Assembly: GCA_963843375.1 (NCBI GenBank)
Contig: CAWJKT010000009.1
Span: 256,001 to 320,000, forward strand
Direction: 5' to 3'
Origin: an uncultured Pseudomonadota bacterium
GTDB taxonomy: Bacteria; Oederibacteriota; Muellerivitia; Muellerivitales; Muellerivitaceae
Length of the DNA: 64,000 nt
In this document: piece after piece, positions 1 through 64,000 of the stretch
How the letters are laid out: every line of letters starts with the position of its first letter
How positions within the stretch are numbered: position 1 is the first letter of the stretch
Translations under genes and position numbers: made by a program
The notes under the pieces: generated by a model
The model's database searches: none
Told to the model about the DNA's origin: nothing
Seen by the model: only the letters and a program-made list of their open reading frames with translations

Positions 1-2
1 GC

Positions 3-425
3 TTCGCTAATCCAGGAAGGGATGCCCAAATCCTTGAGGACGCCGCAAAGGAAACAGAGTCGAAATACGCGCGGATGGATATCACTTGGGGTGAGGTTCA
101 TCGATTCCGACGTGGCAAATTTGACTTTCCAGCAAACGGCGGATCGCCTAATTTGGGAATCTTTCGTTCTGTTTGGTATGACATGGATAAGGACGGTAAA
201 TACCTCGCTAATGGAGGCGATAGTTACATTGAGGCCATTGATTTTTCAAAACCATTGAAGGCTAGTGTTTTGTTGGCCTATGGGAATTCAAGCGATCCTG
301 TTTCTCCCCATTATGGGGACCAATTGGAATTAGATTCAAAAAAAGAACTTCGACCCGTCTGGTTTTATCGCCAGGATGCTGAAGCTCACACAGTCGAGAA
401 GTCAGTGATTCCGGGAGTTGAATGA
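3..425 (+). CDS. C-terminal part of penicillin acylase / AHL acylase (Ntn-hydrolase) family protein, 5' truncated by window
   Basis: Frame open from base 3; WGEVHRFRRG, GGDSY..IDFS and YGNSSDPVSPHYGDQLEL match the acylase beta-subunit C-terminus. Confidence 0.8.
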   Translation, partial: FANPGRDAQILEDAAKETESKYARMDITWGEVHRFRRGKFDFPANGGSPNLGIFRSVWYDMDKDGKYLANGGDSYIEAIDFSKPLKASVLLAYGNSSDPVSPHYGDQLELDSKKELRPVWFYRQDAEAHTVEKSVIPGVE

Positions 426-444
426 GAAAATAGGGGGCATGGCT

Positions 445-563
445 TGTCCACGACGGGGACCCCTAAACCCTGAGTGGTTCGAGGGCCTCACCATCCGCGC
501 TCAAAGGGTCGATGAACTCAGGGCAAATTATAGGTCGTCCAATCTGGGAACCCGTCGTGGACA
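445..563. repeat. Cassette-boundary site 1, long form (half site, REP-like insert, full site at 536-563)
   Basis: TGTCCACGACGGGGACCC at 445; CGTCCAATCTG-GGAACC-CGTCGTGGACA at 536. Confidence 0.9.
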
Positions 564-648
564 AACCATTTGGGGCCTATCAACTGATTTTAGACGGGTT
601 TTCGTTTTGAGGTTTTATGAAATTTATAGAGAGTGTATAATGATTCCC

Positions 649-855
649 ATGAAGACCAAGAAAAACGTCTTAACACTTATCAAAAAAATCGAGGCCCTTC
701 CGGCCGACAAGATCAACGAGGTTGAGGATTTCGTAGAGTTCTTGGGTCACAAGGGCTCCGACAGGCAATTGACAAGGGCCGCCTCCAAACTTTCCGAAAG
801 GTCGTTTGCCAAGGTCTGGGATAATCCCGAAGATGCCATCTACGACAAGCTATGA
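649..855 (+). CDS. Antitoxin (DUF2281-like)
   Basis: IEALPADKINEVEDFVEFL...VWDNPEDAIYDKL; overlaps the downstream PemK-like toxin. Confidence 0.75.
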   Translation: MKTKKNVLTLIKKIEALPADKINEVEDFVEFLGHKGSDRQLTRAASKLSERSFAKVWDNPEDAIYDKL

Positions 856-1183
856 TTTCGGGGATGTTCTCCTAGTCCCTTTCCCATTCTCCAACCAAAC
901 TGCCGTTAAGAAACGCCCTGCTGTTGTCGTCAGTTCAAGCACCTACAACCTTTCTCGTCCTGACCTGATTATCCTGGCCCTTAGCAGCCAACCAGCAACT
1001 TCAAATGTGTTTGGGGGAACCAGCCTTTCCCACTGGAAAGGGGCAGGACTTTTGAAGCCTTCAGTTTTCAAGCCCATATTGGCCACGATTGAAAAGAGTT
1101 TGGTCATTCAAAAGCTGGGACGTCTTCATGCTAGCGATCAAAAGACCCTCCAACAGATATTAAAAACAGTTATTCAGGTTTAA
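833..1183 (+). CDS. PemK/MazF family toxin
   Basis: GDVLLVPFPFSNQ..KKRPAVVVS motif. Confidence 0.9.
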   Translation: MPSTTSYDFGDVLLVPFPFSNQTAVKKRPAVVVSSSTYNLSRPDLIILALSSQPATSNVFGGTSLSHWKGAGLLKPSVFKPILATIEKSLVIQKLGRLHASDQKTLQQILKTVIQV

Positions 1184-1200
1184 CTTATTGCCTCTAAACC

Positions 1201-1228
1201 TGTCCAACCTGGGGACCCGGATTGGACG
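1201..1228. repeat. Cassette-boundary site 2 (B-type arms)
   Basis: TGTCCAACCTG-GGGACC-CGGATTGGACG. Confidence 0.85.
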
Positions 1229-1323
1229 GTGTTTTGAGGCCGCCGATTCAACCTTTGGTGTTTGAAGGATTCTTCTTTAGTGATATCATAATGTCATAAG
1301 TGTTATCACTTTGGAGGTCCCCT

Positions 1324-1569
1324 ATGGTTCGTACTCAAATTCAATTGACCAAAAAGCAAACCACCTCGTTGAAAAGAATCGCCCAGGAGAGGCATATCTC
1401 CATGGCCGAAGCCATCCGCCAAGGCGTTGATTTATTCCTAAAGAATGGGATCATCAGTCCTGAGGAGCGCCGGAAACGGGCCATTGCCATTTCAGGGAAA
1501 TTTCATTCCAAGCACACCGACCTTTCCATCCATCACGACAAGTATTTGACTGAAGACTACGCCAAGTGA
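1324..1569 (+). CDS. CopG/RHH-type antitoxin
   Basis: MVRTQIQLT...SMAEAIRQGVD...HHDKYL; GGAGG RBS; 4-bp overlap with PIN gene. Confidence 0.85.
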   Translation: MVRTQIQLTKKQTTSLKRIAQERHISMAEAIRQGVDLFLKNGIISPEERRKRAIAISGKFHSKHTDLSIHHDKYLTEDYAK

Positions 1570-1964
1570 CCACTTTCATTGACACGTCTTTTTTCATCGC
1601 TCTTTTAACGAAAGAAGACCGCTTCCACGCGAAAGCTGATCAAGCTTGGCGATCTTTACTTGAATCGGACGACAACCTGGTTTCCACCAATTACACGCTT
1701 TTAGAGACGTTCTCCCTGATCCAAAACCGCTTGGGTTTGGAAGCTGTTACCGATTTTCAAAGGGATGTTGTGCCGCTTCTATCTTTGGAATGGGTTGATG
1801 AAAACTGTCATGAAGCGGGACTTGCCGCCGTGTTGACCGCCAAGCGAAGGAATTTGAGCCTCGTGGACTGCGTCAGCTTCGAAGTTATGCGGAGGAACGG
1901 AGTTAAGAATGTCCTTACCTTTGACAAGCATTTTGGAGAACATGGATTTCATTGTTTGCCATAA
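1566..1964 (+). CDS. vapC: VapC PIN-domain toxin
   Basis: FIDTSFFIAL...SLVDCVSFEVM...LTFDKHF. Confidence 0.9.
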   Translation: MTTFIDTSFFIALLTKEDRFHAKADQAWRSLLESDDNLVSTNYTLLETFSLIQNRLGLEAVTDFQRDVVPLLSLEWVDENCHEAGLAAVLTAKRRNLSLVDCVSFEVMRRNGVKNVLTFDKHFGEHGFHCLP

Positions 1965-1990
1965 AAGTTAAATGAATTGTTGGTATCTGC

Positions 1991-2018
1991 TGTCCACGAC
2001 GGGGAGGTGTAGTGGACA
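1991..2018. repeat. Cassette-boundary site 3
   Basis: TGTCCACGACG-GGGAGG-TGTAGTGGACA. Confidence 0.85.
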
Positions 2019-2108
2019 AGGGGTTTCCCCGGCCGACAAGCCATTTACTTGACGGTCCCTTTTCCAATGCATATAATTAATGCATATAGTTAATATGCAT
2101 CCCAGGAG

Positions 2109-2321
2109 ATGAAAATGCGGACCACCCTTGAACTTTCCAACCATTTGATCAAAGAACTCATGTCAGTGGAGAAATGGGCCTCCAAAACCCAGGCCATTGA
2201 GGCGGCCATCGACGATTTCGTCCGCCGGAAGAGACTGGATAAACTTATTTCCGCCAGGGGACGCTTGAAGGTGAAAGACGTTTCCTCCGAATTGCGGAAG
2301 ATGGAACTTCATGGCCGCTGA
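2109..2321 (+). CDS. vapB: VapB-type antitoxin
   Basis: MRTTLEL...SKTQAIEAAI; AGGAG RBS; overlaps PIN gene. Confidence 0.8.
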   Translation: MKMRTTLELSNHLIKELMSVEKWASKTQAIEAAIDDFVRRKRLDKLISARGRLKVKDVSSELRKMELHGR

Positions 2322-2700
2322 GATCCTGATTGACACATCGGTTTGGATCGACTATTTCCGCAAGCCGGACAGTGAAACCGGGGACAAGATCGTCAAACAT
2401 TTGAAACGCGGTTCCATATCTACTTGCGGAGTCGTCGTTTTTGAGGTCTTGCAGGGGGCGGCGGACCAAGAAGAGTTTTCTTTCCTGGAAGAGAACCTAA
2501 AAGGCCTGCATTTTCTCGAGGCAAACGCAGAGGCGTTTTTTGAGGCGGGGAAGGTTTCCTACGATTTGCGCAAGCATGGTATTACGCTCCCGTTAAGTGA
2601 CATTCTTATAGGCACTTTAGCCATGTCAAACCATCAAACGATTTGGACCAAGGACCAACATTTCAAAAAAATGAAAGGACTCCATCATCAGTTTTTTTAA
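2311..2700 (+). CDS. vapC: VapC PIN-domain toxin
   Basis: ILIDTSVWIDYFR...LSDILIG...WTKDQHF. Confidence 0.9.
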   Translation: MAAEILIDTSVWIDYFRKPDSETGDKIVKHLKRGSISTCGVVVFEVLQGAADQEEFSFLEENLKGLHFLEANAEAFFEAGKVSYDLRKHGITLPLSDILIGTLAMSNHQTIWTKDQHFKKMKGLHHQFF

Positions 2701-2709
2701 TTAGGCCTT

Positions 2710-2737
2710 TGTCCACGGCGGGGACCCGTCGTGGACA
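2710..2737. repeat. Cassette-boundary site 4
   Basis: TGTCCACGGCG-GGGACC-CGTCGTGGACA. Confidence 0.95.
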
Positions 2738-2809
2738 GCCAGTTCCACAATATTCACATTCTTGCGAGACCAAATCATTGATGGTATAACAGTTATATAT
2801 GGAGCCTAG

Positions 2810-3088
2810 ATGCGGTTTAAGTTCAATAGCAAAAAGAGTAATAGCCTCCGCCGGAACCGGGCACGCGGTATTGGTTTCGAGGAAGCTCAAAGGCTATGGG
2901 AAAGCCCTTACTATCTTGATCAACGTTCGGATTTACCCGAACAATGGCGGGCCATCGGTTGGGTTGTTGAAAGGCTCTATACCGTGATCTACGAAGAAAG
3001 ATCAGATCGCGATGGAGAGTATCTGCATCTTGTTACGCTGTGGAAGTCCACGAAGGAGGAGAGGAAGTTATATGAAAAGCACACATAA
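2810..3088 (+). CDS. brnT: BrnT family toxin
   Basis: F.FNSKKS...RGIGFEEAQRLW...WKSTKEERKLYE. Confidence 0.8.
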   Translation: MRFKFNSKKSNSLRRNRARGIGFEEAQRLWESPYYLDQRSDLPEQWRAIGWVVERLYTVIYEERSDRDGEYLHLVTLWKSTKEERKLYEKHT

Positions 3089-3356
3089 GGCAAAAACGGT
3101 TCCAACGGCGGAGCAAATAGCCCAAATGGTCGATAAGGGGGAGGACATCTCCAAACATTTCACGAACCACGGAAAAATGATGCCGGCCATCCGACGGGTC
3201 AATGTGGATTTCGCGGAAAACATGCTGCGGGAATTGGACAGTTTAGTCCGTGAGATGAACGTGAGCCGCCAGGCGGTCATTAAATCAATCCTTCGCCAGG
3301 GATTGGATCAGCATTATTTGGCTAAGAAGAAACGTCCCCACCTGACGGCTCGTTAA
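3072..3356 (+). CDS. BrnA/CopG-like antitoxin
   Basis: DKGEDISKHF...RRVNVDF...LD....MNVSRQAVIK, C-terminal RHH. Confidence 0.8.
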   Translation: MKSTHKAKTVPTAEQIAQMVDKGEDISKHFTNHGKMMPAIRRVNVDFAENMLRELDSLVREMNVSRQAVIKSILRQGLDQHYLAKKKRPHLTAR

Positions 3357-3370
3357 TCATTTAAACCAGC

Positions 3371-3398
3371 TGTCCACGACTGGGACCCGTCGTGGACA
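3371..3398. repeat. Cassette-boundary site 5
   Basis: TGTCCACGACT-GGGACC-CGTCGTGGACA. Confidence 0.95.
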
Positions 3399-3444
3399 GG
3401 GCAAACCATTGCGTTGTAACTATACTGTAGGGTATACTAAAAAC

Positions 3445-3716
3445 ATGCTCGTCATTTGGGATCCCCAGAAAGCCATTTCCAATCAAAAAATCACGGGGTC
3501 TCATTTGAAGAGGCTCAATCCGTATTGGAATCCGACGTTCAATTGGTGTTGGAGGATAGTGAACACCACGAACAAAGATTCATCGTGCTTGGGTATTCAA
3601 AGAAACTAAACCTATTGGTGGTGGTTTACGCTTACCGGGAAATGGATGTCATCCGGATCATCTCGGCCAGAAAAGCCACACGAAAGGAACGGGAAAACTA
3701 TGAAAAAAGAATATGA
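3445..3716 (+). pseudogene. brnT: BrnT family toxin with a frameshift in an A6 run (about 3485-3490)
   Basis: MLVIWDPQKAISNQK in one frame; HGVSFEEAQ...IRIISARKATRKERENYE in the next. Confidence 0.8.
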
Positions 3717-3957
3717 TTTTTCTAAAGCGAAGGTCCATAAAGGCCCTCTTTTAGCTTCCAAAGGTTCTAAGATTCAGAAAACCTTCCGGTTGGATGAGTC
3801 TGTTTACCATTGGCTTATCGAGGAAGGAAAAAAACAAGGAATCCCTTACCAAACTCTCATGAACTCCATTTTAAAGCGTTCAATGTCCGATAATTCAACC
3901 CTCGAAGAACGCGTTCGTAAAATCGAGCATAAATTAGGCCTGAAAAAAACTGGCTGA
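3700..3957 (+). CDS. brnA: BrnA antitoxin
   Basis: MKKEYDFSKA...FRLD...GIPYQTLMNSIL. Confidence 0.85.
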   Translation: MKKEYDFSKAKVHKGPLLASKGSKIQKTFRLDESVYHWLIEEGKKQGIPYQTLMNSILKRSMSDNSTLEERVRKIEHKLGLKKTG

Positions 3958-3995
3958 TTTCCCTGGACGAATTAGTTTTTGTAAATCGAAGGCCT

Positions 3996-4023
3996 CGTCC
4001 ACGACGGAGACCCGTCGTGGACA
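3996..4023. repeat. Cassette-boundary site 6
   Basis: CGTCCACGACG-GAGACC-CGTCGTGGACA. Confidence 0.95.
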
Positions 4024-4275
4024 ATAAATGCTTCAATAATTTAAATAAGTTTAAATTGCATGGTTTGTTTTAAAGGGCTGGGGGGGATTAACCGGAGCGG
4101 ATTGGTCGCGGGCCCAAAATGGAAAATGGAGACTGGGCCCGTTTTTATTGAATAAAATCACCTTTTAATTTGTTGGCTAATTTCCTTGACTGTCACCTTT
4201 TTTGCTAATAAGATTCCCCCCAGTTAAATGGTTTCCCATGCTTTTCCCCTCCCCATATCATGCCAAGGTGGTCCC

Positions 4276-5541
4276 ATGAGATTTCGAATCTTAGGATTAT
4301 TTTCCCTTTTGGTGGGAATGACTTTTTTAACCCTCGGTTGCCCATCCAAGTCCAACAGCCCCTCCGGCCCTACCGCTCCCGCGCCGACTAATACGCCCGC
4401 CGTAACATCCACGCCTACCAACACCGCGACCATTACGTCTTCTTCCACCCCTACTGGAACACCCACCAAAACCGGCACCCCAACCCTTACTGGAACACCC
4501 ACCAACACAGCCACTGCCAGCCCCACCGCCACGATCACCCCGACACCCACGATCACCGCGACCGCCACGATCACCAATACACCGACTGATTCCGCTACTT
4601 CCACCCAAACCGGAACGTCCACTGACACGGCCACAGTCTCACCCACCGCCACGGTCACCAGTACCCCAACCAACAGCCTAAGCCCCACCCCGACGGGTAC
4701 GCCGACCGATAGCCCCAGTCCCACTCCGACCGGCACACCGACCAATACCTTCCAATTCACGCCCACGGCCACGCCTAGCGCCACCACTACCGAAACCCCC
4801 AGTTTGACTCCGACCAGCAGCCCCACACCAACTCCCAACTGCACGGGTTCCTATTCCATATCCGGAAACGTGGATTACACGGGCTCGACGGTTTCGGGCA
4901 ACAGCGTGGCGGTGCTTATCATTTCACAACCCGACCTTGGCGGCGGCAGCGGTGATGGTTGTAACCCATTCTCCTCCGTCCTCGGAACCACGCCTGGGAG
5001 CTATTCCTACAACATCTCCACTATTCCCTCGGGCAGTTTTTACGTTGTTGGGGTTTACGGAACATTCGGAAGCAACGGACCCAACCTGGGGGATTACGTT
5101 GGGGACTACGGCAACGATTGTCCCCTCACGGGTTCCACCTTGGTGGCCCTCTCCAGCGGCAATCCCAGCGCGAGCAATGTCGGCGTGACCTTCGGCAACA
5201 CTTGGACGCTTTGGGGCATCAACGCGACCGTCAACTACAGCGGATCACAAACCAACGGTGAAATCTATGTCGGGCTCTTTTCCGCGGTCAATGTTGGCGC
5301 CGGAACTTACACCCAAATTACGAATACCGGCGTCAATTCTTCGGGCCAGACAAAAACCCTCATCGATCAAATCAATAGCTGTGGCTCGACGGGCGCGTCC
5401 GTTTACGTGATTGGATGGTACGGCAGCAATCCCAACGGGCCGAACGCGGGGGACAATTACGTTGAGTTCTCCACCACCGAGGTGAACAACCCAACGACGA
5501 CGACAACCGTTAATATCAGCAGCTCCGCGACTTGGCCATAA
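4276..5541 (+). CDS. Surface lipoprotein with long Thr/Pro/Ser linker and two related beta-rich C-terminal domains
   Basis: Hydrophobic signal ending LTLGC; about 160 aa T/P/S tract; [18 protein letters not shown] versus [20 protein letters not shown]. Confidence 0.75.
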
Positions 5542-5580
5542 GATTGGCCAAGTTTTTTGGGGACTAACGCCTATGCCGAC

Positions 5581-5608
5581 AAAGCCCCGCCTCTGGCGGG
5601 GCTTTTTT
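5581..5608 (+). terminator. Rho-independent terminator
   Basis: AAAGCCCCGCC-TCT-GGCGGGGCTTTTTT. Confidence 0.9.
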
Positions 5609-5805
5609 GTCTTCATGGAAGAAGGACCGGCAAGGGTGGGGAATAATATTTGAACACCAAATCCGGAATCATCACCGAATAGAAAACCCTCAAAAGCACT
5701 TCCAAAAGATCGAATTTTGGCCGTCTATCCCGCTTTTATCGAAAGGGCTAATTTGCCCCAGGTTCTTTACGCCTCATTCGCTGAATAGTGAGGTGAAGAA
5801 AGGAC

Positions 5806-5833
5806 TGTCCACGACGGGTCCCCGTCGTGGACA
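5806..5833. repeat. Cassette-boundary site 7, inverted orientation
   Basis: TGTCCACGACG-GGTCCC-CGTCGTGGACA; spacer is the reverse complement of GGGACC. Confidence 0.95.
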
Positions 5834-5882
5834 GGGGAAATTTTGTTTAGTGAAGTCTGATTTTATTTTTTGGAGAAGAAAA

Positions 5883-6485
5883 TTGTCTTATCGAATAATA
5901 CAGCCACCATTTACGCTAAAATTCAAGGAAATGCCAAAAACTGAATTGAAAGCCTATTTTGATTGGTTTGTGTCTCAAATCCCTGAAAGATTATCTGTAT
6001 TGGAATCTTCGGTGAATGAAACAAAAGGATTTGAAGATTGGTCGGCTAATTATTCTATATCTTCATTATCTTCATTAAAAAAATTAGGAAAATGGTTTGA
6101 AACTAAAGCCAATACACGGACAAGAACCAAACAAGAAATGGAGAAAATTAGAGGTAATTTCAATTTTCCTACTGAGATTTCAGATCAAGAACTGACGAAT
6201 GAAACTTTTTCAATAGCAATTGATATTGGGATGTATTTTGCAGAGGTCTTGAGGAAAAAGCATAAAAATTTGCAATGGAACTTTATAACGAAAGGGCGAA
6301 AAGACTGGATTGATTATGGCCAACCTATTTTGATTGGGTTTGACATTATTGGTCTGAATCCAGTTCATATTATGGTTACATTGGCATATGGATTTGTAAA
6401 AAAGAGTAAGTCGGGGGAAAGATTAAGTGAACTCTTTTCAATTTGGTCCGGGAAAGCCAAGAAAAGAGCGAAGGGTCCAAATTAA
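5883..6485 (+). CDS. Hypothetical protein (AT-rich cassette)
   Basis: TTG start after GGAGAAG; ORF fills the interval between sites 7 and 8. Confidence 0.65.
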   Translation: MSYRIIQPPFTLKFKEMPKTELKAYFDWFVSQIPERLSVLESSVNETKGFEDWSANYSISSLSSLKKLGKWFETKANTRTRTKQEMEKIRGNFNFPTEISDQELTNETFSIAIDIGMYFAEVLRKKHKNLQWNFITKGRKDWIDYGQPILIGFDIIGLNPVHIMVTLAYGFVKKSKSGERLSELFSIWSGKAKKRAKGPN

Positions 6486-6505
6486 CCTTTTTGTGATGAA
6501 TCGGT

Positions 6506-6533
6506 TGTCCACGGCGGGGACCCGTCGTGGACA
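6506..6533. repeat. Cassette-boundary site 8
   Basis: TGTCCACGGCG-GGGACC-CGTCGTGGACA. Confidence 0.95.
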
Positions 6534-6564
6534 ATGGAAACCTGGATTTGATTTCTATATCAAC

Positions 6565-6972
6565 TTACATCCAACCTGTCCGCCATTGTTGGCGCGATAG
6601 CCACACAAAGATCAGGATGATCAGCGGCGCCACCACATGCATTACGGGTTCGCCGCCGTGAAGAAGGTATGAAGCCGATGCGCCCAACAGGTCAAAGGTA
6701 AAACCCGCATAAGCCCATTCTTTGAGGGTGCGGAATTTTTTACTGCCGAAAAGAACCGCAATACAGCCGAGAATCTTGGCCACTCCCAAAATAGTACAAA
6801 GGTAAGCGGGGTAACCCAAGGCGGTAATCCCTTGAACATTCTCCGGTGCAGCCATCAGCATCATCACTCCACCCGATCCCATGGCTGAAACCACCAAGAG
6901 CGTCTCGATCCAATAGAATATCTTCGCCATCGTCATGTATTTCGCTTTCATTTCCGCTACGTTCTTCGCCAT
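6565..6972 (-). CDS. DoxX-like membrane protein
   Basis: LGYPAYL..ILGVAKILG...LKEWAYAGFTFDL. Confidence 0.85.
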   Translation of the reverse strand: MAKNVAEMKAKYMTMAKIFYWIETLLVVSAMGSGGVMMLMAAPENVQGITALGYPAYLCTILGVAKILGCIAVLFGSKKFRTLKEWAYAGFTFDLLGASASYLLHGGEPVMHVVAPLIILIFVWLSRQQWRTGWM

Positions 6973-7000
6973 TTCACTTCTCCTTTGTTTTGATTCCTGC

Positions 7001-7474
7001 TTAAACTTTATTCACAAACGACTCGAACTTTTTAAGCTGATGATTCCAGGCCAGGTCCGAATCCAGCTGTTTGCGGAAGGTCTTGGCGTTCTCCCCAAAC
7101 TTTTCCAAATTCCGATGCTCCAGCTTGACCCAGGTTTTATCTTTCCCCTCGGATACAAAAGTGATTTCCACCTCGGTCGCGAAAGAAGGATCCAATTGAA
7201 AAGAGGCGGTGAGGTGCCACGCTAAAAGAATTCGATTCGGCTGCTCCCAGGCCAGCACCGTGGCCCAGTCACCCCGGGTGCCGTCTTCGGCTATTCCATA
7301 AAAACGGCCGTTCACCCTTGTCTCCAGAACCGCTTGTTTCAGTTGGGATTTGCCAACGCGGTATTCCCGGGGATACCAAGCGTCGATATTCTCCGTAAAG
7401 GCCGTGAAAGCCTCCAACAGGGGAATATTCACAAAAACCTGCTTCCGAATCGGTTCGATCATTGAGTCGGTCAT
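7001..7474 (-). CDS. SRPBCC/AHSA1-like protein
   Basis: AF.AFTE.I..W.P...VLAWEQPNRILLAW...TEVEITF...LEHRN. Confidence 0.85.
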   Translation of the reverse strand: MTDSMIEPIRKQVFVNIPLLEAFTAFTENIDAWYPREYRVGKSQLKQAVLETRVNGRFYGIAEDGTRGDWATVLAWEQPNRILLAWHLTASFQLDPSFATEVEITFVSEGKDKTWVKLEHRNLEKFGENAKTFRKQLDSDLAWNHQLKKFESFVNKV

Positions 7475-7800
7475 GGTTTTTCTTTCATTTTTTTATTTTT
7501 CTCCACGTATTCCTTGAACGCTCCCAAAGACTTGTCCCAAAAACCGTCCAAATAGTCCCTCATGGTTTGAACTCCCTTGGGGTCCACCTGATACAGTCTT
7601 CGGGTGCCCCGCTGTTCTACCAACACCAACCCCGCTTCTTTCAACACCTTCAGATGTTGTGAAACCGCAGGTCTGGAAACATGCAAGCCTTCGCTTAGCT
7701 CCACCACGGCTAACGGACGCTTAGCTAGGCGCTCAAATAACTCTCGCCGGGTGGGATCACCTAAGGCCTGAAATGCTTTCGCTATAGTTGGGTTAGCCAT
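7471..7800 (-). CDS. ArsR/SmtB family transcriptional regulator
   Basis: FQALGDPTRR...VSRPAVSQHLKVLKEAGLV. Confidence 0.9.
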   Translation of the reverse strand: MANPTIAKAFQALGDPTRRELFERLAKRPLAVVELSEGLHVSRPAVSQHLKVLKEAGLVLVEQRGTRRLYQVDPKGVQTMRDYLDGFWDKSLGAFKEYVEKNKKMKEKP

Positions 7801-7807
7801 ATCAACC

Positions 7808-7823
7808 GTAAGTATATACTTAC
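7808..7823. promoter_or_regulatory. Probable ArsR operator
   Basis: Perfect palindrome GTAAGTATATACTTAC just upstream of the ArsR start. Confidence 0.6.
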
Positions 7824-7938
7824 CGATATGTCGATTGTCAAGATTCAATTATTGGAAGGGAAAGGTTGGAAATTAGACGGGAGTAAATAACATTTAAACG
7901 TGAGCTGGCCGTTACAATTGTAACGAAATGTAACTGGA

Positions 7939-7966
7939 TGTCCACGACGGGGACCCATCGTGGACA
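7939..7966. repeat. Cassette-boundary site 9
   Basis: TGTCCACGACG-GGGACC-CATCGTGGACA. Confidence 0.95.
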
Positions 7967-8076
7967 GAGAATAGTTTTGCAAAGAGCATGGACAAGTGGG
8001 ATTGGGGCAGGAAGTTTCGAAAGGAATCGTAGAATTAAAACGGAAAAATATACCGAGGATGGTCGATTTGGACGTT

Positions 8077-8664
8077 CTAAAGCCCTAAGCCTTGAAGAAA
8101 GGCTTCTGATTCACGCTCGAACTGTTCTCGTATGTATGAAATGAGGGCCATACGCCAAACACCCTGCAAGTAAGTAATGATGACCTTGGTAATTGTGCCG
8201 GTGTCATAACTTTTAGGAAGACGCCCTGCTTTCTTATCTTCATTGATCTTGTCTTCGATCAGTTTTTGAGTTTGATTTATCCTGGTAATAATAGCTTTTC
8301 TTAATTCGTTATCAGCCATAACGTCTTCGGAAAGCATCCCAGCGAACATGCAAATATTAGAAGGGCATTTGGGATCATCGAGACTGTCAAACATGGCGCT
8401 TAGCATGGCCCGCATCCCAAGACTTGTACTCGGGGCTGATGTCAGGGCAAGGCTTCTTTTTTTGCCTTCGATCTCCCCATACCTCTTCAAACATTCGATA
8501 TAGAGGCGCTTTTTGCTTTTGATGGTATTGTAAAAGGAACCTTCCCCGATCTTCATCGCCTTCAGAAGGTCTCTTAGCGATGCACCAGAGTATCCGTCAC
8601 GCCAAAAGACGCGCATCGCTTGATCCACTGCCTTATCGTAATCAAACTCCACTTTTCTAGCCAT
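8077..8664 (-). CDS. TetR/AcrR family regulator
   Basis: MARKVEFD...AMRVFWRDGYSGASLRDL...GSFYN. Confidence 0.9.
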   Translation of the reverse strand: MARKVEFDYDKAVDQAMRVFWRDGYSGASLRDLLKAMKIGEGSFYNTIKSKKRLYIECLKRYGEIEGKKRSLALTSAPSTSLGMRAMLSAMFDSLDDPKCPSNICMFAGMLSEDVMADNELRKAIITRINQTQKLIEDKINEDKKAGRLPKSYDTGTITKVIITYLQGVWRMALISYIREQFERESEAFLQGLGL

Positions 8665-8745
8665 GTCTCATTTTACCTCTGCGAAATATCTGAAGCAATC
8701 TATTTGTAGCAAATGTGACAATATCATTTGACTGCCGTGCCATTA

Positions 8746-8767
8746 TTCTGTAGCATGTGCTATAGAA
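8746..8767. promoter_or_regulatory. Probable TetR operator
   Basis: TTCTGTAGCA-TG-TGCTATAGAA inverted repeat in the divergent intergenic region. Confidence 0.55.
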
Positions 8768-8812
8768 TTTAAGCGGAGATATTTCCCACGATGTTGTGGT
8801 TAGGAGACGAAA

Positions 8813-9706
8813 ATGAACGAAAGTATATTGATAACAGGAGCAAATATTGGGCTTGGGAAAGAAACCGCCCGACAGTTAGCCCTGAAAAAAGAAACAAAAA
8901 AGGTAATTCTTTTTTGCAGAAATCAAGAAAAAGCCGAGGCAGCAAAAAAGGACCTTGAGGAGAAAACGGGAAAAAAGATTTTTGAAATTATTATTGGGGA
9001 TGTTTCGGATGCGAATTCTGTAAGAAAAGCAGTAGAAAAAATAAAGGACCCTATTGATGCCGTCATTTTAAACGCAGGTGGAATGGTTGGGAAAACTGCT
9101 GCGCAAATCACACCCTCTGGCATGAATAATTTGGCCGCGACTAATATTTTAGGTCATGTGGTTCTAGTGGATGAGCTTCTAAAACAAGATAAGTTAAAAA
9201 AAGTAGTACTATTTGTAAGTGCGGAAGCTGTACCGGGAGTAAAGCCTCTCGGAATGAAACCAGTTTCAATGAAGACTTCCTCTGTGGATGAGTTTGCTGC
9301 GGTTCTTGATGGTTCATTTTTTGGTAAAAAGTTCGATGTAACCCAAGCATACGGATACGTTAAATATGTAGGAACGATGTGGACGTTATCAATGGCAAGA
9401 AAATATCCTGATCTCAAATTTGTTGTTATGAGTCCCGGCAACACAAAGGGAACTCTGGCACCGGATAACTTGCCCCAGCCTATGAGATTTATGTTGAAGT
9501 ACGTAATGATGCCTATTGTGTTTCCATTGATGGGTGGAATGGTGCACGAGATAGAGGTAGGTGTAAAACGCCTCGTCGATGGCATTTCGGATGAGCGATA
9601 TAAAAGTGGCGTTTTTTATGCGAGTAAAGAGGGTAAGCTATCGGGGGACGTGGTTGACCAGAGCACGTTTTTTCACTGCTTTGAAAAATACTACATTTCA
9701 AGATAA
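8813..9706 (+). CDS. Short-chain dehydrogenase/reductase (true end may be 9743 if a T run is mis-called)
   Basis: ITGANIGLGKETA, LNAG, YGYVK motifs. Confidence 0.85.
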   Translation: MNESILITGANIGLGKETARQLALKKETKKVILFCRNQEKAEAAKKDLEEKTGKKIFEIIIGDVSDANSVRKAVEKIKDPIDAVILNAGGMVGKTAAQITPSGMNNLAATNILGHVVLVDELLKQDKLKKVVLFVSAEAVPGVKPLGMKPVSMKTSSVDEFAAVLDGSFFGKKFDVTQAYGYVKYVGTMWTLSMARKYPDLKFVVMSPGNTKGTLAPDNLPQPMRFMLKYVMMPIVFPLMGGMVHEIEVGVKRLVDGISDERYKSGVFYASKEGKLSGDVVDQSTFFHCFEKYYISR

Positions 9707-9745
9707 CGCTGATAAAGCAATTCACCGGAATATTGTGGCCTAGCG

Positions 9746-10384
9746 ATGAAAAAAGTGTTGGGTGAGCTAACTTGGGCCGCTTCTTATGTTTTTCTTGTCC
9801 TGGGATTCCGGGCTTGTCTTCATGCAGAAACGTCAACAAGTGAGGAATTGCTGGCTACCTATCCCCCCGCACAGTTTAAATTGGATTTCAAGGATGATGG
9901 GGAGCAGGATACGCTGACATTGACCTGCAAAAAGGTCAAAGATTATTCGGTGGATCCTGATACGAAAGAGAAAATCTCGGAGAAAAAGTTTGTTTGGTAT
10001 CAATTTCACATGACCATTGTTTCGCCAAACCATGAAACCCTCTGGGATGATACCTATTCAATTAAAGACGAGGATTACAGCGGGCTTTTTGAAAACTTCG
10101 ATACCCCCTTCCTAACGCCAGCGGTTTATATAAAAAAATATTTTTCAGTGAAATTCAACCACATTGTAAATTGGAAAATAAGTAAAGATGAAATCGATGA
10201 AGATTTAATTAAACAAAAAATCAAAGACACGAAAGTGAAGGTTCGGGTGGAAGATGTTGAAAAAGAGATTCTTACTGGCAAGCATACTGTCGTATTTTAC
10301 CGAGGTGACTGGGCGGTGGACTTGAGGCAGGCGGTGTATTCAAAAAAGCTTCGTAGTGCGGTTGGCTTAGCATGCCCTTATTAA
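9746..10384 (+). CDS. Secreted hypothetical protein
   Basis: Signal-like N-terminus; stop 9 bp before site 10. Confidence 0.6.
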   Translation: MKKVLGELTWAASYVFLVLGFRACLHAETSTSEELLATYPPAQFKLDFKDDGEQDTLTLTCKKVKDYSVDPDTKEKISEKKFVWYQFHMTIVSPNHETLWDDTYSIKDEDYSGLFENFDTPFLTPAVYIKKYFSVKFNHIVNWKISKDEIDEDLIKQKIKDTKVKVRVEDVEKEILTGKHTVVFYRGDWAVDLRQAVYSKKLRSAVGLACPY

Positions 10385-10393
10385 GGCTACCCT

Positions 10394-10421
10394 TGTCCAC
10401 GGCGGGGAGCCTTCGTGGACA
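10394..10421. repeat. Cassette-boundary site 10
   Basis: TGTCCACGGCG-GGGAGC-CTTCGTGGACA. Confidence 0.9.
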
Positions 10422-10535
10422 AGGAAATAAGGCAATAAACGGATAAATGAATATCACCCTTTTAATAGTGAATTGGATAATTGGCCCGTTTGGAATACAA
10501 TCTGAATAAGCTAATGTAAGCAAAGGGGAACGGTC

Positions 10536-10769
10536 ATGAGTCTCGCCGTCAAAGTACCTGTGGACCTTGAAAATCTTATCCAACAGCTTTCCGTGAAAGA
10601 CAAAATCAAGCTGGCCCACGAGCTCGAAAGGCAGACCCGGCGCGAACGTTGGACCCCCCTTCTCAACCGCATCCAAAAACGGACGGCCAAAAATCCGGTC
10701 ACTGATAAAGAAATAACTGCGATTGTCAAAGAAGCCAACCGGGAATTACATGGCAAAGGCCGTCGTTGA
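10536..10769 (+). CDS. Putative antitoxin
   Basis: 77-aa ORF overlapping the PIN toxin; DKEITAIVKE C-terminus. Confidence 0.65.
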   Translation: MSLAVKVPVDLENLIQQLSVKDKIKLAHELERQTRRERWTPLLNRIQKRTAKNPVTDKEITAIVKEANRELHGKGRR

Positions 10770-11163
10770 TACCAATGTATTGATTGGTATTCTTCTCGGA
10801 AGCCATAATTGCCTGGCGGTGCGCGAGGCTTTCCTGGATGGCCTTTTTGACATCCTCATTTCACCTGAACTCGCCGCCGAGTTCATCATCACCTGCCAAA
10901 AACCAAAACTTTCCAAACTCATTCATCCTGGTGATGTCGCGGACACGATGGAGCTTTTAAAAAGCGATGCGGATTGGGTTGCTCCAAAAGTTAAAATCTT
11001 CGCAATCCGTGACCCCAAGGACAATCCCGTATTGGAATGCGTTGTCGCAGGGAAGGCCGATTTCATCATTTCGGGCGACAAAGACCTACTCGATCTCAAA
11101 TCTTTCCGGAAAATTAAAATTATTAATCCTCGGCAATTTTTAATGCTTTTGAAAAGGGCTTAA
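10750..11163 (+). CDS. PIN-domain putative toxin
   Basis: AVVDTNVLI...RDPKDNPVLECVVAGKADFIISGDKDLL. Confidence 0.9.
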   Translation: MAKAVVDTNVLIGILLGSHNCLAVREAFLDGLFDILISPELAAEFIITCQKPKLSKLIHPGDVADTMELLKSDADWVAPKVKIFAIRDPKDNPVLECVVAGKADFIISGDKDLLDLKSFRKIKIINPRQFLMLLKRA

Positions 11164-11171
11164 CTCCGAGC

Positions 11172-11199
11172 TGTCCACGACGGGGACCCCAAAGGAACA
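11172..11199. repeat. Cassette-boundary site 11 (right arm degenerate)
   Basis: TGTCCACGACG-GGGACC-CCAAAGGAACA. Confidence 0.8.
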
Positions 11200-11265
11200 A
11201 TAGTTTAAAGGCAAAAGGGATAGTAATTTGTTTGATGCAAATTTGGTATCATGTATAATACCAAT

Positions 11266-11694
11266 ATGAAACCATTGAGAATTGTACTGGACACCAACAT
11301 TCTCGTCTCCGCTTTAAGGTCGCGCCTAGGCGCTTCGCACCAGTTATTATTGGCGGTGGGCGACAAACGGCTTCAACTTCAACTATCAGTGGCGTTGTTA
11401 TTGGAATATGAGGCTGCCATTAAAAATCCCAATAGCGGCATCAACCTTTCGGCGGATGAAAAAGACGATATCCTGGATTATCTCTGCGGTGAAGCGAAGC
11501 ACTGTAAAGTGCATTACCTTTGGAGACCTTGCTTGAAAGACCCGGGAGATGACATGGTCCTGGAAGTGGCAGTTGCTTCGGAAGCAAGTGGGATTGTCAC
11601 TTTTAACAGGCGGGATTTTAAAGGGATTGAGGCTTGGGGCCTAAAGATTTATACACCCCAGGAAATTTTGAAGATTTTAGGAGGCCATAAATGA
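11266..11694 (+). CDS. PIN-domain putative toxin
   Basis: IVLDTNILVSALRS..GAS...WRPCLKDPGDDMVLEVA...IVTFNRRDF. Confidence 0.9.
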   Translation: MKPLRIVLDTNILVSALRSRLGASHQLLLAVGDKRLQLQLSVALLLEYEAAIKNPNSGINLSADEKDDILDYLCGEAKHCKVHYLWRPCLKDPGDDMVLEVAVASEASGIVTFNRRDFKGIEAWGLKIYTPQEILKILGGHK

Positions 11695-11930
11695 GTGCCA
11701 TTAGCTTGAGATTACCGAATAACCTTCACCGTTCCGTCCGGGAATTGGCGGGAAAGGAACATGTTTCGATCAATCAAATGATCACCTTGGCCCTTGCGGA
11801 AAAAGTCTCAGCCTTGATGGCGGATGAATATTTGGGCCGCCGGGCCAAGCGTGGAAGCAAGGCGAAATTCCTCAAGGCGATGGGGCATGTTGAAAAAATC
11901 GAGCCAGAGGCCAAAGACAAGTTACGGTGA
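11691..11930 (+). CDS. RHH/HicB-like antitoxin
   Basis: ISLRLPNNLH...SINQMITLALAEKVSAL; ATGA overlap. Confidence 0.8.
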   Translation: MSAISLRLPNNLHRSVRELAGKEHVSINQMITLALAEKVSALMADEYLGRRAKRGSKAKFLKAMGHVEKIEPEAKDKLR

Positions 11931-11986
11931 CCTTCTGAGGTTTCCTTGAATTGGTTAGGCGACAACTAAAGAATGATCTGGAAGGT

Positions 11987-12014
11987 TGTCCACGACGGGG
12001 ACCCGGGGTGGACA
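11987..12014. repeat. Cassette-boundary site 12
   Basis: TGTCCACGACG-GGGACC-CGGGGTGGACA. Confidence 0.9.
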
Positions 12015-12085
12015 ATATCAATTTGGGAAACGTTGTAAACATTTTGGTTCAAATCATTAATCCAAAAACAGGGAGGTATAAGAGC

Positions 12086-12763
12086 ATGAAAAATTATTTG
12101 AAAAACCTGGTGCTTTTGTTCTTGTTGTTGGTCCGCGTTGCGGGGGCCCAATCCGGCAACCTGCAACCAAATGATTTTGAAAATTCCGCAAAAGAACAAC
12201 TAGTGTCCCTAAAGGAAACCGTTTCAAGTTTGACCAATGAAAAAGGAGATCTCAGCGACAGGCGCGGTGATTTGACTCTACGGATATTAAAGGAATATTT
12301 GAATGACAAGGCGGATGAAGCGACATCCCAAAAGAACACACAAGGAGCCGCTTATTACCAAAAAGAGAGCTTGGACCTTCAATCATTGCATGACGATATT
12401 TATGCCCATAGCATTAAAATTAGGGACCTCAACCATCAGATGGAAAACTTGCGTGTCGGTTTATACACCGAAGTCATTGATAGATTTACCCAGAGTTTTG
12501 AAAATGATAAAAACTCCAAAGCCGTCTCAATCCTCAAGGAATGCAAAGGTTTCCTTGAAAAGGCTCAATCCATTGTGGAAAAGAAATTTGAGCTGGCCCA
12601 AAATGCCACCGAGGTTAAGAAGAATGGTAATTTCCAAACCGTACCCGATATCCGCAAGCAGATCGATGAACTTCAAAAACAATACGATAAGCTCATTTCG
12701 GACACCCAGGTGAAAATGAAACAAATTGGGTTGGATAAAAACAATCCTCTACTCAATATCTAA
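12086..12763 (+). CDS. Secreted helical/coiled-coil hypothetical protein
   Basis: GGGAGG RBS; signal peptide ending AGA-Q. Confidence 0.65.
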   Translation: MKNYLKNLVLLFLLLVRVAGAQSGNLQPNDFENSAKEQLVSLKETVSSLTNEKGDLSDRRGDLTLRILKEYLNDKADEATSQKNTQGAAYYQKESLDLQSLHDDIYAHSIKIRDLNHQMENLRVGLYTEVIDRFTQSFENDKNSKAVSILKECKGFLEKAQSIVEKKFELAQNATEVKKNGNFQTVPDIRKQIDELQKQYDKLISDTQVKMKQIGLDKNNPLLNI

Positions 12764-12906
12764 TCTCAATGTCGGTCGGTGATCGGGGAGGACATTTTTT
12801 GATTCTCATCCCAGGCTTCGGTCCGTTTCTCTCTTTTCCCCGTCCCCCAAAATCCCTAGTCAGAATCGCAAGTAGCGCCTTTTGAAATGTTGCAATGCAA
12901 GTATCT

Positions 12907-12991
12907 TGTCCACGGCGGGGACCCCGTTCGGCTCCCTTTGGTCGCTCAGGGCAAATTATAAGTCGTCCAATCTGGGGACCCTGATTGGACA
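12907..12991. repeat. Cassette-boundary site 13, long form (full site at 12964-12991)
   Basis: TGTCCACGGCGGGGACCC, insert, CGTCCAATCTG-GGGACC-CTGATTGGACA. Confidence 0.9.
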
Positions 12992-13056
12992 GATGAGAAG
13001 TAAGAAATATCTCGCTTGGATTGAATTTAAAGGGATGAATCTAAAAGAGGCCTCCT

Positions 13057-13971
13057 GTGTTTAAGTTATCAATGATATCAATTTTTATTTTTGCCGCACA
13101 AATCACGTTCGGCGGAGAACTTCAAGCAATAGTTTATTGTAGTGGTACTAATGAGGATGATTTGGGGTTGTGTAGTATCTCGCCCGAAGGTACAAAGCAC
13201 TCCTGCTTAAATGATCGAGATCATTCACTTTTAAATAATCATTATTCCTCTCCAGCTTGGAAACCCAAAAGCAAAGAACTTGTGGTCGAATACGCAAAAC
13301 CTGATGGGGATCGAATACTGGAATTAATTGATGGCCTTGGGAATAAGATTCGCGAAGTTAACAAATCCTTTAATTTTATGAGACCCGTTTGGAGCCCCGA
13401 TGGGAGCCACATTTATGCGTTGAAGTATGGGATAGGGCCACAAATAGGACAATGGGATTCAAATGGGATGAACTTTAAATTTGTACCCATTGTGGGCGCG
13501 CCTAACAACACGAACGCCCCTAATAGCCAAGGTGATTTTCAAATGATTTCTTTCAGCCCTTCAGGGAAAAGCGTCGCTTTGCTCAACTACGGGTTCAAAC
13601 AGATCATTGTAGCTAGTGTGAAAGAACAACAATTTGTCGCTCAAAAAGAACTTCCGACGAATTTTAATTACGTGGCCCAGTCGGCATGGCTTGATGAGAG
13701 TCATTTGCTATTTGTCGGGAGGTTAAATCCGGGGGCTGCCAATCTTTGGGAACTGAACATTGGGGATGGTTCTACGCGTTTAGTGGAAATTCCTAACCTT
13801 TCGCTTCAGGATTACTTTGCCCTCTCGCCGGATCGAAAATCAGTTGTTGTTTGCGCGACAGAAAAAAATCAAAATTTGTGTTGGAGTCTTTGGGAGTATT
13901 TGTTGGGTTCTCCCGCGGCCAAGAGACTTACAACAAGAAATCTGGATTCCGGCCCTACCTGGGGGGACTGA
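13057..13971 (+). CDS. Secreted TolB-like (PD40) beta-propeller protein
   Basis: Repeated PAWKP / PVWSPDG / SFSPSGK / LSPDRK motifs. Confidence 0.7.
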   Translation: MFKLSMISIFIFAAQITFGGELQAIVYCSGTNEDDLGLCSISPEGTKHSCLNDRDHSLLNNHYSSPAWKPKSKELVVEYAKPDGDRILELIDGLGNKIREVNKSFNFMRPVWSPDGSHIYALKYGIGPQIGQWDSNGMNFKFVPIVGAPNNTNAPNSQGDFQMISFSPSGKSVALLNYGFKQIIVASVKEQQFVAQKELPTNFNYVAQSAWLDESHLLFVGRLNPGAANLWELNIGDGSTRLVEIPNLSLQDYFALSPDRKSVVVCATEKNQNLCWSLWEYLLGSPAAKRLTTRNLDSGPTWGD

Positions 13972-13991
13972 GTATTAACGGTTGCAAAGCT

Positions 13992-14076
13992 TGTCCACGA
14001 CGGCGACCCCGTTCGACTCGCTAAGCTCGCTCAGGGCAAATGATAGGTCGTCCAATCTGGGGACCCGGAGTGGACA
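13992..14076. repeat. Cassette-boundary site 14, long form (full site at 14049-14076)
   Basis: TGTCCACGACGGCGACCC, insert, CGTCCAATCTG-GGGACC-CGGAGTGGACA. Confidence 0.9.
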
Positions 14077-14115
14077 GAAGAAAAAAGGATTGAATTTCTT
14101 GTTTAATGTCGCGAG

Positions 14116-15045
14116 GTGTTGATGCAATTCTTCAGAATAGATAAAAAAATCATCCTTTTAGTGGTTTATGCACTTCTGCAAGCCATTGGGATGAACCATG
14201 GTGTTTGGGCAGATCCGGCAGGCGTGTCCACTTCAAAAATTCAAAATGACGATCCCTGCGAAGACTTTATTCGCCAATGGATTGACGGGAAAAATAAAAC
14301 CATTCCAATCAAATTACGTGAGAGGATTCAAAAATATTTAGGGAAGGAAGTTCTCTATCCTCCGCCCATTTCCACAAAAGAGGCTCCCTTTTTTCTTCCG
14401 AAACCTAATGAAATACGGGCTAGTTTTAAAATGGTGCCCTATGCTGATGCAGAATACCAATATAAGATCGATTCTGAATTTATAGCCGCGGGGGACATGG
14501 TTGAAACGAGATATGGGAAATCACCCGTCACCTTCATGCTACATAACGTCTTTTCTTCATTCATCCAAAACCATACTTACTTCCTGGTGAATTATGAGAA
14601 AGACGATTCGGAAACGGACTCAACCGAATATTACAACCTCTATTTGCAAACATCCCCAAAAGCAGTAAGTGAATTAGTTCACGGCGCTTCCCATATTGAC
14701 TTTTTCACTCTTGGAAAAAATTCACCCATATTTGTGGTGGAGGAAAGCCAAACATTTGATGCACATTTCAAAGGTGGATTTTATCAGGTAAGGGGAGATG
14801 GAACCTTAAAAGAGTTGCAAAACTTGGAAGCCTTTAAAGTAAGTTGGGATATCGCTGATTTTGAGGGAAATGGTAATTCGGAACTCATGGTAAGTGAGGA
14901 GATGGACGTCCCCAAACGACCGACTGATTGTAAGGGACATGGAACCTGTTTTTTTCGCGAAATGAAGATCAAAAAATGGGACGGCGTCCAATACGATACG
15001 ATCGCAGATTATTTCTACATTGAACCCTGTGATGTTGTTAGATAG
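14116..15045 (+). CDS. Secreted hypothetical protein
   Basis: Signal-like N-terminus; DFEGNGNSEL loop; fills the cassette. Confidence 0.6.
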   Translation: MLMQFFRIDKKIILLVVYALLQAIGMNHGVWADPAGVSTSKIQNDDPCEDFIRQWIDGKNKTIPIKLRERIQKYLGKEVLYPPPISTKEAPFFLPKPNEIRASFKMVPYADAEYQYKIDSEFIAAGDMVETRYGKSPVTFMLHNVFSSFIQNHTYFLVNYEKDDSETDSTEYYNLYLQTSPKAVSELVHGASHIDFFTLGKNSPIFVVEESQTFDAHFKGGFYQVRGDGTLKELQNLEAFKVSWDIADFEGNGNSELMVSEEMDVPKRPTDCKGHGTCFFREMKIKKWDGVQYDTIADYFYIEPCDVVR

Positions 15046-15059
15046 AAATAAATTAAAGT

Positions 15060-15087
15060 TGTCCACGGCGGGGACCTGTCGTGGACA
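15060..15087. repeat. Cassette-boundary site 15
   Basis: TGTCCACGGCG-GGGACC-TGTCGTGGACA. Confidence 0.95.
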
Positions 15088-15185
15088 TGCAAAATGGGGC
15101 TAGACCTGACATTTCACCGGATTGCCACGGGGCCCCGGGTTTGATATAAGTATGGTAAGTAGTGCCATACTATTGGGGAGGCGAA

Positions 15186-15383
15186 ATGAAAATTACAACC
15201 CATATTGACGAAGCTCTCTTACGGCAGGCGAAACGCAAAACGGGTATCGTTTCTCAACGGGAAATCCTGGAAACCGGCTTACGTAACTTATTGGCGGATA
15301 TCCAAAGAAAAAGTTTCGTGAAGGATTTTGATAAGTTCCGCCTTGATCTCACACTCAATTCACTCAAAGGATCCAGGGGTTGA
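15186..15383 (+). CDS. vapB: VapB-type antitoxin
   Basis: MKITTHIDEALL.QA...GI.S.RE; GGAGG RBS. Confidence 0.8.
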   Translation: MKITTHIDEALLRQAKRKTGIVSQREILETGLRNLLADIQRKSFVKDFDKFRLDLTLNSLKGSRG

Positions 15384-15814
15384 ATCAGCTTTATCTGATT
15401 GACAGTTCGGCCTGGATTTTTGCGTTGGGTTCCAGGCCCCTGGAGGCCATACGAACGCGGGTGAAAGAATTGGTGGAAAACAATCTTGCAGCCATTACCT
15501 CACCTATCTTCTTCGAGCTTGTTTCTTCCGAAAAATCTCAGGCCCATTCGACACTATTGGCGGCGCATTTATCGGCCCTTCACCCTTTCCCCTTATTGCC
15601 AAATGAGTGGGCGGAGGCGGCCGAGTGGACTAGAGAACATCGCCAAAAAGGGCGTAAATTAAAAACGGTTGATGCTTTGATTGCCTTTAAAGCGTATAAA
15701 CACAATCTGACCCTGGTTCACGCTGATGCGGACATGGACAGGATTGCAAGCCATTCCAAATTGGAAGTGGAAAGCTATGTCCGGCAGGTTCGCTCTGTCC
15801 ATCGGAGCAGTTAA
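15380..15814 (+). CDS. vapC: VapC PIN-domain toxin
   Basis: YLIDSSAWI...VDALIA...LVHADADM. Confidence 0.85.
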   Translation: MNQLYLIDSSAWIFALGSRPLEAIRTRVKELVENNLAAITSPIFFELVSSEKSQAHSTLLAAHLSALHPFPLLPNEWAEAAEWTREHRQKGRKLKTVDALIAFKAYKHNLTLVHADADMDRIASHSKLEVESYVRQVRSVHRSS

Positions 15815-15817
15815 AGT

Positions 15818-15845
15818 TGTCCATGGCGGGGAGGCGAAATGAAAC
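15818..15845. repeat. Cassette-boundary site 16 (terminal, left arm only)
   Basis: TGTCCATGGCG-GGGAGG followed by an unrelated right side. Confidence 0.7.
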
Positions 15846-15920
15846 ACTTTTGTTCTAGAGGTGTCTACCACCGGAAGCCTTCGAGTGAATTGCTGATCGA
15901 ACAAAAGGATTCGAAAAAAA

Positions 15921-16163
15921 GTGAAACCTGATCAAAATAAAAAACCATCTCCTGTTTTGAGGACGGTCGTCGAGATGGGGTTCATTATTTTTCTGTTTTA
16001 TTCTAATCTTTTGATGGGGGAATTTACCCAATCCAATAGCACGCAAGGAAAGAGTTTGTATTTGGCCATTAAAGATATATTTACGGTGACTAATTTTACG
16101 ATTGCCATTGTTTCTGCGCTGATTGGTCATTTGATTTTTGAACATTTCAGAAAGAAACTTTAA
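15921..16163 (+). CDS. Small two-TM membrane protein
   Basis: Two hydrophobic segments; stop overlaps the epimerase start. Confidence 0.6.
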   Translation: MKPDQNKKPSPVLRTVVEMGFIIFLFYSNLLMGEFTQSNSTQGKSLYLAIKDIFTVTNFTIAIVSALIGHLIFEHFRKKL

Positions 16164-17080
16164 TGAATATCCTTGTAACGGGTGGGGCGGGATTTATAGG
16201 AAGCCACGTGGTGGATGCTTATATTGAGGCGGGACAACGGGTAGTGGTGGTCGATGATCTGTCTACGGGAAAAAAAGAAAATCTAAACCCCAAGGCAAAA
16301 TTCTACCAAATGGACATCTTGGACGACAAACTCCAACATTTGATGCAGGATGAAGGTATAGAACTGGTCAACCATCACGCGGCCCAGATCAAGGTGAAAG
16401 CTTCTTTGGAAGATCCCTATTTCGACGTTAAGGTGAATGTCCTGGGTTCGGTACTGCTTTTGGACCTTTGCAGGCGTGCGGGAGTGAAAAAGTTTATCTA
16501 TGCCTCCTCGGGCGGTGCCCAATACGGTGAAATGGACAAGGTTCCATTTCCGGAAACGCACCTATCACGGCCTTTTTCGGTTTATGGTGCCAGTAAGTAT
16601 TCGGTGGAAATCTACGCAGATGTCTTCGCCCAGAATTTTGGTCTGGAATATGTCATCTTGCGCTATGCCAACGTCTACGGCCCCCGCCAGGATGCTTTGG
16701 GGGAAGGTGGCGTAGTAGCCATTTTTACCCACAGCATGCTCCATGGCGGGGAATTCGTGATCTTTGGCGACGGTTATAATGTGAGGGATTATGTGTATGT
16801 GGGGGATTTGGCTAGGGCCAACCTAATGGCCATCGACTATCCACACAATGATGTTTTTAATATTGGAACGGGTGTTGGAACCACAACGAACGAGTTATTT
16901 AAATTCTTAGCCAAGGCGACGGGCCATAAGCCGCCACCCAAAAGAACAGTGGCTAGGCTGGGTGATTTGAAAAAGAGTGTTTTAGATGTGTCTAAAGCCA
17001 AGAAGCTTTTAAAATGGGAACCCAGATTTGATCTTGCAGCTGGGTTAAAAGAAACGGTTGAATACTTCGAGAAGTTTTGA
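16163..17080 (+). CDS. NAD-dependent epimerase (UDP-glucose 4-epimerase-like)
   Basis: VTGGAGFIGSH, YGASK, RYANVYGPRQ. Confidence 0.9.
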   Translation: MNILVTGGAGFIGSHVVDAYIEAGQRVVVVDDLSTGKKENLNPKAKFYQMDILDDKLQHLMQDEGIELVNHHAAQIKVKASLEDPYFDVKVNVLGSVLLLDLCRRAGVKKFIYASSGGAQYGEMDKVPFPETHLSRPFSVYGASKYSVEIYADVFAQNFGLEYVILRYANVYGPRQDALGEGGVVAIFTHSMLHGGEFVIFGDGYNVRDYVYVGDLARANLMAIDYPHNDVFNIGTGVGTTTNELFKFLAKATGHKPPPKRTVARLGDLKKSVLDVSKAKKLLKWEPRFDLAAGLKETVEYFEKF

Positions 17081-17116
17081 ATTTTAAAAAATAAAATTAA
17101 GAATTGAAAATTAATC

Positions 17117-18157
17117 ATGAAAGCTATCATTCTCGTCGGCGGCCAGGGAACCCGCATGCGTCCATTGACCGATCATCTGCCCAAGAATATCGTGCCTCTT
17201 TGTGGTACTCCTTTCCTTACCTATCAGATTGAATATTTGAAAAAAGTCGGGATTAAAGAGATTGTCTTTTCGTTGGGCTATCGGCCCACGGATATTCGAA
17301 AAGTTTACGGAGATGGCAGGCGTCTAAAGGTGAAAATCCATTACGTTGTCGAAAAAGAACCTCTAGGGACGGCGGGCGCAATCAAGAACGCGGAAAAGTT
17401 GGTGGCGGGCCATCAAGTTGTGGTGCTGAACGGGGATATATTGACCGATATTCCGTTGAAAAAGATGATCGCCACTCATCGCAAAAACAATAATATTGCT
17501 ACCTTGGGATTGTTCCGTGTGGAAGACCCGACCGCTTATGGTTTGGTTTTATTGGATTCGAAAGGCCAAATCACCCGCTTTCTTGAAAAACCGACGGCGG
17601 AGGAAGCCGTGACGGACACCATAAACGCTGGTGTTTATGTGTTTGAACCGGCTGTTTTCCGATATATCCCTGAAGGACAAAATTATTCCGCAGAGAGGGG
17701 ATTGTTCCCGGGACTTTTAGCCGCGAAGGAACGTTTCGGAGGTTTCGTTTGGAAGGGTTATTGGCAAGACATAGGTACTCCCCGAAAATACCTGACTACC
17801 CAGTGGGATGTTTTAAATGGTTCTTTTAAGGTTATGGCCCCCTTTCAAACCAAGCGAAACAAAGTTTATTTAGGAAAGGGCGTAAAGATCGGGAAGGGTG
17901 TCCTTTTAAAAGGCCCCGCCTTGTTGGAAGAGGGTTGCGTGATAGGGGATGGGGCTGAAATTCTTCCTTACGCGGTTCTGGGGAAAAAATGTGTTATCGG
18001 CAAAAACAGCGTTGTTTCCAAAAGCGTACTTTGGGATAGGACACAAGTAGGAAATGGAATCCGTTTGGAGGAAGTGGTTTTGGGACGCCATTGCCGGGTA
18101 TCTGATCATTCCCGTTTGGGTCCTGGAAGCGTATTGGGCGATGAAGCGTATCTATAA
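17117..18157 (+). CDS. NDP-sugar synthase (mannose-1-phosphate guanylyltransferase-like)
   Basis: ILVGGQGTRMRPLT..PK; EPLGTAG; C-terminal hexapeptide repeats. Confidence 0.85.
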   Translation: MKAIILVGGQGTRMRPLTDHLPKNIVPLCGTPFLTYQIEYLKKVGIKEIVFSLGYRPTDIRKVYGDGRRLKVKIHYVVEKEPLGTAGAIKNAEKLVAGHQVVVLNGDILTDIPLKKMIATHRKNNNIATLGLFRVEDPTAYGLVLLDSKGQITRFLEKPTAEEAVTDTINAGVYVFEPAVFRYIPEGQNYSAERGLFPGLLAAKERFGGFVWKGYWQDIGTPRKYLTTQWDVLNGSFKVMAPFQTKRNKVYLGKGVKIGKGVLLKGPALLEEGCVIGDGAEILPYAVLGKKCVIGKNSVVSKSVLWDRTQVGNGIRLEEVVLGRHCRVSDHSRLGPGSVLGDEAYL

Positions 18158-18180
18158 TTTCAGATTCTGGACTTGAATCG

Positions 18181-18495
18181 ATGCCTCCAACAGGTTATCA
18201 AAAAGCTGCGGATTTGAAAAACCTTGAGGACGGCAAATCCATCGAGGTGGAATTAGGTCCCTTACCCCTTCTTCTGCATCGCCGGGGTGATCAAGTGTTT
18301 GCTACCGGGGTTTATTGCGCCCATCAGGATGTGCGCTTAAACCCAGCCAATTGCGCGGGTGATACCATCCTTTGCACGGCCCATGGATATCGTATGAATA
18401 TCCGAACAGGGGCCTGCCTTAATGAAGACGACCTCTTTCTACCCACTTATCCAACCTCTATCGAGAATAACGATGTCTGGGTGAAGTTGAGATAA
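18181..18495 (+). CDS. Rieske [2Fe-2S] ferredoxin
   Basis: CAH...CTAH ligands. Confidence 0.85.
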   Translation: MPPTGYQKAADLKNLEDGKSIEVELGPLPLLLHRRGDQVFATGVYCAHQDVRLNPANCAGDTILCTAHGYRMNIRTGACLNEDDLFLPTYPTSIENNDVWVKLR

Positions 18496-18499
18496 AAGG

Positions 18500-20186
18500 G
18501 TGATAGAATCTCGCCCACTTGTCCTTAGAAAGGAATTCCGTGTGCTATTCTTCAAACCCTTTGAAAGTTTTTTAAATATCCGTAAGTTATTTTTTGTTTT
18601 CTGTTTCATTTTGGCATCCACCGCCTTGGCGAAGCCAAAGGCTTTTGAATTATATCCGGCAACCAATGATGCCACACCTTCTGCTTATACAAAGGCGGCG
18701 CCTGAATATCCAACCAACGGTAAAAAATGGAAATTTTCCAAGGGCGCACTGGTCAACGTCAAGGTGGATGCTTCCCAGGTATCCAAAGCCATCACACCCT
18801 ATCAGTTGGGCGGGAACATCGATTGGTGGGACGGCAAGGATTGGGCTCTTGATAAAGATCGGATCGAAAAGGTAAAGCAGGCGGGCATCAAGTTTTGGCG
18901 CTTCCCGGGGGGGAGCAGTTCAGACAGCTACCATTGGGACGGAAATTACGGCAAACATCTGAAGGAAAGCAGCGGTGGTGACGCAACCCGCATGACCGGA
19001 CCAGGCATGATTTTGACGGATGACTTCATCGAATTCTGCCGCCAAACCGGTTCGGAAGCCATTGTGACGGTCAATTATGCTGCCGCCCGCTACGCCAGTC
19101 CCCAATACGCGGCGGATATGGCCGCCCGTTGGGTGAAATATTTCAACGTCGACAAGAAATTCAAGGTCCGTTATTGGGAAGTTGGGAACGAAGTTTATGG
19201 CCCATGGGAAGAGGGTAACAAGATGCAGGGTGTTTCCCAACTGACGGGGGAGGTTTATGGCAAGGATTTCAAGGTGATCGCCGCGGCAATGAAAAAAATT
19301 GATCCGGATATTTATATCGGCGCAGTCGCAGTGGACACGGATGATGGCGCCGATTGGACAGGATTTCACTGGTGGATGAAGGGCCTCCTGCCTCAGCTTC
19401 AGGGCAAGGCCGATTACTTAATCCTTCATCAGTATTTTATGTGGCCGTTCAACGGCGATGCCTATACCAACCCGAAGAACGAAGTTCTTTTTGGAGACCT
19501 TCAAAAGTTGGAAAGCGCGAAGGAGGCCGAGGAAAAAATGGTCTACAATTACGCTCCCGGGGAAATGGACATTCCAGTAGCCTTGACCGAGTTCAATTTG
19601 GTCAACGCCTCTCCCCCCCAAAGCATTCAACTCATTAATGGTCTTTTCACGGCGGAAGTTTTAGGTGAAGCTGCTAAGACGGGATATGTAGCCACCAACT
19701 ACTGGGACCTAAAAAACGGGCTGGATGGAAAACTTAAGGGCGATATGGCTCTTTTGGCGTCGGGCGATTCTTCGGTGCCGGACAGCGACTCCCCGGCCTT
19801 CTTATTATTCTTTCGCCCTTTGTTCCCGTGCTTTTGGCGACCATTTGGTCGCATCAGAAAGTTCCGATTCACAAGTCAAAGTCTATGCCAGTAAGTTCGC
19901 GGGCGGGGAAATCGGCTTGGTCATCGTCAATGAAGACTCCAAGGCCCGAACCCTCGCTTTGGACCTAAAGGGATTCAGCCCCCAAGGCAAACTGATGGGG
20001 TGGATTTTGACGGGCAAAGACCTTAATGGCAATCAAGTTTCCTGGAACGGTGTGAATGGTCCCCAAGGCGGCGGCGGGCCATTTCCCATCGATTCAATAC
20101 CGGCCTACCAATTGAAATTTAATCCCCAAAAACCGGTTCGATTAAATATTCCGTCCGCATCAGCCTCTGGCGTTATTCTTTATTGA
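18500..20186 (+). pseudogene. Secreted clan GH-A glycoside hydrolase (arabinofuranosidase-like), frameshift near 19790
   Basis: RFPGGSSSD, WEVGNE, LTEFN; two ORFs together align with the intact downstream paralog. Confidence 0.75.
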
Positions 20187-20250
20187 TTTCCGAGCTTTCT
20201 TCTGAAGGCCTTGGCGTTTCTGTTATTTTTTCCGTTCGAAAGGGATTGTA

Positions 20251-21870
20251 ATGTTATTGCCACTGATTATTTTGTTCCTGCTGTTGAGCCCATTGGTCCA
20301 GGCTGCCGGTCCCAAGCCTTTTGAGCTTTGGCCGGTCACCAATGATGCCGCCCCGACTACTTTTTCCAAAGTTGCGCCTTCTTTTCAGCCGATCGGAAAA
20401 CAATGGAAGTTTGCCTATGGCCCCAAGGGTTCCGAAATAGAAGTGAAAATCGACGCAACCCAAGTTCTTCACCCAATCACGCCCTATCAATTTGGAAACA
20501 ACCTGGCTTGGTGGGACGGCAAAGGCTGGCTATTGGATCCGGATCGCATTGAAAAAGCGAAAGAAGCCGGAATCCGGTTCTGGCGATGGCCGGGTGGAAG
20601 CTCTTCGGATGTATATCATTGGGACAACAAATATGACCGGCCCCCCCAGAAGGAAACAAACCCCGCGCACATGAACGAACCTTGGGCTGTTTCTACGGAC
20701 GATTTCATCGAGTTCTGTCGTCAGACGGGTTCGGAAGCCATTGTGACGGCCAATTACGCCTCGGCGCGCTACGCCGACGTGCAATATGCGGCGGACATGG
20801 CTGCCCGCTGGGTTAAATATTTCAATATCGATAAGAAATTCAAAGTCCGTTATTGGGAAATCGGAAATGAGCTTTACGGAAATTGGGAGCAGGGAAACAC
20901 AACGGATGGAAAACCCCAACTGACGGGGGATGCTTATGGAAAAGACTTTCAAGTCATCGCGGCGGCGATGAAAAAAGTCGATCCGGATATTTATATCGGG
21001 GCTGTAGCGTACGAGAAGGATGGAACAGGGGAGTGGGATGGACACCATTCTTGGACAAGGACCCTGATGCCTCAATTGCAGGGAAAGGCCGATTTTCTGA
21101 TTTTGCACCAATATTTCCTGTGGCCCTTTGATTCCTCGGGTCAAAACTTTACCAGCCCGACCAACGATGTCCTTTTGGGCAATCTGCATGGGCTGGATGA
21201 CGATAAGGCCTCTTTGGCCAAAATGGTTGAGGCCTCGGCTCCTTCGGAAAGCGGACTGCCTGTGGCTTTGACGGAGTTTAATTTGATGAACGCCAACGGC
21301 CCCCAGGATATCGAGCTGATAAATGGTATTTATGATGCGGAAGTATTGGGGGAGCATATCAAGGCGGGCTATGTAGCTTCCAATTATTGGGACTGGAAAA
21401 ACGGTTTGGACAAAAAACTTGGTGGTGACATGGCCATGTTGGCTTCGGACGATCCCTCGGAAGCTGATGGCACCCCGCATCCCTCCTATTACACTTACGC
21501 CCTTTATTCCCGGGCCTTCGGCGACAAGATGATCGCCGCGGACAGTTCCGATCCTAGCGTGAAGGTCTATGCCAGCCGATTTGCGGGCGGGGAAGTGGGA
21601 CTCGTCATTGTGAATGAGAATGAGAAAAACCAAACCCTGGTTTTTAACTTCAATGGATTTACACCCCAGGGAAAACTCATGGGTTGGGTCCTGACCGGTC
21701 AAGATTTGAATGAAAAACAGGTTTCATGGAACGGGGAAGCGGGGCCTTTGGGCGGGGGCGGACCCTTTCCCATCAACACGATTCCTCCTTATCGGGGCGC
21801 CTTCAAAACCGATAAGCCTCTTCAACTTCCAATTCAGGCCCGTTCAGTCACAGGAATTATTTTTTACTAA
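20251..21870 (+). CDS. Secreted clan GH-A glycoside hydrolase (arabinofuranosidase-like)
   Basis: Signal peptide; RWPGGSSSD, WEIGNE, LTEFN. Confidence 0.8.
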   Translation: MLLPLIILFLLLSPLVQAAGPKPFELWPVTNDAAPTTFSKVAPSFQPIGKQWKFAYGPKGSEIEVKIDATQVLHPITPYQFGNNLAWWDGKGWLLDPDRIEKAKEAGIRFWRWPGGSSSDVYHWDNKYDRPPQKETNPAHMNEPWAVSTDDFIEFCRQTGSEAIVTANYASARYADVQYAADMAARWVKYFNIDKKFKVRYWEIGNELYGNWEQGNTTDGKPQLTGDAYGKDFQVIAAAMKKVDPDIYIGAVAYEKDGTGEWDGHHSWTRTLMPQLQGKADFLILHQYFLWPFDSSGQNFTSPTNDVLLGNLHGLDDDKASLAKMVEASAPSESGLPVALTEFNLMNANGPQDIELINGIYDAEVLGEHIKAGYVASNYWDWKNGLDKKLGGDMAMLASDDPSEADGTPHPSYYTYALYSRAFGDKMIAADSSDPSVKVYASRFAGGEVGLVIVNENEKNQTLVFNFNGFTPQGKLMGWVLTGQDLNEKQVSWNGEAGPLGGGGPFPINTIPPYRGAFKTDKPLQLPIQARSVTGIIFY

Positions 21871-21885
21871 TTGAGGGAGGGTATT

Positions 21886-23277
21886 GTGGATTCAATTCGT
21901 TTTGGAACCGACGGTTGGCGCGCCAAGATGTCCGAAACCTTTACTTTTCCCAATATCCGCAGGGTGGCTTGCGGTTTGGGCATCACCCTTCGTAAGAAAA
22001 AAAAGGCTTCGAGCGTTTTCATTGGTTATGACACGCGGTTAAATTCGGAGCGTTTTGCCAAGGCGGTTGCGGGTGTTTTGGCTTCCATGGGACACCGGGT
22101 CACCCTGGCCTCCCGCCTTTTGCCGACTCCCGCCCTTTCTTTGGCCGTGAAAGAGAAGAAAGCCGATGCCGGGATCATGATTACGGCCAGCCACAATTCA
22201 GGGGCCTATAATGGTTTCAAGATCAAACTGCCGCCGGGAGTTTCGGCCCCCTCGGAGTTCACTAAACGAGTCGAAAAAAACATTCCTGCCCAAGCACCCG
22301 AAGAGGGCCGCCAAAAGAAAATTAAAAGATCCGATTGGCTTTCCCTTTATTTAAAAGCCCTGAAATCCAAGGTTGACCTTCCCGCCCTTCGTCGTTCGGG
22401 ACTCAAAGTAGTTGTGGATTCCATGCATGGAGTCGGGGAAAAACATTTCGAAAAGCTTGTTTCGGGAGAAAAGACCAAAGTTTTGACCCTTGCTGATCAG
22501 AGAGATGACGATTTTGGGGGACGCCAACCTGAACCAATCGGGCCGAATTTAACCCCTCTTTCCACAGCCATCCGGCAAAACAAGGCGGATATGGGATTCG
22601 CCACGGATGGCGACGGCGATCGGGTTGGAATGATGGATGAAAAAGGCGGGTTTGTGGATGTTCATAAGCTACACGCCATTCTCCTTTATCACCTTTGGGT
22701 CTGCCGGGGTCAGAGGGGAGCGGTGGTGAGGACAGTTTCCGGGACTCTCATGGTGGAAAAGATGGCAAAACGATGGAAGATCCCTCTTTACGAAACTCCT
22801 ATCGGTTTTAAAAATATCGGGGCGGTCATGTTGAAAAAAGACGTCCTTTTGGGCTTAGAGGAAAGCGGTGGCATCGCAGTCAAGGGTCATATTCCTGAGA
22901 GGGATGGGCTTCTTTCCGCGCTTTTGCTGATGGAAGCGCTGGTAACGATGAAAAAATCGGTTACCGAGGCGGTCGCCTTTTTACAAGAGGAATTTGGACC
23001 CTTTTATTACAACCGGGTTGACATGGAAAACATTTCGTTTGATCGCCAACAAAGAATCCTAACCCGTTTGAAAAAAAAGACTCCTGCCCATGTGGCAGGC
23101 CACAAAGTTACCGGACTTCTGACTCTGGATGGCGTGAAACTTAAATTTGAAAATGGCTGGCTTTTGTTCCGGCCCTCCGGCACCGAACCCCTTCTTCGCC
23201 TTTATGCCGAAGCCCCTTCTGAGGAAGAAGTTCAGTCGCTGCTTGAAGCGGCTAAAAAAGAGGCGCTTAAAAGCTAA
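21886..23277 (+). CDS. Phosphoglucomutase/phosphomannomutase
   Basis: FGTDGWR, ITASHN, DGDGDR, RPSGTEP. Confidence 0.92.
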   Translation: MDSIRFGTDGWRAKMSETFTFPNIRRVACGLGITLRKKKKASSVFIGYDTRLNSERFAKAVAGVLASMGHRVTLASRLLPTPALSLAVKEKKADAGIMITASHNSGAYNGFKIKLPPGVSAPSEFTKRVEKNIPAQAPEEGRQKKIKRSDWLSLYLKALKSKVDLPALRRSGLKVVVDSMHGVGEKHFEKLVSGEKTKVLTLADQRDDDFGGRQPEPIGPNLTPLSTAIRQNKADMGFATDGDGDRVGMMDEKGGFVDVHKLHAILLYHLWVCRGQRGAVVRTVSGTLMVEKMAKRWKIPLYETPIGFKNIGAVMLKKDVLLGLEESGGIAVKGHIPERDGLLSALLLMEALVTMKKSVTEAVAFLQEEFGPFYYNRVDMENISFDRQQRILTRLKKKTPAHVAGHKVTGLLTLDGVKLKFENGWLLFRPSGTEPLLRLYAEAPSEEEVQSLLEAAKKEALKS

Positions 23278-23418
23278 AGACGTTTCGCGATTGCCAAAGA
23301 CCCTTTAAACAGCCGTAAAGACCAAACTATCAAATGTTTTTGCCCGTTGACGGGTCATACCCCCTCCCGTAAAATCGATTCTCGCCTGTTATTGTTCCAG
23401 CCTTTTGAAGGAGCCGGA

Positions 23419-24693
23419 ATGTTTTTTTCCAAAGAGGTTTTCTTAAGCGCAGCCCTCTTTTCGTTTTTTACCTTAAACGCTCTTTGGGCGGATCAGGAAC
23501 AAAGCCAGTATTTTTTTGATAAGGGCAATATTTATAAGAACGAAAAAAGGATGGAAACGGCCATCCAGTATTATAAAGAATCCCTCGAACAGAATCCCTA
23601 TAACGCCCAAGCGCATAACAATCTCGGGGAGCTTTATGCCCGGAAAAACATGATCGATGACGCCATGGTGCAATTCGACAAGGCGCTCGAACTCCAACCC
23701 GGGTATGTGGAGGCCCTTTCAAACATGTCCTTCGCTTATCTTCAAAAGAAGGGGTTTGTCCAGGCCGTCCTTTACGCCAAAAAAGCCTTGAAGATTGATC
23801 CTGAATTTGGCTCGGCCCATTACAACTTGGGAATGGCCTATTACTTTATGGGTCAATATTCCGCGGCTCTTCTCGAATTGAAACTAGCGGTTCGGTCTTT
23901 CCCGGATAACGCTGAAATTTATGAGAGGTTGGGGGATGCCTACCGGGCACAAAGCCGTAATGAAGAAGCGGTCGCCTATTACCATCAGGCGATCCGGGTC
24001 GATCCCTTGGATGCCAGCTGCCGGTCCAAATTGGGGGATATTTACCTGGACGAGGACGAGGAGAAAAAAGCGGTTGAACAGTACAAAGCTTCAGAGGATT
24101 TGGAGCCTAACAACATTGAATCACGTTACAAGATGGCGGACTATTATGAAAGTATTCGGGATTGGGACAACGCCCGCAGGGAATATTTATTGATTCTCGC
24201 TACCGATGATTTACAGGCCCGTGCCCACAAACAAGTGGCTTTGATTTTTGAGAGAAATGAACAAGTTGGCTTGGCGCTTTACCACTGGGACAAGTACCTG
24301 GAAATCGTACCGAATGATCCCGAGGCTAAACAGCATATTAGCGATATCCGAAAGCCCATGTTGACGAAAAAACAAGCTGAGGAAATGGCGAAATTCGATA
24401 ACAAACTCGCCCAATCCCATATGCTTCCAACCCCGACGCAAGTTCCCCCTTCTCAAAGCGCAAAACCATCTGCTCCGGTAGTTCAAAGCCAGGACACCAC
24501 CTCCACGAATACAAGTGCCACCGTTCCGGACGCGTCTTCGGCCCAAAACCAACAGGCTGGTGCGTCCGCGTCCAATTCGCCGGCGCCCCCGCCCGCTGGA
24601 ACAGCGCCGACACCCACCCCTTCCGCTCAATTAGTGCCGGTGCAAATTGTGATGCCCACTCCCACTTCCGAGATGGGCGTTCTTCCAAAATGA
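23419..24693 (+). CDS. Secreted TPR-repeat protein with P/S/T-rich tail
   Basis: Multiple TPR motifs (AHNNLG, AHYNLG). Confidence 0.85.
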   Translation: MFFSKEVFLSAALFSFFTLNALWADQEQSQYFFDKGNIYKNEKRMETAIQYYKESLEQNPYNAQAHNNLGELYARKNMIDDAMVQFDKALELQPGYVEALSNMSFAYLQKKGFVQAVLYAKKALKIDPEFGSAHYNLGMAYYFMGQYSAALLELKLAVRSFPDNAEIYERLGDAYRAQSRNEEAVAYYHQAIRVDPLDASCRSKLGDIYLDEDEEKKAVEQYKASEDLEPNNIESRYKMADYYESIRDWDNARREYLLILATDDLQARAHKQVALIFERNEQVGLALYHWDKYLEIVPNDPEAKQHISDIRKPMLTKKQAEEMAKFDNKLAQSHMLPTPTQVPPSQSAKPSAPVVQSQDTTSTNTSATVPDASSAQNQQAGASASNSPAPPPAGTAPTPTPSAQLVPVQIVMPTPTSEMGVLPK

Positions 24694-24806
24694 CGATGGT
24701 TGGCGACACCCGACTATCCGTTTTCAACAAATAATCGAAATTCATGGCTTGAAAAATTGGTCCGGGATTATGAAGATTGCAGATAATAAATAAAATTGGA
24801 GAATCG

Positions 24807-25532
24807 ATGAAATTCGCCGTTTTGCTTCCGGTTTATAATGAGGCGCCCACCTTGGAAAGGGTTGTGAAAAAGTTAGATTCCTTTAAAGAGGCGGATATCG
24901 TCATTGTCGATGATGGTTCCACGGATGCGACTCCTTCCATTCTGGAACGCCTGGCGGTGAAGGCCATTATCCGGCACCCAGAAAACGTGGGTTATGGAAA
25001 GTCCCTGATGGATGGGTTCGATTTCGCCAAAACAAATGACTACCGCTATTGCGTAACCATGGATGCCGACGAACAACATGAGCCGGGCTTCATTCCCTGC
25101 TTACTTGAGCAGCTGGAAAAATTCGATATTGTTTCCGGGAGCCGTTACCTGAATCCGTTGCTTTCCTCGGATGCGCCGCCGCCCGAGCGTTTGGAAGTCA
25201 ACCGGGTGATCACCGAGAAACTGCGCAAGCTGACGGGTTATAACCTCACGGATAGTTTTTGCGGCTTCAAGGGTTATCGGGTTGATGGATTGAGGAAACT
25301 CCACTTGACCGAGACGAATTATGGATTTCCCATTCAATTTTGGCTCCAGGCGGCTAAAGCCGGATTGAGGGTGACCGAATGCGCTGTTCCCCTGATTTAC
25401 AAAGACCATAGCCGCAACTTTAACAATCAATTTGCCAATCGAGATGAACGTTTAAACCACTATTTACAGGTCATGGAAAGTGAAGCCGAAAAATTAGGCC
25501 TTTCTTCTTCTCTTTCCGCCGTAAAAAAATAG
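24807..25532 (+). CDS. Glycosyltransferase family 2
   Basis: LPVYNE, VDDGSTD, MDADEQH. Confidence 0.9.
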   Translation: MKFAVLLPVYNEAPTLERVVKKLDSFKEADIVIVDDGSTDATPSILERLAVKAIIRHPENVGYGKSLMDGFDFAKTNDYRYCVTMDADEQHEPGFIPCLLEQLEKFDIVSGSRYLNPLLSSDAPPPERLEVNRVITEKLRKLTGYNLTDSFCGFKGYRVDGLRKLHLTETNYGFPIQFWLQAAKAGLRVTECAVPLIYKDHSRNFNNQFANRDERLNHYLQVMESEAEKLGLSSSLSAVKK

Positions 25533-25579
25533 AATAAGTAAGCTTTCCATCAAATACCGCCTGTACTAAAGGGTCTCTC

Positions 25580-27169
25580 ATGACCGCACCAACCGATAGG
25601 ATCCCGAAAGGTCATGGAGAACTTTATTTTGACCCGCCCCTGGACCAGTGGAAGGAAGAAGCGCTTCGTAACCGGGAAAGATTGGTAAAGGAGTCGTTTT
25701 GGGGACAATCGCCTCTCAAGGTCCGGGCCGCCATGAAACTTCCCACCGACCATCCCTTGATCTTCTCGGGCCACCAGCCGGTTTTTTTCCATCCCGGTCT
25801 TTGGGTGAAATGTCTTGCCGCCAGCACCTTGGCCGAGGCCGTCCAGGGCACGGCCATCCACAAGGTAACGGATACGGCCCTGGTACCGGAACACCTTCAC
25901 TATATTCCGGAAGTGGAGGATAACGGCAAATCCCGGAAGAAAATTCTTGAGTTTTTCACCGGCAAGGACCTGAAACAACAGGAAAAAATAACCCCCTATT
26001 GTTTTCTTCCGGCTCCCGATCACACAGCTTTGGATAAGATTTTTTCGGACGCGCAGGTTTATTGTCCTTCCCCCGTCAAGGCCAACATCAAGGAATATGA
26101 GGAAAAAATATTAAAGGGCCTTCAAAAGAACGCCACCTGGAACACTTTCCATCTTTCGGCGTTGCGCATACTGGACCAGCTTTGCGGAACCCAGCGACTT
26201 TATTTGGAAGCGAGTAAAATCTGGACCTTTGAGCCTTTTTATTTTTTTGTGGCCCAATGGCTCAGAAATCTGCCCGAACTGAACGATTGTTACAACCAAT
26301 CCCTGGATGAATACCGGAAAAAATACGGCATCACCCATGATTTGGAACCTATGCCAAATCTTAAATTCGAGAATTGGTGGTTTGAGATACCCTTCTGGGG
26401 CGCTACGAAATACCATCAGCGTCATTCCCTCTGGGCCAAGAACGACGGAAAACATATCATCCTGAAGATCAAGGGCGGGGAGGGCACCTATTCTTTATCT
26501 CTTGACGATCCCCAAAAGGACTTGAGCACCCTGAATATCTCAATCTGGCCCAAAGCGATCCCGCAAACCCTTTTTTGCCGCATGTATCTTTGCGACTTTT
26601 TTATCCATGGGACCGGGGGGGCCGTATACGAGGAAGTAGGCGACATGATGTTTTCCAGGTATTTCAAACTGAAGCCGCTTTCTTTCGGCGTGGCGACCGG
26701 CACTTACCTGGTGGATCCGAAGGAAAGTCGCGGAGTGGATATGGTTCTTGCTTACGAGGAAAAAATACTGGCTTGGGAAAGGGCGCTGGAAAAAAATCCA
26801 GAATACTTATTTTCCAAACAAGAGGACTGGAAACGGGACTTGCCGGTTTTTATGCACCCGGCTTTTCAGGAATGCGCCAACAATCCCGCATTGCAGAAAC
26901 TGGCCCTTGAAAAAGACCGATTAATAGGATTGCTCAAAGACCCAGCCCACCGTGGTCAGGCTTCCGCTAAAATAAAGGATGTTAATTTTGCCCTGTATAA
27001 CAACTATACGGAAGTGCTAAAGGTCCTGGAAAAGGGTCTTTTGGATGTTGGCAAAGTCAGAGACACGAAAGAAGTTCTCGCTTTCCGGGAATATCCTTTT
27101 TTCTGTTATCCCCCAGAAATCTTTACTGACATGAAGGAAAAGGTAAGGCTCGCCGCCCATCCAGCGTAA
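25580..27169 (+). CDS. Hypothetical protein (possibly distant BshC-like)
   Basis: 529-aa ORF; SGHQPVFFHPG and FIHGTGGAVYE motifs. Confidence 0.55.
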   Translation: MTAPTDRIPKGHGELYFDPPLDQWKEEALRNRERLVKESFWGQSPLKVRAAMKLPTDHPLIFSGHQPVFFHPGLWVKCLAASTLAEAVQGTAIHKVTDTALVPEHLHYIPEVEDNGKSRKKILEFFTGKDLKQQEKITPYCFLPAPDHTALDKIFSDAQVYCPSPVKANIKEYEEKILKGLQKNATWNTFHLSALRILDQLCGTQRLYLEASKIWTFEPFYFFVAQWLRNLPELNDCYNQSLDEYRKKYGITHDLEPMPNLKFENWWFEIPFWGATKYHQRHSLWAKNDGKHIILKIKGGEGTYSLSLDDPQKDLSTLNISIWPKAIPQTLFCRMYLCDFFIHGTGGAVYEEVGDMMFSRYFKLKPLSFGVATGTYLVDPKESRGVDMVLAYEEKILAWERALEKNPEYLFSKQEDWKRDLPVFMHPAFQECANNPALQKLALEKDRLIGLLKDPAHRGQASAKIKDVNFALYNNYTEVLKVLEKGLLDVGKVRDTKEVLAFREYPFFCYPPEIFTDMKEKVRLAAHPA

Positions 27170-27190
27170 TCCCTCTTCAGGAAAGATCCC

Positions 27191-27643
27191 ATGGAAAAAC
27201 CTGTTTTAAAAATCGAAGTATTGCCTGGCCAAGAAGATTTGGGCCTCCCCTCCTATGCCACCGAAGGCGCCGCGGGATTGGATTTAAAAGCGGCCTTGCC
27301 CGAACCGCTAACCTTGAAGCCGGGCGAAAGGGGAGTTGTTCCCACGGGACTTAAAATGGCCATACCCCAAGGGTTTGAAGGCTGTGTGCGGCCCCGCAGT
27401 GGACTGGCCATGAAGCAGGGATTGACCCTGACCAACGCGCCTGGAACCATTGATTCCGATTACCGGGGTGAGGTGAAAGTACTAGTCATCAATTTGGGCC
27501 AAGAGCCGGTGGTGTTGAAAAGGGGAGACCGAATCGCCCAGCTTCTCATTTCCCCCGTGGCCCAAGTCCAAGTGGTCAAGGTGGAACAGGTGAACGATAC
27601 GGTCCGTGGGACGGGCGGATTCGGTCATACGGGTATTCAATAA
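27191..27643 (+). CDS. dut: dUTPase
   Basis: AGLDL, RPRSGLA, GTIDSDYRGE, RGTGGFGHTG. Confidence 0.97.
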   Translation: MEKPVLKIEVLPGQEDLGLPSYATEGAAGLDLKAALPEPLTLKPGERGVVPTGLKMAIPQGFEGCVRPRSGLAMKQGLTLTNAPGTIDSDYRGEVKVLVINLGQEPVVLKRGDRIAQLLISPVAQVQVVKVEQVNDTVRGTGGFGHTGIQ

Positions 27644-27676
27644 AAATATCTTTAGCTGCGAAAGCGCGTCAAGACT

Positions 27677-28735
27677 ATGAAAAGCATGAACGATATCCGT
27701 CCCGTGGGATTTAACCTGGGAGGCTGGCTTTCCCAATCGACCCTTGAGGACAAACACACCAAAAGCTTTATCAAAAAAGAAGATTTCAAAATCATGGCGG
27801 ACTGGGGTTTTAATTCCGTGCGCCTGCCGGTGGATGGCGCCTGGCTTTTTGAGGATGGGGGACTGGGGGCCCTTTCCAAAAAACGGCTCGCCGTGTTGAA
27901 AAAAATTTTAAATTGGTCCAAAGAAGCCGGATTACTCACCATTCTGGATCTGCACCAGATTCCTTGGCATTCCTTCGCGAAGCCCGAACTTGAAAATTTG
28001 TGGAAAAACGAGGAAGATTTAGACACTTTTTGCCAAGCCTGGGTGGAGTTGGCCCACGCGCTAAAGAGGGTGGATACCCCGATCTGGTTTGATGTCTTGA
28101 ACGAACCGACGGCCCGAAATTCCGATGATTGGAACCACGTAGCTTCCCGAATTTATCGTGCTCTTCGCATGGAAGACCCGAAAAGGGTTGTGATGATCGA
28201 GTCCGCTTTTTGGGGTTCCGCCCTCCGGTTGAAGGATTTAGCCGAATCGGTCCAGGGTCCGAACTTGGTTTATAGTTTTCATTTTTATTTGCCAATGCTG
28301 ATCACGCATCAAAAGGCCCCCTGGTGGATGGACGGGAAGCCGTACCAAGAGGAAGTGTCTTACCCCGGGCCTATTCCGAAAGCCCAGGAATATCTGGCTG
28401 GTGATTTACCGCCGGGTACTCGGGAGATTTTGGCTTTCGAGAGCGGTCAGCCCTGGAATAAGGAACGGCTGCGGGAAACGCTTAAGCAAGTGGCCCAGTT
28501 ATCCAAGGAAGGAAACCGCCTTTATTGCGGGGAGTTCGGGGTCTTTGAAAAGGTGGCCCGGAAAACCCGGTTGAACTGGGTGAGTGATGTGGTAAGCCTG
28601 TTTTCCGAGATGAAAGTGGGTTGGGCCTATTGGAATTATAAGTGGCTGGATTTCGGGATTTGGCCCCCGGCAGGTGAGGGAAAAACGGGACCCTTGGACG
28701 AGGAAATGTTAAACCTATTGAAAGCGGGCACCTAA
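27677..28735 (+). CDS. Glycoside hydrolase family 5
   Basis: GFNLGGWLSQ, VRLPVD, LNEP, YCGEFG. Confidence 0.88.
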   Translation: MKSMNDIRPVGFNLGGWLSQSTLEDKHTKSFIKKEDFKIMADWGFNSVRLPVDGAWLFEDGGLGALSKKRLAVLKKILNWSKEAGLLTILDLHQIPWHSFAKPELENLWKNEEDLDTFCQAWVELAHALKRVDTPIWFDVLNEPTARNSDDWNHVASRIYRALRMEDPKRVVMIESAFWGSALRLKDLAESVQGPNLVYSFHFYLPMLITHQKAPWWMDGKPYQEEVSYPGPIPKAQEYLAGDLPPGTREILAFESGQPWNKERLRETLKQVAQLSKEGNRLYCGEFGVFEKVARKTRLNWVSDVVSLFSEMKVGWAYWNYKWLDFGIWPPAGEGKTGPLDEEMLNLLKAGT

Positions 28736-31054
28736 ATGAAATTTCGATTGGCTTTATTGGCAGCGGCCTTTTTGTTCGCGGGCTGCGGTGGACGGGAAAT
28801 GGTAAAAACAGGGGGAAATCCCCCGGCGGTGGCCACTCCCATTAGTTCGGGGACTCCCTTGGCTTCCGGGCCAACGGTGCCAACCTTGGTGGATTTAAAA
28901 ACCCCCGTAACGGACGCCGATTACCAACAAGCGGTTGCCGCGGTCGGGGCTTCTGATGTCGACCGGCATAACATCAACCAATTTCTCACCATCGCCCAAT
29001 ACCAATACAATCACGGTAATTTGGCGGACGCATTGAAGATCTATCAAAAGACCCTTTTGGCTACTCAAGCCGCTACGCAAGGGGACAAAGCCCAATATAT
29101 GGTCGGCCAAATTTATTATGAAAAGCAGGATTTTTTGCCGGCCCTGGCTTCTTTTCAAAATGTATTGTCCAACTACCCCCAATCAACCTATGCCATCCAG
29201 AGCCGGCAAATGATGGACTTCATGCTCAGTTATTCACTTAACTTGGAAGATTTGAAGCGTTACGTGGACAATTATCCCGATTCACCCCTGCAATGCTCGG
29301 CTCTTTTCCAACTGGGCAGTCACGAGGCTCAGGCGGGAATTCAAAACGATGCTATCGAACATTTAAACAAGTTCGTCCAGCAATGCCCCCAGCACCCCTC
29401 GGTGTCCGCCGCCCAGCTTATGCTCCAATCCATCCAAAGCCAGACGCAAGGAAAGACCTGGAAGATCGGCGTTATGATTCCCCGGACCGGACGTTTTCAG
29501 GGTTTTGGTGATTCGGTCCTGAATGGCATTACCTTAGCGGTAGAACAGGCCAACCAGTCCGGTGGTTCTAATAAACATATGGCAATTGTGGTAAAGGATA
29601 CGGGAAGCGAAGGCATGAAGGCGGTGACCGAATTCCAGGATTTGGTCAAAGACGACAGTCTGGACGCCATCATCGGTCCGATTGCCCCATCGGATATCCA
29701 GGCGGTGGCAGCCTTGGCCAACGAGAGGAGGATCACCATGATATGTCCCGCGGCCAGCCGGGAAGGCTTGTCGACCTTGGGACCTTACATCTTCAGCAAC
29801 AGCATGACCAATGAAATGCAGGGAAAAGCCATTGCCCAATACGCGATACAACGCTTGGGTTTCAAGCGGTTCGCCATTCTGGCCCCCGACGATCTTTATG
29901 GGCAGACCCTTTCGGAAAGCTTTCAAAAAACGGTGGGTTCCATGGGTGCCACCGTGTTGGCCTCCGAGACCTACATCCCCGGTTCAACGGATTTCAAAAA
30001 GCAGTTAGTGGATATGGGGGGACAGGACCCCGAATCATCCAAAGAAAACGACCGGGAAAACGCGCGGCGTCTAGATGAATTGAAGTACAACATTTCCAAG
30101 GAAGTGGGAAAGATTTTCCTGAAGGTCAAGGATTTGTCCAATGCCTCCGGGGTCGCAGCTACTACTACGCCGGTGGCGGCTTTTGTTCCATTGGTGGAAA
30201 GCCTTTCCAATACGATTTGCCCCTCGATCGTTGGGGACATCAATGCCGCAGTGAAGGACTCCTTGAAAAGCCAGACAAGCTATATCTTCCGGACCGACGA
30301 TATCATCAAACAATCCTTGCAACGGCTGCCGATAGAGCTGAAAGGGACAACCGTAACCGCTTCGGCGGACCAATGGGCTGAAGTGGCGCAGGACATGCAA
30401 GCCTCGTTGATCATTACCGGCCATATTCTGGAACCCACGCCGGAAAACGACTGGGGTGCCTATCCCGCCTGGGACTACAACGTCCATTTTGAGGCTTTTT
30501 GGATGGATCCCAATAAGAACGCCATGGTGAAAATCTACCAGAGCAAAATCCCCTATAGCGTTTTCAAGCCGGCGTCCATGATTCGCGGCAACAACGGCTA
30601 CCAGGCTCTTTATCTTCCGGCGCATTCAGCGGAAGTGCCCCTATTGGTTTCTCAAGTGCATTATTATGACTTAAGCCCGGTATTTTTGGGCGGCCACCTT
30701 TGGGACAATGACACGATATTGCAGGAGGGGGCCAAGGACATGGAAGGCTCCTATTTCGTGACGGGATTTTTCGTGGATAGCCAGCAGGGAACGGTCAAGA
30801 AGTTCGTGGACGATTACATGAACAAATTCGCTAAACGACCGGATTTGCTCGCGGCCCAGGCTTATGACGCGACCCGGTTGTTATTCCAAGCTGCAAACCT
30901 TTCCATGAACCGGGATGACATCCACAATAATCTCTTGCAGATCAAGGACTTCGACGGGGTCAGTGGTAAGACCAACTTCGGAGGCCAGGGCGAAGCGGAT
31001 AAACTGGTGCCAATACTGCAGATCAAAGACGGGAAGTACCAACAGGTTCAATAA
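28736..31054 (+). CDS. LpoA/LppC-like lipoprotein (TPR plus periplasmic binding fold)
   Basis: Lipobox FAGC; TPRs; KIGVMIPRTG; AAQAYDA; FDGVSG. Confidence 0.75.
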   Translation: MKFRLALLAAAFLFAGCGGREMVKTGGNPPAVATPISSGTPLASGPTVPTLVDLKTPVTDADYQQAVAAVGASDVDRHNINQFLTIAQYQYNHGNLADALKIYQKTLLATQAATQGDKAQYMVGQIYYEKQDFLPALASFQNVLSNYPQSTYAIQSRQMMDFMLSYSLNLEDLKRYVDNYPDSPLQCSALFQLGSHEAQAGIQNDAIEHLNKFVQQCPQHPSVSAAQLMLQSIQSQTQGKTWKIGVMIPRTGRFQGFGDSVLNGITLAVEQANQSGGSNKHMAIVVKDTGSEGMKAVTEFQDLVKDDSLDAIIGPIAPSDIQAVAALANERRITMICPAASREGLSTLGPYIFSNSMTNEMQGKAIAQYAIQRLGFKRFAILAPDDLYGQTLSESFQKTVGSMGATVLASETYIPGSTDFKKQLVDMGGQDPESSKENDRENARRLDELKYNISKEVGKIFLKVKDLSNASGVAATTTPVAAFVPLVESLSNTICPSIVGDINAAVKDSLKSQTSYIFRTDDIIKQSLQRLPIELKGTTVTASADQWAEVAQDMQASLIITGHILEPTPENDWGAYPAWDYNVHFEAFWMDPNKNAMVKIYQSKIPYSVFKPASMIRGNNGYQALYLPAHSAEVPLLVSQVHYYDLSPVFLGGHLWDNDTILQEGAKDMEGSYFVTGFFVDSQQGTVKKFVDDYMNKFAKRPDLLAAQAYDATRLLFQAANLSMNRDDIHNNLLQIKDFDGVSGKTNFGGQGEADKLVPILQIKDGKYQQVQ

Positions 31055-31209
31055 AATTTAATCGCTATTATTGCATGTGCCATTTTATGCGGAGAAACAA
31101 CCTCGGTTCATAGGTGGTTTTTTTAGTTTGGAATTGCTGTTGGTTGACGTTTTGATACGGTCTCTTATACTCAATTCAATAGAATGAGAAGCCAGATAAA
31201 GGTTTAGAA

Positions 31210-31380
31210 ATGCCAAAAATTTTAGTAGAAATACCAAGCAGGTATTTGAAACCCCTGGATAAAATAGCCCAGCAAAAAAAAACCACACGTCATGAATTGA
31301 TTCTAAATGCTATCCGAATCTGCTTTAGGCCCAAGAAGACTTCTGAGGGATTTTTAGGAAAACGAAAAGATGGCAGATAA
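31210..31380 (+). CDS. Small RHH/CopG-like protein (56 aa, absent from the ORF track)
   Basis: MPKILVEIPSRYLKPLDKIAQQKKTTRHELILNAI; overlaps the hisS start. Confidence 0.55.
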   Translation: MPKILVEIPSRYLKPLDKIAQQKKTTRHELILNAIRICFRPKKTSEGFLGKRKDGR

Positions 31381-32818
31381 CACCAAATTCGGCCCGCCCA
31401 AGGGCATGCGCGACTGGCTTCCACAGGAAACTCTCTTGCGCCAAAAGCTTATCCGACTAATCGAATCCCATTACCAGCTTTATGGATTCCAGCCGATTGA
31501 TACGCCCGTTATGGAAAACATTGAAGTTCTGCAGGGGAAGGGCGGGGGCGAGAATGAGAAGTTGATGTTTAAGATCGAAAAAAGGGGAGAAGAGCTTACT
31601 TCGGTTCTCCAAGCGTTCATGGAGAGTGCTGGAACCGAAAATGAAAAGCAAGCCGAAGCCCAGTTGAAATTGAAAAACGATATTACCGACATGGGTCTTC
31701 GCTTTGACCTCACGGTTCCCCTGGCCCGCTACTATGCCAACCACGCCAATGAGTTGCCCAAGCCGTTGCGTTGTTATCACATCGGCCCTGTCTGGCGGGC
31801 GGACAAACCCCAGAGGGGCAGGTATCGTGAGTTCTATCAGTGCGATATCGATATTATCGGGGGTTCCTCGGATGCCTATGAAGTGGAACTACTACTTGCT
31901 ACCGATCGAGTCTTAAAAGAATTAAATATTGGAAAGTTCCGAATTCGTATAAGTAGTAAAGAACTTATGCCGTTTTGGCTTTGGTTAAATGGAGTTTATC
32001 CTGGGAGCAATGAGCGGGCTCAAGAGATTTGCTTGATTTTGGATAAAGTTGATAAGAAAGATATTGACGAAATATTTAATGAGCTGATGCCAATAATGCC
32101 AGAAGAACAACTTCGAGGGTTGAAAAAAATTATACTTGATTCGAAAAACGGACAAGTGATTTCAAAAGATAGAATGATGGAACGGTTCTACAATGGTGAT
32201 AAAGATCTGGTTCTTGAGGAGAAGTTTTCTGAATTATTGAATCGGATTTTAGGGATCGTTTTGCGTGTTAAAGAAGTTAATCCTGATGCTAATGTTGTTT
32301 TTGATCCTATATTGATGCGTGGTTTTGACTATTACACTGGGCCAGTATTTGAGATCAACGTAGAAGACAAGGATTTTAACTTCTCCATTGGGGGCGGGGG
32401 CCGATACGATGGACTAATTGAAAAGTTAGGAGGGCCCAAGAATACACCAGCGGTCGGGATTTCTCTGGGCTTCGAACGAATTTTGCTCGTTCTGGCAGAA
32501 AAGAGGAAGTCTGAAACCCAAGCACGTTATTCAAGGGTATTTATCGTCAATAACGGTCAATCCGAAAAAGATATTCTGGCCCTTGGGGAGCAGTTGCGTT
32601 CGGAGGGTATTCAGGTGGAAACATCCCTGGAAAACAAGAAGATCGGTCAGCAGTTGGAAGCCGCACAAAAAAGCGGGATCGAGTATGCCATCATCGAATT
32701 CCAACCCGGCCACAAATCCTTCAAAGTTCGCCAACTTTCCACAAGACAAGACCGGGAAATGCCATTAGCGGAGCTTTACGACATCATGAAACGTCTTTCC
32801 CAAGGCGTGGATGATTAA
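31370..32818 (+). CDS. hisS: Histidyl-tRNA synthetase
   Basis: PKGMRDW, LRFDLTVP, GRYREFYQCD, RGFDYYTG, GGGRYD. Confidence 0.96.
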   Translation: MADNTKFGPPKGMRDWLPQETLLRQKLIRLIESHYQLYGFQPIDTPVMENIEVLQGKGGGENEKLMFKIEKRGEELTSVLQAFMESAGTENEKQAEAQLKLKNDITDMGLRFDLTVPLARYYANHANELPKPLRCYHIGPVWRADKPQRGRYREFYQCDIDIIGGSSDAYEVELLLATDRVLKELNIGKFRIRISSKELMPFWLWLNGVYPGSNERAQEICLILDKVDKKDIDEIFNELMPIMPEEQLRGLKKIILDSKNGQVISKDRMMERFYNGDKDLVLEEKFSELLNRILGIVLRVKEVNPDANVVFDPILMRGFDYYTGPVFEINVEDKDFNFSIGGGGRYDGLIEKLGGPKNTPAVGISLGFERILLVLAEKRKSETQARYSRVFIVNNGQSEKDILALGEQLRSEGIQVETSLENKKIGQQLEAAQKSGIEYAIIEFQPGHKSFKVRQLSTRQDREMPLAELYDIMKRLSQGVDD

Positions 32819-32899
32819 ATCGATGTATTGAGCGGTTAAAAAGTTGTGTTATTATACGGCTCCTTTTAGGGGCCTTTTTCATTTACAGGAGTTACGAAC

Positions 32900-34690
32900 G
32901 TGGCGGAAATGCTTGGCGGTTGGAAAAGATCACATAAATGCGGCGACTTGCGGGCGTCGGATGTCGGTAAAACCGTCACTCTGATGGGCTGGGTACACCA
33001 CCGCCGGGACCATGGCGGCTTGGTATTCGTGGATTTGCGCGACCGTTACGGCGTGACTCAAATCGTGTTTGACCCACAATTGGCCGATAGGGTTCATAAA
33101 CAATCCCATCTCATTCGCAACGAATGGGTTTTAGCTGTCAAAGGCGAAGTGACCAAACGCCCCGAAGGCACTATCAATAACAAAATTGCCACCGGTGAGA
33201 TTGAAATCCGGTGTACCGAAGTGAAGGTTCTGAACGAGTCTCAAACCCCGGTGTTTCCCATTGAGGACGACGTGGATGTTGCCGAAGAAACCCGCATGGA
33301 ATATCGCTATCTCGATTTGCGCCGCGAGTCCATGAAGGGAAAATTGATTGCCCGCCATAAGATGTCAATGGCCGCGCGCAATTACATGAGCGATGAAGGT
33401 TTTCTTGAAATTGAGACGCCGATCCTGATCAAGAATACCCCGGAAGGTTCCCGCGAATATGTGGTGCCGAGCCGTGTTAACCCGGGAAAGTTTTTCGTTC
33501 TTCCTCAGAGTCCCCAGCAATTAAAGCAGACCTGCATGATCGCGGGCTTGGACAAGTATTTCCAAGTCGCAAAGTGTTTTCGGGATGAGGACCTGCGCGC
33601 CGATCGCCAGCCCGAATTTACCCAGATCGACTGGGAAATGTCCTTCATCGATGAGGAGGATATCTACCGGGTCGGGGAAGGTCTCATGAAGGCCATTTTT
33701 AAAGGCGCTTTGGGTGAGGACTTGAAAACCCCTTTTCCCCGTTTGACCTATGCCGAGGCGCTCGGGCGTTACGGAAACGACAAGCCGGACCTTCGTTTTG
33801 ACCTTCCTTTGGTGGATGTCACCGCCATCGCGGCCAAGTCCGATTTCAAGGTGTTTAAGGACGTTATATCCCGTGGCGATGTCGTCAAGGCCCTGAACGC
33901 CAAGGGCTGCGCGGATTTCTCCCGCAAGGATATGGACGACCTGACGGCTTTTGTCGGGAAATACGGGGCCAAGGGAATGGCCTGGTTTAAAGTCAAGGAC
34001 GCAAAGCTGGATTCCAATATCACCAAGTATTTTTCGCCCGAGGTTCAAACCGAATTGTTGAAAGAACTCAAGGGTGAGGAAGGCGATCTCTTCCTTTTTG
34101 GGGCGGATCAATTAGCTACCGTGAACGAATCATTGGGAGCGCTTCGGGTGGAAATTGCCCGCCGAAAGGGTTTAATCGAAAAGGGTGCCAAGTGGGCCTT
34201 TACCTGGGTAACGGACTTCCCCATGTTCGGCAAGGACGAGAAGGGAAGGCTTTACTCTATGAACCATCCTTTCACCGCGCCCCGGGAAAAGGATGCGCCC
34301 CTCCTGGATACCGATCCGACCCAGGTGACGGCCCGGGCTTATGACATGGTTTTAAATGGTTTTGAATTGGGCAGCGGTACAATCCGCATCCATGATTCCG
34401 CCATGCAATCCAAGATATTCAGCCTGCTGGATATCTCCCCGGAAAAAGCACAGGAGCGATTCGGCTTTTTACTCAAGGCCTTAACCTTTGGAGCCCCTCC
34501 CCACGGGGGGATGGCTGTTGGATTGGACCGCATCGCCATGCTTTTGACAGGCGCGCCAAACATCCGGGACGTCATTGCCTTCCCCAAAACAGCCAAGGCC
34601 ACCGACCTTATGACCGGTTCACCTTCCGAAATTGATGAGGAGTTGATGAAGGAGCTCAAGATCAAGATCGAGCTGGAAGATCTTACCTAA
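32900..34690 (+). CDS. aspS: Aspartyl-tRNA synthetase
   Basis: RRDHGG..FVDLRD, LPQSPQ, FRDEDLRADRQPEFTQ, GAPPHGG. Confidence 0.97.
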   Translation: MAEMLGGWKRSHKCGDLRASDVGKTVTLMGWVHHRRDHGGLVFVDLRDRYGVTQIVFDPQLADRVHKQSHLIRNEWVLAVKGEVTKRPEGTINNKIATGEIEIRCTEVKVLNESQTPVFPIEDDVDVAEETRMEYRYLDLRRESMKGKLIARHKMSMAARNYMSDEGFLEIETPILIKNTPEGSREYVVPSRVNPGKFFVLPQSPQQLKQTCMIAGLDKYFQVAKCFRDEDLRADRQPEFTQIDWEMSFIDEEDIYRVGEGLMKAIFKGALGEDLKTPFPRLTYAEALGRYGNDKPDLRFDLPLVDVTAIAAKSDFKVFKDVISRGDVVKALNAKGCADFSRKDMDDLTAFVGKYGAKGMAWFKVKDAKLDSNITKYFSPEVQTELLKELKGEEGDLFLFGADQLATVNESLGALRVEIARRKGLIEKGAKWAFTWVTDFPMFGKDEKGRLYSMNHPFTAPREKDAPLLDTDPTQVTARAYDMVLNGFELGSGTIRIHDSAMQSKIFSLLDISPEKAQERFGFLLKALTFGAPPHGGMAVGLDRIAMLLTGAPNIRDVIAFPKTAKATDLMTGSPSEIDEELMKELKIKIELEDLT

Positions 34691-36861
34691 ATCAGCTTGA
34701 TTTGGAATGACTCGCAATAAAAGGGCTTATTCACTGCTCGGAAGGATTTTGGCAACCAGCCTTCCCTCATCAGTTTCTTTCCTTTGAATTTCGATTTCTC
34801 GCCTTGAATTTCATATTTCTTCGTTGGATTTAACCCGCGTAAACGAATAGGTCTGGCCTTTACTCCTTTTTTAAAAGGCTTCACCTGGAACACAAAAAGC
34901 AGGGCCTCCGTTTGGGTATCGTTGACGAACATCCAGGAAGCACGATTGGAATCGTAGGGGCTTTCCAGACGGTGAAAATCCCCGAATTGAACCAAGGGCC
35001 GGATTCTCTTGTATTGGACGATATAACCGATCACCTCTTTTTTCTCCTTCGCTGTCCACTTTGTCACATCCAATTCCAAACCGAAGTTTCCGGACATCGC
35101 CATCAGAGCCCGCCATTTTAGGGGGGTCTCCCGCTTCGTAATGTGATTAGGGGAGGCCGCGATATGGGCACCTTGGGTAATGGGGGGATAGCAAAATCCG
35201 GTGCCATATTGGATGAAAAGCCGGTCCAGACCGTCGCTGTTATCCGAAGTCCAGATTTGGGGATGATAACTTAGTATTCCAAGGTCAAAACGGGCCCCGC
35301 CGCCCGCGCAACCCTCAAAAAGGATATGGGGAAACCTCTTGTTGAAGCGGTCCATCAGTTCGTAAACCCCGAACATGTAGCGATGGCAAAGCTCGGTTTG
35401 ACGGTCGGGGGACAGGACTTCGTTGCCCACCTCGGTGAGGGCGCGGTTCATGTCCCATTTCACATAGTCGACCTTAGCTTCCTCCAGCACCTTGCCGATC
35501 GTGTCGAAAAGATAATCCCTGATTTCCTTGCGACTCATGTCCAAGACTAATTGGGTTCGGAAAGTCAGGCGTTCCCGGCCCGGCACATGGAGGCACCAGT
35601 CGGGATGCTGTTCGTAAAGTTTGCTTTTCGGGGAGATCATTTCGGGTTCGATCCAAAGGCCGAACTTCATCCCCAGAGCCTGGATGTCTTCCGCCAGGGC
35701 CTTTATCCCCTTAGGCAGTTTCTTTCTGTCCTCAAACCAATCGCCCAGGGAACTGTCGTCCTTGTCCCTTTCCCCGAACCAGCCGTCATCCAAAACCATG
35801 AGTTCCACGCCCATTTCCCCGGCGGTTTTGGCGATGCGCAGGATGTCATCATGATTAAAGTTGAAATAAGTGGCTTCCCAATTGTTGATCAGGATGGGCC
35901 GGGGTTTGTCCCGCCATTCGCCCCGGGTTACGCGTTTGCGGATGAAGGGATGGAAGTTGCGGCTTAACCCGCTAAAACCCGTTTTGGAATAGGTCATGAC
36001 GCATTCGGGGGTGAAAAAGGATTTTCCCGGTTCCAGACGCCATTTAAAATCAAAGTCATTTAGGCCCATGCCTAACCGCAGCCATCCGTTGCGTTGAATT
36101 TCCGCTTCCAAAACCCAATTTCCGCTATAAGCCAGGGCCAGGCCGTAAACTTCGCCTTTTTCCTCGTCCGCCCCGCCCCGGGCGACCATGACATAAGGGT
36201 TCATTTCGTGGGAGGAAATACCGCGGCGGCTTTCCAGCCGAACGGTTCCTTGCAGGAGGGTCTGCTTTTGGAGGCGGCGTTCATGGGCCCAAGCGCCCGG
36301 AAAACTGATGAGTTGGTAATCACCCTCAGGTAGGTCGATTCCGGTGCTCATGAGTTTCAGGACATGGATGGTTTCAGATCCGTTATTTTGAAGAGCGGCC
36401 CGCTTGACCAAGATTCCCCATTCGGGATAGAGAGTGTAATAAAGGGTGAGATCGATGTTTTTGAATTCATCCCGCAAAATTATTCGAAGGGTTTCCGCTT
36501 CCAAGGAATTCTCCACGTAAGAACAAGGTCCCTCAAAGACGGGCTTTCCGGGAATGATTTCATGGGACAGGTAAGTGAAGTGGCTGATACGGGAACCATC
36601 CGAATGTTCCAGGCGAAAAGCCGGGTTCCGAAGGTCGTTGTGACCGAAATCGGGGAATTCGCGGCGTTGGTTTTCCATGATGACGGTTGATTCGGAGGTT
36701 CGGGTTCTCCATTCGGTTAGCAGCTTTATCAAGGCGTGCGGTGAAAGAGAAGGGCCCCAATGGAGGTGATGCAAATCGCCCTTGGGGGATATTCCAAGGA
36801 CGTAATAAAAACTTCCGTCCTCGATGAGGAAATAGTTTTGGTCTTGGTTGAAAGTGATCAT
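34687..36861 (-). CDS. Alpha-galactosidase GH36
   Basis: NNWEATYF, LDDGWFG, FGLWIEPEM, YVKWDMNR. Confidence 0.93.
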   Translation of the reverse strand: MITFNQDQNYFLIEDGSFYYVLGISPKGDLHHLHWGPSLSPHALIKLLTEWRTRTSESTVIMENQRREFPDFGHNDLRNPAFRLEHSDGSRISHFTYLSHEIIPGKPVFEGPCSYVENSLEAETLRIILRDEFKNIDLTLYYTLYPEWGILVKRAALQNNGSETIHVLKLMSTGIDLPEGDYQLISFPGAWAHERRLQKQTLLQGTVRLESRRGISSHEMNPYVMVARGGADEEKGEVYGLALAYSGNWVLEAEIQRNGWLRLGMGLNDFDFKWRLEPGKSFFTPECVMTYSKTGFSGLSRNFHPFIRKRVTRGEWRDKPRPILINNWEATYFNFNHDDILRIAKTAGEMGVELMVLDDGWFGERDKDDSSLGDWFEDRKKLPKGIKALAEDIQALGMKFGLWIEPEMISPKSKLYEQHPDWCLHVPGRERLTFRTQLVLDMSRKEIRDYLFDTIGKVLEEAKVDYVKWDMNRALTEVGNEVLSPDRQTELCHRYMFGVYELMDRFNKRFPHILFEGCAGGGARFDLGILSYHPQIWTSDNSDGLDRLFIQYGTGFCYPPITQGAHIAASPNHITKRETPLKWRALMAMSGNFGLELDVTKWTAKEKKEVIGYIVQYKRIRPLVQFGDFHRLESPYDSNRASWMFVNDTQTEALLFVFQVKPFKKGVKARPIRLRGLNPTKKYEIQGEKSKFKGKKLMREGWLPKSFRAVNKPFYCESFQIKLI

Positions 36862-37047
36862 GATGTCCGGATGGTTTAGGTTGGAGGAATTTTAACCCAT
36901 GAACGTTTCAAGTTAAATAAACCCTTTTCCCTTTAAAGTGTTCTTTTCATGCCCTTTCACGATGCCTGCACTCGGCCTTGACGAGTTCTTTATTTGCTTC
37001 GATAATGATTCACGCGGTGGTTGAAACTACCCAAGGGGGCATAAGCA

Positions 37048-37593
37048 ATGAAATATTCGAAAATACTATTGGTTGCCGCGGTTATGGCCGGTTTTGTTGT
37101 GACCGGATGTACCGGACAAAAAAGGGTTGAAGGAACCGAAGTACCCACCCAACCCCAAACCAATGACGTAACCATGCCGGCCCAAGCCATGCCGGAGGCT
37201 CCGCCCGCCCCCGAAGTGCCACCCGCGCCTGAGGCCCCGCCCGCCATGGCCGTTGCCACACCCGTCCCAACCGAAGCCCCGGCTCCTCCGCCGCCCCCGC
37301 CGGTTGCGACTGAGAAGGCTCTTGAGAAGTATATCGTGGTCAAGGGTGACACCCTTTGGGGCATCTCGGGCATGTCGATCATTTATAAGGATAATTTCCA
37401 ATGGCCTTTGCTCTTCAAGGAGAACAGGGATCAAATCAAAGATCCGGATTTAATCTATCCCAAACAGGAATTCCTGATTCGAAGGGATTGGACCCAGGAA
37501 GACCTGGATAAAGCCCACAAGGACGCGAATGACACTCCGAAGTATGTGCCTCACACCGCTCCGCGTGAAACCTTGCCGGTGGATTATTTCTGA
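37048..37593 (+). CDS. LysM-domain lipoprotein
   Basis: Lipobox VTGC; Pro-rich linker; YIVVKGDTLWGIS...IKDPDLIYP. Confidence 0.88.
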   Translation: MKYSKILLVAAVMAGFVVTGCTGQKRVEGTEVPTQPQTNDVTMPAQAMPEAPPAPEVPPAPEAPPAMAVATPVPTEAPAPPPPPPVATEKALEKYIVVKGDTLWGISGMSIIYKDNFQWPLLFKENRDQIKDPDLIYPKQEFLIRRDWTQEDLDKAHKDANDTPKYVPHTAPRETLPVDYF

Positions 37594-37632
37594 GTTGGGC
37601 GGCATTCAAGAATTTTAAGTTTGAAATTTAAA

Positions 37633-37670
37633 GACTCCCTTTTCTTGTGATCTAAGGAAAGGGAGTTTTT
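37633..37670 (+). terminator. Rho-independent terminator
   Basis: ACTCCCTTT...AAAGGGAGT followed by a T run. Confidence 0.75.
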
Positions 37671-37696
37671 GTTTATTTGGCATTTATCCGCTTTAG

Positions 37697-38701
37697 TTGA
37701 ATTTAATGGAGGAAATCTTGGTCCAGGCCGTGAGCCGTCGAATTACTTTGGATGACCATCAGGAATGCGTGAGGTTGTTCGGGGAAAAAGACCATACCTT
37801 GAAGCTTCTTCAGGATTCCTTTGCCGTTACCTTGGTAGCCCGGGGCAACGAAATCATTCTTTCCGGCGAACCCCTGGAGGTTTCCCACGCCAGCCAAGTC
37901 ATCGAAAAATTAAGACTCCATTTGAAAAAGGAAAACGAAGGTTACCTGCAAGTCGGCTCGGTGAGGAAAATGATCGCCGAAACCAAAGGGGACAAGCCGG
38001 AGGCGGAAGAAGAGGTTCATGAGACCATCCTTGTATCCTCCCACAAGAAACCGGTTTCCGCCCGTTCGGCCAACCAGCAAAAGTATGTGGATGCCATCAA
38101 GAAAAACGACATCGTATTCGGCATCGGTCCCGCCGGAACCGGCAAGACCTATTTGGCGATGGCGATGGCGGTGGCGTCTTTGAGGGAGGCGGAAGTGGAA
38201 AGACTGATCCTCACCCGCCCCGCTGTGGAAGCGGGGGAAAAACTGGGGTTTCTGCCGGGGGACCTGCAGGACAAAGTCGACCCCTATTTGAGGCCCCTCT
38301 ACGACGCCCTTTATGACATGGTGGAGTACGACAAACTACAAAGGCTATTTCATCAGCGAACGGTGGAAGTGGCGCCTTTGGCCTATATGCGGGGCCGCAC
38401 CCTCTCGAACGCCTTCATCATCCTTGACGAAGCCCAGAACACCAGTCCGGAACAGATGAAGATGTTCCTGACCCGCATGGGGAACGGTTCCAAGATGGTG
38501 GTCACCGGGGATGTCACCCAGATCGACCTGCCCCAGGGTAAAAGTTCAGGCTTAATTGAAGTCCAACAGATTCTTTCCAAAGTGAAGGGAGTGGAATTTG
38601 TCTTTTTCAGCCCCAAAGATGTGGTGAGGCACTATCTGGTTCAACATATCCTTGAGGCTTACCACGTCCGCGACGAGCAAAAGAAGGATAAGTTGGTTTG
38701 A
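37697..38701 (+). CDS. phoH: PhoH family ATPase
   Basis: GPAGTGKTYLA, RPAVEAGEKLGFLPG, LDEAQN. Confidence 0.95.
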   Translation: MNLMEEILVQAVSRRITLDDHQECVRLFGEKDHTLKLLQDSFAVTLVARGNEIILSGEPLEVSHASQVIEKLRLHLKKENEGYLQVGSVRKMIAETKGDKPEAEEEVHETILVSSHKKPVSARSANQQKYVDAIKKNDIVFGIGPAGTGKTYLAMAMAVASLREAEVERLILTRPAVEAGEKLGFLPGDLQDKVDPYLRPLYDALYDMVEYDKLQRLFHQRTVEVAPLAYMRGRTLSNAFIILDEAQNTSPEQMKMFLTRMGNGSKMVVTGDVTQIDLPQGKSSGLIEVQQILSKVKGVEFVFFSPKDVVRHYLVQHILEAYHVRDEQKKDKLV

Positions 38702-38723
38702 TGATGAGCCAGCGGCCCTATTG

Positions 38724-39179
38724 ATGAAACTCTTGGTCAGGCATAAGGGGATAAAACAGCCCCTGTCCGATGAAGTTCTTCGGAAATATTCCTCCCTTGT
38801 TTTAAAAACCGTGAAAGGCGGGGCTTTTGAAAAAAAAACCGAGCTTTCACTGGTGCTGACCAATGACAGGGAAATGAAGACGCTGAACAAAGCTTATCGA
38901 AACAAAGATGAAACCACGGATGTCCTTTCCTTTCCCCTTTTGGAGGGGAAAAAAATGAAATCCGGGTTGAAGGAAGCCATTCCCTTGGGGGATGTGGTTA
39001 TCAGCCTTCCTCAAACCCGTCGGCAGGCCGCTAATCAGGGCAAGAAATTTAACGAAGAATTGGCCCTTTTGCTCACCCATGGAATTCTCCACCTTTTAGG
39101 CTATGATCATGTGACAAAGGCCCAGGAGAAAAGGATGTTTGGGCTTCAAAAGCGTCTTTTGAAGAAGTGGAAAACCTAA
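38724..39179 (+). CDS. ybeY: rRNA maturation RNase YbeY
   Basis: TDVLSF, HGILHLLGYDH. Confidence 0.95.
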   Translation: MKLLVRHKGIKQPLSDEVLRKYSSLVLKTVKGGAFEKKTELSLVLTNDREMKTLNKAYRNKDETTDVLSFPLLEGKKMKSGLKEAIPLGDVVISLPQTRRQAANQGKKFNEELALLLTHGILHLLGYDHVTKAQEKRMFGLQKRLLKKWKT

Positions 39180-39186
39180 TCCTCGC

Positions 39187-40605
39187 ATGAATACCTACTT
39201 TTTATCGCATTTTATCGTCTTAGGGACGCTGGTCCTCGTTTCCATGTTTTTTTCAGCGGTGGAAACTAGTCTTTTGTCCTTTCCAAGACTTCTTCTGCAG
39301 CGAAAAGCCCAGGAACCGGGCCTATTAGGCAATGCCTTCAAGGAATGGCAGGACCATCCGAATCGCGTCTTGACCGCCATTCTTATCGGCAACAACACCG
39401 TTAATATCGCCGCCACGACCCTCGTAGCCTATATGGCCATTGATTATGCGGATCTGCGCCATTTCAGCCGAGTGGCCGCCGGAACGGTGGCTTCCATAGC
39501 GGTGACTTTTGTCCTTGTCGTTTTCGGCGAAGCCATCCCCAAAATCACGGGCCGCAGCCATAGTTCCGCCATGGCCAACTGGCTGATCATTCCCATTTAC
39601 CTTTTTGACCGCCTTTTAACCCCCGTGACCTGGGCTTTCGGCAAATTTGTGGGGTTGATCCTGCCCCGATTAGGCCAAGCCTCCCTTGTCCAGGTCACGG
39701 AAGAGGACGTCAAACAATTAATCGAGATGGGCCATAAAGCCGGCACGATTCAGGAAGAAGAGCAAAAAATGATTCACTCCATCTTCAAGTTTTCCGATAC
39801 CCAGGTGAAGGAAGTCATGATTCCCCGAACCGACATGTTTTCGGTGGATATCGCAACGCCCTTGGAAAAACTTTTGGACCAGGTGGTCCAGAACGGTTAT
39901 TCCCGGGTGCCGGTTTATAAGGGGAACTTGGACAATATCGTTGGCATTATTAACACGAGGGATCTGCTTTCCATCTGGAAAAACCACGACCTCATCGTGC
40001 TCCAGGACCTGGTTCGCAAGCCCTATTTCGTTCCCGAATCCATGAGGGTGGACAGGCTGTTAAGAGAGTTCCGCAGGGGTCGCTTTCATTTGGCCATCGT
40101 GGTGGATGAATACGGCGGCACTGCGGGGCTAGTCACTTTAGAGGACTTGGTCGAAGAAATCGTGGGTGAAATTCGGGATGAACATGAAACAGACGAAGAG
40201 AAAGCCATCAACCGGATAGACGACAGTTCCTGGGTTGTGGAGGCCGACGTGGCTCTTGACGAGGTGAATGAGTCCCTAGGACTCCATTTGACCCCCAAGG
40301 GCGAAGTGGCCAGCCTGGGCGGTTATTTAATGGAAACTCTGGGTAAGATGCCCAAGAAGGGCCGGGTGGTTGAAGACCGGGAGGCGATTTTTAAGATTTT
40401 GGAAGCTAGCGAGAAAAGCGTCGTGAAGGTCAAAGTCACAAAACGGAAAACACCTTTGGCACCGGTGGAAAGTGAAGTTGTGGTATCGGTGACGAAGCCA
40501 AAGCGCAAAAAGGCAAAAGCTCCGGTTCCTGAAAGCTCCATCGTGGAAACGTCTTCCATGGAAAGTCCACGGGAGACGATTGTACCCAATGTGGAGAAGC
40601 ATTAA
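39187..40605 (+). CDS. Hemolysin family CNNM/CBS/CorC protein
   Basis: FFSAVETS, GYSRVPVY, VVDEYGGTAG. Confidence 0.92.
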   Translation: MNTYFLSHFIVLGTLVLVSMFFSAVETSLLSFPRLLLQRKAQEPGLLGNAFKEWQDHPNRVLTAILIGNNTVNIAATTLVAYMAIDYADLRHFSRVAAGTVASIAVTFVLVVFGEAIPKITGRSHSSAMANWLIIPIYLFDRLLTPVTWAFGKFVGLILPRLGQASLVQVTEEDVKQLIEMGHKAGTIQEEEQKMIHSIFKFSDTQVKEVMIPRTDMFSVDIATPLEKLLDQVVQNGYSRVPVYKGNLDNIVGIINTRDLLSIWKNHDLIVLQDLVRKPYFVPESMRVDRLLREFRRGRFHLAIVVDEYGGTAGLVTLEDLVEEIVGEIRDEHETDEEKAINRIDDSSWVVEADVALDEVNESLGLHLTPKGEVASLGGYLMETLGKMPKKGRVVEDREAIFKILEASEKSVVKVKVTKRKTPLAPVESEVVVSVTKPKRKKAKAPVPESSIVETSSMESPRETIVPNVEKH

Positions 40606-40902
40606 GGTTTTTTTTCAACCGTAATCGGCTACCTTCCCGTTTAAAGGTAAAAAATGGGATTTTTTCCTTGGCCGGAAATTGTTTTTTGGGTTTGAGTAAA
40701 GTTATTCGTGAAACCTTGTGTTAAGGTATGGCAATTGACCTTGAGGGAAGAGAGGGGTTCGGGACTCTAGGAATGAATTCTCTCGACTTTTGAGGCGGTT
40801 GGAATAAAATTTTAAAACACTTTAGGGTTATCCGGGATGTGAACGCGATTCTTTCGGTTCCCGTCCATAATTTTTAAATTTAATAAGTCCAAGGAGAAAG
40901 CC

Positions 40903-41505
40903 ATGATTCAGGATAAGAGGATTTTATTGTTATTTGCGGCCGGGCTGTTAGTGTCAACTGGAAGTTTATGGGCCGATGCGACCCCTGTTTCAACGACACC
41001 CACCGGTGTAGCGACGGTTGTTGCCGCGCCTGCCAAACATCAAAGCCCGGCTTATGCTGCTATGGTTGCGGCCAATGAATTGGCTGCGGCTGGCAAGACC
41101 GACGAGGCCATCGCGGCCTATGAAAAAATGGGCGTGTTGAAATCCAAGAGCATGGAGGGCTGGAGGCTCAATAACGAAGCCCATGCCTATCTGACCGCCG
41201 CCACGCCGGCCCCCGACAAGGCCGTGCCATTGTTGGAAAAGGCCACCACCACCGACGACAGCAACTATGTGGCCTGGAATAACTTGGGCAGCGCCTATGA
41301 GCAGACTGGCGAACTGGAAAAGGCGAAGGATGCCTACCAGAAGTCCATTGATGCTGCCAAAGCGGCCAATGCCAGCTCAGCCAAGGCGGAAGGAAACCTG
41401 CAAGCCCTTCAGCCCCGTTTGGACAAGATGGACGCCAAGGATGGCGGATCCAAATCCGATGCGGATGCCGCCACTACTCCCGCTGCGGGAGACAGTAAGA
41501 AGTAA
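40903..41505 (+). CDS. Secreted TPR protein
   Basis: AAGGAG RBS; signal peptide; AWNNLGSAY. Confidence 0.8.
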   Translation: MIQDKRILLLFAAGLLVSTGSLWADATPVSTTPTGVATVVAAPAKHQSPAYAAMVAANELAAAGKTDEAIAAYEKMGVLKSKSMEGWRLNNEAHAYLTAATPAPDKAVPLLEKATTTDDSNYVAWNNLGSAYEQTGELEKAKDAYQKSIDAAKAANASSAKAEGNLQALQPRLDKMDAKDGGSKSDADAATTPAAGDSKK

Positions 41506-41527
41506 AAATTTAAATATCAATTCAAAT

Positions 41528-41570
41528 AAAAAAGCCCCGCCAATGTTCGAAACGTGGGCGGGGCTTTTTT
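41528..41570. terminator. Bidirectional Rho-independent terminator
   Basis: AAAAAAGCCCCGCC...GGCGGGGCTTTTTT between convergent genes. Confidence 0.88.
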
Positions 41571-42606
41571 ATTGTTTGGCCTGCCTTATGGAAAGGCGGC
41601 TGGCCTTTATTTTGGCGAATTCTCCGGTTGAGGCGTGGGTTTGGCCTTTGAATGTTTGGCCAGCTTTTGCGTCCGGAATGGAAATTCCCATCTGCGCCGC
41701 GGCGATACCCATGGTTCCTTTCATCGGGATGAAATAGACCGGGATATATTTTTTGGAGTGGACCCTGCCCCGCCGGTCCATGCGATAGACATAGAGCACC
41801 TGGTTATGCTTAAAGGGCTGGCCGATGGGAATGATGATGCGGCCGCCGGGTTTGAGCTGTTTGAAGAGAGGCTGGGGCACGAACTGGGCCACGCAGGTAA
41901 ACATGATGATGTCGAAGGGCCCTGCCTCTTTCCAGCCGTAATAGCCGTCTCCCACACGGGTGTGGACGTTGTTATAACCCAAGGGTTTGAAAATATGGGA
42001 CACAGCCTTGCCCAGAGGGTTGATGATCTCGATGGAATAGGCGTCCTTGGCCACGCGGGAAAGCAGGGAGATGTTGTAGCCGCTGCCGGTCCCGATTTCC
42101 AACACCTTGTCCTTGGGACCGGGATGGGCCAATTGGGCCATGTAGGCCTGTCCTTCGTAGTCGCTCAAGGCCGAACCCCAGCCCAAGCCCCAGGTCCGGG
42201 GCGGGTATTCATAGGCGAACTTCGATAAATCGACCCCTCCCTGGTAATCGTAATGGAAGTATTCGCGCGGCAGGTCCTCGAAGGCTTTCAACAGCCGGGG
42301 ATCGGCCCAGCCGAATTTGCGATATAGGTAGCGGCGGATATCCTTCAGCATCGCCAACTTGCGGTCCTGGAGCCGGTCAAATTCCTTGGCCGTCAGATCG
42401 GGTTGTCCGGCCGCTTTTTTTAAAGGCCTTGAGGAATTTTTTATAGGTCCAGCCCTGCGCGCCCTTTCCTTTCTCCGGGTGGCTTATCGTGGGATTTATC
42501 GTGGATGCGTCCGTGGGGTCTGAGATGGATGTCCTGCGCCACCAAAGGAGCCCGAAAAGCAAAAGAGCCAAACCCAGTAAGAAAAATCAGGGATCTTGAG
42601 GTTCAT
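41569..42606 (-). CDS. pcm: Protein-L-isoaspartate O-methyltransferase-like with N-terminal extension (N-terminus frameshifted)
   Basis: VLEIGTGSGY, GDGYYGW, QLKPGGRIIIPIG. Confidence 0.75.
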
Positions 42607-45126
42607 GGGCGTTTCTCCCGGAATTCTCTGGTTTCGAAGGACCCGACGGAAAGGCTAAATAAGCCAGTCCATAGAGAGCGAAGCTCAGCAAAATCAGCGG
42701 GCGGTAACCTTCGGCAATGGCCAGAAGGTTGGCCAGAGGCGTGGCCACGACGGAAAAGGCCCCGTTCAAGGCCCAGGCCCAGGGGATCAAACTGCTTTCC
42801 CGGGGGAGGCGGCTTAATCCCAGCGGAAAGAAAAAGCCGAAGGGGAACGGACGCCAAGGCCGCCCAGACCCCCAGGAAAATACATTTGGCCGGGAAGCGG
42901 CCAGGAAAGAAGGCCTCCCAATGCCCAGTCCAGCAAGCCCAGGCTCAAGAGAAACCAGAGACCAAGGCTATGCCCGCGGGCCGCAGGCCATCCTTGGGCT
43001 GGCGCAGGAAAGACTCCGGAAAACCAGCTTCCCAAACCTGAAAAAACCAGCATGGCGCTGAAGGACCAGGGAAAAGGAGATCGTGCGGTCACCCAGGAAA
43101 TAAGCTCCTTTTTCGATCAAGCACGATTTCAATAAAAAGAAAGCCCAAGCCCCAAGCAGGAAAAATAAACCAAGGTCTTTCCCAGTTGCGGCAGGGGCAC
43201 GGCGCTTCGGGCGCGCCCCAGCAAAGGCAGGGCCAAGACCAGCAGGGCCCAAAGCAGGGATTGGGCCAGAACGGCCAGGTTGATGAGATAGCCGATTTCC
43301 TCGCGGGGAATCTGGGAGAGGTTGTTGAGGATTTCCCGCAAGTGGGACGGCCGCAGGATGGAGAAAAAGAAAGGCCTGTCCGGGTGGAGGGCTCCAGGTT
43401 GAAGAAATGGGATTTCAGGAAGTCCTGGCCCTGGCCGGAGAGAAGTTTGAGGCTGTCATCCATCAGGGAATCGCTGGCTTCCTCGGGCGCGGCCACCTGG
43501 TCGTTCGTTCCAGCCCAGACGGTGGGGGGGAGATCGTTGAAAATTTCCAATTCCCCGGGTTTGATGCCGGGATAATAGGAGATATCGAAGGAACGGCTGT
43601 CGCAGAAGGATTTGAGCGAAGTCAGTTGATCCTGGGTCCAGGGGTCTTTGGATCACCAGAAGCCGGACATTCCAGGAGGAGCGGTAAAGGACTAGGTGGG
43701 AGGCGGGATCCTGGATGCCAAGGCTTTGAAGGGCTTCCCGGGCGGTTTCCAGGAGTTTGAGGGCATAGACCGTAAACTCACGGGTGCTGACCGGAAGGGA
43801 GACCAGCCCGCCTGGGTTCAAGGCTTTAAGTAGCTCTGCAAGGCTTCGCGGGTATAAGCGTATTTATTGGCATCGGCCTGACCCAGGAATTCGGAGGAGA
43901 GGTCAATGATGTCGAAACCCTTTTTTGAACCCGCCAAATAGGATTCGGGAGCCTGGCGCAAAAGGGTGACGTTTGGGTTTTTGAGCCATGAGCCCTCGTT
44001 ATGGGCCAGGGGTCCCCGCATGATTCCAGGATATTCGGGTCGCTTTCCAAGGCCACCAGTTCGGAGGCTTTGTAGGCCAGGGCCTCCCCCATCGCGGAAG
44101 CCGCCCCGGGTGCCGATCAAGAGCGCGCGGCTATTGGGCTTGAGGATATAAGGAAAGATATCCAGGCTGCCCTTGACGTAGGAAAGATCGGTCTTGGAAC
44201 TCTTGGGAAATGATCCGATCCGGTTGCCGTCCAGGTACAGACCATAGGCCAGGGGCGGCCCATCCACCTTCAGTAGGACGTAGTTGTTGGAAAGGTCGAT
44301 ATCCAGGCGTTCGGTGAAATTATCCAAAAGCATGTAATAGCCCCAGGGGGAGAAAATCCGCTGTTTCACATGGGCATCGGACACGTTCAAGGCGGGGGTG
44401 ATCATCTTGTATTGGCAGAAATGGGACTTGTTGAACTTCACGGCGGCCGACCTCGCTTAACAGGAACACCAAGACAACGACCGGCGGACCATTTCCAGGC
44501 CTTGGCTTGGAAGCGGGCGCGGTATTGGGCCGCCAGGGAGGCCAAGGCCCAGAAGGGAAGCAAGGCGCAGAGCAGGTAAAAGGGATTGATCCAGAACATG
44601 GCCACCAACAATGCTAGGGCCCCGAAGCCCGCGCCCACCAGGTCGGCGGCGTAGACCGCTCCGATCTTCTCGTTGGTCAGGGCCAGGAAACTGAGGCTGA
44701 TATAGAGGCCCGACAGGAAGAAGACCGGGAAAAGGGCGGCGTAGTATTTGGCGATGTTTTGGAACTGGTCCATCCAAAGATTCGTGTCCTGCAGTTCCAG
44801 GGGATTGAAGGGGTTCAGGGTGACCAGGTAAAAGCCCAGGCAGGCGAGCGGGGGCAAAATAAGCGGAATGAAGAAAAAGAAAGCGGTGGGCCCTGTTGGA
44901 AAAAGAAGTTCTTGAAGAGGCTTAAGGCCACACCGCTGGCGGAATAACCGGCCATGGCGATGGAAATGACCCAGTAGCCATACTCGGACCAGCTGGCGAT
45001 GGCGAAGTAACGGGTGAGCATGATCTCAAAACCGATACTGGCCGCGGAAACCGCGAAAAGGGCTACCAGCAATTGGGTGTTTGGCTTGGAAAGCTGGTAG
45101 CGGTTCTCAAGGCCTTGAGTTGACAT
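42587..45126 (-). pseudogene. Fused membrane / spermidine-synthase-like SAM-dependent protein, multiple frameshifts
   Basis: FEIMLTR, YAADLVGAG.G, YT.EA, GLGFLFIE and WAWALNGAFSVVA fragments in shifting frames. Confidence 0.7.
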
Positions 45127-45129
45127 TTG

Positions 45130-47384
45130 TCTATCCTTCCTTAAGGACGAGCGGGCGAAGGGCCCGTGGCAGCCGATGTTGGTTGAGGGACTGGATGGAG
45201 TTGATCTGTTTTTCGGTGTTGAGGTGTCAGGCAGTCCTGCCGGGTAAATGGCGGATTGCCGAAGGAAATCCCGAATCACCTCATTGAAATGGTCCGATTC
45301 GTCCACGAACAAGGCGTGGCCTGAATTCTGGAAAAATTCCACCCGCGCCAGGGGATCCACCTGGGTCAAGTAATTGGCTTGAGATGTATATTTGAGAGTG
45401 ACCGCATAAAGCAAGGGTACCTGGTTCATGATTTTGAGGCTGGGCTGCCACCTTTCGCCGGGGAAGGCGTTGTTCATCAAGGCCAGGGCGATATCGGTGG
45501 GAGGTTTGATGGCTTCGTCGCCGAGCTTCTTTAAAAAGTCCCCGGGAGGGGGTTTCTTGAACAGACCCCAGACAAAGCTGCGGATGGCCTTGGGCCGGTC
45601 GGTATTGAATTGTTCCAGGAAGCGCGCTTGCGAGGCCGTGGTGGCGGGGCTGGACGCGGCCCCCAGGGCCGAATCCACCAGAACCGCCGCGTAAAGGCGA
45701 TCGGTTCCGAATTCCCCCATATAGGCCAGGACCTGGAAGCCTCCGTGGGACCAACCCACCAGGACCACCGAGGTCAATTGAAGGTGGTCCAGAAGCTCCT
45801 GGATGTCCCTAGCCTGGCGCAAAGGTTCATCTCCCTGGGGGGTAATGTCGGACTCGCCTTGGGAACGGGGATCCAAAGCAATGACATGAAAGTCCTGGGA
45901 AAGTCCCTCGAATTGGTACTTCCAGATTTCGGCGGGCAAAAGCCAGCCGGGAATAAAGACAATGGCTTGGCCTTTGCCTGCCTCCAGGTAGTGGAGCTTT
46001 ACTTGGTCGCTGGTGGTAAAAAAACCTTCCTGGACTGGATTTTCACCGGTTTCATTCAGGGTTGGAATGGCTCGGTGGGGCGTTGGAGAGGGTGTTTCGA
46101 TCGAGGTGGGTTTGGCCGACCCGTGAATTATTGAGGCCCAAGTTTGCTCTAGTTTAGTAGCAAATGAAGTTGAAGGGGTGGGAGACGCCATCCCTGAAAG
46201 CAACGGAGTTTCAATAATAGTCGGGGTCATTGGCTGGGTTGTGGGGATGATGAGACTTGGCGAAGCAGTTGCACTAATGCTTAGCTGCGGTGAAGTCAAT
46301 GGAGCGACCGCGGCCACATGGGTTTCGGTGGAAGTAGCTGAAGCCGTTGGAGTCGGGGAAGCCGTTTCCGGAACCAAAGTCGGGGAAGGGGTAGCTACGG
46401 ATAAAGGGGTGAAGGTGGAAAGAGGTGCCGTATTAGAAACGGGGATTGGGGTTAAAGCGGTTTTGAGCGAAGCCGCATGGGACTTGGTCGAGGGCAAGCC
46501 CGCCGGATAAAGGGTAGCCTGGTGCAGGAAATCCCTTATCACCGCGTTGAAATGTTCCGGTTCGTCGGCGAACAAGGCGTGGCCGGAGTGGTCAAAGGTT
46601 TCTACCCGCGCCTGGGGATCCACCTGTTGGAGATAGGCGGCTTGCGTGGTGAACTTCGCAGTGATGGCGTAAAGAAGCGGTATTTGGCGCAGGGCCCGCA
46701 GGCTCGGCTGCCAATTATCCCCGGGAATGGTGTTGTCCAATGCTGCCAAGGCGATATTGGTTGGAACATGGGCCGCGGCAAGGGTTAATCTTCTTATAAA
46801 AAGCCGTGTCGGGGTGTTTCTTGAAAAGACTCCAAACATAATTCCGGTTGGCGTTATCCCGGTCGGTTTGAAAACTTTGAAGGAATGGGCTTTGCTGGGT
46901 ACTGGGGGCGGAAGGGGCTCCCAGGGGGCTGTCGACCAGGACCAGGGCGTTGAGCTTGTCGTTGCCGAACTGGGCCAGGTAGGCGAGGGTGTCGAAGGCC
47001 CCCAAAGCCCAGCCCACCAGGACCACCGAGTCCAGATGCAGATAATCGAGAAGTTCGCGGATATCCTTGGAGCGCCTCAGCGGGTCGTTGCCAAGGGCCG
47101 TCATGTCGGATTGGCCCTGGGAACGAGGGTCTAAGGCCACCACGTGATAGTCTTTGGAAAGTTCATGGAATTGCCGTTCCCAGATATCCTCCGGCATCAG
47201 CCAACCGGGGATGAATAGAATGGCTTCCCCCTGGCCCGCATTCCTGAAAGTGAAGTTTCACGTTGTCGCAAGTGGTGAAAAAGCCCTGGCGGGAGTTGTT
47301 TTGGGCGAAAGCGGGAATGGCCAGCAAGAGCATCAACATTGGAACCGTTTGGGCGATTTTTTTAAGCCGGGCGCCGGAATGCAT
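45130..47384 (-). pseudogene. Secreted tandem alpha/beta hydrolase (two non-heme haloperoxidase-like domains), frameshifted
   Basis: Two copies of LDPRSQG, VLVGW(A/S), SGHALF; T/P-rich linker. Confidence 0.75.
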
Positions 47385-47619
47385 CGAGCTTGTCCCTTTT
47401 CGATAGTGGAATGGTTTGGATGAACGAGATTGACGAAAAAGAGTCTACCATTCAGTATTTGGCATCAGAAAAACCTTTACACCCACAACCAAACAAGGCC
47501 TTATTATACTTGAGGCGTTATTTCATCCGTGAAATCCAACCTGAGACCTTCAGAACGACTGGACCCAATTGAGGTTCACGGGGTGAAATTTGGATGGGAA
47601 AAGGGGAAACGTCGAGGAA

Positions 47620-48375
47620 ATGAATTACTTAGACTGCCATAATCATACCGCTGAATGGTCCGATGGGCGTCAATCCATCGAGCAAATCCTTCAACGGGCA
47701 AAGGAAGAAGGCGTCCGGGTGGGGTTGTCGGACCATGCGGGGCTCGGGGACTATCTTAATTCCAACGACCGGCTTTTAGCCTATTGCGATTTTCTTTCCC
47801 AATACCCCGTCGCCCGGGGATTGGAAATGGACTTGGGCCGCAGTTTCATCGTCGCTGACGAAACCCGCGGGAAGTTCGACTACATGATCGGCAGCATTCA
47901 TGGCATTACCCTGAATGGTCTTCGCGTCGGTTTTAGCCCCCTGATCAAATACCTCAAGGGCGGACTCCCGGATTACAATCCCGGCGCCCAAATCAAGGAT
48001 TGGGACCAGTTTTTCAAAACCCACTTGGAAGTCCTAAAAAAAGAATTCAGCGAACAAAACTACAGCATTCTGGGCCATTGCACCATGCTGCCCCCGCTCG
48101 CCCTAGGCAAACCTGAAGAGGTTTTTCCAGAATGGTGGGAGGAGGAATTGATCAGCACTTTGATCATGTATAACGTCGCCATGGAAATTTCCAATCGTTG
48201 GCTGACGCCTTATGAGCGCCTCATGAAAAAGGCCGTGGACGCGGGAGTCAAATTTTCAGTGGGATCCGACGGGCACGAGACCCTCAAAACTTGCGTTCTG
48301 GATTTCCCTAAAAAAATGATCGAGAAGTTCGGGGTGAAGCCCGAGAGGATTTTCGATATTCCCGCGCAAAATTGA
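47620..48375 (+). CDS. PHP-domain phosphatase
   Basis: DCHNHT..SDG, SDH, IGSIH, GSDGH. Confidence 0.85.
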   Translation: MNYLDCHNHTAEWSDGRQSIEQILQRAKEEGVRVGLSDHAGLGDYLNSNDRLLAYCDFLSQYPVARGLEMDLGRSFIVADETRGKFDYMIGSIHGITLNGLRVGFSPLIKYLKGGLPDYNPGAQIKDWDQFFKTHLEVLKKEFSEQNYSILGHCTMLPPLALGKPEEVFPEWWEEELISTLIMYNVAMEISNRWLTPYERLMKKAVDAGVKFSVGSDGHETLKTCVLDFPKKMIEKFGVKPERIFDIPAQN

Positions 48376-48385
48376 AGCCGCCTGA

Positions 48386-49302
48386 ATGAATTCCGATAAA
48401 TTTGTTTGCGGCGCGGTGGCGATTCTGGGAAAGCCCAATGTGGGCAAGTCCACCTTCATGAATAAGGTCCTCGACCAGAAACTTGCGATTGTTTCTCCCG
48501 AAACCCCAGACGACCCGGGGTTCCATGGCGGGGATATTTCAGGATGGTGATTCCCAAATCGTTTTTTACGACACGCCCGGCATCCATCAGCCCCACAACA
48601 AACTTTCCCAATATATGCTGCGCGAGGTGGAGAATGTCCTGGACGGGGCGGACGCGGCCCTTTTTCTTATCGATGCCAAAGAGGGGTTGGGGGACGAGGA
48701 TTATTTGGTGGCCGAATGGTTGAAGAAATTCGAAAAGCCCGTTTTGTGCCTTCTCAATAAGATCGACCAGGTTCCCGAGGGGCAGGGTGCAGGAACTTAC
48801 GGGAAAGATCAAAGCGGATTTGGCGGGGGATTGGCTGCTTTTCCGCATGTCCGCTTTGTCCGGCAAAGGAGTGCCGGAAGTTATCCGTCAGCTTCAGACA
48901 TTTCTGCCCCACCAACCAGCCCTTTTCCCTGAGGAGGATTTAACCAATAAGACTCTTCGGGAATTTCCGCTGAAATGATTCGTGAGCAGTGTTTTCTACA
49001 ATTGCAGCAGGAACTACCCTATGGCGTGGCGGTGATGATCGAGCAATTCGACGGAAAAAGCGCCGCCTGAGCCCGTCGTGATCAAGGCGACGATCTATGT
49101 TGAGAAAGACAGCCAAAAAGGAATCGTCATTGGGGCCGGGGGAAAACAGTTAAAGGCCCTGGGGACCGCTGCCCGGCAGGAGATTGAAAAATTGTTGGAA
49201 CAAAAGGTTTTTTTGGAGCTTTGGGTGAAGGTCCTGAAGAATTGGCGTAAGGACGAAGATGTCCTCAAAAAATTGGGTTATGCGGTCGGGAATAAAAAAT
49301 GA
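48386..49302 (+). CDS. era: GTPase Era (several apparent frameshifts)
   Basis: [45 protein letters not shown]. Confidence 0.9.
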
Positions 49303-50343
49303 AAGCCGAACGCCTCAAAATCAAGATTGTATGCACCATCGGGCCGGCTTCACGGTCCGAACAAAAGCTTTCGGACCTGATGCGATCCGGAATGGGCATG
49401 GCTCGGCTTAACTTTGCTCATGGAACCTTATCCCAGCACGCCGTGGACATAAAACGCATCCGAAAAGTGGCGAAACGGCAGAAAACCCAATGTCCCATAT
49501 TGGTGGACCTGCCGGGCCCCAAAATCCGTGTTGGCCATCTGAAACATGAACCCCTTCATTTGCGTAAAGGTCATGTGGTTCTTTTAACGAGCCGTTCAAC
49601 AACCCGGTCTTTGGATGAAATCATTCCCGTGGATTATCCCCAACTCGCTCAGAGCGTCAAAGAGGGGGCGCTTGATTTATCTTAATGACGGCTTTATCCA
49701 ACTGGCGGTGGAGGCGGTCGGAGCTTCCGGGGTGAAATGCAAGGTTTTGATCGGGGGAAGCCTGCTTTCCCACAAAGGCCTCAATATTCCAGAAGGTGAA
49801 CTTTTCGTGGAACCCGTTACGGAGAAGGATCTCCATTACGTGGATTTTGGTCTGGCCCATGGTATCGACTTGTTTGGGGTTTCTTTCCTGGAAAAAGCCG
49901 AGGATATTTTAAAAGTCAAGGCCTATGCCAAAAAGAAAGGCCGTAAGATCCATACCATCGCCAAAATTGAGCGGGCCGAAGCGGTTCGAAATTTGGATGA
50001 AATCTTGAAGGTGACCGATATGGTGATGGTAGCCCGGGGTGATTTAGGAGTTCAAATCCCGCTTGAAGAAGTTCCGCTGGTCCAAAAGCGCATTATCCAA
50101 AAGGCCCGTCACCGAAACGTGCCCGTGATCACAGCCACTCAAATGCTTGAATCCATGGTGCATAACGTCCGTCCCACCCGGGCGGAAGTCAGCGACGTGG
50201 CCAACGCCATCCTGGACGGAACTAACGCCGTCATGCTTTCGGAAGAGACGGCCATCGGGGAATATCCAGTGGAGACGGTGGAAATGATGGCGAAAATCGC
50301 GCGCGCGGTTGAGCGTGATTTTTCGAAAACAAGGAGGAAATAA
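49299..50343 (+). CDS. pyk: Pyruvate kinase, short form (one apparent frameshift near 49670)
   Basis: [47 protein letters not shown]. Confidence 0.92.
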
Positions 50344-50691
50344 ATGAGGATTATGGTTTATCAGAAACCCACTTGCACCACCTGCCGGCAGGTTTACCAG
50401 GCTTTGAAGGAAAGCGGGGTGGAAATGGAATCGGTTAATTATTACCTCGAACCTTTATCCGAGGCTAAGTTGAAGGAACTGGTGAAGAAGATGGGCATCA
50501 AAGCCTCTGAATTGTTCCGCAAAAAAGAGGAAATCTATAAAAAGCTGAAACTGGCCGAGAAGGAAGTGTCGGACGAGGAAGCCATCGAGTTGATGATAAA
50601 AAACCCGGATTTAATGCAGCGGCCGATTGTCGAGAAGGGAAACAAGGCCATTTTGGCCCGTCCCGCCGAAAGGTTGAAAGAAATCCTTTAA
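50344..50691 (+). CDS. ArsC/Spx family protein
   Basis: YQKPTCTTCR...LMQRPIV. Confidence 0.88.
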   Translation: MRIMVYQKPTCTTCRQVYQALKESGVEMESVNYYLEPLSEAKLKELVKKMGIKASELFRKKEEIYKKLKLAEKEVSDEEAIELMIKNPDLMQRPIVEKGNKAILARPAERLKEIL

Positions 50692-50703
50692 ACCAAGCGG
50701 GCT

Positions 50704-51977
50704 TTAAATCTGAGAGACGTCTATGTCCGCGCAAAGGATGTGGGTTTTTCCGGTTTCTTTGTTGGTCAGAACCCCGGTATAGGTGATGCACAGGTTTCCG
50801 GAGGCCAGGGAGATGTAGGGCTCGGTTAAATAGCGGCTGAGGTTGTTATAGGTCATTCCGAAATAATATTCCTTCAAAGAATGGTCGGTTCCCCGGGGAG
50901 CGGGTTGGAAAAGGAATTGTTTTCGCGCCGAGAATTTCTTGAGATTGCAAATGGTCTCGCTGATTTGAACGCCATCCTGGTTCAAAATGTAGAGGCATTC
51001 CAATTGGGGATATTTGGGAAAGAAGTTCGCCAAGCTTTTTTCGTGGTCGTCCCAGTCCACCTTGTCGAGTTCCTGGAAAATGGAATCGGCGATGGTCTGG
51101 CAACGGTTCCGGCAGTTCTTGTCCTTGTTCATACGTTCCGTCATGATTCGCCGGTAACGGGAAGCCATGAAAACGATGCGGGCTTTCAATCCCAGGGTCG
51201 CCGAGTCGTTTTTTTGGGGTTTTGAAAAATAATTACCCTGCAGCATATCAACCCCCAAATCCAAGGCGGCCAGGGCGTCTTCCTCGTTTTCGATCCCGTC
51301 GGCGACAACCAGGATTCCCAGTTTTTGGGACAGGTTCACCACGGTTCGAATCCCTCGCGTTTGTAGGGATCGTTGGCCATGCCCTGGACGAGAGAGCTTT
51401 CCAGTTTGACCACGTCCGGGTTCAAGTGGAGGACCTGGTTTAACTTATCCCGGCTGTTGTTGATGTCTTCCAGGGCGATCAAAAAATTATTCCCTCTTTG
51501 GTTTTCGATGAATCTTTGAACCGCCATTTTGTCGGCCCCTTCGGATTGGGAGATCTCAATCACGATCGTACTGGGGTCCAGATGATGTTCCTTGACTTTT
51601 TTAATTAAATAACCGGATCCGACGATGTCAGGGGTCAGGATAGAGGACTCGATGTTGAGGAAAAGAAGCAACCCCGGAATTTTGGATCGGATAAGGGTAT
51701 AGCTTTCCAGGCTCTTGTCCCGGAAGAGACGGTCCAAAGCCAGCCGGGGTTCTTTGTCCTCCAAATGCTTGTAAATGTCCTGGGGCTCGATGAGTTTTTG
51801 AGTTTCCGTATCCACGCCCCGGCCCAGCGCTTCCAAGCCGACGACTCCGATTTTTTTAATCGAAACGATGGGCTGAAAAAAGGAAGCGACGCTTTTTTGT
51901 TCGATAAGGTCTAAGGGTTGAATTAAGGGTAGTTCGGGACTTTCCAACGGTTTCTCCGGGAAGGTGAGGTTTTCCAT
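50704..51977 (-). CDS. EAL-domain protein with C-terminal EAL-associated domain (frameshift near 51340)
   Basis: FFQPIVS..GLEALGRG; PYISLASGNLCIT. Confidence 0.8.
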
Positions 51978-52266
51978 GAAATCCTTTCCTATGGGTTTGG
52001 CCTTTGAAGATGCAATGGACGTGCCATTAAAAGCCAAGGAATCTTTGGAATGATTGAAGGTAAACGGTACATCTTTGTTCGTTAAAAAGTTGTTCGTTCT
52101 TTTGAATGGTGGGAATTCCAAACAAATTTAGCGCCGACAAGGGATTTGTCCTCCCGGTTATTTTTAAAAAAGCCGTTGTGGAGGGATTTTGAATCTTTTT
52201 ACGTGAAAAATAATCCGTTTAACGAAATTGTATGGTTCCACAAAAGAGAAATGAAAATTAAGAATT

Positions 52267-52947
52267 TTAATGTTTGTTTTTTTGGTCAAATTCGATTTCG
52301 CCGTCCTTGAGGCCTATCTGCCGTCCGGCCCGAGCCGCGTAATCCGGTTCATGGGTCACCATGAGAACGGTTGTTTTTTGTTCCCGGTTGACCCGCTCAA
52401 ACAATGAAATCACTTTATCCCCGCTGACGGAATCCAGGTTGCCGGTGGGCTCGTCGGCCAAAAGGTATTTGGGGCGCATGATCAGGGCCCGGGCGATCGC
52501 CACCCTTTGGCGCTCGCCCCCGGAAATTTGCCCTGAAAGTTTTTTTCGGATATGTCCGATCTCGAAATCTTCCATCAACTGGACGGCGTATTTTCTGAGT
52601 TCCTCATGGCGGTTGGTTTTGCGGGCGGGGAAAAGGACGTTCTCCTCGCAGTCAAGCTCGGGCAAAAGGTAATGGAACTGGAAAACGAAGCCCATGTTCA
52701 GGTTTCGGAAGCGGTGAAGGGCCTTGGGGGAAAGGATCGTGCGTGTCCTGCCCGTCCAAAAGGAGGGTGCCGGAGGTCAGGGGGTCCAGGGTGCTGAGGG
52801 AATAAAGCAAGGTACTCTTGCCTGAGCCGGAGCGGCCCGGTGATGGCCACGAATTCAGCCGTCGGCGATCTCAAAAGAGAGGCTTTTCAACACCACGGTC
52901 GGGGGCTGGCCGAAGGACTTGACGATATTTTTGGCGGTGAAGCCCAT
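52267..52947 (-). CDS. ABC transporter ATP-binding protein (LolD/MacB-like; N-terminus frameshifted)
   Basis: GRSGSGKST, SGGERQRVAIARAL, LADEPTGNLD. Confidence 0.88.
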
Positions 52948-52948
52948 T

Positions 52949-54198
52949 TTAGCCCCCTTCGCTTCGAAGAATATCAATGGGCGCCATTCGGCTGGCGGCC
53001 CGGGCGGGGAGGAAGCCCGGCGAATAGCCCTGAAAGGAAAGCCAAAAGGAAACCGGACACATAAAAATAGTATGCCACGCGATCAGCATGTGATTGATTC
53101 GGGTGATGCTGACCCCGGCGGAAAAAGTGATGGTTTGGACATAAAGGCAAACCAGGGTACCCAAACCCAGACCTAGGATTCCGCCAATGAACCCAAGGAT
53201 CAGCCCCTGGGAAAGGAACAATTGGATGATGTCCGGGGCTCAAAACCCATCGACCTTAGGATGGCGATCTCTCCCCGTTTTTGCATGACCATCATGTTGA
53301 GGATGTTGTAAATGCCGAAAGCCGCGATCATCAGCACGACGAAACTCAAGATATAGCGGATCATGTCCTGCATCTTGAAAACCTGGAAAAAATTGGCGTT
53401 GGCCTCGTCCCAGCTTTGGACATTCTCCCGGCTCAGGGAAGCCCATTGATCGGCCACTTTTTTGGCCAGGGTGATGTCCTTCAATTTCACGATGATCTGG
53501 GAGACCTGGCCCGGGGTTTGGTTGGCCTGTTGCACATAATGGATGGGGGCGTAGGCGGTGACATCGTCAACCTGGGTCATTCCCGTACTGAAAAACCCGG
53601 CCACTTTCGCCGGGATCACATCCCCCTTGATGTCGACGATATTCAAGGTGTCGTTGACATGGATCCCCAGTTTTTGGGCCAAGGACTCCCCGATGATGAT
53701 TTGGAAACCGCCCTTGTCCAGATCCAGAAAATTCCCCACGGTCATATCGTCTTGGACGTCCGTGGCCTGAACCTGTTTTTCCGCTTCAACCCCGATGAGG
53801 GTAATGGTCCGGGTCAGCTTTCCCCGGTTGACCAAAACCTGGGCGGTGATTTGGGGGGCGTAGGCCAGAACCGTTTCGTCCGCATCCAGGCGGTCGAACC
53901 AGCCTTGGGGATATTCCAGATGGGGCGGCTCGTCGTGGCTAACCGGGGGAACCACCCATTTCACGAGGGTATCGGGGAAGAAATAGGGGTCCAGGGAGTG
54001 TTCCTCGATCACCGGTTCCTCGGCCTTGATGCTGATATGGGCGGTCGTGTTGATGAGCCGTTGGATGAAATATTCCCGAAAGCCCAGCATCATTCCGGAA
54101 AGGATAAGGAAGGCCGCGGTGCCGAAAGTGATTCCCAGCAAAGCCAGGAAGGTTCTGCCGGGTTTCGACAGCAACTGCTTGATGGCCAGGAAAAACAC
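52949..54198 (-). CDS. ABC transporter permease (LolC/E-FtsX-like; C-terminus frameshifted)
   Basis: RTFLALLGI, FGIYNILNMMV.QK..EIAILRSMG. Confidence 0.85.
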
Positions 54199-54200
54199 GG

Positions 54201-54991
54201 CTATTTACCCGGCAGGATAAGCGTATCGCCTGCTTGGATGCTGTTATCCGCCACCTCGGCCCAGGTTCCATCGGTGGCTCCGAGTTTGACGGGGATTTTC
54301 TTCGGAATTCCGCCCGCGCAGGACCGTCACGCTACCTTTATCCACCGCGACGATGGGGATTTGAAGGACATTGTCCTTCGCTGAAACTTGGATGGCCACA
54401 TCGCAGGTCATTCCCACTAAAATTCCTTCTGGCAACCCCGGAACCTCAATATTCACGTAGAATTCACCCTCTTTGGGATAAATGGCGGAAACCGTGCCCT
54501 CGAGTTTTTGCCCCCGGAGACTTTCGAAACTCAGGAAATGACTTTTGGCCGTCGCGTACCGGGATGGCGCCCGATTGCTCCAGCGAAACAACGACATAGG
54601 GATTTTTCAGGTCGGTCAAGGTCAGAACGGACAACTGGGGAAAGATGGTCTCGCCTTCCTTATAAGGAAGGGAGGTGACAACGCCGTCAAAGGGGGCGCG
54701 GATCAGGTGATTGTCCACAAAAGAAACAAGGGGATCGTCTTTTTTAACCGCGGCCCCTTCATCGATATAAAGCTTTTTCAAGGTGTCCATGACCCCCAGT
54801 TTCAGGTCATAAGTGTGCCGGGCGGTGACGGTGCCGATTCCATAAACCGACTCCACCATGGGACCCAGTTTGGGATGGACTTCATTGGAGATGGATCGAA
54901 GCACGGTCACGGCGAAACCGCCCCCGAATAAAACCAAAACAGCCAGAAGCGACCAGCCCCAATATTTTTTAATCCAGGTAAGCATTTTCAT
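54201..54991 (-). CDS. Efflux periplasmic adaptor subunit (frameshifted)
   Basis: N-terminal TM; IRAPFDGVVT; GMTCDV.I. Confidence 0.8.
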
Positions 54992-55114
54992 ATCTCCAAG
55001 ATTATGGAATCTAACCGAACGATGAGATGATATAAATCATAAAATAAAGAATATAGCCACCCCGCTTTTCGTCAGTGCTCCCGTTATAATAAGCCGAATT
55101 GAACGGAGGTTTTT

Positions 55115-55964
55115 TTGAATCCCTACTTTTTAATAGGCTTAACCCTGGCGGGTTTGGTGGTATGGACCTCCGGATCCTATTTCTTTTGGCGGATCAGCCG
55201 GACCAACAAAGCCCGGTTTGCCCACCGGGATGTCCAGCCCGCCTACCGCCTGGCGGAACAGTGGCTTTTGGAATCCCAGCGAAAGCTCGAAGACCTCTAT
55301 AAGAAGTCAGAACAGCCGCTGGGGACCGCCCAAAATGAGCTTTTGGAATTGCGCCTGGAAGCGGGCCGGTTACCGCAAGGGGTCAAGGGATTGCGGTCGG
55401 TCAGGGAATCTATGGCGGGCGCCTATTAACCTTTGAATCACAAGAAAACCATCTTGGAATTAACCCGGCTTTACTTGGATGAAGGGGATTGCCGGGAGGG
55501 TGAAGGGTTCCTTGTTTTTTTGAAGACTCCCCTTGGGCGAAATGCCCTGCCTGGAGGCGGGGAAATCGGGTAGCCCACTGGGGGACGATGACATGAAAAC
55601 GGCCTTGGGTTTTTTAAGCCGGGCTTTAAGCCAAAATCCAGCAACGGGCGGGTTTCTTTATCTGGGAGACGACGGCCAATACCAGTCTTACCTTCAAAAG
55701 TCCGAGTGGATGGAAGGACTCAAGTCCCAGAGGATAATGGCTATGGATTTTAGGGGTTTTACGGCATTACTTCTTTCCCTTCGATTGGCCAAGGACGCGG
55801 AAAATGTCTGGAGGGCCTTTGAAGAGGGGGTGGAAGCCACTAAAATTTTGCTGGGACAATCCGAAAAAATGAGCGCCGAATTGTCCCGCTTGAGCGCCCA
55901 CTCCCTGAAAGTTCGATCCATTATAGAGGGCGGCATTCCAACCGAAATGACTGAAAAGGAGTAG
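55115..55964 (+). CDS. Membrane-anchored hypothetical protein (probably one frameshifted gene)
   Basis: Two consecutive ORF fragments 55115-55429 and 55533-55964. Confidence 0.45.
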
Positions 55965-55967
55965 TTC

Positions 55968-56348
55968 GTGAGTTGGAAGGATTGGCTAACCAAGAATCTT
56001 TATGTGACGACCCCCCAGGACCCGGACCCTTTTTTCAGGCCCCGTAAATATTCAAAGGGGAGGGAAGAGGTCGTTAAGGCGGCGTTGGAAGTTATAGGGG
56101 GGTTGTCTCGGTGGAAAGTTGTGGAACACCGGGAAAACCAGGGCCGTATTCGGGCCCATTGCGCCGCCCGGTTCCTGCCTTTTGCGGACGACGTGGACAT
56201 TTACATCGTCCAAGGTTTGGATGGCGTGACTAAGTTGGAAATTCTTTCCCGGGCTCAAGGGGGTAAAGGAGACTTCGGCCGGAACAAACGAAACATTCGG
56301 GAATTTCTTTCGGCCTTGGATTACAAGCTTCCACCAACTCCAACTTGA
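55968..56348 (+). CDS. DUF1499-like protein
   Basis: FADDVDI...SR...GKGDFGRNKRNI. Confidence 0.75.
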   Translation: MSWKDWLTKNLYVTTPQDPDPFFRPRKYSKGREEVVKAALEVIGGLSRWKVVEHRENQGRIRAHCAARFLPFADDVDIYIVQGLDGVTKLEILSRAQGGKGDFGRNKRNIREFLSALDYKLPPTPT

Positions 56349-56372
56349 CATCCGGAATGAAACCCGTATAAT
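56345..56372 (+). promoter_or_regulatory. Sigma70 promoter of the pyr operon
   Basis: TTGACA-16 bp-TATAAT. Confidence 0.8.
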
Positions 56373-56387
56373 CCTAAAAGTTGTCCA

Positions 56388-56503
56388 CCTTTAACAGGGC
56401 CCTGAGAGGCTCTCAAGGAATTGACGATGATGTACGCTTGCGCTCGAACTGAAAATCAAGACCCTTTCCTCCAACATTTGGAGCGAAAGGGTTTTTTGTT
56501 TTT
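56388..56503 (+). promoter_or_regulatory. PyrR-binding RNA leader and attenuator terminator
   Basis: CCTTTAA..GGGCCCTGAGAGGCT..AAGG binding loop; hairpin ACCCTTTC..GAAAGGGT plus T run; directly upstream of pyrR. Confidence 0.85.
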
Positions 56504-56512
56504 CGGGGGGGT

Positions 56513-57061
56513 ATGAGTCCCAAAATCAAAGCGCTCATCATGGAAGCCCGGGATATTGACCGGGCCCTGACCCGCATCGCTCACGAAATTCTCGAGAGAA
56601 ACAAGGGGATCCAGGACCTGGTTCTCATCGGCATCAAGAGCCGGGGGGAAGTGCTGGCCGAGAGGCTGGCGGCCAAGATCAAGTCCATTGAGGGTACGGC
56701 GGTGCCTTTTGGGGCCATGGACATCACCTTTTACCGTGATGATGCGGGTACCCATAAACCTGAGAAAGCGCCTACTCCCACCGAGCTTCCTTTTGACGTG
56801 AACAAGAAAAAAGTCATCCTGGTGGACGACGTGCTTTACACCGGTCGAAGCGCCCGGGCCGCCATCGACCAGATCATCGATTTCGGACGCCCCACATTCA
56901 TTCAATACGCGGTCTTGGTGGACCGCGGCCACCGGGAATTCCCCATTCACGCTGATTATGTCGGGAAGAACATTCCGTCCTCCTCCAAAGAGCAGGTGCT
57001 GGTTCACGTGAAAGAAAATGACGGCAAGGACGAAGTCGTCATCGCGGAGAGTGAATCATGA
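56513..57061 (+). CDS. pyrR: PyrR regulator / uracil phosphoribosyltransferase
   Basis: [37 protein letters not shown]. Confidence 0.97.
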
Positions 57062-57996
57062 GTTGGAGATCCAAGGATCTTTTAACCCTGGAAGAGCTTT
57101 CGGCCGAAGAAATTGTCCATATCCTGGATACCGCCTCTTCCTTCAAGGAAGTCTCAACCCGATCCGTCAAGAAGGTTCCGGCCTTAAGAGGCCGTACGGT
57201 AGTGCTTTTCTTTCACGAGCCATCCACCCGCACCCGCATCTCCTTCGAGTTGGCGGCCAAAAGATTAAGCGCCGATATTTTGAGCGTCCAAACCTCCTCC
57301 TCCTCGCTGGTCAAGGGCGAGACCCTGATTGACACTTTAAAAACCCTGGAATCCATGACCATCGACGCCCTTGTGGTGCGGCACAAATCCTCCGGGGTGC
57401 CCCAGATGCTGGCCAATATCACGAAAGCCACGGTCATCAACGCGGGGGATGGTTCACATGAGCATCCTACCCAGGGATTGCTGGACCTTTTCACCATCCG
57501 GGAACATAAAGGAAAGATAGAAGGTCTGACGGTCACCATCGTGGGGGATATCACCCATAGCCGGGTGGCCCGATCCAACATCCGGGGGCTTTTGAAACTG
57601 GGCGCCAAGGTGCGGGTTTGCGCCCCGACGACCTTGCTTCCGATGGGCATCGAGAAGATGGGAGTTGAAGTTTTTCACGATCTGGACAAGGCACTGGACG
57701 GAAGCGACGTGGTGTATGTCCTGAGACTTCAGTTGGAACGGCAAAAAAACAATCTCTTCCCAACGATAAGGGAATACAGCCTTCTTTTTGGGGTGAATAA
57801 CGAAAGACTCAAGCGTGCCAAGAAGGATGCCATCGTGATGCATCCGGGCCCCATGAACCGAGGGGTTGAGATTTCATCCGGGGTTGCCGATGGTTCCCAA
57901 TCGGTCATTGACGACCAGGTGACCAACGGGGTGGCGGTTCGCATGGCGGTACTTTACTTGCTCCAGGGCGAAAACAAGGAAGGGGTAAACCCATGA
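57058..57996 (+). CDS. pyrB: Aspartate carbamoyltransferase
   Basis: EPSTRTR.SF, NAGDG.HEHPTQ, MHPGP. Confidence 0.97.
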
Positions 57997-59273
57997 AAAC
58001 AATCCTGATCCAGGGCGGCCACCTGGTGGACCCCGCCAACCAAATCGATGGCGAGGCGGATGTCTTCATCAAGGATGGCAAGATTGAAAAGGTGGGCAAG
58101 GGATTGAAGGTGAAGGCGGACCAAACCATCGATGCCAAAGGAAAAATCGTAACGCCTGGTTTGGTGGATATCCACGTTCATTTTCGCGAACCGGGGTTCG
58201 AGTATAAGGAAACCATCGCCACGGGTTCCCACTCGGCGGTGGCGGGCGGGGTTACTTCGGTGGCTTGCATGCCCAACACCAATCCTCCCATCGACGACCA
58301 AGCGATTGTCTACTTCATCAAGTCAAAAGCCGAAAAGGAAGGCTATTGCCACGTCTATCCCATTGGATGCATATCCAAACGCCGGGAAGGCCAGGAAATG
58401 GCCGAGTTGGGTGAATTGAAAAAAGCCGGGGCGGTTGCCTTGTCCGATGACGGCGCGCCGATTATGAATGCCGAACTCATGCGCCGGGTCATGGAATACG
58501 CCAAAATGCTGGACTTGACGGTTATCGATCACTGCGAGGATTCGCATCTTTCCAACGAAGGGGTCATGCACGAAGGGGAAGCCTCGACCGCGCTGGGCCT
58601 TCGGGGAATTCCTGCCGCTTCCGAGACGGTCATGGTGGCCCGCAACATCCTCTTGGCCGAGATGACGGGCGCCAAATTCCACGCCGCCCACGTTTCCACC
58701 GCCGGGTCGGTGGAGTTGATCCGTCAGGCCAAGAAAAAGGGTATCAACGTCACCGCCGAAACCTGCCCCCACTATTGGACCCTGTCGGACAAGTCGATCA
58801 AGAACTACAACGCCAACTTCAAGATGAATCCTCCTTTGAGGGCCGAAGAAGACGTGGCGGCCATAAGAAAAGGCATCAAGGAAGGCGTTATTGACTGTAT
58901 CTGTACGGATCACGCGCCCCATGCCTCCACGGAGAAACAATGCGAGTTCGACCAGGCCGCCTTCGGGATTGTGGGGTTGGAAACCCTGTTTCCCCTCACC
59001 TATAGCCACTTGGTGGAACCGGGAGTTATCTCCTTGTCGAGGGCCGTGGAAATGCTCACGATTTCGGCGGCTAAGATCATTGGAATCCCCAAGGGGACGC
59101 TGTCCGAAGGAGCCCAGGCGGATGTCTCCATTTTCGACGTCAAGGCGGAGAAAAAAGTCGACGTCAAGCAGTTCAAAAGCAAAGGCAAGAACTCCCCCTT
59201 CAACGGCTGGAACCTGAAGGGGTGGGCCGTTACGACGATCGTGAGTGGAGAAGTGAAGTACCAGACGGAATAA
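57993..59273 (+). CDS. pyrC: Dihydroorotase
   Basis: [27 protein letters not shown]. Confidence 0.96.
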
Positions 59274-59288
59274 ATATTGGGACTTGGA

Positions 59289-60461
59289 ATGAAATCTAAT
59301 AAATTGAAAAGGGCGATCTTAGCCCTGGAAGATGGGACCTGGTTTGAGGGGCTTTCCTTCGGCGCCGAGGGAAAATCTTTTGGGGAAGTCTGCTTCAACA
59401 CTTCTATGACGGGCTATCAGGAAATTCTCACCGACCCCTCCTACCGGGGCCAGATCGTTACCATGACCTATCCCTTGATTGGCAATTACGGGGTAAATCC
59501 TATGGATGTGGAATCCCGCAAGCCCTTCCTTTCCGGTTTCGTGGTGAAAGAATACTGCAAGCATCCCTCCAACTATCGCATGACCCAGACCTTGTGCGAT
59601 TACTTGAAGAAAAACAGCATTATCGGCATCGAAGGCATTGATACCAGGGCGCTGACGTCCCATTTGCGGATCCATGGGGCTAAGAACGGGGTGCTTTCGA
59701 CCATTGAACTGGATCCCAAGAAACTCGTCAAACAGGCCAAGGACAGCCCGGGGTTGGTGGGGCGGGACTTGGTAAAGGAAGTCACCTGCGACAAGCCTTA
59801 CCAATGGACGGAATTGCCGTACAACATGGACAGGCCGGTGGAAAAGTCTGATATTCAGATGGATTTGGCGGGTCTTGCGCCCCCGGAAAAGCGGATCAAG
59901 ATCGCGGCGCTGGATTGCGGCATCAAATACAACATTCTTCGTCGCCTAACCGCCGAGAGTTTTGACGTGACGGTCTTTCCCGCGACTACTAAGGTCGATG
60001 CCTTGATGAACAAGGGCTTCAAAGGGGTTTTTCTTTCCAATGGTCCCGGCGACCCGGAGGCTGTGCCTTACGTGGCTAACACCGTTCGCGACTTGATTGA
60101 AAAAAATGTGCCGATTTTTGGTATCTGCCTTGGGCACCAAATCCTGGGCTTGGCACTCGGGGGGAAAACCTACAAGATGAAATTCGGGCACCGGGGCGGC
60201 AATCAGCCGGTGGTGAATACCAAAAACTACAAAGTGGAAATCACCAGCCAAAACCACGGTTTCGCCGTGGATCCGAAAAGTCTGGACAAGAGTTTGGTCT
60301 ACCAGAGCCATATCAACTTAAGCGACGACACCAGCGAGGGTATGGCCATGAAACACAAACCGGTTTTCTCGGTGCAGTACCACCCGGAGGCTTCCCCTGG
60401 CCCGCATGATTCCAGGTATTTGTTTAAGCAGTTCAGGGAAATGATCGAAAAAAATTCTTAG
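59289..60461 (+). CDS. carA: Carbamoyl-phosphate synthase small subunit
   Basis: [30 protein letters not shown]. Confidence 0.97.
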
Positions 60462-60475
60462 GGGTTCTGGGGAAA

Positions 60476-63772
<3,297 letters not shown>

Positions 63773-64000
63773 GGGAATTTCCATTCGTCTTCCCATTGGC
63801 TTCGAAAATTTGTTTATTCAGGGTTGTGGTTTCCTTCGTCCCTTTTTTCTTGTAAAACCTTTGAAAACAGGCGTTTTTTCGATGAAAGCATTCCAGGCCG
63901 AGAGGGTATAATTCCTTTCATTTATCCGGGAATTTTGAAAAATTCCCATGAAACCTGTTTTGAACCTGCCGTCCTTTGACGAGGCGGCGTGATATTCAAA

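Follow-up and report, generated by a model that had tools for sequence, protein, structure and literature searches.

Arrays of gene cassettes bounded by a 28-base, integron-unlike site in an uncultured soil bacterium, with a short serine recombinase as candidate enzyme

Introduction

Integrons recombine at attC sites, which carry R and L boxes, an unpaired spacer and extrahelical bases, and which some insertion sequences and group II introns also target. The sites of large serine recombinases, like res site I and hix, consist of inverted half-sites with a non-palindromic dinucleotide between them that determines their polarity, and the products of serine recombinases are clean half-site hybrids. 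In Acinetobacter, the pdif sites that flank a dif module alternate in orientation, and Xer-like recombination has reportedly been proposed for these modules. The dif modules are bounded by 28-bp pdif sites (PMC6449649, PMC13141974).

The locus described here resembles these systems in part. It lies in a window of 64,000 nucleotides, the whole stretch analysed, from the genome of an uncultured soil bacterium (G000), and it is one of several arrays in that genome. Its family is labelled candidate phylum FCPU426. A first-pass annotation had inferred a platform on which cassettes are acquired and shuffled site-specifically, at recombination sites that differ from attC. Clustering of the sites, reassortment of the cassettes and their insertion relative to a congener support that inference.

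Results

Sites and cassettes in the window

A profile search recovered all 19 motif places listed previously (19/19), and at no more than three mismatches there are 14 matches on 10 places, against 0 expected from 100 shuffles. Full 28-mers stand at 15 places (536, 1201, 1991, 2710, 3371, 3996, 5806, 6506, 7939, 10394, 11987, 12964, 14049, 15060 and 15818, the last being a hybrid), and the left half and core alone are retained at four (445, 11172, 12907, 13992). The best profile match past 15,832 has an E of 0.39 over 17 bases, so the statement that the other 48 kb of the window hold no copy stands. The sites do lie close behind stop codons, as had been described, but the distance from the stop codon of the preceding plus-strand ORF to the site start is 3-56 bases (12 cassettes) rather than 3-40. 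Of the bounds first given, 445..15845, the end was right, the array stopping at 15,845 plus a last small unit to 16,162; the start was not, as the array begins at C9:242,536, 13.5 kb upstream of the window. In the array, GC content per 2 kb ranges over 0.42-0.52, compared with 0.45-0.57 for the other window DNA.

Features are on the plus strand unless stated. Full sites with one mismatch lie at 2710..2737 (DNA fold -14.7 kcal/mol), 3371..3398, 6506..6533 and 7939..7966, with two mismatches at 3996..4023, 11987..12014 and 15060..15087, and with three at 10394..10421. The window opens in the 3' part of a penicillin-amidase-family cassette (1..444; gene end 425; Pfam PF01804, E 1.4e-14), which begins before the window, behind the site at C9:254233, and has a full ORF of 723 aa. 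A doublet follows: a half-site (445..472), composed of the constant left half, GA and CCC and then unrelated DNA; a spacer without ORF (473..535) that terminates in the conserved CTCAGGGCAAATTATAGGT, a spacer end common to three doublets; and a site (536..563) with an arm2-type left half (CGTCCAATCT), a central AA and an arm1-type right half. The next cassette (564..1200) carries a small upstream ORF and a PemK/MazF-type toxin (806-1183; PF02452, E 3e-11), and has an 85% homolog at G001:C2:1489767-1490339 in a genome of the same genus. Behind a site with both halves of arm2 type (1201..1228; fold -10.6 kcal/mol, z -3.2) come an RHH antitoxin (1300-1569) and a PIN toxin (1566-1964) in cassette 1229..1990, which has an 80% homolog at G001:C2:1901913-1902605. 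A hybrid site (1991..2018: constant left half, GA, GGTGTAGTGGACA) separates it from cassette 2019..2709, which contains VapB (2109-2321), a PIN VapC (2311-2700) and a promoter-like match at 2049-2077. Cassette 2738..3370 pairs a BrnT-like protein (2810-3088) with an RHH protein (3012-3356); the ends of its homologs at G001:C2:1196595-1197285 (83%) and C5:251280-251959 (78%) coincide with sites. Cassette 3399..3995, with BrnT (3456-3716) and BrnA (3646-3957), has an 88% homolog at G001:C4:139999-140652, again with sites at both ends.

Cassette 4024..5805 encodes a 437-aa orphan (4228-5541) and has its own terminator-like hairpin (5581-5605). The site that ends it (5806..5833, minus strand) is perfect and in reversed orientation, with TC as its plus-strand centre, and cassette 5834..6505 contains an orphan ORF (frame 5607-6485) whose start is necessarily past that site. 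All genes of cassette 6534..7938 are on the minus strand, DoxX_2 (6565-6972), a 157-aa ORF (7001-7474) and an ArsR-type regulator (7471-7848). In cassette 7967..10393, a minus-strand TetR regulator (8077-8664; this part is homologous to G001:C5:42651-43340) accompanies an SDR (8813-9706) and a 212-aa orphan (9746-10384). Cassette 10422..11171, a small upstream ORF with a PIN_3 protein (10723-11163), has a 77% homolog at G001:C2:276807-277525 and is followed by a hybrid site (11172..11199: constant left half, GA, CCCCAAAGGAACA) with a right half of the kind that adjoins recombinase genes in two other genomes (G042, G018). Next are cassette 11200..11986, with PIN_3 (11251-11694) and an RHH/HicB-like protein (11691-11930), and cassette 12015..12906, with one or more orphan ORFs (12303-12713 or 11951-12763). 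One doublet (12907..12991: half-site 12907, 29-base spacer without ORF, arm2/arm2' site 12964) precedes a 304-aa protein with a PD40-type repeat (13057-13971) in cassette 12992..13991, and another (13992..14076: half-site 13992, spacer, arm2-type site 14049) precedes a 309-aa orphan (14116-15045) in cassette 14077..15059. Cassette 15088..15817, with VapB (15162-15383) and a PIN VapC (15380-15814), ends in a terminal hybrid site (15818..15845) that joins the constant left half (1 change) and GA to a non-motif right half. The last small unit (15846..16162), with an 80-aa ORF (15921-16163), has no counterpart in G001. The toxin-antitoxin pairs, orphans and regulator-enzyme units noted at first reading were identified in the cassettes: a toxin of MazF type, three pairs of VapBC and two of BrnT/BrnA type, two PIN_3 modules, of which one has an RHH partner, an ArsR and DoxX unit, a TetR and SDR unit, and orphans.

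Architecture of the site

The 28-base site can be parsed as 13-2-13 with a non-palindromic GA at its centre, flanked by a constant left half and a cassette-specific right half. Left/right arm types in G000 are 1/1 at 34 sites, 1/2 at 16, 2/2 at three and 2/1 at one. The constant half is kept even where pairing is impossible, the fold z of hybrid sites being -1.9 (1991), +0.7 (11172) and +0.2 (15818) compared with -5.2 for the full site at 2710. Divergence begins directly past GA in 29 of 271 sites, some of them possibly decayed. Exchange probably occurs at the two-base centre, an argument that uses these 29 sites, the exchange point itself being resolved to the 8-base core only.

Cassettes move as units

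Cassettes are reassorted one by one, the array is an insertion relative to a congener, and arms are swapped around the core. Module order is not identical in relatives, one of the points on which the first-pass annotation had proposed to judge its idea: the array is missing at the syntenic spot in G001, relative to which it is, as a whole, a 29.6-kb insertion. Homology to G001 picks up again at window position 16162, and 16162-19999 is colinear with it at 78-82% identity. The left junction of the array is a chromosomal half joined to a motif half, the right junction is the reverse, and the empty spot in G001 carries a degenerate arm2-like site. Counterparts of eight cassette pieces lie singly in different G001 arrays (77-93% identity), and the two full-cassette matches have G001 sites at both ends. 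Among 238 unique sites, 31 pairs have a common upstream flank, 49 a common downstream flank and one both (79 one-flank pairs). Where upstream flanks are at least 95% identical, the right inner arm agrees in 3 of 6 pairs and is otherwise 3-4 bases off; where downstream flanks are, it agrees in 11 of 14 and is otherwise 1-2 bases off. These counts, which are small and include non-independent pairs, support the idea that the right half-site goes with the downstream cassette. Circular cassettes or excision products were not seen among short contigs.

The motif is not scattered behind housekeeping genes as a plain REP might be, since 58 of the 64 sites in G000 lie in six clusters that cover about 131 kb of the 4.05-Mb genome (about 3%). 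It recurs, with almost no base changed, in 26 of the 30 other family genomes (0 matches for a backwards control) and in the one genome examined from a second family of the order (1/1), and in 0 of 15 from other parts of the phylum.

A short serine recombinase adjoins some of the sites

No recombinase was found inside the window array or at the ends of other G000 arrays; the best candidate is encoded about 105 kb away on the same contig. This protein, about 280 aa long, is a short serine recombinase with Resolvase and Recombinase domains; it ends about 8 residues past the latter and has no zinc-ribbon or coiled-coil part. Conserved Ser/Arg motifs are seen in its resolvase catalytic domain, and the solved chain nearest to it in sequence is 3guv (resolvase-family N-terminal domain; E 7e-8). 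Of 28 pairs, 21 have a dN/dS of 0.05-0.16 and 7 are saturated.

Recombinase gene and site are physically linked. In eight of nine intact copies, no more than about 40 bases separate the gene end from the start of a hybrid or arm3-type site, and the ninth (L201) has a perfect site 111 bases off. Remnants at five loci retain the 3' end of the gene; four finish in a hybrid site and one (G046) in a perfect site. In G000, the site so counted, at 134162, adjoins a 59-base remnant of a second recombinase copy; the intact gene is about 3 kb from it, with a group II intron between. In the part of this array that lies upstream of the window, a footprint of 15 bases that match the recombinase gene end exactly, stop codon included, comes after the site at C9:249527, and a recombinase-proximal arm is also present there. 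The order at the empty locus L203 is recombinase, arm3/arm3' site, flank; at the occupied locus of G001 it is recombinase, arm3/arm1', cassette, arm1/arm1', cassette, arm1/arm3', flank, and the flanks are homologous on both sides (84% and 68%). Read side by side, this pair shows two cassettes inserted into the recombinase's own site, with arms swapped at its centre.

Site numbers are 13-65 (median 36) in the five genomes that encode an intact short recombinase, and their median is 3.5 in the 24 without copy or remnant. Against this candidate, close orthologs occur in only 5 of 31 family genomes, with remnants in two others, and no resolvase-domain gene was found in G023 (35 sites), G021 (31), G016 (13), G005 (28 sites; 98% complete) or G010 (21; 99% complete), where the motif is as conserved as elsewhere. 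The split primary site was also found only once; in G022 and G045 the contigs stop within the array, and in G042:C8 the complementary distal half was not found in 17 kb.

Discussion

We lean towards the view that the sites are the crossover sites of a recombination system whose most likely enzyme is the short serine recombinase. In such a system, the 28-base sites would be the points where gene-cassette arrays are built and reshuffled. Exchange at or very near the site centre would give each cassette its own variable right half-site at the 5' end and, a few bases past the last stop codon, the invariant left half-site TGTCCACGACGGG at the 3' end. An excised cassette would then be a unit carrying one site, presumably a circle, able to re-enter any other site or a weak secondary site, and entry at weak secondary sites would let arrays arise between ordinary chromosomal genes. 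The recombinase would act in trans; its gene stands on a platform of its own, with a primary site 9-35 bases past the gene end, and loss of the coiled-coil part may let the enzyme recombine like sites in both directions. As catalyst the short serine recombinase is an unproven candidate.

It could instead be a mobile-element integrase that only targets these sites, with a cassette enzyme not yet recognisable. This seems unlikely to us, yet the phyletic gaps in recombinase occurrence fit it, as does the position of the G000 copy among mobile-element-like genes, with a confirmed group II intron and ArdC-, RadC- and NYN-like neighbours (translations read by eye). The full-length relatives (500-570 aa) belong to the ordinary large serine recombinases, with sites nearby in 0 of 8 family loci and a weak 7-mismatch match in only 2 of 76 more distant metagenome loci, and the many 5'-truncated remnants suggest a decaying selfish gene. 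However, what is inserted into the recombinase's own site in G001 is not a recombinase-bearing mobile element but ordinary cassettes, terminated by the constant half-site, a second element end was not found within 7.8 kb 5' of the gene, the short-form protein is under strong purifying selection, and no other recombinase family was found linked to the sites (IntI, Y1 and IS110 were negative). That the same cassettes are moved by a tyrosine recombinase, Xer-like housekeeping or other, at a dif-like 11-6-11 site is quite improbable. The 28-base length permits an 11+6+11 parse, one constant and one variable arm recall pdif sites, every genome tested (5/5 plus G000) has one copy of an Xer-like recombinase, and a housekeeping enzyme would account for conserved sites in genomes that lack any serine recombinase. 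But four motif-less genomes retain the Xer-like gene with 0 sites at no more than three mismatches (G024 has one degenerate copy) and 0 copies even of the outer arms, TGTCCA-N16-TGGACA, which means that their dif is a different sequence. The 29 of 271 sites that vary directly past GA would vary inside the overlap region, and the sites are direct repeats, unlike alternating pdif sites. No tyrosine recombinase adjoins sites: six paralogs of about 370 aa are either separated from any site by distances of 2.9 kb up to over 60 kb or located on site-less contigs, with an excisionase-like neighbour in 5 of 6 and tRNA-like downstream DNA in at least two (by eye).

We give little credence to a REP-like element or RNA hairpin that ends or stabilises transcripts, with reshuffling as a by-product of homologous exchange between repeats. 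A full site does form a perfect 12-13-bp hairpin, lies 3-56 bases past stop codons and mostly follows gene direction. However, the sites are clustered rather than scattered, no Y1/RAYT transposase was found in G000, of about 19 sites only one has a T-rich tail, conservation of the left half extends to sites that cannot form a hairpin, and the cassettes of minus-strand genes retain the array's site orientation; moreover, homologous exchange over 28 bases would not predict core-precise arm swapping or insertion at a weak secondary site. A true integron, or an integrase-less attC cluster with unusually short attC sites, is hardly credible, although the cassettes are laid out like those of sedentary chromosomal integrons and hold similar cargo (toxin-antitoxin pairs, orphans and small regulator-enzyme units). 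Across 31 genomes nothing reached the cut-off of an integron-integrase model (265 bits; best match 84.5), conservation covers a unit of about 30 bases, and a full site has no unpaired bases or central spacer. The lack of attC features noted at first reading is borne out, RYYYAAC/GTTRRRY ends and extrahelical bases being absent and IntI missing from the 31 genomes.

If the short serine recombinase does act at these sites, they would belong to a gene-capture system that evolved independently of integrons and stores swappable packets in rows. With sedentary integrons and CALINs (PMC4889954) it shares mostly co-oriented small cassettes with a recombination site soon past the stop codon, a cargo of toxin-antitoxin pairs, orphans and units without ORF, several arrays per genome without adjoining recombinase, a recombinase gene with a primary site that receives cassettes, and a group II intron near a site. 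It differs from them in a 28-base, symmetric, duplex-like site without R/L boxes, unpaired spacer or extrahelical bases, in the absence of IntI, the candidate being a serine and not a tyrosine recombinase, in exchange that probably takes place at the site centre and leaves half a site at each cassette end, and in a recombinase gene that faces the downstream end of its array. As in the Acinetobacter dif modules, 28-base sites delimit discrete accessory modules, toxin-antitoxin modules included, that are reassorted between replicons by a trans-acting enzyme encoded outside the module. In contrast with these modules, the motif has no relation to the lineage's dif-like sites, the sites are chromosomal and form long direct-repeat arrays, and the Xer-like enzyme has no link to the motif. 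The candidate has in common with large serine recombinases a resolvase catalytic domain followed by a Recombinase domain, and the sites have in common with theirs, with res site I and with hix the inverted half-sites around a non-palindromic dinucleotide and the half-site hybrids. Unlike large serine recombinases, it lacks a zinc-ribbon or coiled-coil part, its presumed sites are near-identical to each other rather than distinct attP and attB, and its links are with arrays of several cassettes instead of a single phage or transposon.

Site motif and cassette arrays

The motif TGTCCACGACGGGGACCCGTCGTGGACA gave 14 matches on 10 places of the window at no more than three mismatches, and 100 shuffles gave none. 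With a profile made from 48 copies in the genome, we recovered all 19 site places reported by the first-pass annotation, which had also described the remaining 48 kb as free of copies; this description stands, as the top profile match beyond position 15,832 has an E value of 0.39 over 17 bases. A full site is composed of two inverted 13-base halves flanking GA, and the central G and A are conserved in 46 and 47, respectively, of the 48 copies. The conserved unit spans about 30 bases, with almost no information in the flanks; the left half is nearly invariant and the right half is variable. Four of the 19 places (445, 11172, 12907 and 13992) hold the left half and the core only, and a second arm type is present at 536, 1201, 12964 and 14049. 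In 12 cassettes on the plus strand, the site starts 3–56 bases past the preceding stop codon. With the half-site of the main motif called arm type 1 and the second one arm type 2, a core-anchored census of the source genome (GCA_963843375.1, here G000; 85 hits) gave the left/right combinations 1/1 (34 sites), 1/2 (16), 1/other (15), other/1 (8), other/2 (5), 2/2 (3), 2/1 (1) and 2/other (3).

When the left half plus GA is used as an anchor, 271 unique sites are found across all the DNA examined; CCC follows GA in 242 of them, while 29 diverge immediately into unrelated contexts. As DNA, the full site folds into a perfect hairpin with an uninterrupted stem (−14.7 kcal/mol, z −5.2), and hybrid sites, in which the constant half is joined to a different right half, form no such hairpin (z −1.9, +0.7 and +0.2). 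Conservation of the half-site where it cannot pair suggests that a protein recognises duplex half-sites, rather than a function as a hairpin. The 28-base length fits an 11-6-11 parse (two arms and a 6-base centre) and also a 13-2-13 parse, and the 29 divergent sites vary within the would-be 6-base centre of the former. The sole inverted site of the array, at window 5806–5833, has TC at its centre and may reflect a past inversion between sites. The 2-kb segment beside it (window 4001–6000) has a GC skew of −0.17, and values elsewhere are positive. The array also contains three doublets (window 445–563, 12907–12991 and 13992–14076), each made of a left half-site, a spacer and a site with an arm type 2 left half. 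The spacers are 29–63 bases long, contain no ORF and share the conserved end CTCAGGGCAAAT(T/G)ATA(A/G)GT; by their layout the doublets look like ORF-less mini-cassettes, and each possibly carries a putative promoter for the following cassette.

The source genome (4.05 Mb, 80% complete), in which the window is C9:256001–320000, contains 64 sites at no more than six mismatches, on 8 of its 32 contigs. The first-pass annotation had taken the motif for a cassette boundary and not for a repeat scattered genome-wide, and indeed 58 of the 64 sites lie in six clusters of about 131 kb combined, with a nearly uniform orientation inside each cluster. Of 30 other family genomes, 26 have the motif, and a backwards control gave no hit there; it is also present in the one genome examined of a second family of the order, and absent from all 15 genomes examined elsewhere in the phylum. 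Among named records, the carriers are MAGs with the label candidate division FCPU426, apart from a few under other labels. The cargo of the array comprises one MazF-type toxin, three VapBC pairs, two BrnT/BrnA-type pairs and two PIN_3 modules, together with ArsR plus DoxX, TetR plus SDR, and orphans. A defence-system scan of 25 cargo proteins gave as its sole match the winged-helix part of an ArsR-type regulator, to Csa3 models, and Rfam gave no family at gathering score over the window. The ends of the other arrays of G000 adjoin ordinary genes, for example rplS/trmD, ruvA/ruvC and acetate kinase, and next to the array on C10 there is a fragment of a B12-binding gene. Four ORFs searched with Pfam in window 16163–64000 were an epimerase, a nucleotidyl transferase, a Rieske protein and one matchless ORF, and GC climbs to 0.57 at window 42–46 kb. 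Several very large Thr/Pro-rich secreted proteins are encoded in or beside arrays of G000, at C9:247194–252336 (in the array, upstream of the window), C6:4197–7490, C6:20750–24472 and C18:49398–51647; their C-terminal ends resemble one another over about 80 residues (...FRKV...GLYYL...LILR or KVLVIR), which may represent a common sorting or anchoring domain.

Cassettes as units

The array was compared with G001, a genome of the same genus that is 99% complete. The housekeeping flank (window 16162–19999) is colinear with G001 at 78–82% identity, and eight cassette pieces match different G001 arrays one by one, at 77–93%; in the two full-cassette matches (window 2710–3400 and 3371–4023), both ends fall on G001 sites. 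No site is found in G001 within 20 kb upstream of the syntenic gene, and the flanks of the array, at C9:242,542 and C9:272,162 in G000, are 29.6 kb apart in this genome and only about 700 bases apart in G001. The shuffling postulated in the first-pass annotation is supported: module order is not kept, the whole array being missing at the syntenic spot of G001 and its cassettes being found singly in other G001 arrays. Cassettes reassort as units at the sites. What G001 has at the empty spot is a degenerate arm2-like site. At the left junction of the array in G000, a chromosomal half is joined to the right half of the motif, and at the right junction the left half of the motif is joined to a non-motif half. 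A tRNA T-loop-like sequence, TTCGA(G/A)TCCAA, precedes the secondary site of the array (G001:C4:386,560–386,600, locus L166; G000 C9:242,520–242,545), and ARAGORN detects no tRNA at the insertion point.

Flank sharing was counted on 238 unique sites from G000, G001 and named loci, in which the site-proximal upstream flank is common to 31 pairs, the downstream flank to 49, and both to one. Where upstream flanks are at least 95% identical, 3 of 6 pairs have the same right inner arm and the other three differ there by 3–4 bases; where downstream flanks are at least 95% identical, it is the same in 11 of 14 and the others differ by 1–2 bases, all of these being raw counts on small numbers of partly non-independent pairs. 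They fit a cassette that would begin with a right half of its own and finish with the constant left half. Short, low-depth contigs of four read runs were inspected for circles and excision; the two joints in them (6532 to 7942 and 7966 to 11987) rest on 26–29 letters, which are the repeat itself, and loose ends at site edges are expected of any repeat.

A comparison of the site next to the candidate recombinase gene in two loci is consistent with cassette entry. In the metagenome locus L203, the gene is followed by TGTCCCCTCAGGG.TC.CCCCTAGGGGACA and then by the flank. In G001, it is followed by CGTCCCCTAGGGG.TC.CCCATCGTGGACA and a cassette encoding a TPR protein, then by TGTCCACGACGGG.TC.CCCGTCGTGGACA and a second cassette encoding a 709-aa beta-lactamase-fold protein, and finally by TGTCCATGACGGG.TC.CCCCAAGGGGACA and the flank. 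The flanks of L203 and G001 are homologous on both sides (84% and 68%), and the arms swap within the 8-base core, as would be the case had two cassettes entered the primary site of the recombinase by exchange in this core. The split primary site was not replicated elsewhere: 17 kb of G042:C8 contain no complementary distal half, and the G022 and G045 contigs end inside arrays.

A short serine recombinase linked to the sites

No recombinase is encoded inside the array. The candidate enzyme is a serine recombinase of 274–289 aa, composed of a Resolvase (PF00239, 76 bits) and a Recombinase domain with nothing after them. Large serine recombinases of the phage-integrase type carry a zinc-ribbon with a coiled-coil after the Recombinase domain, whereas in the short enzyme this domain ends at residue 273 of 281 and the zinc-ribbon/coiled-coil part is absent. 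Relatives of 500–570 aa in the same genomes have no sites nearby, and the only match in a PDB sequence search is to a resolvase N-terminal domain. Nine intact copies were found, in G000, G001, G022, G042, G045 and four metagenome contigs, and 5′-truncated remnants in G042, G018, G046 and G022. Eight of the nine intact genes have a site that begins no more than about 40 bases from their end, G000 being counted through the site at 134162, which adjoins a remnant of a second copy. These gene-end sites are hybrids of a recombinase-proximal arm and the constant half, L203 carrying the unrecombined arm3/arm3′ pair; at the ninth copy, L201, a perfect site lies 111 bases away. Remnants at five loci retain the 3′ end and such a site, and homology among these modules ends at the outer edge of the site. 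The truncation points of the remnants carry no site, which makes them plain deletions. dN/dS is 0.05–0.16 in 21 of 28 pairs, the remaining pairs being saturated, and the eight compared copies all terminate at one common motif, give or take about 10 residues; the low dN/dS and the shared end position together indicate that the short form is a maintained protein. The short serine recombinase is the sole recombinase physically tied to the sites.

In G000, C9:134162–138005 (locus L292, about 118–122 kb upstream of the window) contains, in this order, a site, the remnant (59 bases of the 3′ end of a second copy, 93% identical), a group II intron and the intact gene. The intron is supported by Rfam matches to D1–D4 (119 bits) and to domain V/VI (39.9 bits versus a cut-off of 40) and by an ORF with reverse transcriptase and maturase. 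Within the array, at C9:249527 (6.5 kb before the window begins), a site precedes a recombinase-proximal arm and 15 bases identical to the end of the recombinase gene, stop codon included, a footprint that ties the array to such a platform. Five of 31 genomes have close orthologs, and 2 more have remnants. Site numbers are 13–65 (median 36) where an intact copy is present, against a median of 3.5 in the 24 genomes devoid of both copy and remnant, which is a tendency only, as these genomes are kin and vary in size.

Alternative explanations

The small number of genomes with close orthologs or remnants speaks against the assignment of the short serine recombinase as the enzyme, and so do five motif-rich genomes in which no resolvase-domain gene was found, G023 (35 sites), G021 (31), G010 (21), G005 (28) and G016 (13), two of which are 99% (G010) and 98% (G005) complete. 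That the true enzyme has gone unrecognised, the serine recombinase only exploiting the sites, is an unlikely explanation. The enzyme-less arrays may be relics, or be served from unbinned mobile DNA, or by another unrecognised enzyme. A cassette system driven by a tyrosine/Xer recombinase is quite unlikely: the four motif-less genomes of the family all keep a single-copy Xer-like gene, yet have no site at no more than three mismatches (there is one degenerate copy in G024) and no outer arms alone. Because the gene is kept where motif and outer arms are absent, the motif is not the dif of this lineage, and a dif relative used by a XerC/D-type enzyme was rejected. Tyrosine recombinase paralogs of about 370 aa were early suspects, being multi-copy in motif-rich genomes. 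The six in G000 (C6:226038, C8:84965, C8:179354, C9:31181, C11:49933 and C11:206672) are divergent, with 58–66% identity; across the family there are 0–9 copies per genome, a number that follows the motif only loosely. They were rejected because an excisionase-like HTH gene lies upstream of five of the six, a tRNA-like sequence lies downstream of at least two (by eye), and none is near a site; we read them as probable classical island integrases. A repeat of up to 1.78 kb, 100% identical and encoding a 513-aa protein, lies upstream of three of these integrase genes (C11:~46,900–48,700, C8:~176,500–178,300 and C8:~88,200–89,100) and looks like an insertion sequence.

A REP-like hairpin combined with homologous exchange is very unlikely. 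Y1 (HUH)/RAYT transposases (PF01797) gave no match in G000, at its 80% completeness, and the sites are clustered instead of being scattered between genes, so that the REP/RAYT assignment was discarded. An intrinsic terminator, with its GC-rich hairpin and T run, was also discarded, as a T-rich tail is present at one of about 19 sites and on the minus strand only. IS110-type transposases were found in none of five genomes. Finally, reassortment of cassettes as units at the sites is shared with integrons; a true integron is an extremely improbable explanation. An IntI integrase, a tyrosine recombinase marked by an IntI-specific insertion, was predicted to be missing, and none of the 31 family genomes exceeds the NCBIfam TIGR02249 cut-off (best match 84.5 bits versus 265; 47.5 bits in G000). 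attC sites have RYYYAAC ... GTTRRRY ends, a length of about 57 bases or more, an unpaired spacer and extrahelical bases. The first-pass annotation had stated that the sites lack the length, the ends and the extrahelical bases, and rightly so: the unit of about 30 bases has almost uninformative flanks, an uninterrupted stem and neither the ends nor the length of attC.

Discussion

Our tentative reading, plausible and well short of certain, is that the short serine recombinase, devoid of the zinc-ribbon/coiled-coil part, recombines near-identical 28-base duplex sites in both directions, and that it is an independently evolved counterpart of the integron which captures, stockpiles and reshuffles cassettes at its primary site and, in trans, in many chromosomal arrays across one family of the uncultured phylum FCPU426. 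A cassette would consist of its own right half-site, its genes and the constant left half-site; central exchange between a pair of direct sites would yield a single-site circle, and this circle would insert by exchange with any site or with a weak secondary one, for example the arm2-like site left empty in G001. The non-palindromic GA would set the polarity. In large serine integrases the coiled-coil part limits which site pairs react, and by analogy its absence could let like sites recombine in both directions.

If this model is correct, cassette capture evolved more than once, here on a short duplex site, as a third system. A small serine recombinase whose substrates are identical minimal sites could be of use in genome engineering. 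For annotation, the arrays would otherwise be read as unrelated 'toxin-antitoxin islands', and they make up much of the variable gene content of these peat and soil bacteria. The motif string is absent from the searchable main texts of open papers, and the accessible parts of the literature on FCPU426, serine recombinases with cassettes, attC-less arrays and dif modules describe no such system.

To our knowledge, the integron is essentially the one invention through which gene-cassette platforms are known; its tyrosine recombinase acts on attC sites in a folded single-stranded form. Xer-dependent dif modules provide a second, looser case. The system described here lacks the defining features of both. 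In its working it is like a sedentary chromosomal integron that has integrase-less arrays, and its site length and presumed in-trans action resemble those of Acinetobacter dif modules. Group II introns are found at integron attC sites, and here an intron lies between a cassette site and the recombinase gene. The site and the probable enzyme are both unrelated to those of integrons and of dif modules.

Follow-up and report, generated by a model that had tools for sequence, protein, structure and literature searches.

The question raised by this locus is how the palindromic sites that close its toxin-antitoxin and other small cassettes came to carry left and right arms in mixed combinations. An earlier note on the window (the whole stretch of DNA analysed, 64,000 nucleotides) had described A-type and B-type arms, each roughly self-complementary with compensatory changes, and proposed that arms had been reassorted by exchange in the central spacer. 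We found that the sites follow a 26-base framework, GTCCA-N4-GGGGACCC-N4-TGGAC, with 14 full matches between 537 and 15086 of the window versus 1.64 expected by chance (0 of 100 shuffles reached 14). With the flanking T and A, the site extends to 28 bases, T-GTCCA-N4-GGGGACCC-N4-TGGAC-A. The A arm matched 30 times (2.39 expected), and the B arm alone was near chance, with 8 matches versus 4.11 expected (2 of 100 shuffles reached 8). Partial sites were also present, comprising half-sites at 446, 12908 and 13993 and degenerate right arms at 11173 and 15819-15844, and the sole inverted site of the window lies at 5807. The arm sequences at 537, 1202, 11988, 12965 and 14050 were exactly as previously written, and most remaining sites are indeed A/A. 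Since Logan contigs from other sequencing runs agreed letter for letter at the B/B sites 1202 and 12965 and the hybrid site 14050 (zero base differences among the matches listed), consensus error is unlikely at these three. The mixed, or "hybrid", palindromes are real, and the earlier observation is partly confirmed. The features of the array, in window positions, are as follows.

446..462 (+): half-site, A-type left arm and centre (GTCCACGACGGGGACCC), right arm absent; upstream junction of the mini-cassette
463..536 (+): non-coding mini-cassette body, 74 nt, conserved CTCAGGGCAAATTATAGGTC at its end; contributes the left arm, of B type, to site 537
537..562 (+): hybrid site, B-left (ATCT), centre GGGAACCC, A-right (GTCG); framework match
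563..1201 (+): cassette, MazF/PemK toxin and DUF2281-like antitoxin (Pfam); homologous DNA at 8 other places in relatives
1202..1227 (+): site, B-type left (ACCT), B-type right (GGAT); framework match; another study's contig agrees
1228..1991 (+): cassette, PIN toxin and RHH antitoxin (Pfam); copy in genome G044 86% identical, with other neighbours
1992..2017 (+): site, A-left arm, variant centre GGGGAGGT, right arm GTAG-TGGAC
2018..2710 (+): cassette, PIN (VapC) and VapB (Pfam)
2711..2736 (+): site, CGGC / GTCG; framework match
2737..3371 (+): cassette, RHH protein and BrnT-like toxin (Pfam)
3372..3397 (+): site, centre variant TGGGACCC; framework match
3398..3996 (+): cassette, BrnA/CopG-like antitoxin and 66-aa ORF (Pfam); copy in genome G070 90% identical
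3997..4022 (+): A/A site, centre GGAGACCC, strong hairpin; framework match and folding
4023..5806 (unstranded): cassette, 437-aa frame with no Pfam match; atypical composition, GC 0.52, GC skew -0.17
5807..5832 (-): inverted site; centre on the + strand GGGTCCCC
5833..6506 (+): cassette, ORF without Pfam match
6507..6532 (+): site, CGGC / GTCG; framework match
6533..7939 (-): cassette of minus-strand genes, ArsR-type regulator, 157-aa ORF, DoxX-like (Pfam)
7940..7965 (+): site, CGAC / ATCG; framework match
7966..10394 (unstranded): cassette, TetR regulator (-), short-chain dehydrogenase (+), 212-aa ORF (+) (Pfam)
10395..10420 (+): site, CGGC / TTCG, centre GGGGAGCC; framework match
10421..11172 (+): cassette, PIN_3 protein (Pfam)
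11173..11198 (+): site, good left arm, degenerate right arm (CAAA-GGAAC)
11199..11987 (+): cassette, RHH/HicB-like antitoxin and PIN_3 (Pfam); G070 copy 88% identical
11988..12013 (+): site, A-left arm, "intermediate" right arm GGGG-TGGAC; framework match
12014..12907 (+): cassette, 270-aa ORF of a family not recognised by Pfam
12908..12964 (+): half-site (left arm and centre, 12908-12924), then 40-nt mini-cassette body (12925-12964)
12965..12990 (+): site, B-left (ATCT), B-right (TGAT); framework match; another run's contig agrees
12991..13992 (+): cassette, PD40 / beta-propeller-like protein, 304 aa (Pfam)
13993..14049 (+): half-site (13993-14009), then 40-nt mini-cassette body (14010-14049); 86% identity with 12905-12999
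14050..14075 (+): hybrid site, B-left (ATCT), right arm GGAG-TGGAC; framework match; another study's contig agrees
14076..15060 (+): cassette, 309-aa ORF of a family not recognised by Pfam
15061..15086 (+): site, CGGC / GTCG, centre GGGGACCT; framework match
15087..15818 (+): last cassette of the array, PIN and VapB (Pfam)
15819..15844 (+): terminal site, good left arm (GTCCATGGC), centre GGGGAGGC, degenerate right arm (GAAATGAAA); right array/chromosome junction

Arm diversity across the family

The arms were compared over 597 unique sites from the genome itself, 60 stretches from related genomes and loci from genome-collection and metagenome scans, most of the data being metagenome-assembled genomes. 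Left and right arms assort independently across these sites of the bacterial family. The two N4 segments were fully complementary at 115 of 597 sites (19.3%) versus 19.0% when shuffled, with 885 of 2000 shuffles reaching the observed value, and in a smaller set of 250 sites fully Watson-Crick N4 pairs made up 19.2% versus 19.75% shuffled. As full pairing was no commoner than in shuffles in either set, the compensatory changes between arms could not be upheld. Nor was the division into two discrete arm types borne out, as in the 250 sites the left N4 is near-uniform (CGAC 136, CGAT 41, CGGC 30) and the right N4 forms a widely varied spectrum (GTCG 76, ATCG 44, GGAT 27, TTCG 16, GCAT 13 and many rarer). 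Among B-left sites (position 6 = A), the right arm ended in ..AT in 7 of 23, versus 118 of 597 overall. The reassortment reading does not need two self-complementary classes of arm, and the data do not support them. The outer GTCCA/TGGAC and the centre were at least 93% conserved across the 597 sites, and the outer pentamers and asymmetric centre are constant across 14 genera. The arms do not covary, hybrid sites form only weak folds (for site 537 as single-stranded DNA, -2.5 kcal/mol, z +0.39), the outer pentamers and centre are conserved, and 185 of 189 pairs of neighbouring sites share one orientation; on these grounds the sites look more like protein-recognition sites than hairpins.

Half-site linkage and the position of the proposed crossover

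Counterparts of the window's cassettes, with 76-91% nucleotide identity, occur in further genomes of the family, in matches that start and stop at sites, and among 391 site pairs with homologous flanks (173 upstream, 220 downstream) both flanks were shared in only 2. The cassettes are independent units, moving one by one. They span 0.06-2.4 kb, with a median site spacing of 830 bases over the 189 site pairs, and genes on either strand occur within them. A conserved non-coding mini-cassette of 40-74 nt was aligned from 8 instances across genomes, and of the four left arms of B type, three (537, 12965 and 14050) belong to its left half-site. Neither excised circles nor cassette presence/absence variants were seen in contigs from other runs, where the sole joint had just 26 letters on one side.

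Whether homologous cassettes elsewhere keep their own half-arms amid changed neighbours, a check proposed in the earlier note, was evaluated by permutation over the 597 sites. With the 21 intron-adjacent sites set aside, there were 165 upstream-only pairs (57 families) and 139 downstream-only pairs (49 families). In downstream-only pairs, right-arm positions 19-21 were identical far more often than permuted (position 20, 0.67 versus 0.46, reached by 1 of 2000 permutations; position 21, 15/2000), with a further excess at position 28 (5/2000) and no left-arm excess. Upstream-only pairs were identical at position 7 in 0.95 versus 0.81 permuted (0/2000; position 8, 82/2000), with no excess identity at positions 18-20; they also showed some linkage at position 21 (39/2000), counter to the model. 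Retaining the intron-adjacent sites did not alter this pattern, which also appeared in the two initial, smaller data sets. When sites were permuted only within their own genome, a stricter test covering the 246 sites of known genome, the values were 0.887 versus 0.788 for the left arm of upstream-only pairs (reached by 57/2000) and 0.672 versus 0.526 for the right arm of downstream-only pairs (85/2000), and the crossed arm/flank comparisons were not significant for these sites.

When flanks were near-identical (identity of at least 93%), the right N4 was identical in 14 of 19 downstream-only versus 7 of 29 upstream-only pairs, against a baseline of 12.5%. The corresponding counts for the left N4, 20 of 29 upstream-only versus 10 of 19 downstream-only pairs against a baseline of 35.1%, do not differ significantly; left-arm linkage depends on the low diversity of left arms. 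Rare right arms (GCAT-TGGAA, AGAG, GCGT, ATCC, and GCCG with centre ..CCA) were common to downstream partners differing in left arm, and the odd right arm of site 11173 recurs in G070 with the same downstream cassette (pair G0C9_267173 / L046_525). Counterexamples exist: some upstream-only pairs share the entire site or the right arm (L093_4056/L093_5002; L068_1412/L376_947), and L336_444/L353_713 have identical upstream flanks and a doubly complementary change, CGGC..GCCG versus CGAC..GTCG. On these comparisons each arm moves with its own side: the right arm follows the cassette downstream of the site, and the left arm the one upstream.

Variants at centre positions 15-17 co-occurred with right-outer-arm variants (24/88 versus 58/549, odds ratio 3.17, p = 1e-4), whereas left-outer-arm variants showed no such association (odds ratio 1.47, p = 0.27). 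This places the crossover to the left of position 15, and overall it is bracketed between positions 8 and 15, a bracket and not a fine map because the centre is almost invariant. Rare centre variants were almost never common to upstream or downstream partners; positions 9 and 18 are highly variable, yet track neither flank.

The ends of the array are consistent with a central crossover. A sugar-transferase gene flanks the array on one side and an epimerase gene on the other, and these two genes are 0.3-0.7 kb apart in 5 of 5 relatives checked versus 29.6 kb in the present genome, an empty versus an occupied site. In a relative of the same genus the empty locus is a tRNA-Asn-like pseudo-site, the halves of which now border the 29.6-kb array; the empty locus of genome G054 reads GTCCAATCC-GGGGAGTC-ATTTGGAAA. 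The array's first site, outside the window at G000:C9:242537-242562, combines a tRNA-like degenerate left arm with a good right arm (ATCCAACAA-GAGGACCC-good right arm); the terminal site at 15819-15844 reads good left arm-GGGGAGGC-GAAATGAAA.

We consider it probable that a conservative site-specific recombination system uses the sites as its crossover points and so shuffles small gene cassettes, in an array grown by insertions into one pseudo-site. Strand exchange would occur in the invariant, asymmetric centre, presumably catalysed by a dedicated recombinase with double-stranded DNA as its substrate. With exchange in the centre, a mobile cassette would consist of a right half-site, genes and a left half-site, so that each array site would join two cassettes, as the earlier note had proposed and as the linkage, centre positions 15-17 and the array ends support. 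Hybrid sites would be the ordinary outcome of cassette joining and no exception; sites 537, 12965 and 14050 would owe their B-type left arms to insertion of the mini-cassette into ordinary sites, and the 29.6-kb array would have been assembled by successive insertions into a single chromosomal pseudo-site, a tRNA-Asn-like 3' fragment. If the hybrid palindromes are the product of cutting and rejoining at the centre of sites 28 bases long, this soil bacterium would possess an integron-like gene-shuffling system without the integron's enzyme or site type, the new element being the central crossover.

Candidate enzymes and alternative explanations

No recombinase gene was found next to any array in the present genome, and none was tied to the sites with confidence. 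A truncated serine recombinase with a catalytic and a "recombinase" domain (281 aa) lies at G000:C9:137160-138005, and a truncated large serine recombinase abuts a cassette site at 8 of 9 loci examined (copies with a readable 3' flank). Serine recombinases are missing altogether from five array-bearing genomes. The host dif-like site, ATTTCATATAA-N6-TTATATGAAAT, is present in single copy beside a Xer-like gene and is unlike the cassette site. As candidates for the enzyme, the truncated serine recombinase at G000:C9:137160-138005 is doubtful, a tyrosine integrase acting in trans is possible, and something else altogether is a slightly stronger possibility, though short of probable.

The absence of an identified recombinase, and of any serine recombinase from the five array-bearing genomes, would also fit an exchange that needs no dedicated enzyme, in which the short repeats undergo general homologous recombination or gene conversion, for instance once foreign array DNA has been taken up, and exchange anywhere in the shared 26 bases would likewise part left from right arm. 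However, short, partly variable repeats (26 bases, 8 variable) are a very poor substrate for RecA-type exchange. Fixed outer pentamers and an asymmetric centre across 14 genera, co-orientation in 185 of 189 neighbouring sites and entry of the first cassette into a pseudo-site sharing only a tRNA-like half would all be left unexplained, and we regard this explanation as unlikely.

A true integron-type system (IntI, attI, attC) would have folded single-strand sites like attC, cut at the site edge, with nearly the whole site moving with one cassette. The arrays resemble integrons and CALINs in their many small, mostly co-oriented cassettes, their toxin-antitoxin-rich cargo, the frequent lack of a neighbouring integrase and the group II introns at their sites; such introns are reported to be attracted to attC (PMC3001079). 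Against this, 0 of 31 family genomes reached the TIGR02249 cut-off for integron integrase (best 84.5 bits versus 265 needed), and the sites are short (26-28 bases) and conserved in sequence, with no second box pair, no conserved bulges and no conserved arm pairing. The right arm with centre positions 15-17, about 12 bases, follows the downstream side, versus 6 bases for the attC R' box. Cassette genes are allowed on either strand, and because the crossover would be central, each cassette would own two half-sites, in contrast to integrons. An integron proper is thus very unlikely here.

Just as improbable are static structural palindromes (REP-like elements, mRNA-end hairpins or terminators) attached to each gene, with arms differing by independent point mutation and hybrids as decayed hairpins: A/A sites such as 3997 are very stable hairpins (-14.4 kcal/mol, z -5.3), sites lie directly 3' of stop codons, and group II introns of a kind reported to insert behind inverted repeats (PMC1702495) adjoin 21 of the 597 sites (behind 17 and, with the other orientation, in front of 4), but the arms do not covary, no T run follows the sites, the sites are grouped in arrays and not scattered through intergenic DNA, cassettes change neighbours exactly at sites, no Y1 (RAYT-type) transposase was found in the present genome or in G070, the genome richest in sites, and the half-site linkage and empty-site comparison require exchange within the site.

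Relation to known systems

The proposed site-specific recombination with a central crossover has several partial parallels. Integrase-less tRNA islands of the CIME/IME type, which grow by tandem accretion, likewise have repeated att sites parting gene packets and outermost sites that are hybrid with the chromosomal target, here the tRNA-Asn-like 3' fragment. In the present arrays, however, units are only 0.06-2.4 kb, sites are near-perfect palindromes, neither array end has an integrase, and arrays occur at many loci other than tRNA genes.

By analogy with the crossover sites of serine recombinases (invertase hix/gix, resolvase site I, large-serine-integrase att cores), the cassette site can be read as 12-2-12, in which a non-palindromic central dinucleotide (GA) would set direction. 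The truncated enzyme abutting sites at 8 of 9 loci fits this reading, whereas the five array-bearing genomes without a serine recombinase do not.

Acinetobacter Rep_3 plasmids carry dif modules bounded by pdif sites for XerC/XerD (PMC13141974; PMC10132070). These pdif sites are also 28 bases long (11-6-11), bound small modules that often hold toxin-antitoxin genes, recombine between sites with identical or near-identical spacers, and attract other mobile elements (IS1202-family at pdif, a group II intron here). Because the crossover lies inside the site in pdif and, we propose, in the cassette sites, junction sites of both would be hybrids of two parental sites. The two differ in that pdif sites occur in alternating orientation (C and D modules), with spacers that vary and a likeness to the host dif, and are plasmid-borne, whereas the cassette sites are co-oriented in 185 of 189 neighbours, share one fixed centre, differ from the host dif and form chromosomal arrays at several loci.

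Sites, cassettes and their spread

Every site in the window had the form GTCCA-N4-GGGGACCC-N4-TGGAC, and with the usual T in front (position 0, ~84%) and A behind (position 27, ~82%) its length is 28 bases. Within the 26-base core we number the left N4 as positions 6-9, the centre as 10-17 and the right N4 as 18-21. With at most one mismatch, GTCCA-N16-TGGAC had 14 matches from 537 to 15086, where 1.64 were expected; none of 100 shuffles reached 14. The arm sequences quoted in an earlier note on this DNA, which had divided them into A-type and B-type arms, were all correct. The incomplete and unusual sites are listed below.

Incomplete and unusual sites of the window array
446, 12908 and 13993: half-sites, left arm and centre only (reading of flanks)
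5807-5832: inverted site, centre GGGTCCCC, perfect A/A arms; the sole inverted centre in the window
11173: site with degenerate right arm CAAA-GGAAC (reading of flanks)
15819-15844: terminal site, degenerate right arm (reading of flanks)

Toxin-antitoxin genes (MazF, three VapBC-like pairs, BrnT/BrnA-like genes and two PIN_3 genes) are found between the sites, along with DoxX, ArsR and TetR genes, a dehydrogenase, a beta-propeller protein and several ORFs of no known family; some of these cassette genes lie on the minus strand. The GC content of the array region is 0.42-0.47 versus ~0.50-0.57 in the remainder of the window, and Rfam gave no match in window 1-16500 at E <= 1. Neighbouring sites were co-oriented in 185 of 189 cases, with a median spacing of 830 bases. 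The inverted site at 5807-5832 comes after a compositionally odd cassette, 4023-5806 (GC 0.52, GC skew -0.17), whose 437-aa frame is weakly similar in DNA sequence to eight or more further places of the same genome.

When the first 16.2 kb of the window was compared with 31 family genomes, single cassettes were matched at 76-91% identity in scattered places, and the ends of these matches fell at sites. We then assembled sites from 60 related-genome stretches around such matches, from the loci of a one-genome-per-species scan and a metagenome scan, and from the genome itself (G000), extracted each with 200 bases per side and removed duplicates, which left 637 unique sites (597 with at most two mismatches); nearly all of these sequence data come from metagenome assemblies. 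When all flanks were compared with one another by BLAST, homology was found upstream in 173 site pairs and downstream in 220. Both flanks were homologous in only two pairs, one of them a near-identical duplicate from two data sets, and thus two genomes essentially never keep the same cassettes side by side. Homologues of the window's toxin-antitoxin cassettes, ~78-85% identical, also occurred with no recognisable site within 1.5 kb, in the other-genome stretches L021 (G053:C49), L024 (G051:C4), L032 (G069:C30) and L033 (G071:C27); the same gene pairs therefore exist outside arrays too. Logan contigs (not reads) aligned to the window had many loose ends exactly at site borders, which may simply be contigs of other arrays aligning via the repeat, and the single joint among them, from 6532 to 7942, has only 26 letters on one side; loose ends and joint are both neutral on cassette excision, and the contigs showed no excision product.

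Allowing three mismatches, G000 holds ~85 site-like sequences, grouped in arrays on contigs C6, C9, C10 and C18. Of the family's 30 other genomes 24 have the strict pattern, as against none of 68 genomes from the phylum's other 22 families; a reversed-pattern control gave zero matches in all genomes of family and phylum searched. At least 195 stretches in the one-genome-per-species scan and at least 168 in the metagenome scan carry sites. Among the matches listed from the one-genome-per-species scan, nearly all titles name candidate division FCPU426 or unclassified metagenome bins, with single hits in an Aestuariivirga bin and a Firestonebacteria bin.

Arm pairing and the inheritance of half-sites

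The earlier note had described two roughly self-complementary arm types, with compensatory changes, together with hybrid sites in which they are mixed. The mixed arms are real; neither the two self-complementary types nor the compensatory change is borne out, as the left and right N4 proved statistically independent. Among 250 sites the left N4 was near-uniform and the right N4 a broad spectrum, and fully Watson-Crick N4 pairs made up 19.2% against 19.75% after shuffling. In the larger set 115 of 597 sites (19.3%) were fully paired versus 19.0% when shuffled, the observed value being reached by 885 of 2000 shuffles. Of 41 sites with left CGAT, 9 had its complement ATCG on the right, and of 136 with left CGAC, 30 had the same ATCG. 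B-type left arms, with A at position 6, are rare (23 of 597), and a B-like right arm accompanied 7 of these 23, versus 118 of 597 sites overall. Hybrid sites are poor hairpins: the fold energy of hybrid site 537 was -2.5 kcal/mol (z +0.39), compared with -14.4 kcal/mol for A/A site 3997. Since N4 pairing is no better than shuffled and the hybrid hairpins are weak, arm pairing is not under selection, which counts against any model that depends on strand folding.

The B-type left arms at 537, 12965 and 14050 are each the end of a conserved unit, in which an ordinary left arm and centre are followed by 40-74 bases ending CTCAGGGCAAAT(T/G)ATAGGTC, then by GTCCAATCT and the centre, and then by any right arm. 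Eight such units, picked from the sites collected, come from various genomes and stand behind various genes, and the unit therefore acts as a minimal non-coding cassette inserted into ordinary sites; its own half-sites would be a degenerate right one and a B-type left one. In the 445-563 stretch pairing between the outer arms persists, as expected for insertion into an A/A site, and site 1202 is the only one with a B-type left arm and no such mini-cassette. Descent of the unit from a tRNA was considered and rejected, its likeness to tRNA-Asn being limited to the GTCCAAYC-GGGGA part.

To follow half-sites between arrays, we took pairs of sites homologous on one flank only and compared per-position identity with 1000-2000 permutations that dealt site cores among all sites; pairs within families are not independent, and the permutations preserve family structure. 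The picture was unchanged across sets of 246, 419 and 597 sites. Because a large downstream-flank family turned out to be a group II intron lying behind sites, the test was rerun without 21 intron-adjacent sites, on 165 upstream-only pairs (57 families) and 139 downstream-only pairs (49 families).

Per-position identity in one-flank pairs, intron-adjacent sites removed (observed; expected; permutations reaching the observed value)
Upstream-only, position 7: 0.95; 0.81; 0/2000
Upstream-only, position 8: 0.78; 0.69; 82/2000
Upstream-only, position 18: 0.49; 0.46; 571/2000
Upstream-only, position 19: 0.48; 0.44; 418/2000
Upstream-only, position 20: 0.46; 0.46; 964/2000
Upstream-only, position 21: 0.62; 0.51; 39/2000
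Downstream-only, position 6: 0.82; 0.83; 1199/2000
Downstream-only, position 7: 0.91; 0.81; 66/2000
Downstream-only, position 8: 0.62; 0.69; 1712/2000
Downstream-only, position 20: 0.67; 0.46; 1/2000
Downstream-only, position 21: 0.68; 0.52; 15/2000
Downstream-only, position 28: 0.63; 0.46; 5/2000

Right-arm positions 19-21 track the downstream cassette, and closely related flanks gave the following counts.

Identical N4 in pairs with flanks >=93% identical
Downstream-only (n=19): right N4 identical in 14, left N4 in 10
Upstream-only (n=29): right N4 identical in 7, left N4 in 20
Baseline, all pairs: right N4 identical in 12.5%, left N4 in 35.1%

Rare arms behaved in the same way. The right arms GCAT-TGGAA, AGAG, GCGT and ATCC were common to downstream partners whose left arms and upstream DNA differ, as was GCCG after the centre variant ..CCA, while the left arms CTAC and CGGT were common to upstream partners whose right arms differ. 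Under a stricter control, with cores of the 246 sites of known genome shuffled within their genome only, left-arm identity of upstream-only pairs was 0.887 versus 0.788 (reached by 57 of 2000), and right-arm identity of downstream-only pairs was 0.672 versus 0.526 (85 of 2000); the two crossed comparisons were reached by 647 and 862 of 2000. Diversity behind the left-arm signal is small. The proposal of the earlier note, that arms are reassorted by exchange in mid-site so that each cassette owns the right half of one site and the left half of the next, is supported by independent comparative lines.

Positions 9 (C/T) and 18 (G/A/T) flank the centre, mirror each other and each fall within a CpG step (for example, at window 3997-4022). 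Both are highly variable and track neither adjoining cassette, even at 96-100% flank identity; possible explanations are a mutation hot spot, an effect of methylation, or a trace left by the exchange itself.

The probable crossover and entry point of the array

The linkage data bracket the exchange between positions 8 and 19. Across the 637 sites, variants at positions 15-17 went with variants of the right outer pentamer (24/88 versus 58/549, odds ratio 3.17, p = 1e-4) and showed no association with those of the left outer pentamer (odds ratio 1.47, p = 0.27), the two outer pentamers being mutually independent (odds ratio 1.12). This co-occurrence, together with the array ends described below, would push the exchange into the centre. 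Finer mapping from rare centre variants was abandoned, as such variants are almost never common to either kind of partner; this, and the free variation of positions 9 and 18, caution against placing the exchange more precisely.

The array separates a sugar transferase gene from an epimerase gene, which lie 29.6 kb apart in G000 versus 0.3-0.7 kb in all five relatives examined. In G054, a genome of the same genus, the gap starts GGTTCGA-GTCCAATCC-GGGGAGTC-ATTTGGAAA, a near copy of the 3' end of the genome's tRNA-Asn. The first array site of G000 reads ...GTTCGA-ATCCAACAA-GAGGACCC-TTAGTGGAC, in which the left half is tRNA-like and the right arm a proper one. The last one (window 15819) reads GTCCATGGC-GGGGAGGC-GAAATGAAA, with a proper left arm and, from position 15 onward, a right half similar to the empty site. 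Both ends match what would be expected if cassettes had entered a chromosomal pseudo-site by exchange in the centre.

A fragment of tRNA-Asn (GGTTCGAGTCCAAYCCGGGGAG), with the last ~25 bases copied, lies behind the sugar-transferase gene in several genera.

Locations of the tRNA-Asn fragment
G000:C9:242520-242562: tRNA-Asn fragment, 13.4 kb upstream of the window start
L511:270-302, L512 and L514: tRNA-Asn fragment

In G000 the cassettes of the array probably came in through this fragment; ARAGORN predicted no tRNA at the fragment, in the window array or in the empty sites. At the other end, in window 15855-16145, the 240 bases upstream of the epimerase gene overlap a 96-aa minus-strand frame. 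They recur as a 78% identical repeat 62 kb downstream (G000:C9:334666-334903), are conserved in three other genomes, and may be a shared regulatory leader of sugar-nucleotide genes.

Candidate recombinases and comparison with known systems

Pfam searches of 55 ORFs flanking seven arrays of G000 found housekeeping and cargo genes only, and beside the C18 array a 516-aa frame weakly matching an integrase was set aside as part of a GC-rich, apparently frameshifted stretch. Ten recombinases of G000, eight of them tyrosine and two serine enzymes, served as queries for 1.5 Mb of sequence surrounding sites in other genomes and in metagenomes, in which 3859 open frames of at least 100 aa were screened. 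The only match was to a serine recombinase. The short serine recombinase of G000, 281 aa (G000:C9:137160-138005), has a resolvase catalytic domain and a 'recombinase' domain and stops exactly where the zinc ribbon of its 510-570-aa relatives starts. It matches 281-329-aa frames in five family genomes and shorter pieces in others, and the 281-289-aa form is 70-78% identical across four genera (L482-L485, L504, L509, L489, L495). Only the long form was found outside the family, and the long relatives adjoin tRNA genes without sites.

In eight of nine related-genome loci examined, the short gene or gene fragment has an oppositely oriented site behind its 3' end, at a distance of ~16-60 bases in seven and ~275 bases in one, a fragment; the ninth locus stops at a contig end. 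The right arm is degenerate in seven of these eight sites (AAAA-GGAAC, AAAG-TGAAC, GTAG-TAGAC, CTAG-GGGAC). A second, unrelated short serine recombinase is placed likewise relative to a site on a metagenome contig, and a 12-2-12 site with an asymmetric central GA would suit a serine recombinase. Near the short gene of G000 itself there is no site within four mismatches of the framework, and the 5' end of the gene has no consistent site. PF00239 was absent from all five further array-bearing genomes searched (G044, G047, G050, G053, G066), which are 89-99% complete and hold 9-27 strict sites each. Because of these five genomes, and because several copies are fragmentary, we keep the short serine recombinase only as a candidate.

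An Xer-like recombinase (G000:C10:182366-183469) is single-copy in 29 of 30 other family genomes and occurs in the sister family, with no match at E <= 1e-30 in the phylum's other 67 genomes. Its spread matches that of the sites, but this is weak evidence because relatives share everything. A canonical dif-like palindrome, ATTTCATATAA-CTATAA-TTATATGAAAT (G000:C10:182387-182414; L475:2387-2414), lies at the start of the gene as the one copy in the genome (up to three mismatches). It is kept in place in three of six relatives examined (G047 and G046, identical or arm-conserved; G068, variant), and gene and palindrome together look like a one-recombinase Xer system. The palindrome and the cassette site have no arm sequence in common, and since the Xer-like enzyme's own dif-like site is thus unrelated to the cassette site we rank it low. 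No IS110-type transposase was found in five genomes searched. Three tyrosine recombinase genes in a row (431, 340 and 423 aa; G000:C8:95063-98359) are arranged like 'recombinase trio' elements and have counterparts of similar layout in several relatives, as seen in a search with the integron integrase model TIGR02249.

Among known systems, the dif modules of Acinetobacter are the nearest parallel. In one account (PMC13141974), 28-base 11-6-11 sites bound small modules, crossover falls inside the site, junctions are hybrids of two parents, recombination is seen between sites with identical or near-identical spacers, and sites alternate in orientation as C and D modules. The intra-site crossover and the two-parent junction sites are shared with the cassettes described here, and 28 bases fits an 11-6-11 Xer site as a match of length only. 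Unlike dif modules, the present sites are strictly co-oriented, have a single universal centre, are unlike the host dif and form chromosomal arrays at several loci.

In textbooks the integron is the means by which bacteria build up stocks of genes and reshuffle them; it is defined by a special integrase and a folded single-stranded attC site. attC sites span ~55-140 nt with two pairs of boxes and are conserved in structure rather than sequence; crossover occurs at the 3' edge, so that the site travels with the upstream cassette. The layout and cargo here resemble sedentary integrons and CALINs, and the co-oriented array of small cassettes is shared. The other three of four features tested, IntI, attC-type sites and 3'-edge crossover, are absent here. 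None of 31 family genomes reaches the 265-bit cut-off of TIGR02249 (best 84.5 bits); the sites are 26-28 nt long and conserved in sequence, with arms that pair no better than shuffled ones; and it is the downstream cassette that positions 19-21 follow, with 15-17 going with the right arm.

In CIME-type accretion, elements accumulate in tandem at a tRNA gene, with an integrase at one end and a tRNA-derived att repeat. The pseudo-site here copies a tRNA-Asn 3' end, and no integrase stands at the arrays of G000, whose tRNA-linked integrases are at other tRNAs. Six integrase paralogues of ~370 aa, adjoining tRNA-Asp, Ser, Arg and similar, were considered and rejected, with site-like sequences near only two of them. 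REP elements, hairpins scattered through intergenic DNA in genomes with a Y1 (HUH) RAYT transposase, are a poor fit, as the present sites are clustered and the Y1 domain PF01797 has no match in G000 (80% complete) or in G070 (99% complete, most sites), although it is present in G054, G047 and G050.

Among the papers listed on FCPU426 and on integron-like cassettes none describes the cassette system, those of the second group dealing with classical integrons or with unrelated subjects. The system is probably a new form of site-specific cassette shuffling, with the short serine recombinase as a weak candidate enzyme. A complete mechanism can be drawn, which we consider rather unlikely as a whole: a cassette platform of an origin independent of integrons across a whole family of the uncultured phylum FCPU426, using double-stranded 28-base palindromes with one fixed asymmetric centre at which any site recombines with any other, driven by a large serine recombinase without zinc ribbon and coiled coil that acts at the central dinucleotide, reads ~13 bases per half-site and can seed arrays at tRNA-like pseudo-sites anywhere in the chromosome. 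In this serine-recombinase scheme it is the loss of zinc ribbon and coiled coil that would leave only ~13 bases to be read on each side.

Apart from that scheme, exchange in the centre would mean that ordinary short double-stranded sites, cut mid-way, reach the outcome of an integron: many co-oriented cassettes, several arrays in each genome, and cassettes completely reshuffled from species to species. If so, such platforms have more than one evolutionary origin and are overlooked by integron-finding software. The system would also provide a recombination site that is very small and defined by sequence, one arm of which varies naturally, and the half-site rule is practical for delimiting cassettes and tracing their movement in metagenomes.

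Insertion sequences target the dif sites of Acinetobacter, as another account describes (PMC10132070). Here, in G048, a group II intron (L105:2025-4001; Rfam RF02003 and RF00029), whose ORF has RVT_1 and GIIM domains, begins three bases behind a site (TGGAC-ATC, then GTGCC...), and intron 5' ends also lie directly behind the sites G000:C9:252487-252512 and G000:C18:59735-59760. Group IIC introns home to terminators and attC sites. In the site collection an intron 5' end is directly downstream of 17 of 597 sites and, on the other strand, directly upstream of 4 of 597, and thus the introns home to the palindromes in much the way of group IIC introns.

Follow-up and report, generated by a model that had tools for sequence, protein, structure and literature searches.

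A 28-bp palindrome that recurs in the analysed DNA (64,000 nucleotides, positions 256001–320000 of contig C9, hereafter the window) is, in the reading that we favour on balance, the joint of gene cassettes in a lineage-specific system of FCPU426 bacteria. The system is shared by the window's family and its sister family; it is integron-like without being an integron, and its recombinase would act from elsewhere in the genome. Comparison of related genomes supports the view that the sites are joints of mobile gene modules in a chromosomal array, because the island holding them is absent in relatives, its cassettes are reordered elsewhere, and homology ends at the sites. The coordinates of the sites, the cassettes and the associated elements are collected in Table 1.

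Table 1. Sites, cassettes and associated elements (window positions unless a contig or locus is named)
Feature	Position	Strand	Remark
Part of 29.6-kb variable island	1–16161	+	contig C9:242543–272161; between sugar-transferase and NAD-epimerase genes
Half-site	445–472	+	left arm and centre only
Site, variant left arm	536–563	+	CAATCT type; "long form" together with half-site 445–472
Five successive toxin-antitoxin cassettes	806–3957	+	
MazF-like cassette	806–1183	+	
Site, both arms variant	1201–1228	+	centre kept
RHH + PIN cassette	1300–1964	+	
Site, variant right half	1991–2018	+	GGTGTAG type
VapB + PIN cassette	2109–2700	+	
28-bp site of the initial annotation	2710–2737	+	1 mismatch to reference copy; 10 nt past stop of PIN-domain (VapC-like) ORF 2311–2700
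BrnT-like + RHH cassette	2810–3356	+	
Site copy	3371–3398	+	
BrnT + BrnA cassette	3456–3957	+	
Site copy	3996–4023	+	
Sole inverted copy in window	5806–5833	-	perfect palindrome save central GA
Site copy	6506–6533	+	
DoxX_2/unknown/ArsR cassette	6565–7848	-	
Site copy	7939–7966	+	
TetR (minus strand) + SDR cassette	8077–9706		
Cassette with gene of no family	9746–10384		
Site copy	10394–10421	+	
PIN_3 cassette	10723–11163		
Site, degenerate right arm	11172–11199	+	AAAGGAACA type
PIN_3 + HicB-like cassette	11251–11930		
Site copy	11987–12014	+	
Long form	12907–12991	+	left-half 12907–12934, 29 nt, full variant site 12964–12991; repeat family D7
Second long form	13992–14076	+	86% identical to 12905–12999
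Site copy	15060–15087	+	
Last cassette, VapB + PIN	15162–15814	+	
Last, decayed copy	15818–15845	+	left arm and centre recognisable; distal array end
Intron-after-site loci	L016, L030, L031, L033, L050, L064, L065, L179, L210; own C9:252486, C18:59734	sense	
Truncated large serine recombinase	own C9:137163–138005; L014, L016, L020, L045, L073, L075, L177, L201		convergent on last array site

Sequence and symmetry of the site

A sequence check confirms the element at 2710–2737, far beyond chance expectation. With up to three mismatches to the consensus, nine places in the window (14 strand-rows) carry it, against 0.00 expected from 100 shuffles. A scan with the window's own perfect copy as reference and up to ten mismatches returns 20 rows, which all fall within 445–15889, whereas the backwards control returns no row. 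We read these rows as 15 full copies, three left-half copies (445, 12907 and 13992), one decayed terminal copy (15818) and one doubtful row (15862). The full and partial copies (15 and 4) are confined to 445–15845, and the same scan finds no copy in the other 48 kb. Across the 4.05-Mb assembly, 71 copies are found at up to seven mismatches versus one for the backwards control.

The initial annotation had assigned a length of 28 bp to every complete copy, and this is borne out: the motifs GTCCA and TGGAC are spaced by 16 in 47 cases, each other spacing from 4 to 120 occurs only 1–14 times, and two site-like exceptions have spacings of 15 and 18. Its parse into 11-bp arms around a 6-bp spacer is allowed by this length, but it is not the only one. 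The site is a near-perfect 13-2-13 palindrome, in which the inverted symmetry continues through the proposed spacer and the central GA alone is asymmetric; all 13 positions pair in 67 of 320 sites (71 from the own genome plus 249 non-redundant sites from related loci). With the length fixed at 28 bp and the symmetry reaching the central 2 bp, the two parses are indistinguishable, and 11-6-11 is therefore one possible parse rather than a unique one. The spacer GGGACC, described as constant, is indeed exact at 1201, 12964 and 14049 despite the variation of the arms, but it is exact in 11 of the 15 full window copies rather than in all of them. The 8-bp centre GGGGACCC is retained in 234 of the 320 sites.

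The two arms are unequally conserved. Across the 320 sites, positions 1–18 carry 1.2–1.9 bits of information and positions 23–28 carry 1.5–1.8 bits, whereas positions 19–22 carry just 0.73–0.94 bits, though their mirror positions 7–10 are conserved. Six sites combine T at position 10 with A at position 19, against 35 and 55 that have only the first or only the second; compensatory change is found neither at this pair (Fisher p = 0.31) nor at 9/20 (p = 0.51), the arms vary independently, and mismatches are tolerated in a third of sites. The conserved sequence, the lack of compensation and the tolerated mismatches point to reading by a protein, and not to selection for pairing alone.

Some copies depart from the simple form. 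The AAAGGAACA right-arm type is also found at array ends in two other loci (L016 and L045). Three long forms combine a half-site with a full variant site; in the first of these (445–563), about 90 nt form an inner part and, in the fold of 427–573, the outer arms pair across it, whereas the two other long forms are without such a part, and that at 12907–12991 folds without long-range pairing.

Cassettes, arrays and their movement

The sites of the genome are clustered in six to seven arrays on contigs C6, C9, C10 and C18. Neighbouring sites share their orientation in 50 pairs versus two opposite pairs, which makes them direct repeats, with a median spacing of 869 bp. An open reading frame of at least 55 codons ends on the same strand within 150 nt upstream of 65 of the 71 own sites, and within 40 nt of 37; frames converging from the other side, the control, number 47 and 16 at the same distances, a noisy comparison given that long open frames are common. 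Each unit comprises one or two genes plus the upstream region that belongs to them, closed by a site a few to some tens of bases past the stop codon.

Besides the toxin-antitoxin pairs listed in Table 1, several window genes between sites are without a family. Upstream of the window the same island carries Sel1, GNAT, MazF, AraC, malectin, NHL and SDR genes, and an array in G001, a genome of the same genus, holds HAD hydrolases, GNAT, an outer-membrane barrel, a LOG-like protein and an NHL protein; toxin-antitoxin pairs are thus only part of the cargo. In about 1 Mb around the sites there are 834 distinct ORFs of at least 100 aa, the largest cluster having seven members. One ORF of the window (4228–5538; 437 aa) has no family match and contains 18-bp-periodic repeats (D6 and D8), inside which the contigs of other samples break. 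In a lake-water metagenome, the summed depth of contigs over the SDR gene at 8813–9703 rises to as much as about 200, against 0–3 for its flanks, an excess that we attribute to close relatives of that one gene in other, abundant organisms.

We also note two features next to the arrays. The 240 bp past the last site (window 15922–16162) have a 78% identical copy 63 kb away, at C9:334666–334903. The same element of approximately 100 nt, with a T-tailed hairpin at its end, occurs after tRNA-Thr and again after tRNA-Phe (C6:271300–271100 and C15:35350–35480), and an array or lone site begins 320–540 bp beyond it.

In place of the 29.6-kb island, G001, G018 and G005 have about 700, 540 and 110 bp, respectively. 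The empty spot in G001 and G005 contains a look-alike of the left arm and centre. The left end of the island joins the chromosomal left part to a cassette-type right arm, and its right end consists of a cassette-type left arm and centre followed by unrelated sequence. At this one locus, the ends thus form the pattern expected after insertion at a primary site, and such an insertion is possible. The empty chromosomal site looks like the T-arm of a tRNA, but a tRNA target was dropped because ARAGORN predicts none at that spot or anywhere in the window. A second island, inserted in G001 (21.4 kb) and absent from the own genome, is bordered by a half-site on neither side, so that arrays can also be carried within larger islands by some other route.

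Individual cassettes are shared as well. The window segments 2710–3399, 3371–4023 and 2068–2739 have 79–91% identical copies in other genomes, with alignments that end at the sites. Two of these cassettes occur in reversed order in locus L018, and two cassettes that are neighbours in the window sit in separate arrays in G001. Of the chromosomal dif-module-like array that the initial annotation had described, the mobile-module joints and the chromosomal array are thus supported, in view of the island's absence from relatives and the reordered cassettes, but the affiliation with dif and Xer is not supported.

Among 31 homologous cassette pairs, arm variants followed neither neighbour and gave no signal of a crossover point. 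In public sequencing runs, examined as Logan contigs, neither an excised circle nor a precise empty joint was seen in contig form. Two joints considered as excision (6532 to 7942 and 7966 to 11987) were discarded, resting on just 26 and 29 letters of the repeat itself. Loose contig ends in these runs fall at the edges of sites, at 2707/2737 and 5806/5835–5836, and the contigs of other samples diverge at the edges of the inverted copy; the loose end behind 2737 in sample X3, considered as a cassette swap, reads like the 5' end of a group II intron and is taken as an intron insertion at that site. Against the cassette-system reading it must be said that 28-bp repeats could support rare homologous exchange too.

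Were the cassettes to move by site-specific recombination, exchange between two direct sites would release a circle carrying one site, which could insert again into any of the remaining sites or into a stretch of chromosome that resembles one. The sequence of positions 1–18 and 23–28 would be recognised by a protein encoded elsewhere in the genome, the looser positions 19–22 would make one arm weaker, and strand exchange would take place at the conserved centre.

Candidate enzymes and alternative readings

The initial annotation had taken the sites for dif-like targets of one homomeric Xer-type recombinase, which here would be the clade's single such enzyme, and the array for a chromosomal dif-module-like one. 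We regard this as unlikely, if worth serious attention. In its favour, the 28-bp site allows an 11-6-11 parse with a conserved centre, and these genomes have a single Xer-family core gene. That of the own genome (C10:182366–183469), which lies in conserved synteny, scores 152.7 bits on the XerC model and 142 on the XerD model, below every Xer equivalog cut-off, and the nearest solved relatives of its product are XerA and XerD. Orthologues (E ≤ 1e-30) are present in 23 of the 24 family genomes and in the one genome of the sister family, and were not found at this threshold in 16 genomes of other families; this is the only recombinase gene found with the motif's distribution. Recombinase gene and motif do share their clade distribution, but all these genomes form one clade, and the match consequently amounts to a single event and not to independent co-occurrence. 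Moreover, G017, at 97% completeness, contains the gene yet yields no site when up to three mismatches are allowed.

The Xer-like gene has a palindrome of its own. Just upstream of its likely ATG, at C10:182388–182413 (locus L103:2388–2413), lies a perfect 28-bp 11-6-11 palindrome (TTTCATATAA, CTATAA, TTATATGAAA), which is the only copy in the assembly at up to three mismatches. A related ATAA-N6-TTAT palindrome is found in the same place in at least nine other family genomes, and this AT-rich element is probably the dif of the clade. It recalls the XerS/difSL type, a single-recombinase Xer system with its site beside the gene, in that one Xer-family gene has a single-copy 28-bp palindrome at its start. 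The cassette site, by contrast, shares neither arms nor spacer with it: six of 28 positions are identical in either orientation, which is chance level, and the G+C content is 68% for the cassette site and 11% for the host palindrome. The probable host dif is thus unlike the cassette site. GC skew of contig C10 around the gene is flat and uninformative. In 18 of 21 genomes (own C10:183605; loci L122–L141), a conserved AT-rich block is found 150–200 bp downstream of the Xer-like gene; it spans about 70 nt and its 5-nt centre is variable, with a second, diverged copy 24 kb further on (own C10:207330) and a weak, chance-level match in Rfam; it was considered as dif and dropped in favour of the perfect palindrome at the gene start.

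Elements known to exploit Xer copy the dif of their host. Membership of the cassette site in the Xer/dif class is not supported by two features compared in sequence, namely the likeness of its arms to the host dif and the alternation of orientation. Chromosomal dif-module islands that carry toxin-antitoxin modules do exist in Acinetobacter, where PMC12907356 draws the modules between alternating C/D and D/C sites with AT-rich arms that copy the host dif. The present arrays are like them in their 28-bp sites allowing an 11-6-11 parse, in their small modules, including many toxin-antitoxin pairs, and in their position in a chromosomal island, but their sites are GC-rich, unlike the host palindrome, and direct repeats. 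As the enzyme for the cassette sites, the clade's Xer-family recombinase is accordingly held as a minority candidate with a low probability, because its own site is unrelated despite the matching distribution. The surviving feature is the geometry (28 bp, a conserved centre, one arm strong and the other weak), which hints at the tyrosine recombinases as a whole.

A recombinase gene was not found in the 29.6-kb island, and the flanks of the arrays contain no recurrent gene family. Relatives of the 14 tyrosine recombinases of the genome lie near sites in one of 77 genome loci and in none of 113 metagenome loci. Six paralogous tyrosine integrases of about 368 aa (58–66% identity) are encoded on own contigs C6, C8, C9 and C11, most directly beside tRNA genes, and three of them lie 1.4–3.5 kb from lone degenerate sites; they were rejected as the specific enzyme, as such integrases are found in families without the motif too and every paralogue is paired with a tRNA of its own. 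A small HTH_17 gene stands ahead of each, and copies of a single IS21-like element flank three of the six. At C8:95063–98359, three tyrosine recombinase genes lie side by side in a "recombinase in trio" arrangement, and similar trios or pairs occur in G013, G015, G017 and G018. From C18:59880–59930 onward, about 27 consecutive T lead into DNA of much higher G+C content, which suggests a chimeric join; the recombinase and tRNA-Ser beyond it may come from another organism, and this recombinase was left out because it lies past a probable mis-join.

The sites are also targets of other mobile elements. Class C introns home after terminator hairpins. At the loci listed in Table 1, a group II intron lineage with a reverse transcriptase starts 1 nt after position 28, always in sense orientation; the intron 5' motif lies within 3 nt of 18 of the 320 sites, and the mirror arrangement occurs at none. 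An IS110-family element has landed inside the intron in some copies (L065, L040 and L037), and in three loci IS110-family genes lie at 130–150 bp from a site. Another group II intron lineage, with a reverse transcriptase 38% identical to that of the first, starts right after an 11-nt match to the left arm of the site (own C9:135155–137109; L022 and L048), and in the own genome it splits the site next to a truncated serine recombinase gene. Integron attC sites are likewise targeted, by group IIC-attC introns and IS1111-attC elements that insert in antisense orientation (PMC3001079). The parallel shows that the site is available in vivo as a hairpin or as a specific target, and it is silent on how the cassettes move.

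The palindrome could instead work at the 3' ends of genes as a hairpin or as a docking site for proteins, for example in stabilising RNA 3' ends, in termination without a tail or in insulation, with the shuffling due solely to homologous recombination across the repeats after DNA uptake, an explanation that we also consider improbable, though far from negligible. The position of the sites just past stop codons on the sense strand, their stable fold (-14.7 kcal/mol as DNA, z -5.2), the intron homing 1 nt past the hairpin in sense, the lack of a recombinase close by and the ends of the second island without half-sites all agree with it. However, the features of an intrinsic terminator, a GC-rich hairpin followed by a T run, are not those of the site: only the inverted copy at 5806 passes a terminator scan among the window's sites, the others failing because they have no T tail, and the flank downstream of the sites is A-rich. 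Ordinary T-tailed terminators do exist in this genome, for example at 5581–5605, and Rfam returns nothing at gathering scores in the window. In addition, the sequence is conserved across at least 16 genera without compensation while positions 19–22 are loose, which is the opposite of a structure-only element; the copies are restricted to variable islands rather than spread over all genes; and one island end is a hybrid of the chromosomal left part and a cassette-type right arm.

A serine recombinase crossing over at the central GA is very unlikely. A 13-2-13 palindrome with an asymmetric central dinucleotide is the geometry of resolvase and invertase crossover sites, and in 8–9 loci the last site of the array faces a convergent gene for a large serine recombinase, with a small extra palindrome between the gene's stop codon and the site. 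These site-adjacent copies, however, are 275–329 aa long and lack the C-terminal part, compared with open frames of 510–529 aa in full-length relatives. The family occurs in eight of the 24 family genomes, G018 holding a fragment only, and was not found in the site-rich genomes G005, G010, G021 and G023. Truncated at the arrays and found in a minority of the family genomes, it was rejected as the cassette enzyme. Least credible of all is a REP-type repeat spread by a RAYT (HUH Y1) transposase, since, although short GC-rich extragenic palindromes after genes, in tens of copies, recall REP and BIME elements, the cassette sites are clustered in islands rather than dispersed and bound mobile cassettes, and Y1_Tnp matches do not track the motif, being present in 11 of the 16 motif-less genomes of other families and not found in the site-rich G018, G023 and G000.

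Distribution and relation to integrons

An exact 26-mer of the site is found in 77 stretches of a species-genome collection, most of them titled candidate division FCPU426 and a few with other or no taxon labels, and in 119 metagenome stretches. Viral contigs gave no match, and a viral origin was rejected. Among 40 relatives, a 16-mer core is present in 20 of the 24 family genomes and in the single sister-family genome, whereas the 16 genomes searched from eight further families of the phylum gave no match.

Among known systems, integrons and CALINs, the latter being attC clusters without an integrase (Cury et al. 2016, PMC4889954), are the closest in architecture. The arrays consist of co-oriented cassettes of one or two genes, each closed by a palindromic site and mobile as a unit; many of these genes are of toxin-antitoxin type or of no known family, and the cassettes are common to several genomes in altered order. 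As in CALINs, the sites are very alike within the lineage and no integrase lies nearby, and parasitism by group II introns and IS110-family elements is a further likeness to integrons (PMC3001079). However, attC sites are described as having R and L boxes, an unpaired central spacer, extrahelical bases and a variable terminal structure (PMC4889954), and a near-perfect 28-bp site with a centre of 2–4 nt is too short to accommodate paired boxes, the unpaired spacer or the variable terminal part. None of 31 family genomes reaches the 265-bit cut-off of the integron integrase model TIGR02249, the best score being 84.5 bits, and there are several arrays per genome without an intI-attI platform. The intron, too, is inserted in sense at cassette sites, whereas it is antisense at attC (PMC3001079).

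It is possible, though we would put it below an even chance, that this is an independent invention of the integron principle, with a minimal 28-bp palindrome and a recombinase other than IntI: either the clade's single Xer-family enzyme acting on a second, unrelated site or a kind of protein not yet tied to cassette movement. Among open-access papers and bioRxiv, we found no published description of FCPU426 palindrome-bounded cassettes or of the motif. To our knowledge, the integron is regarded as the only system that bacteria dedicate to storing and rearranging single genes. Integron detection relies on IntI and attC models, and since neither hallmark is present here, current tools would miss these arrays.

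The same architecture, with tens of cassettes per genome, runs throughout a family of an uncultured soil and peat phylum and through the metagenome stretches noted above. That the site is unlike the host's own dif narrows the search for the enzyme and argues against simple hijacking of Xer. If the recombinase is found, cassette platforms would have arisen more than once, and the system would supply a very small (28 bp) natural recombination site.
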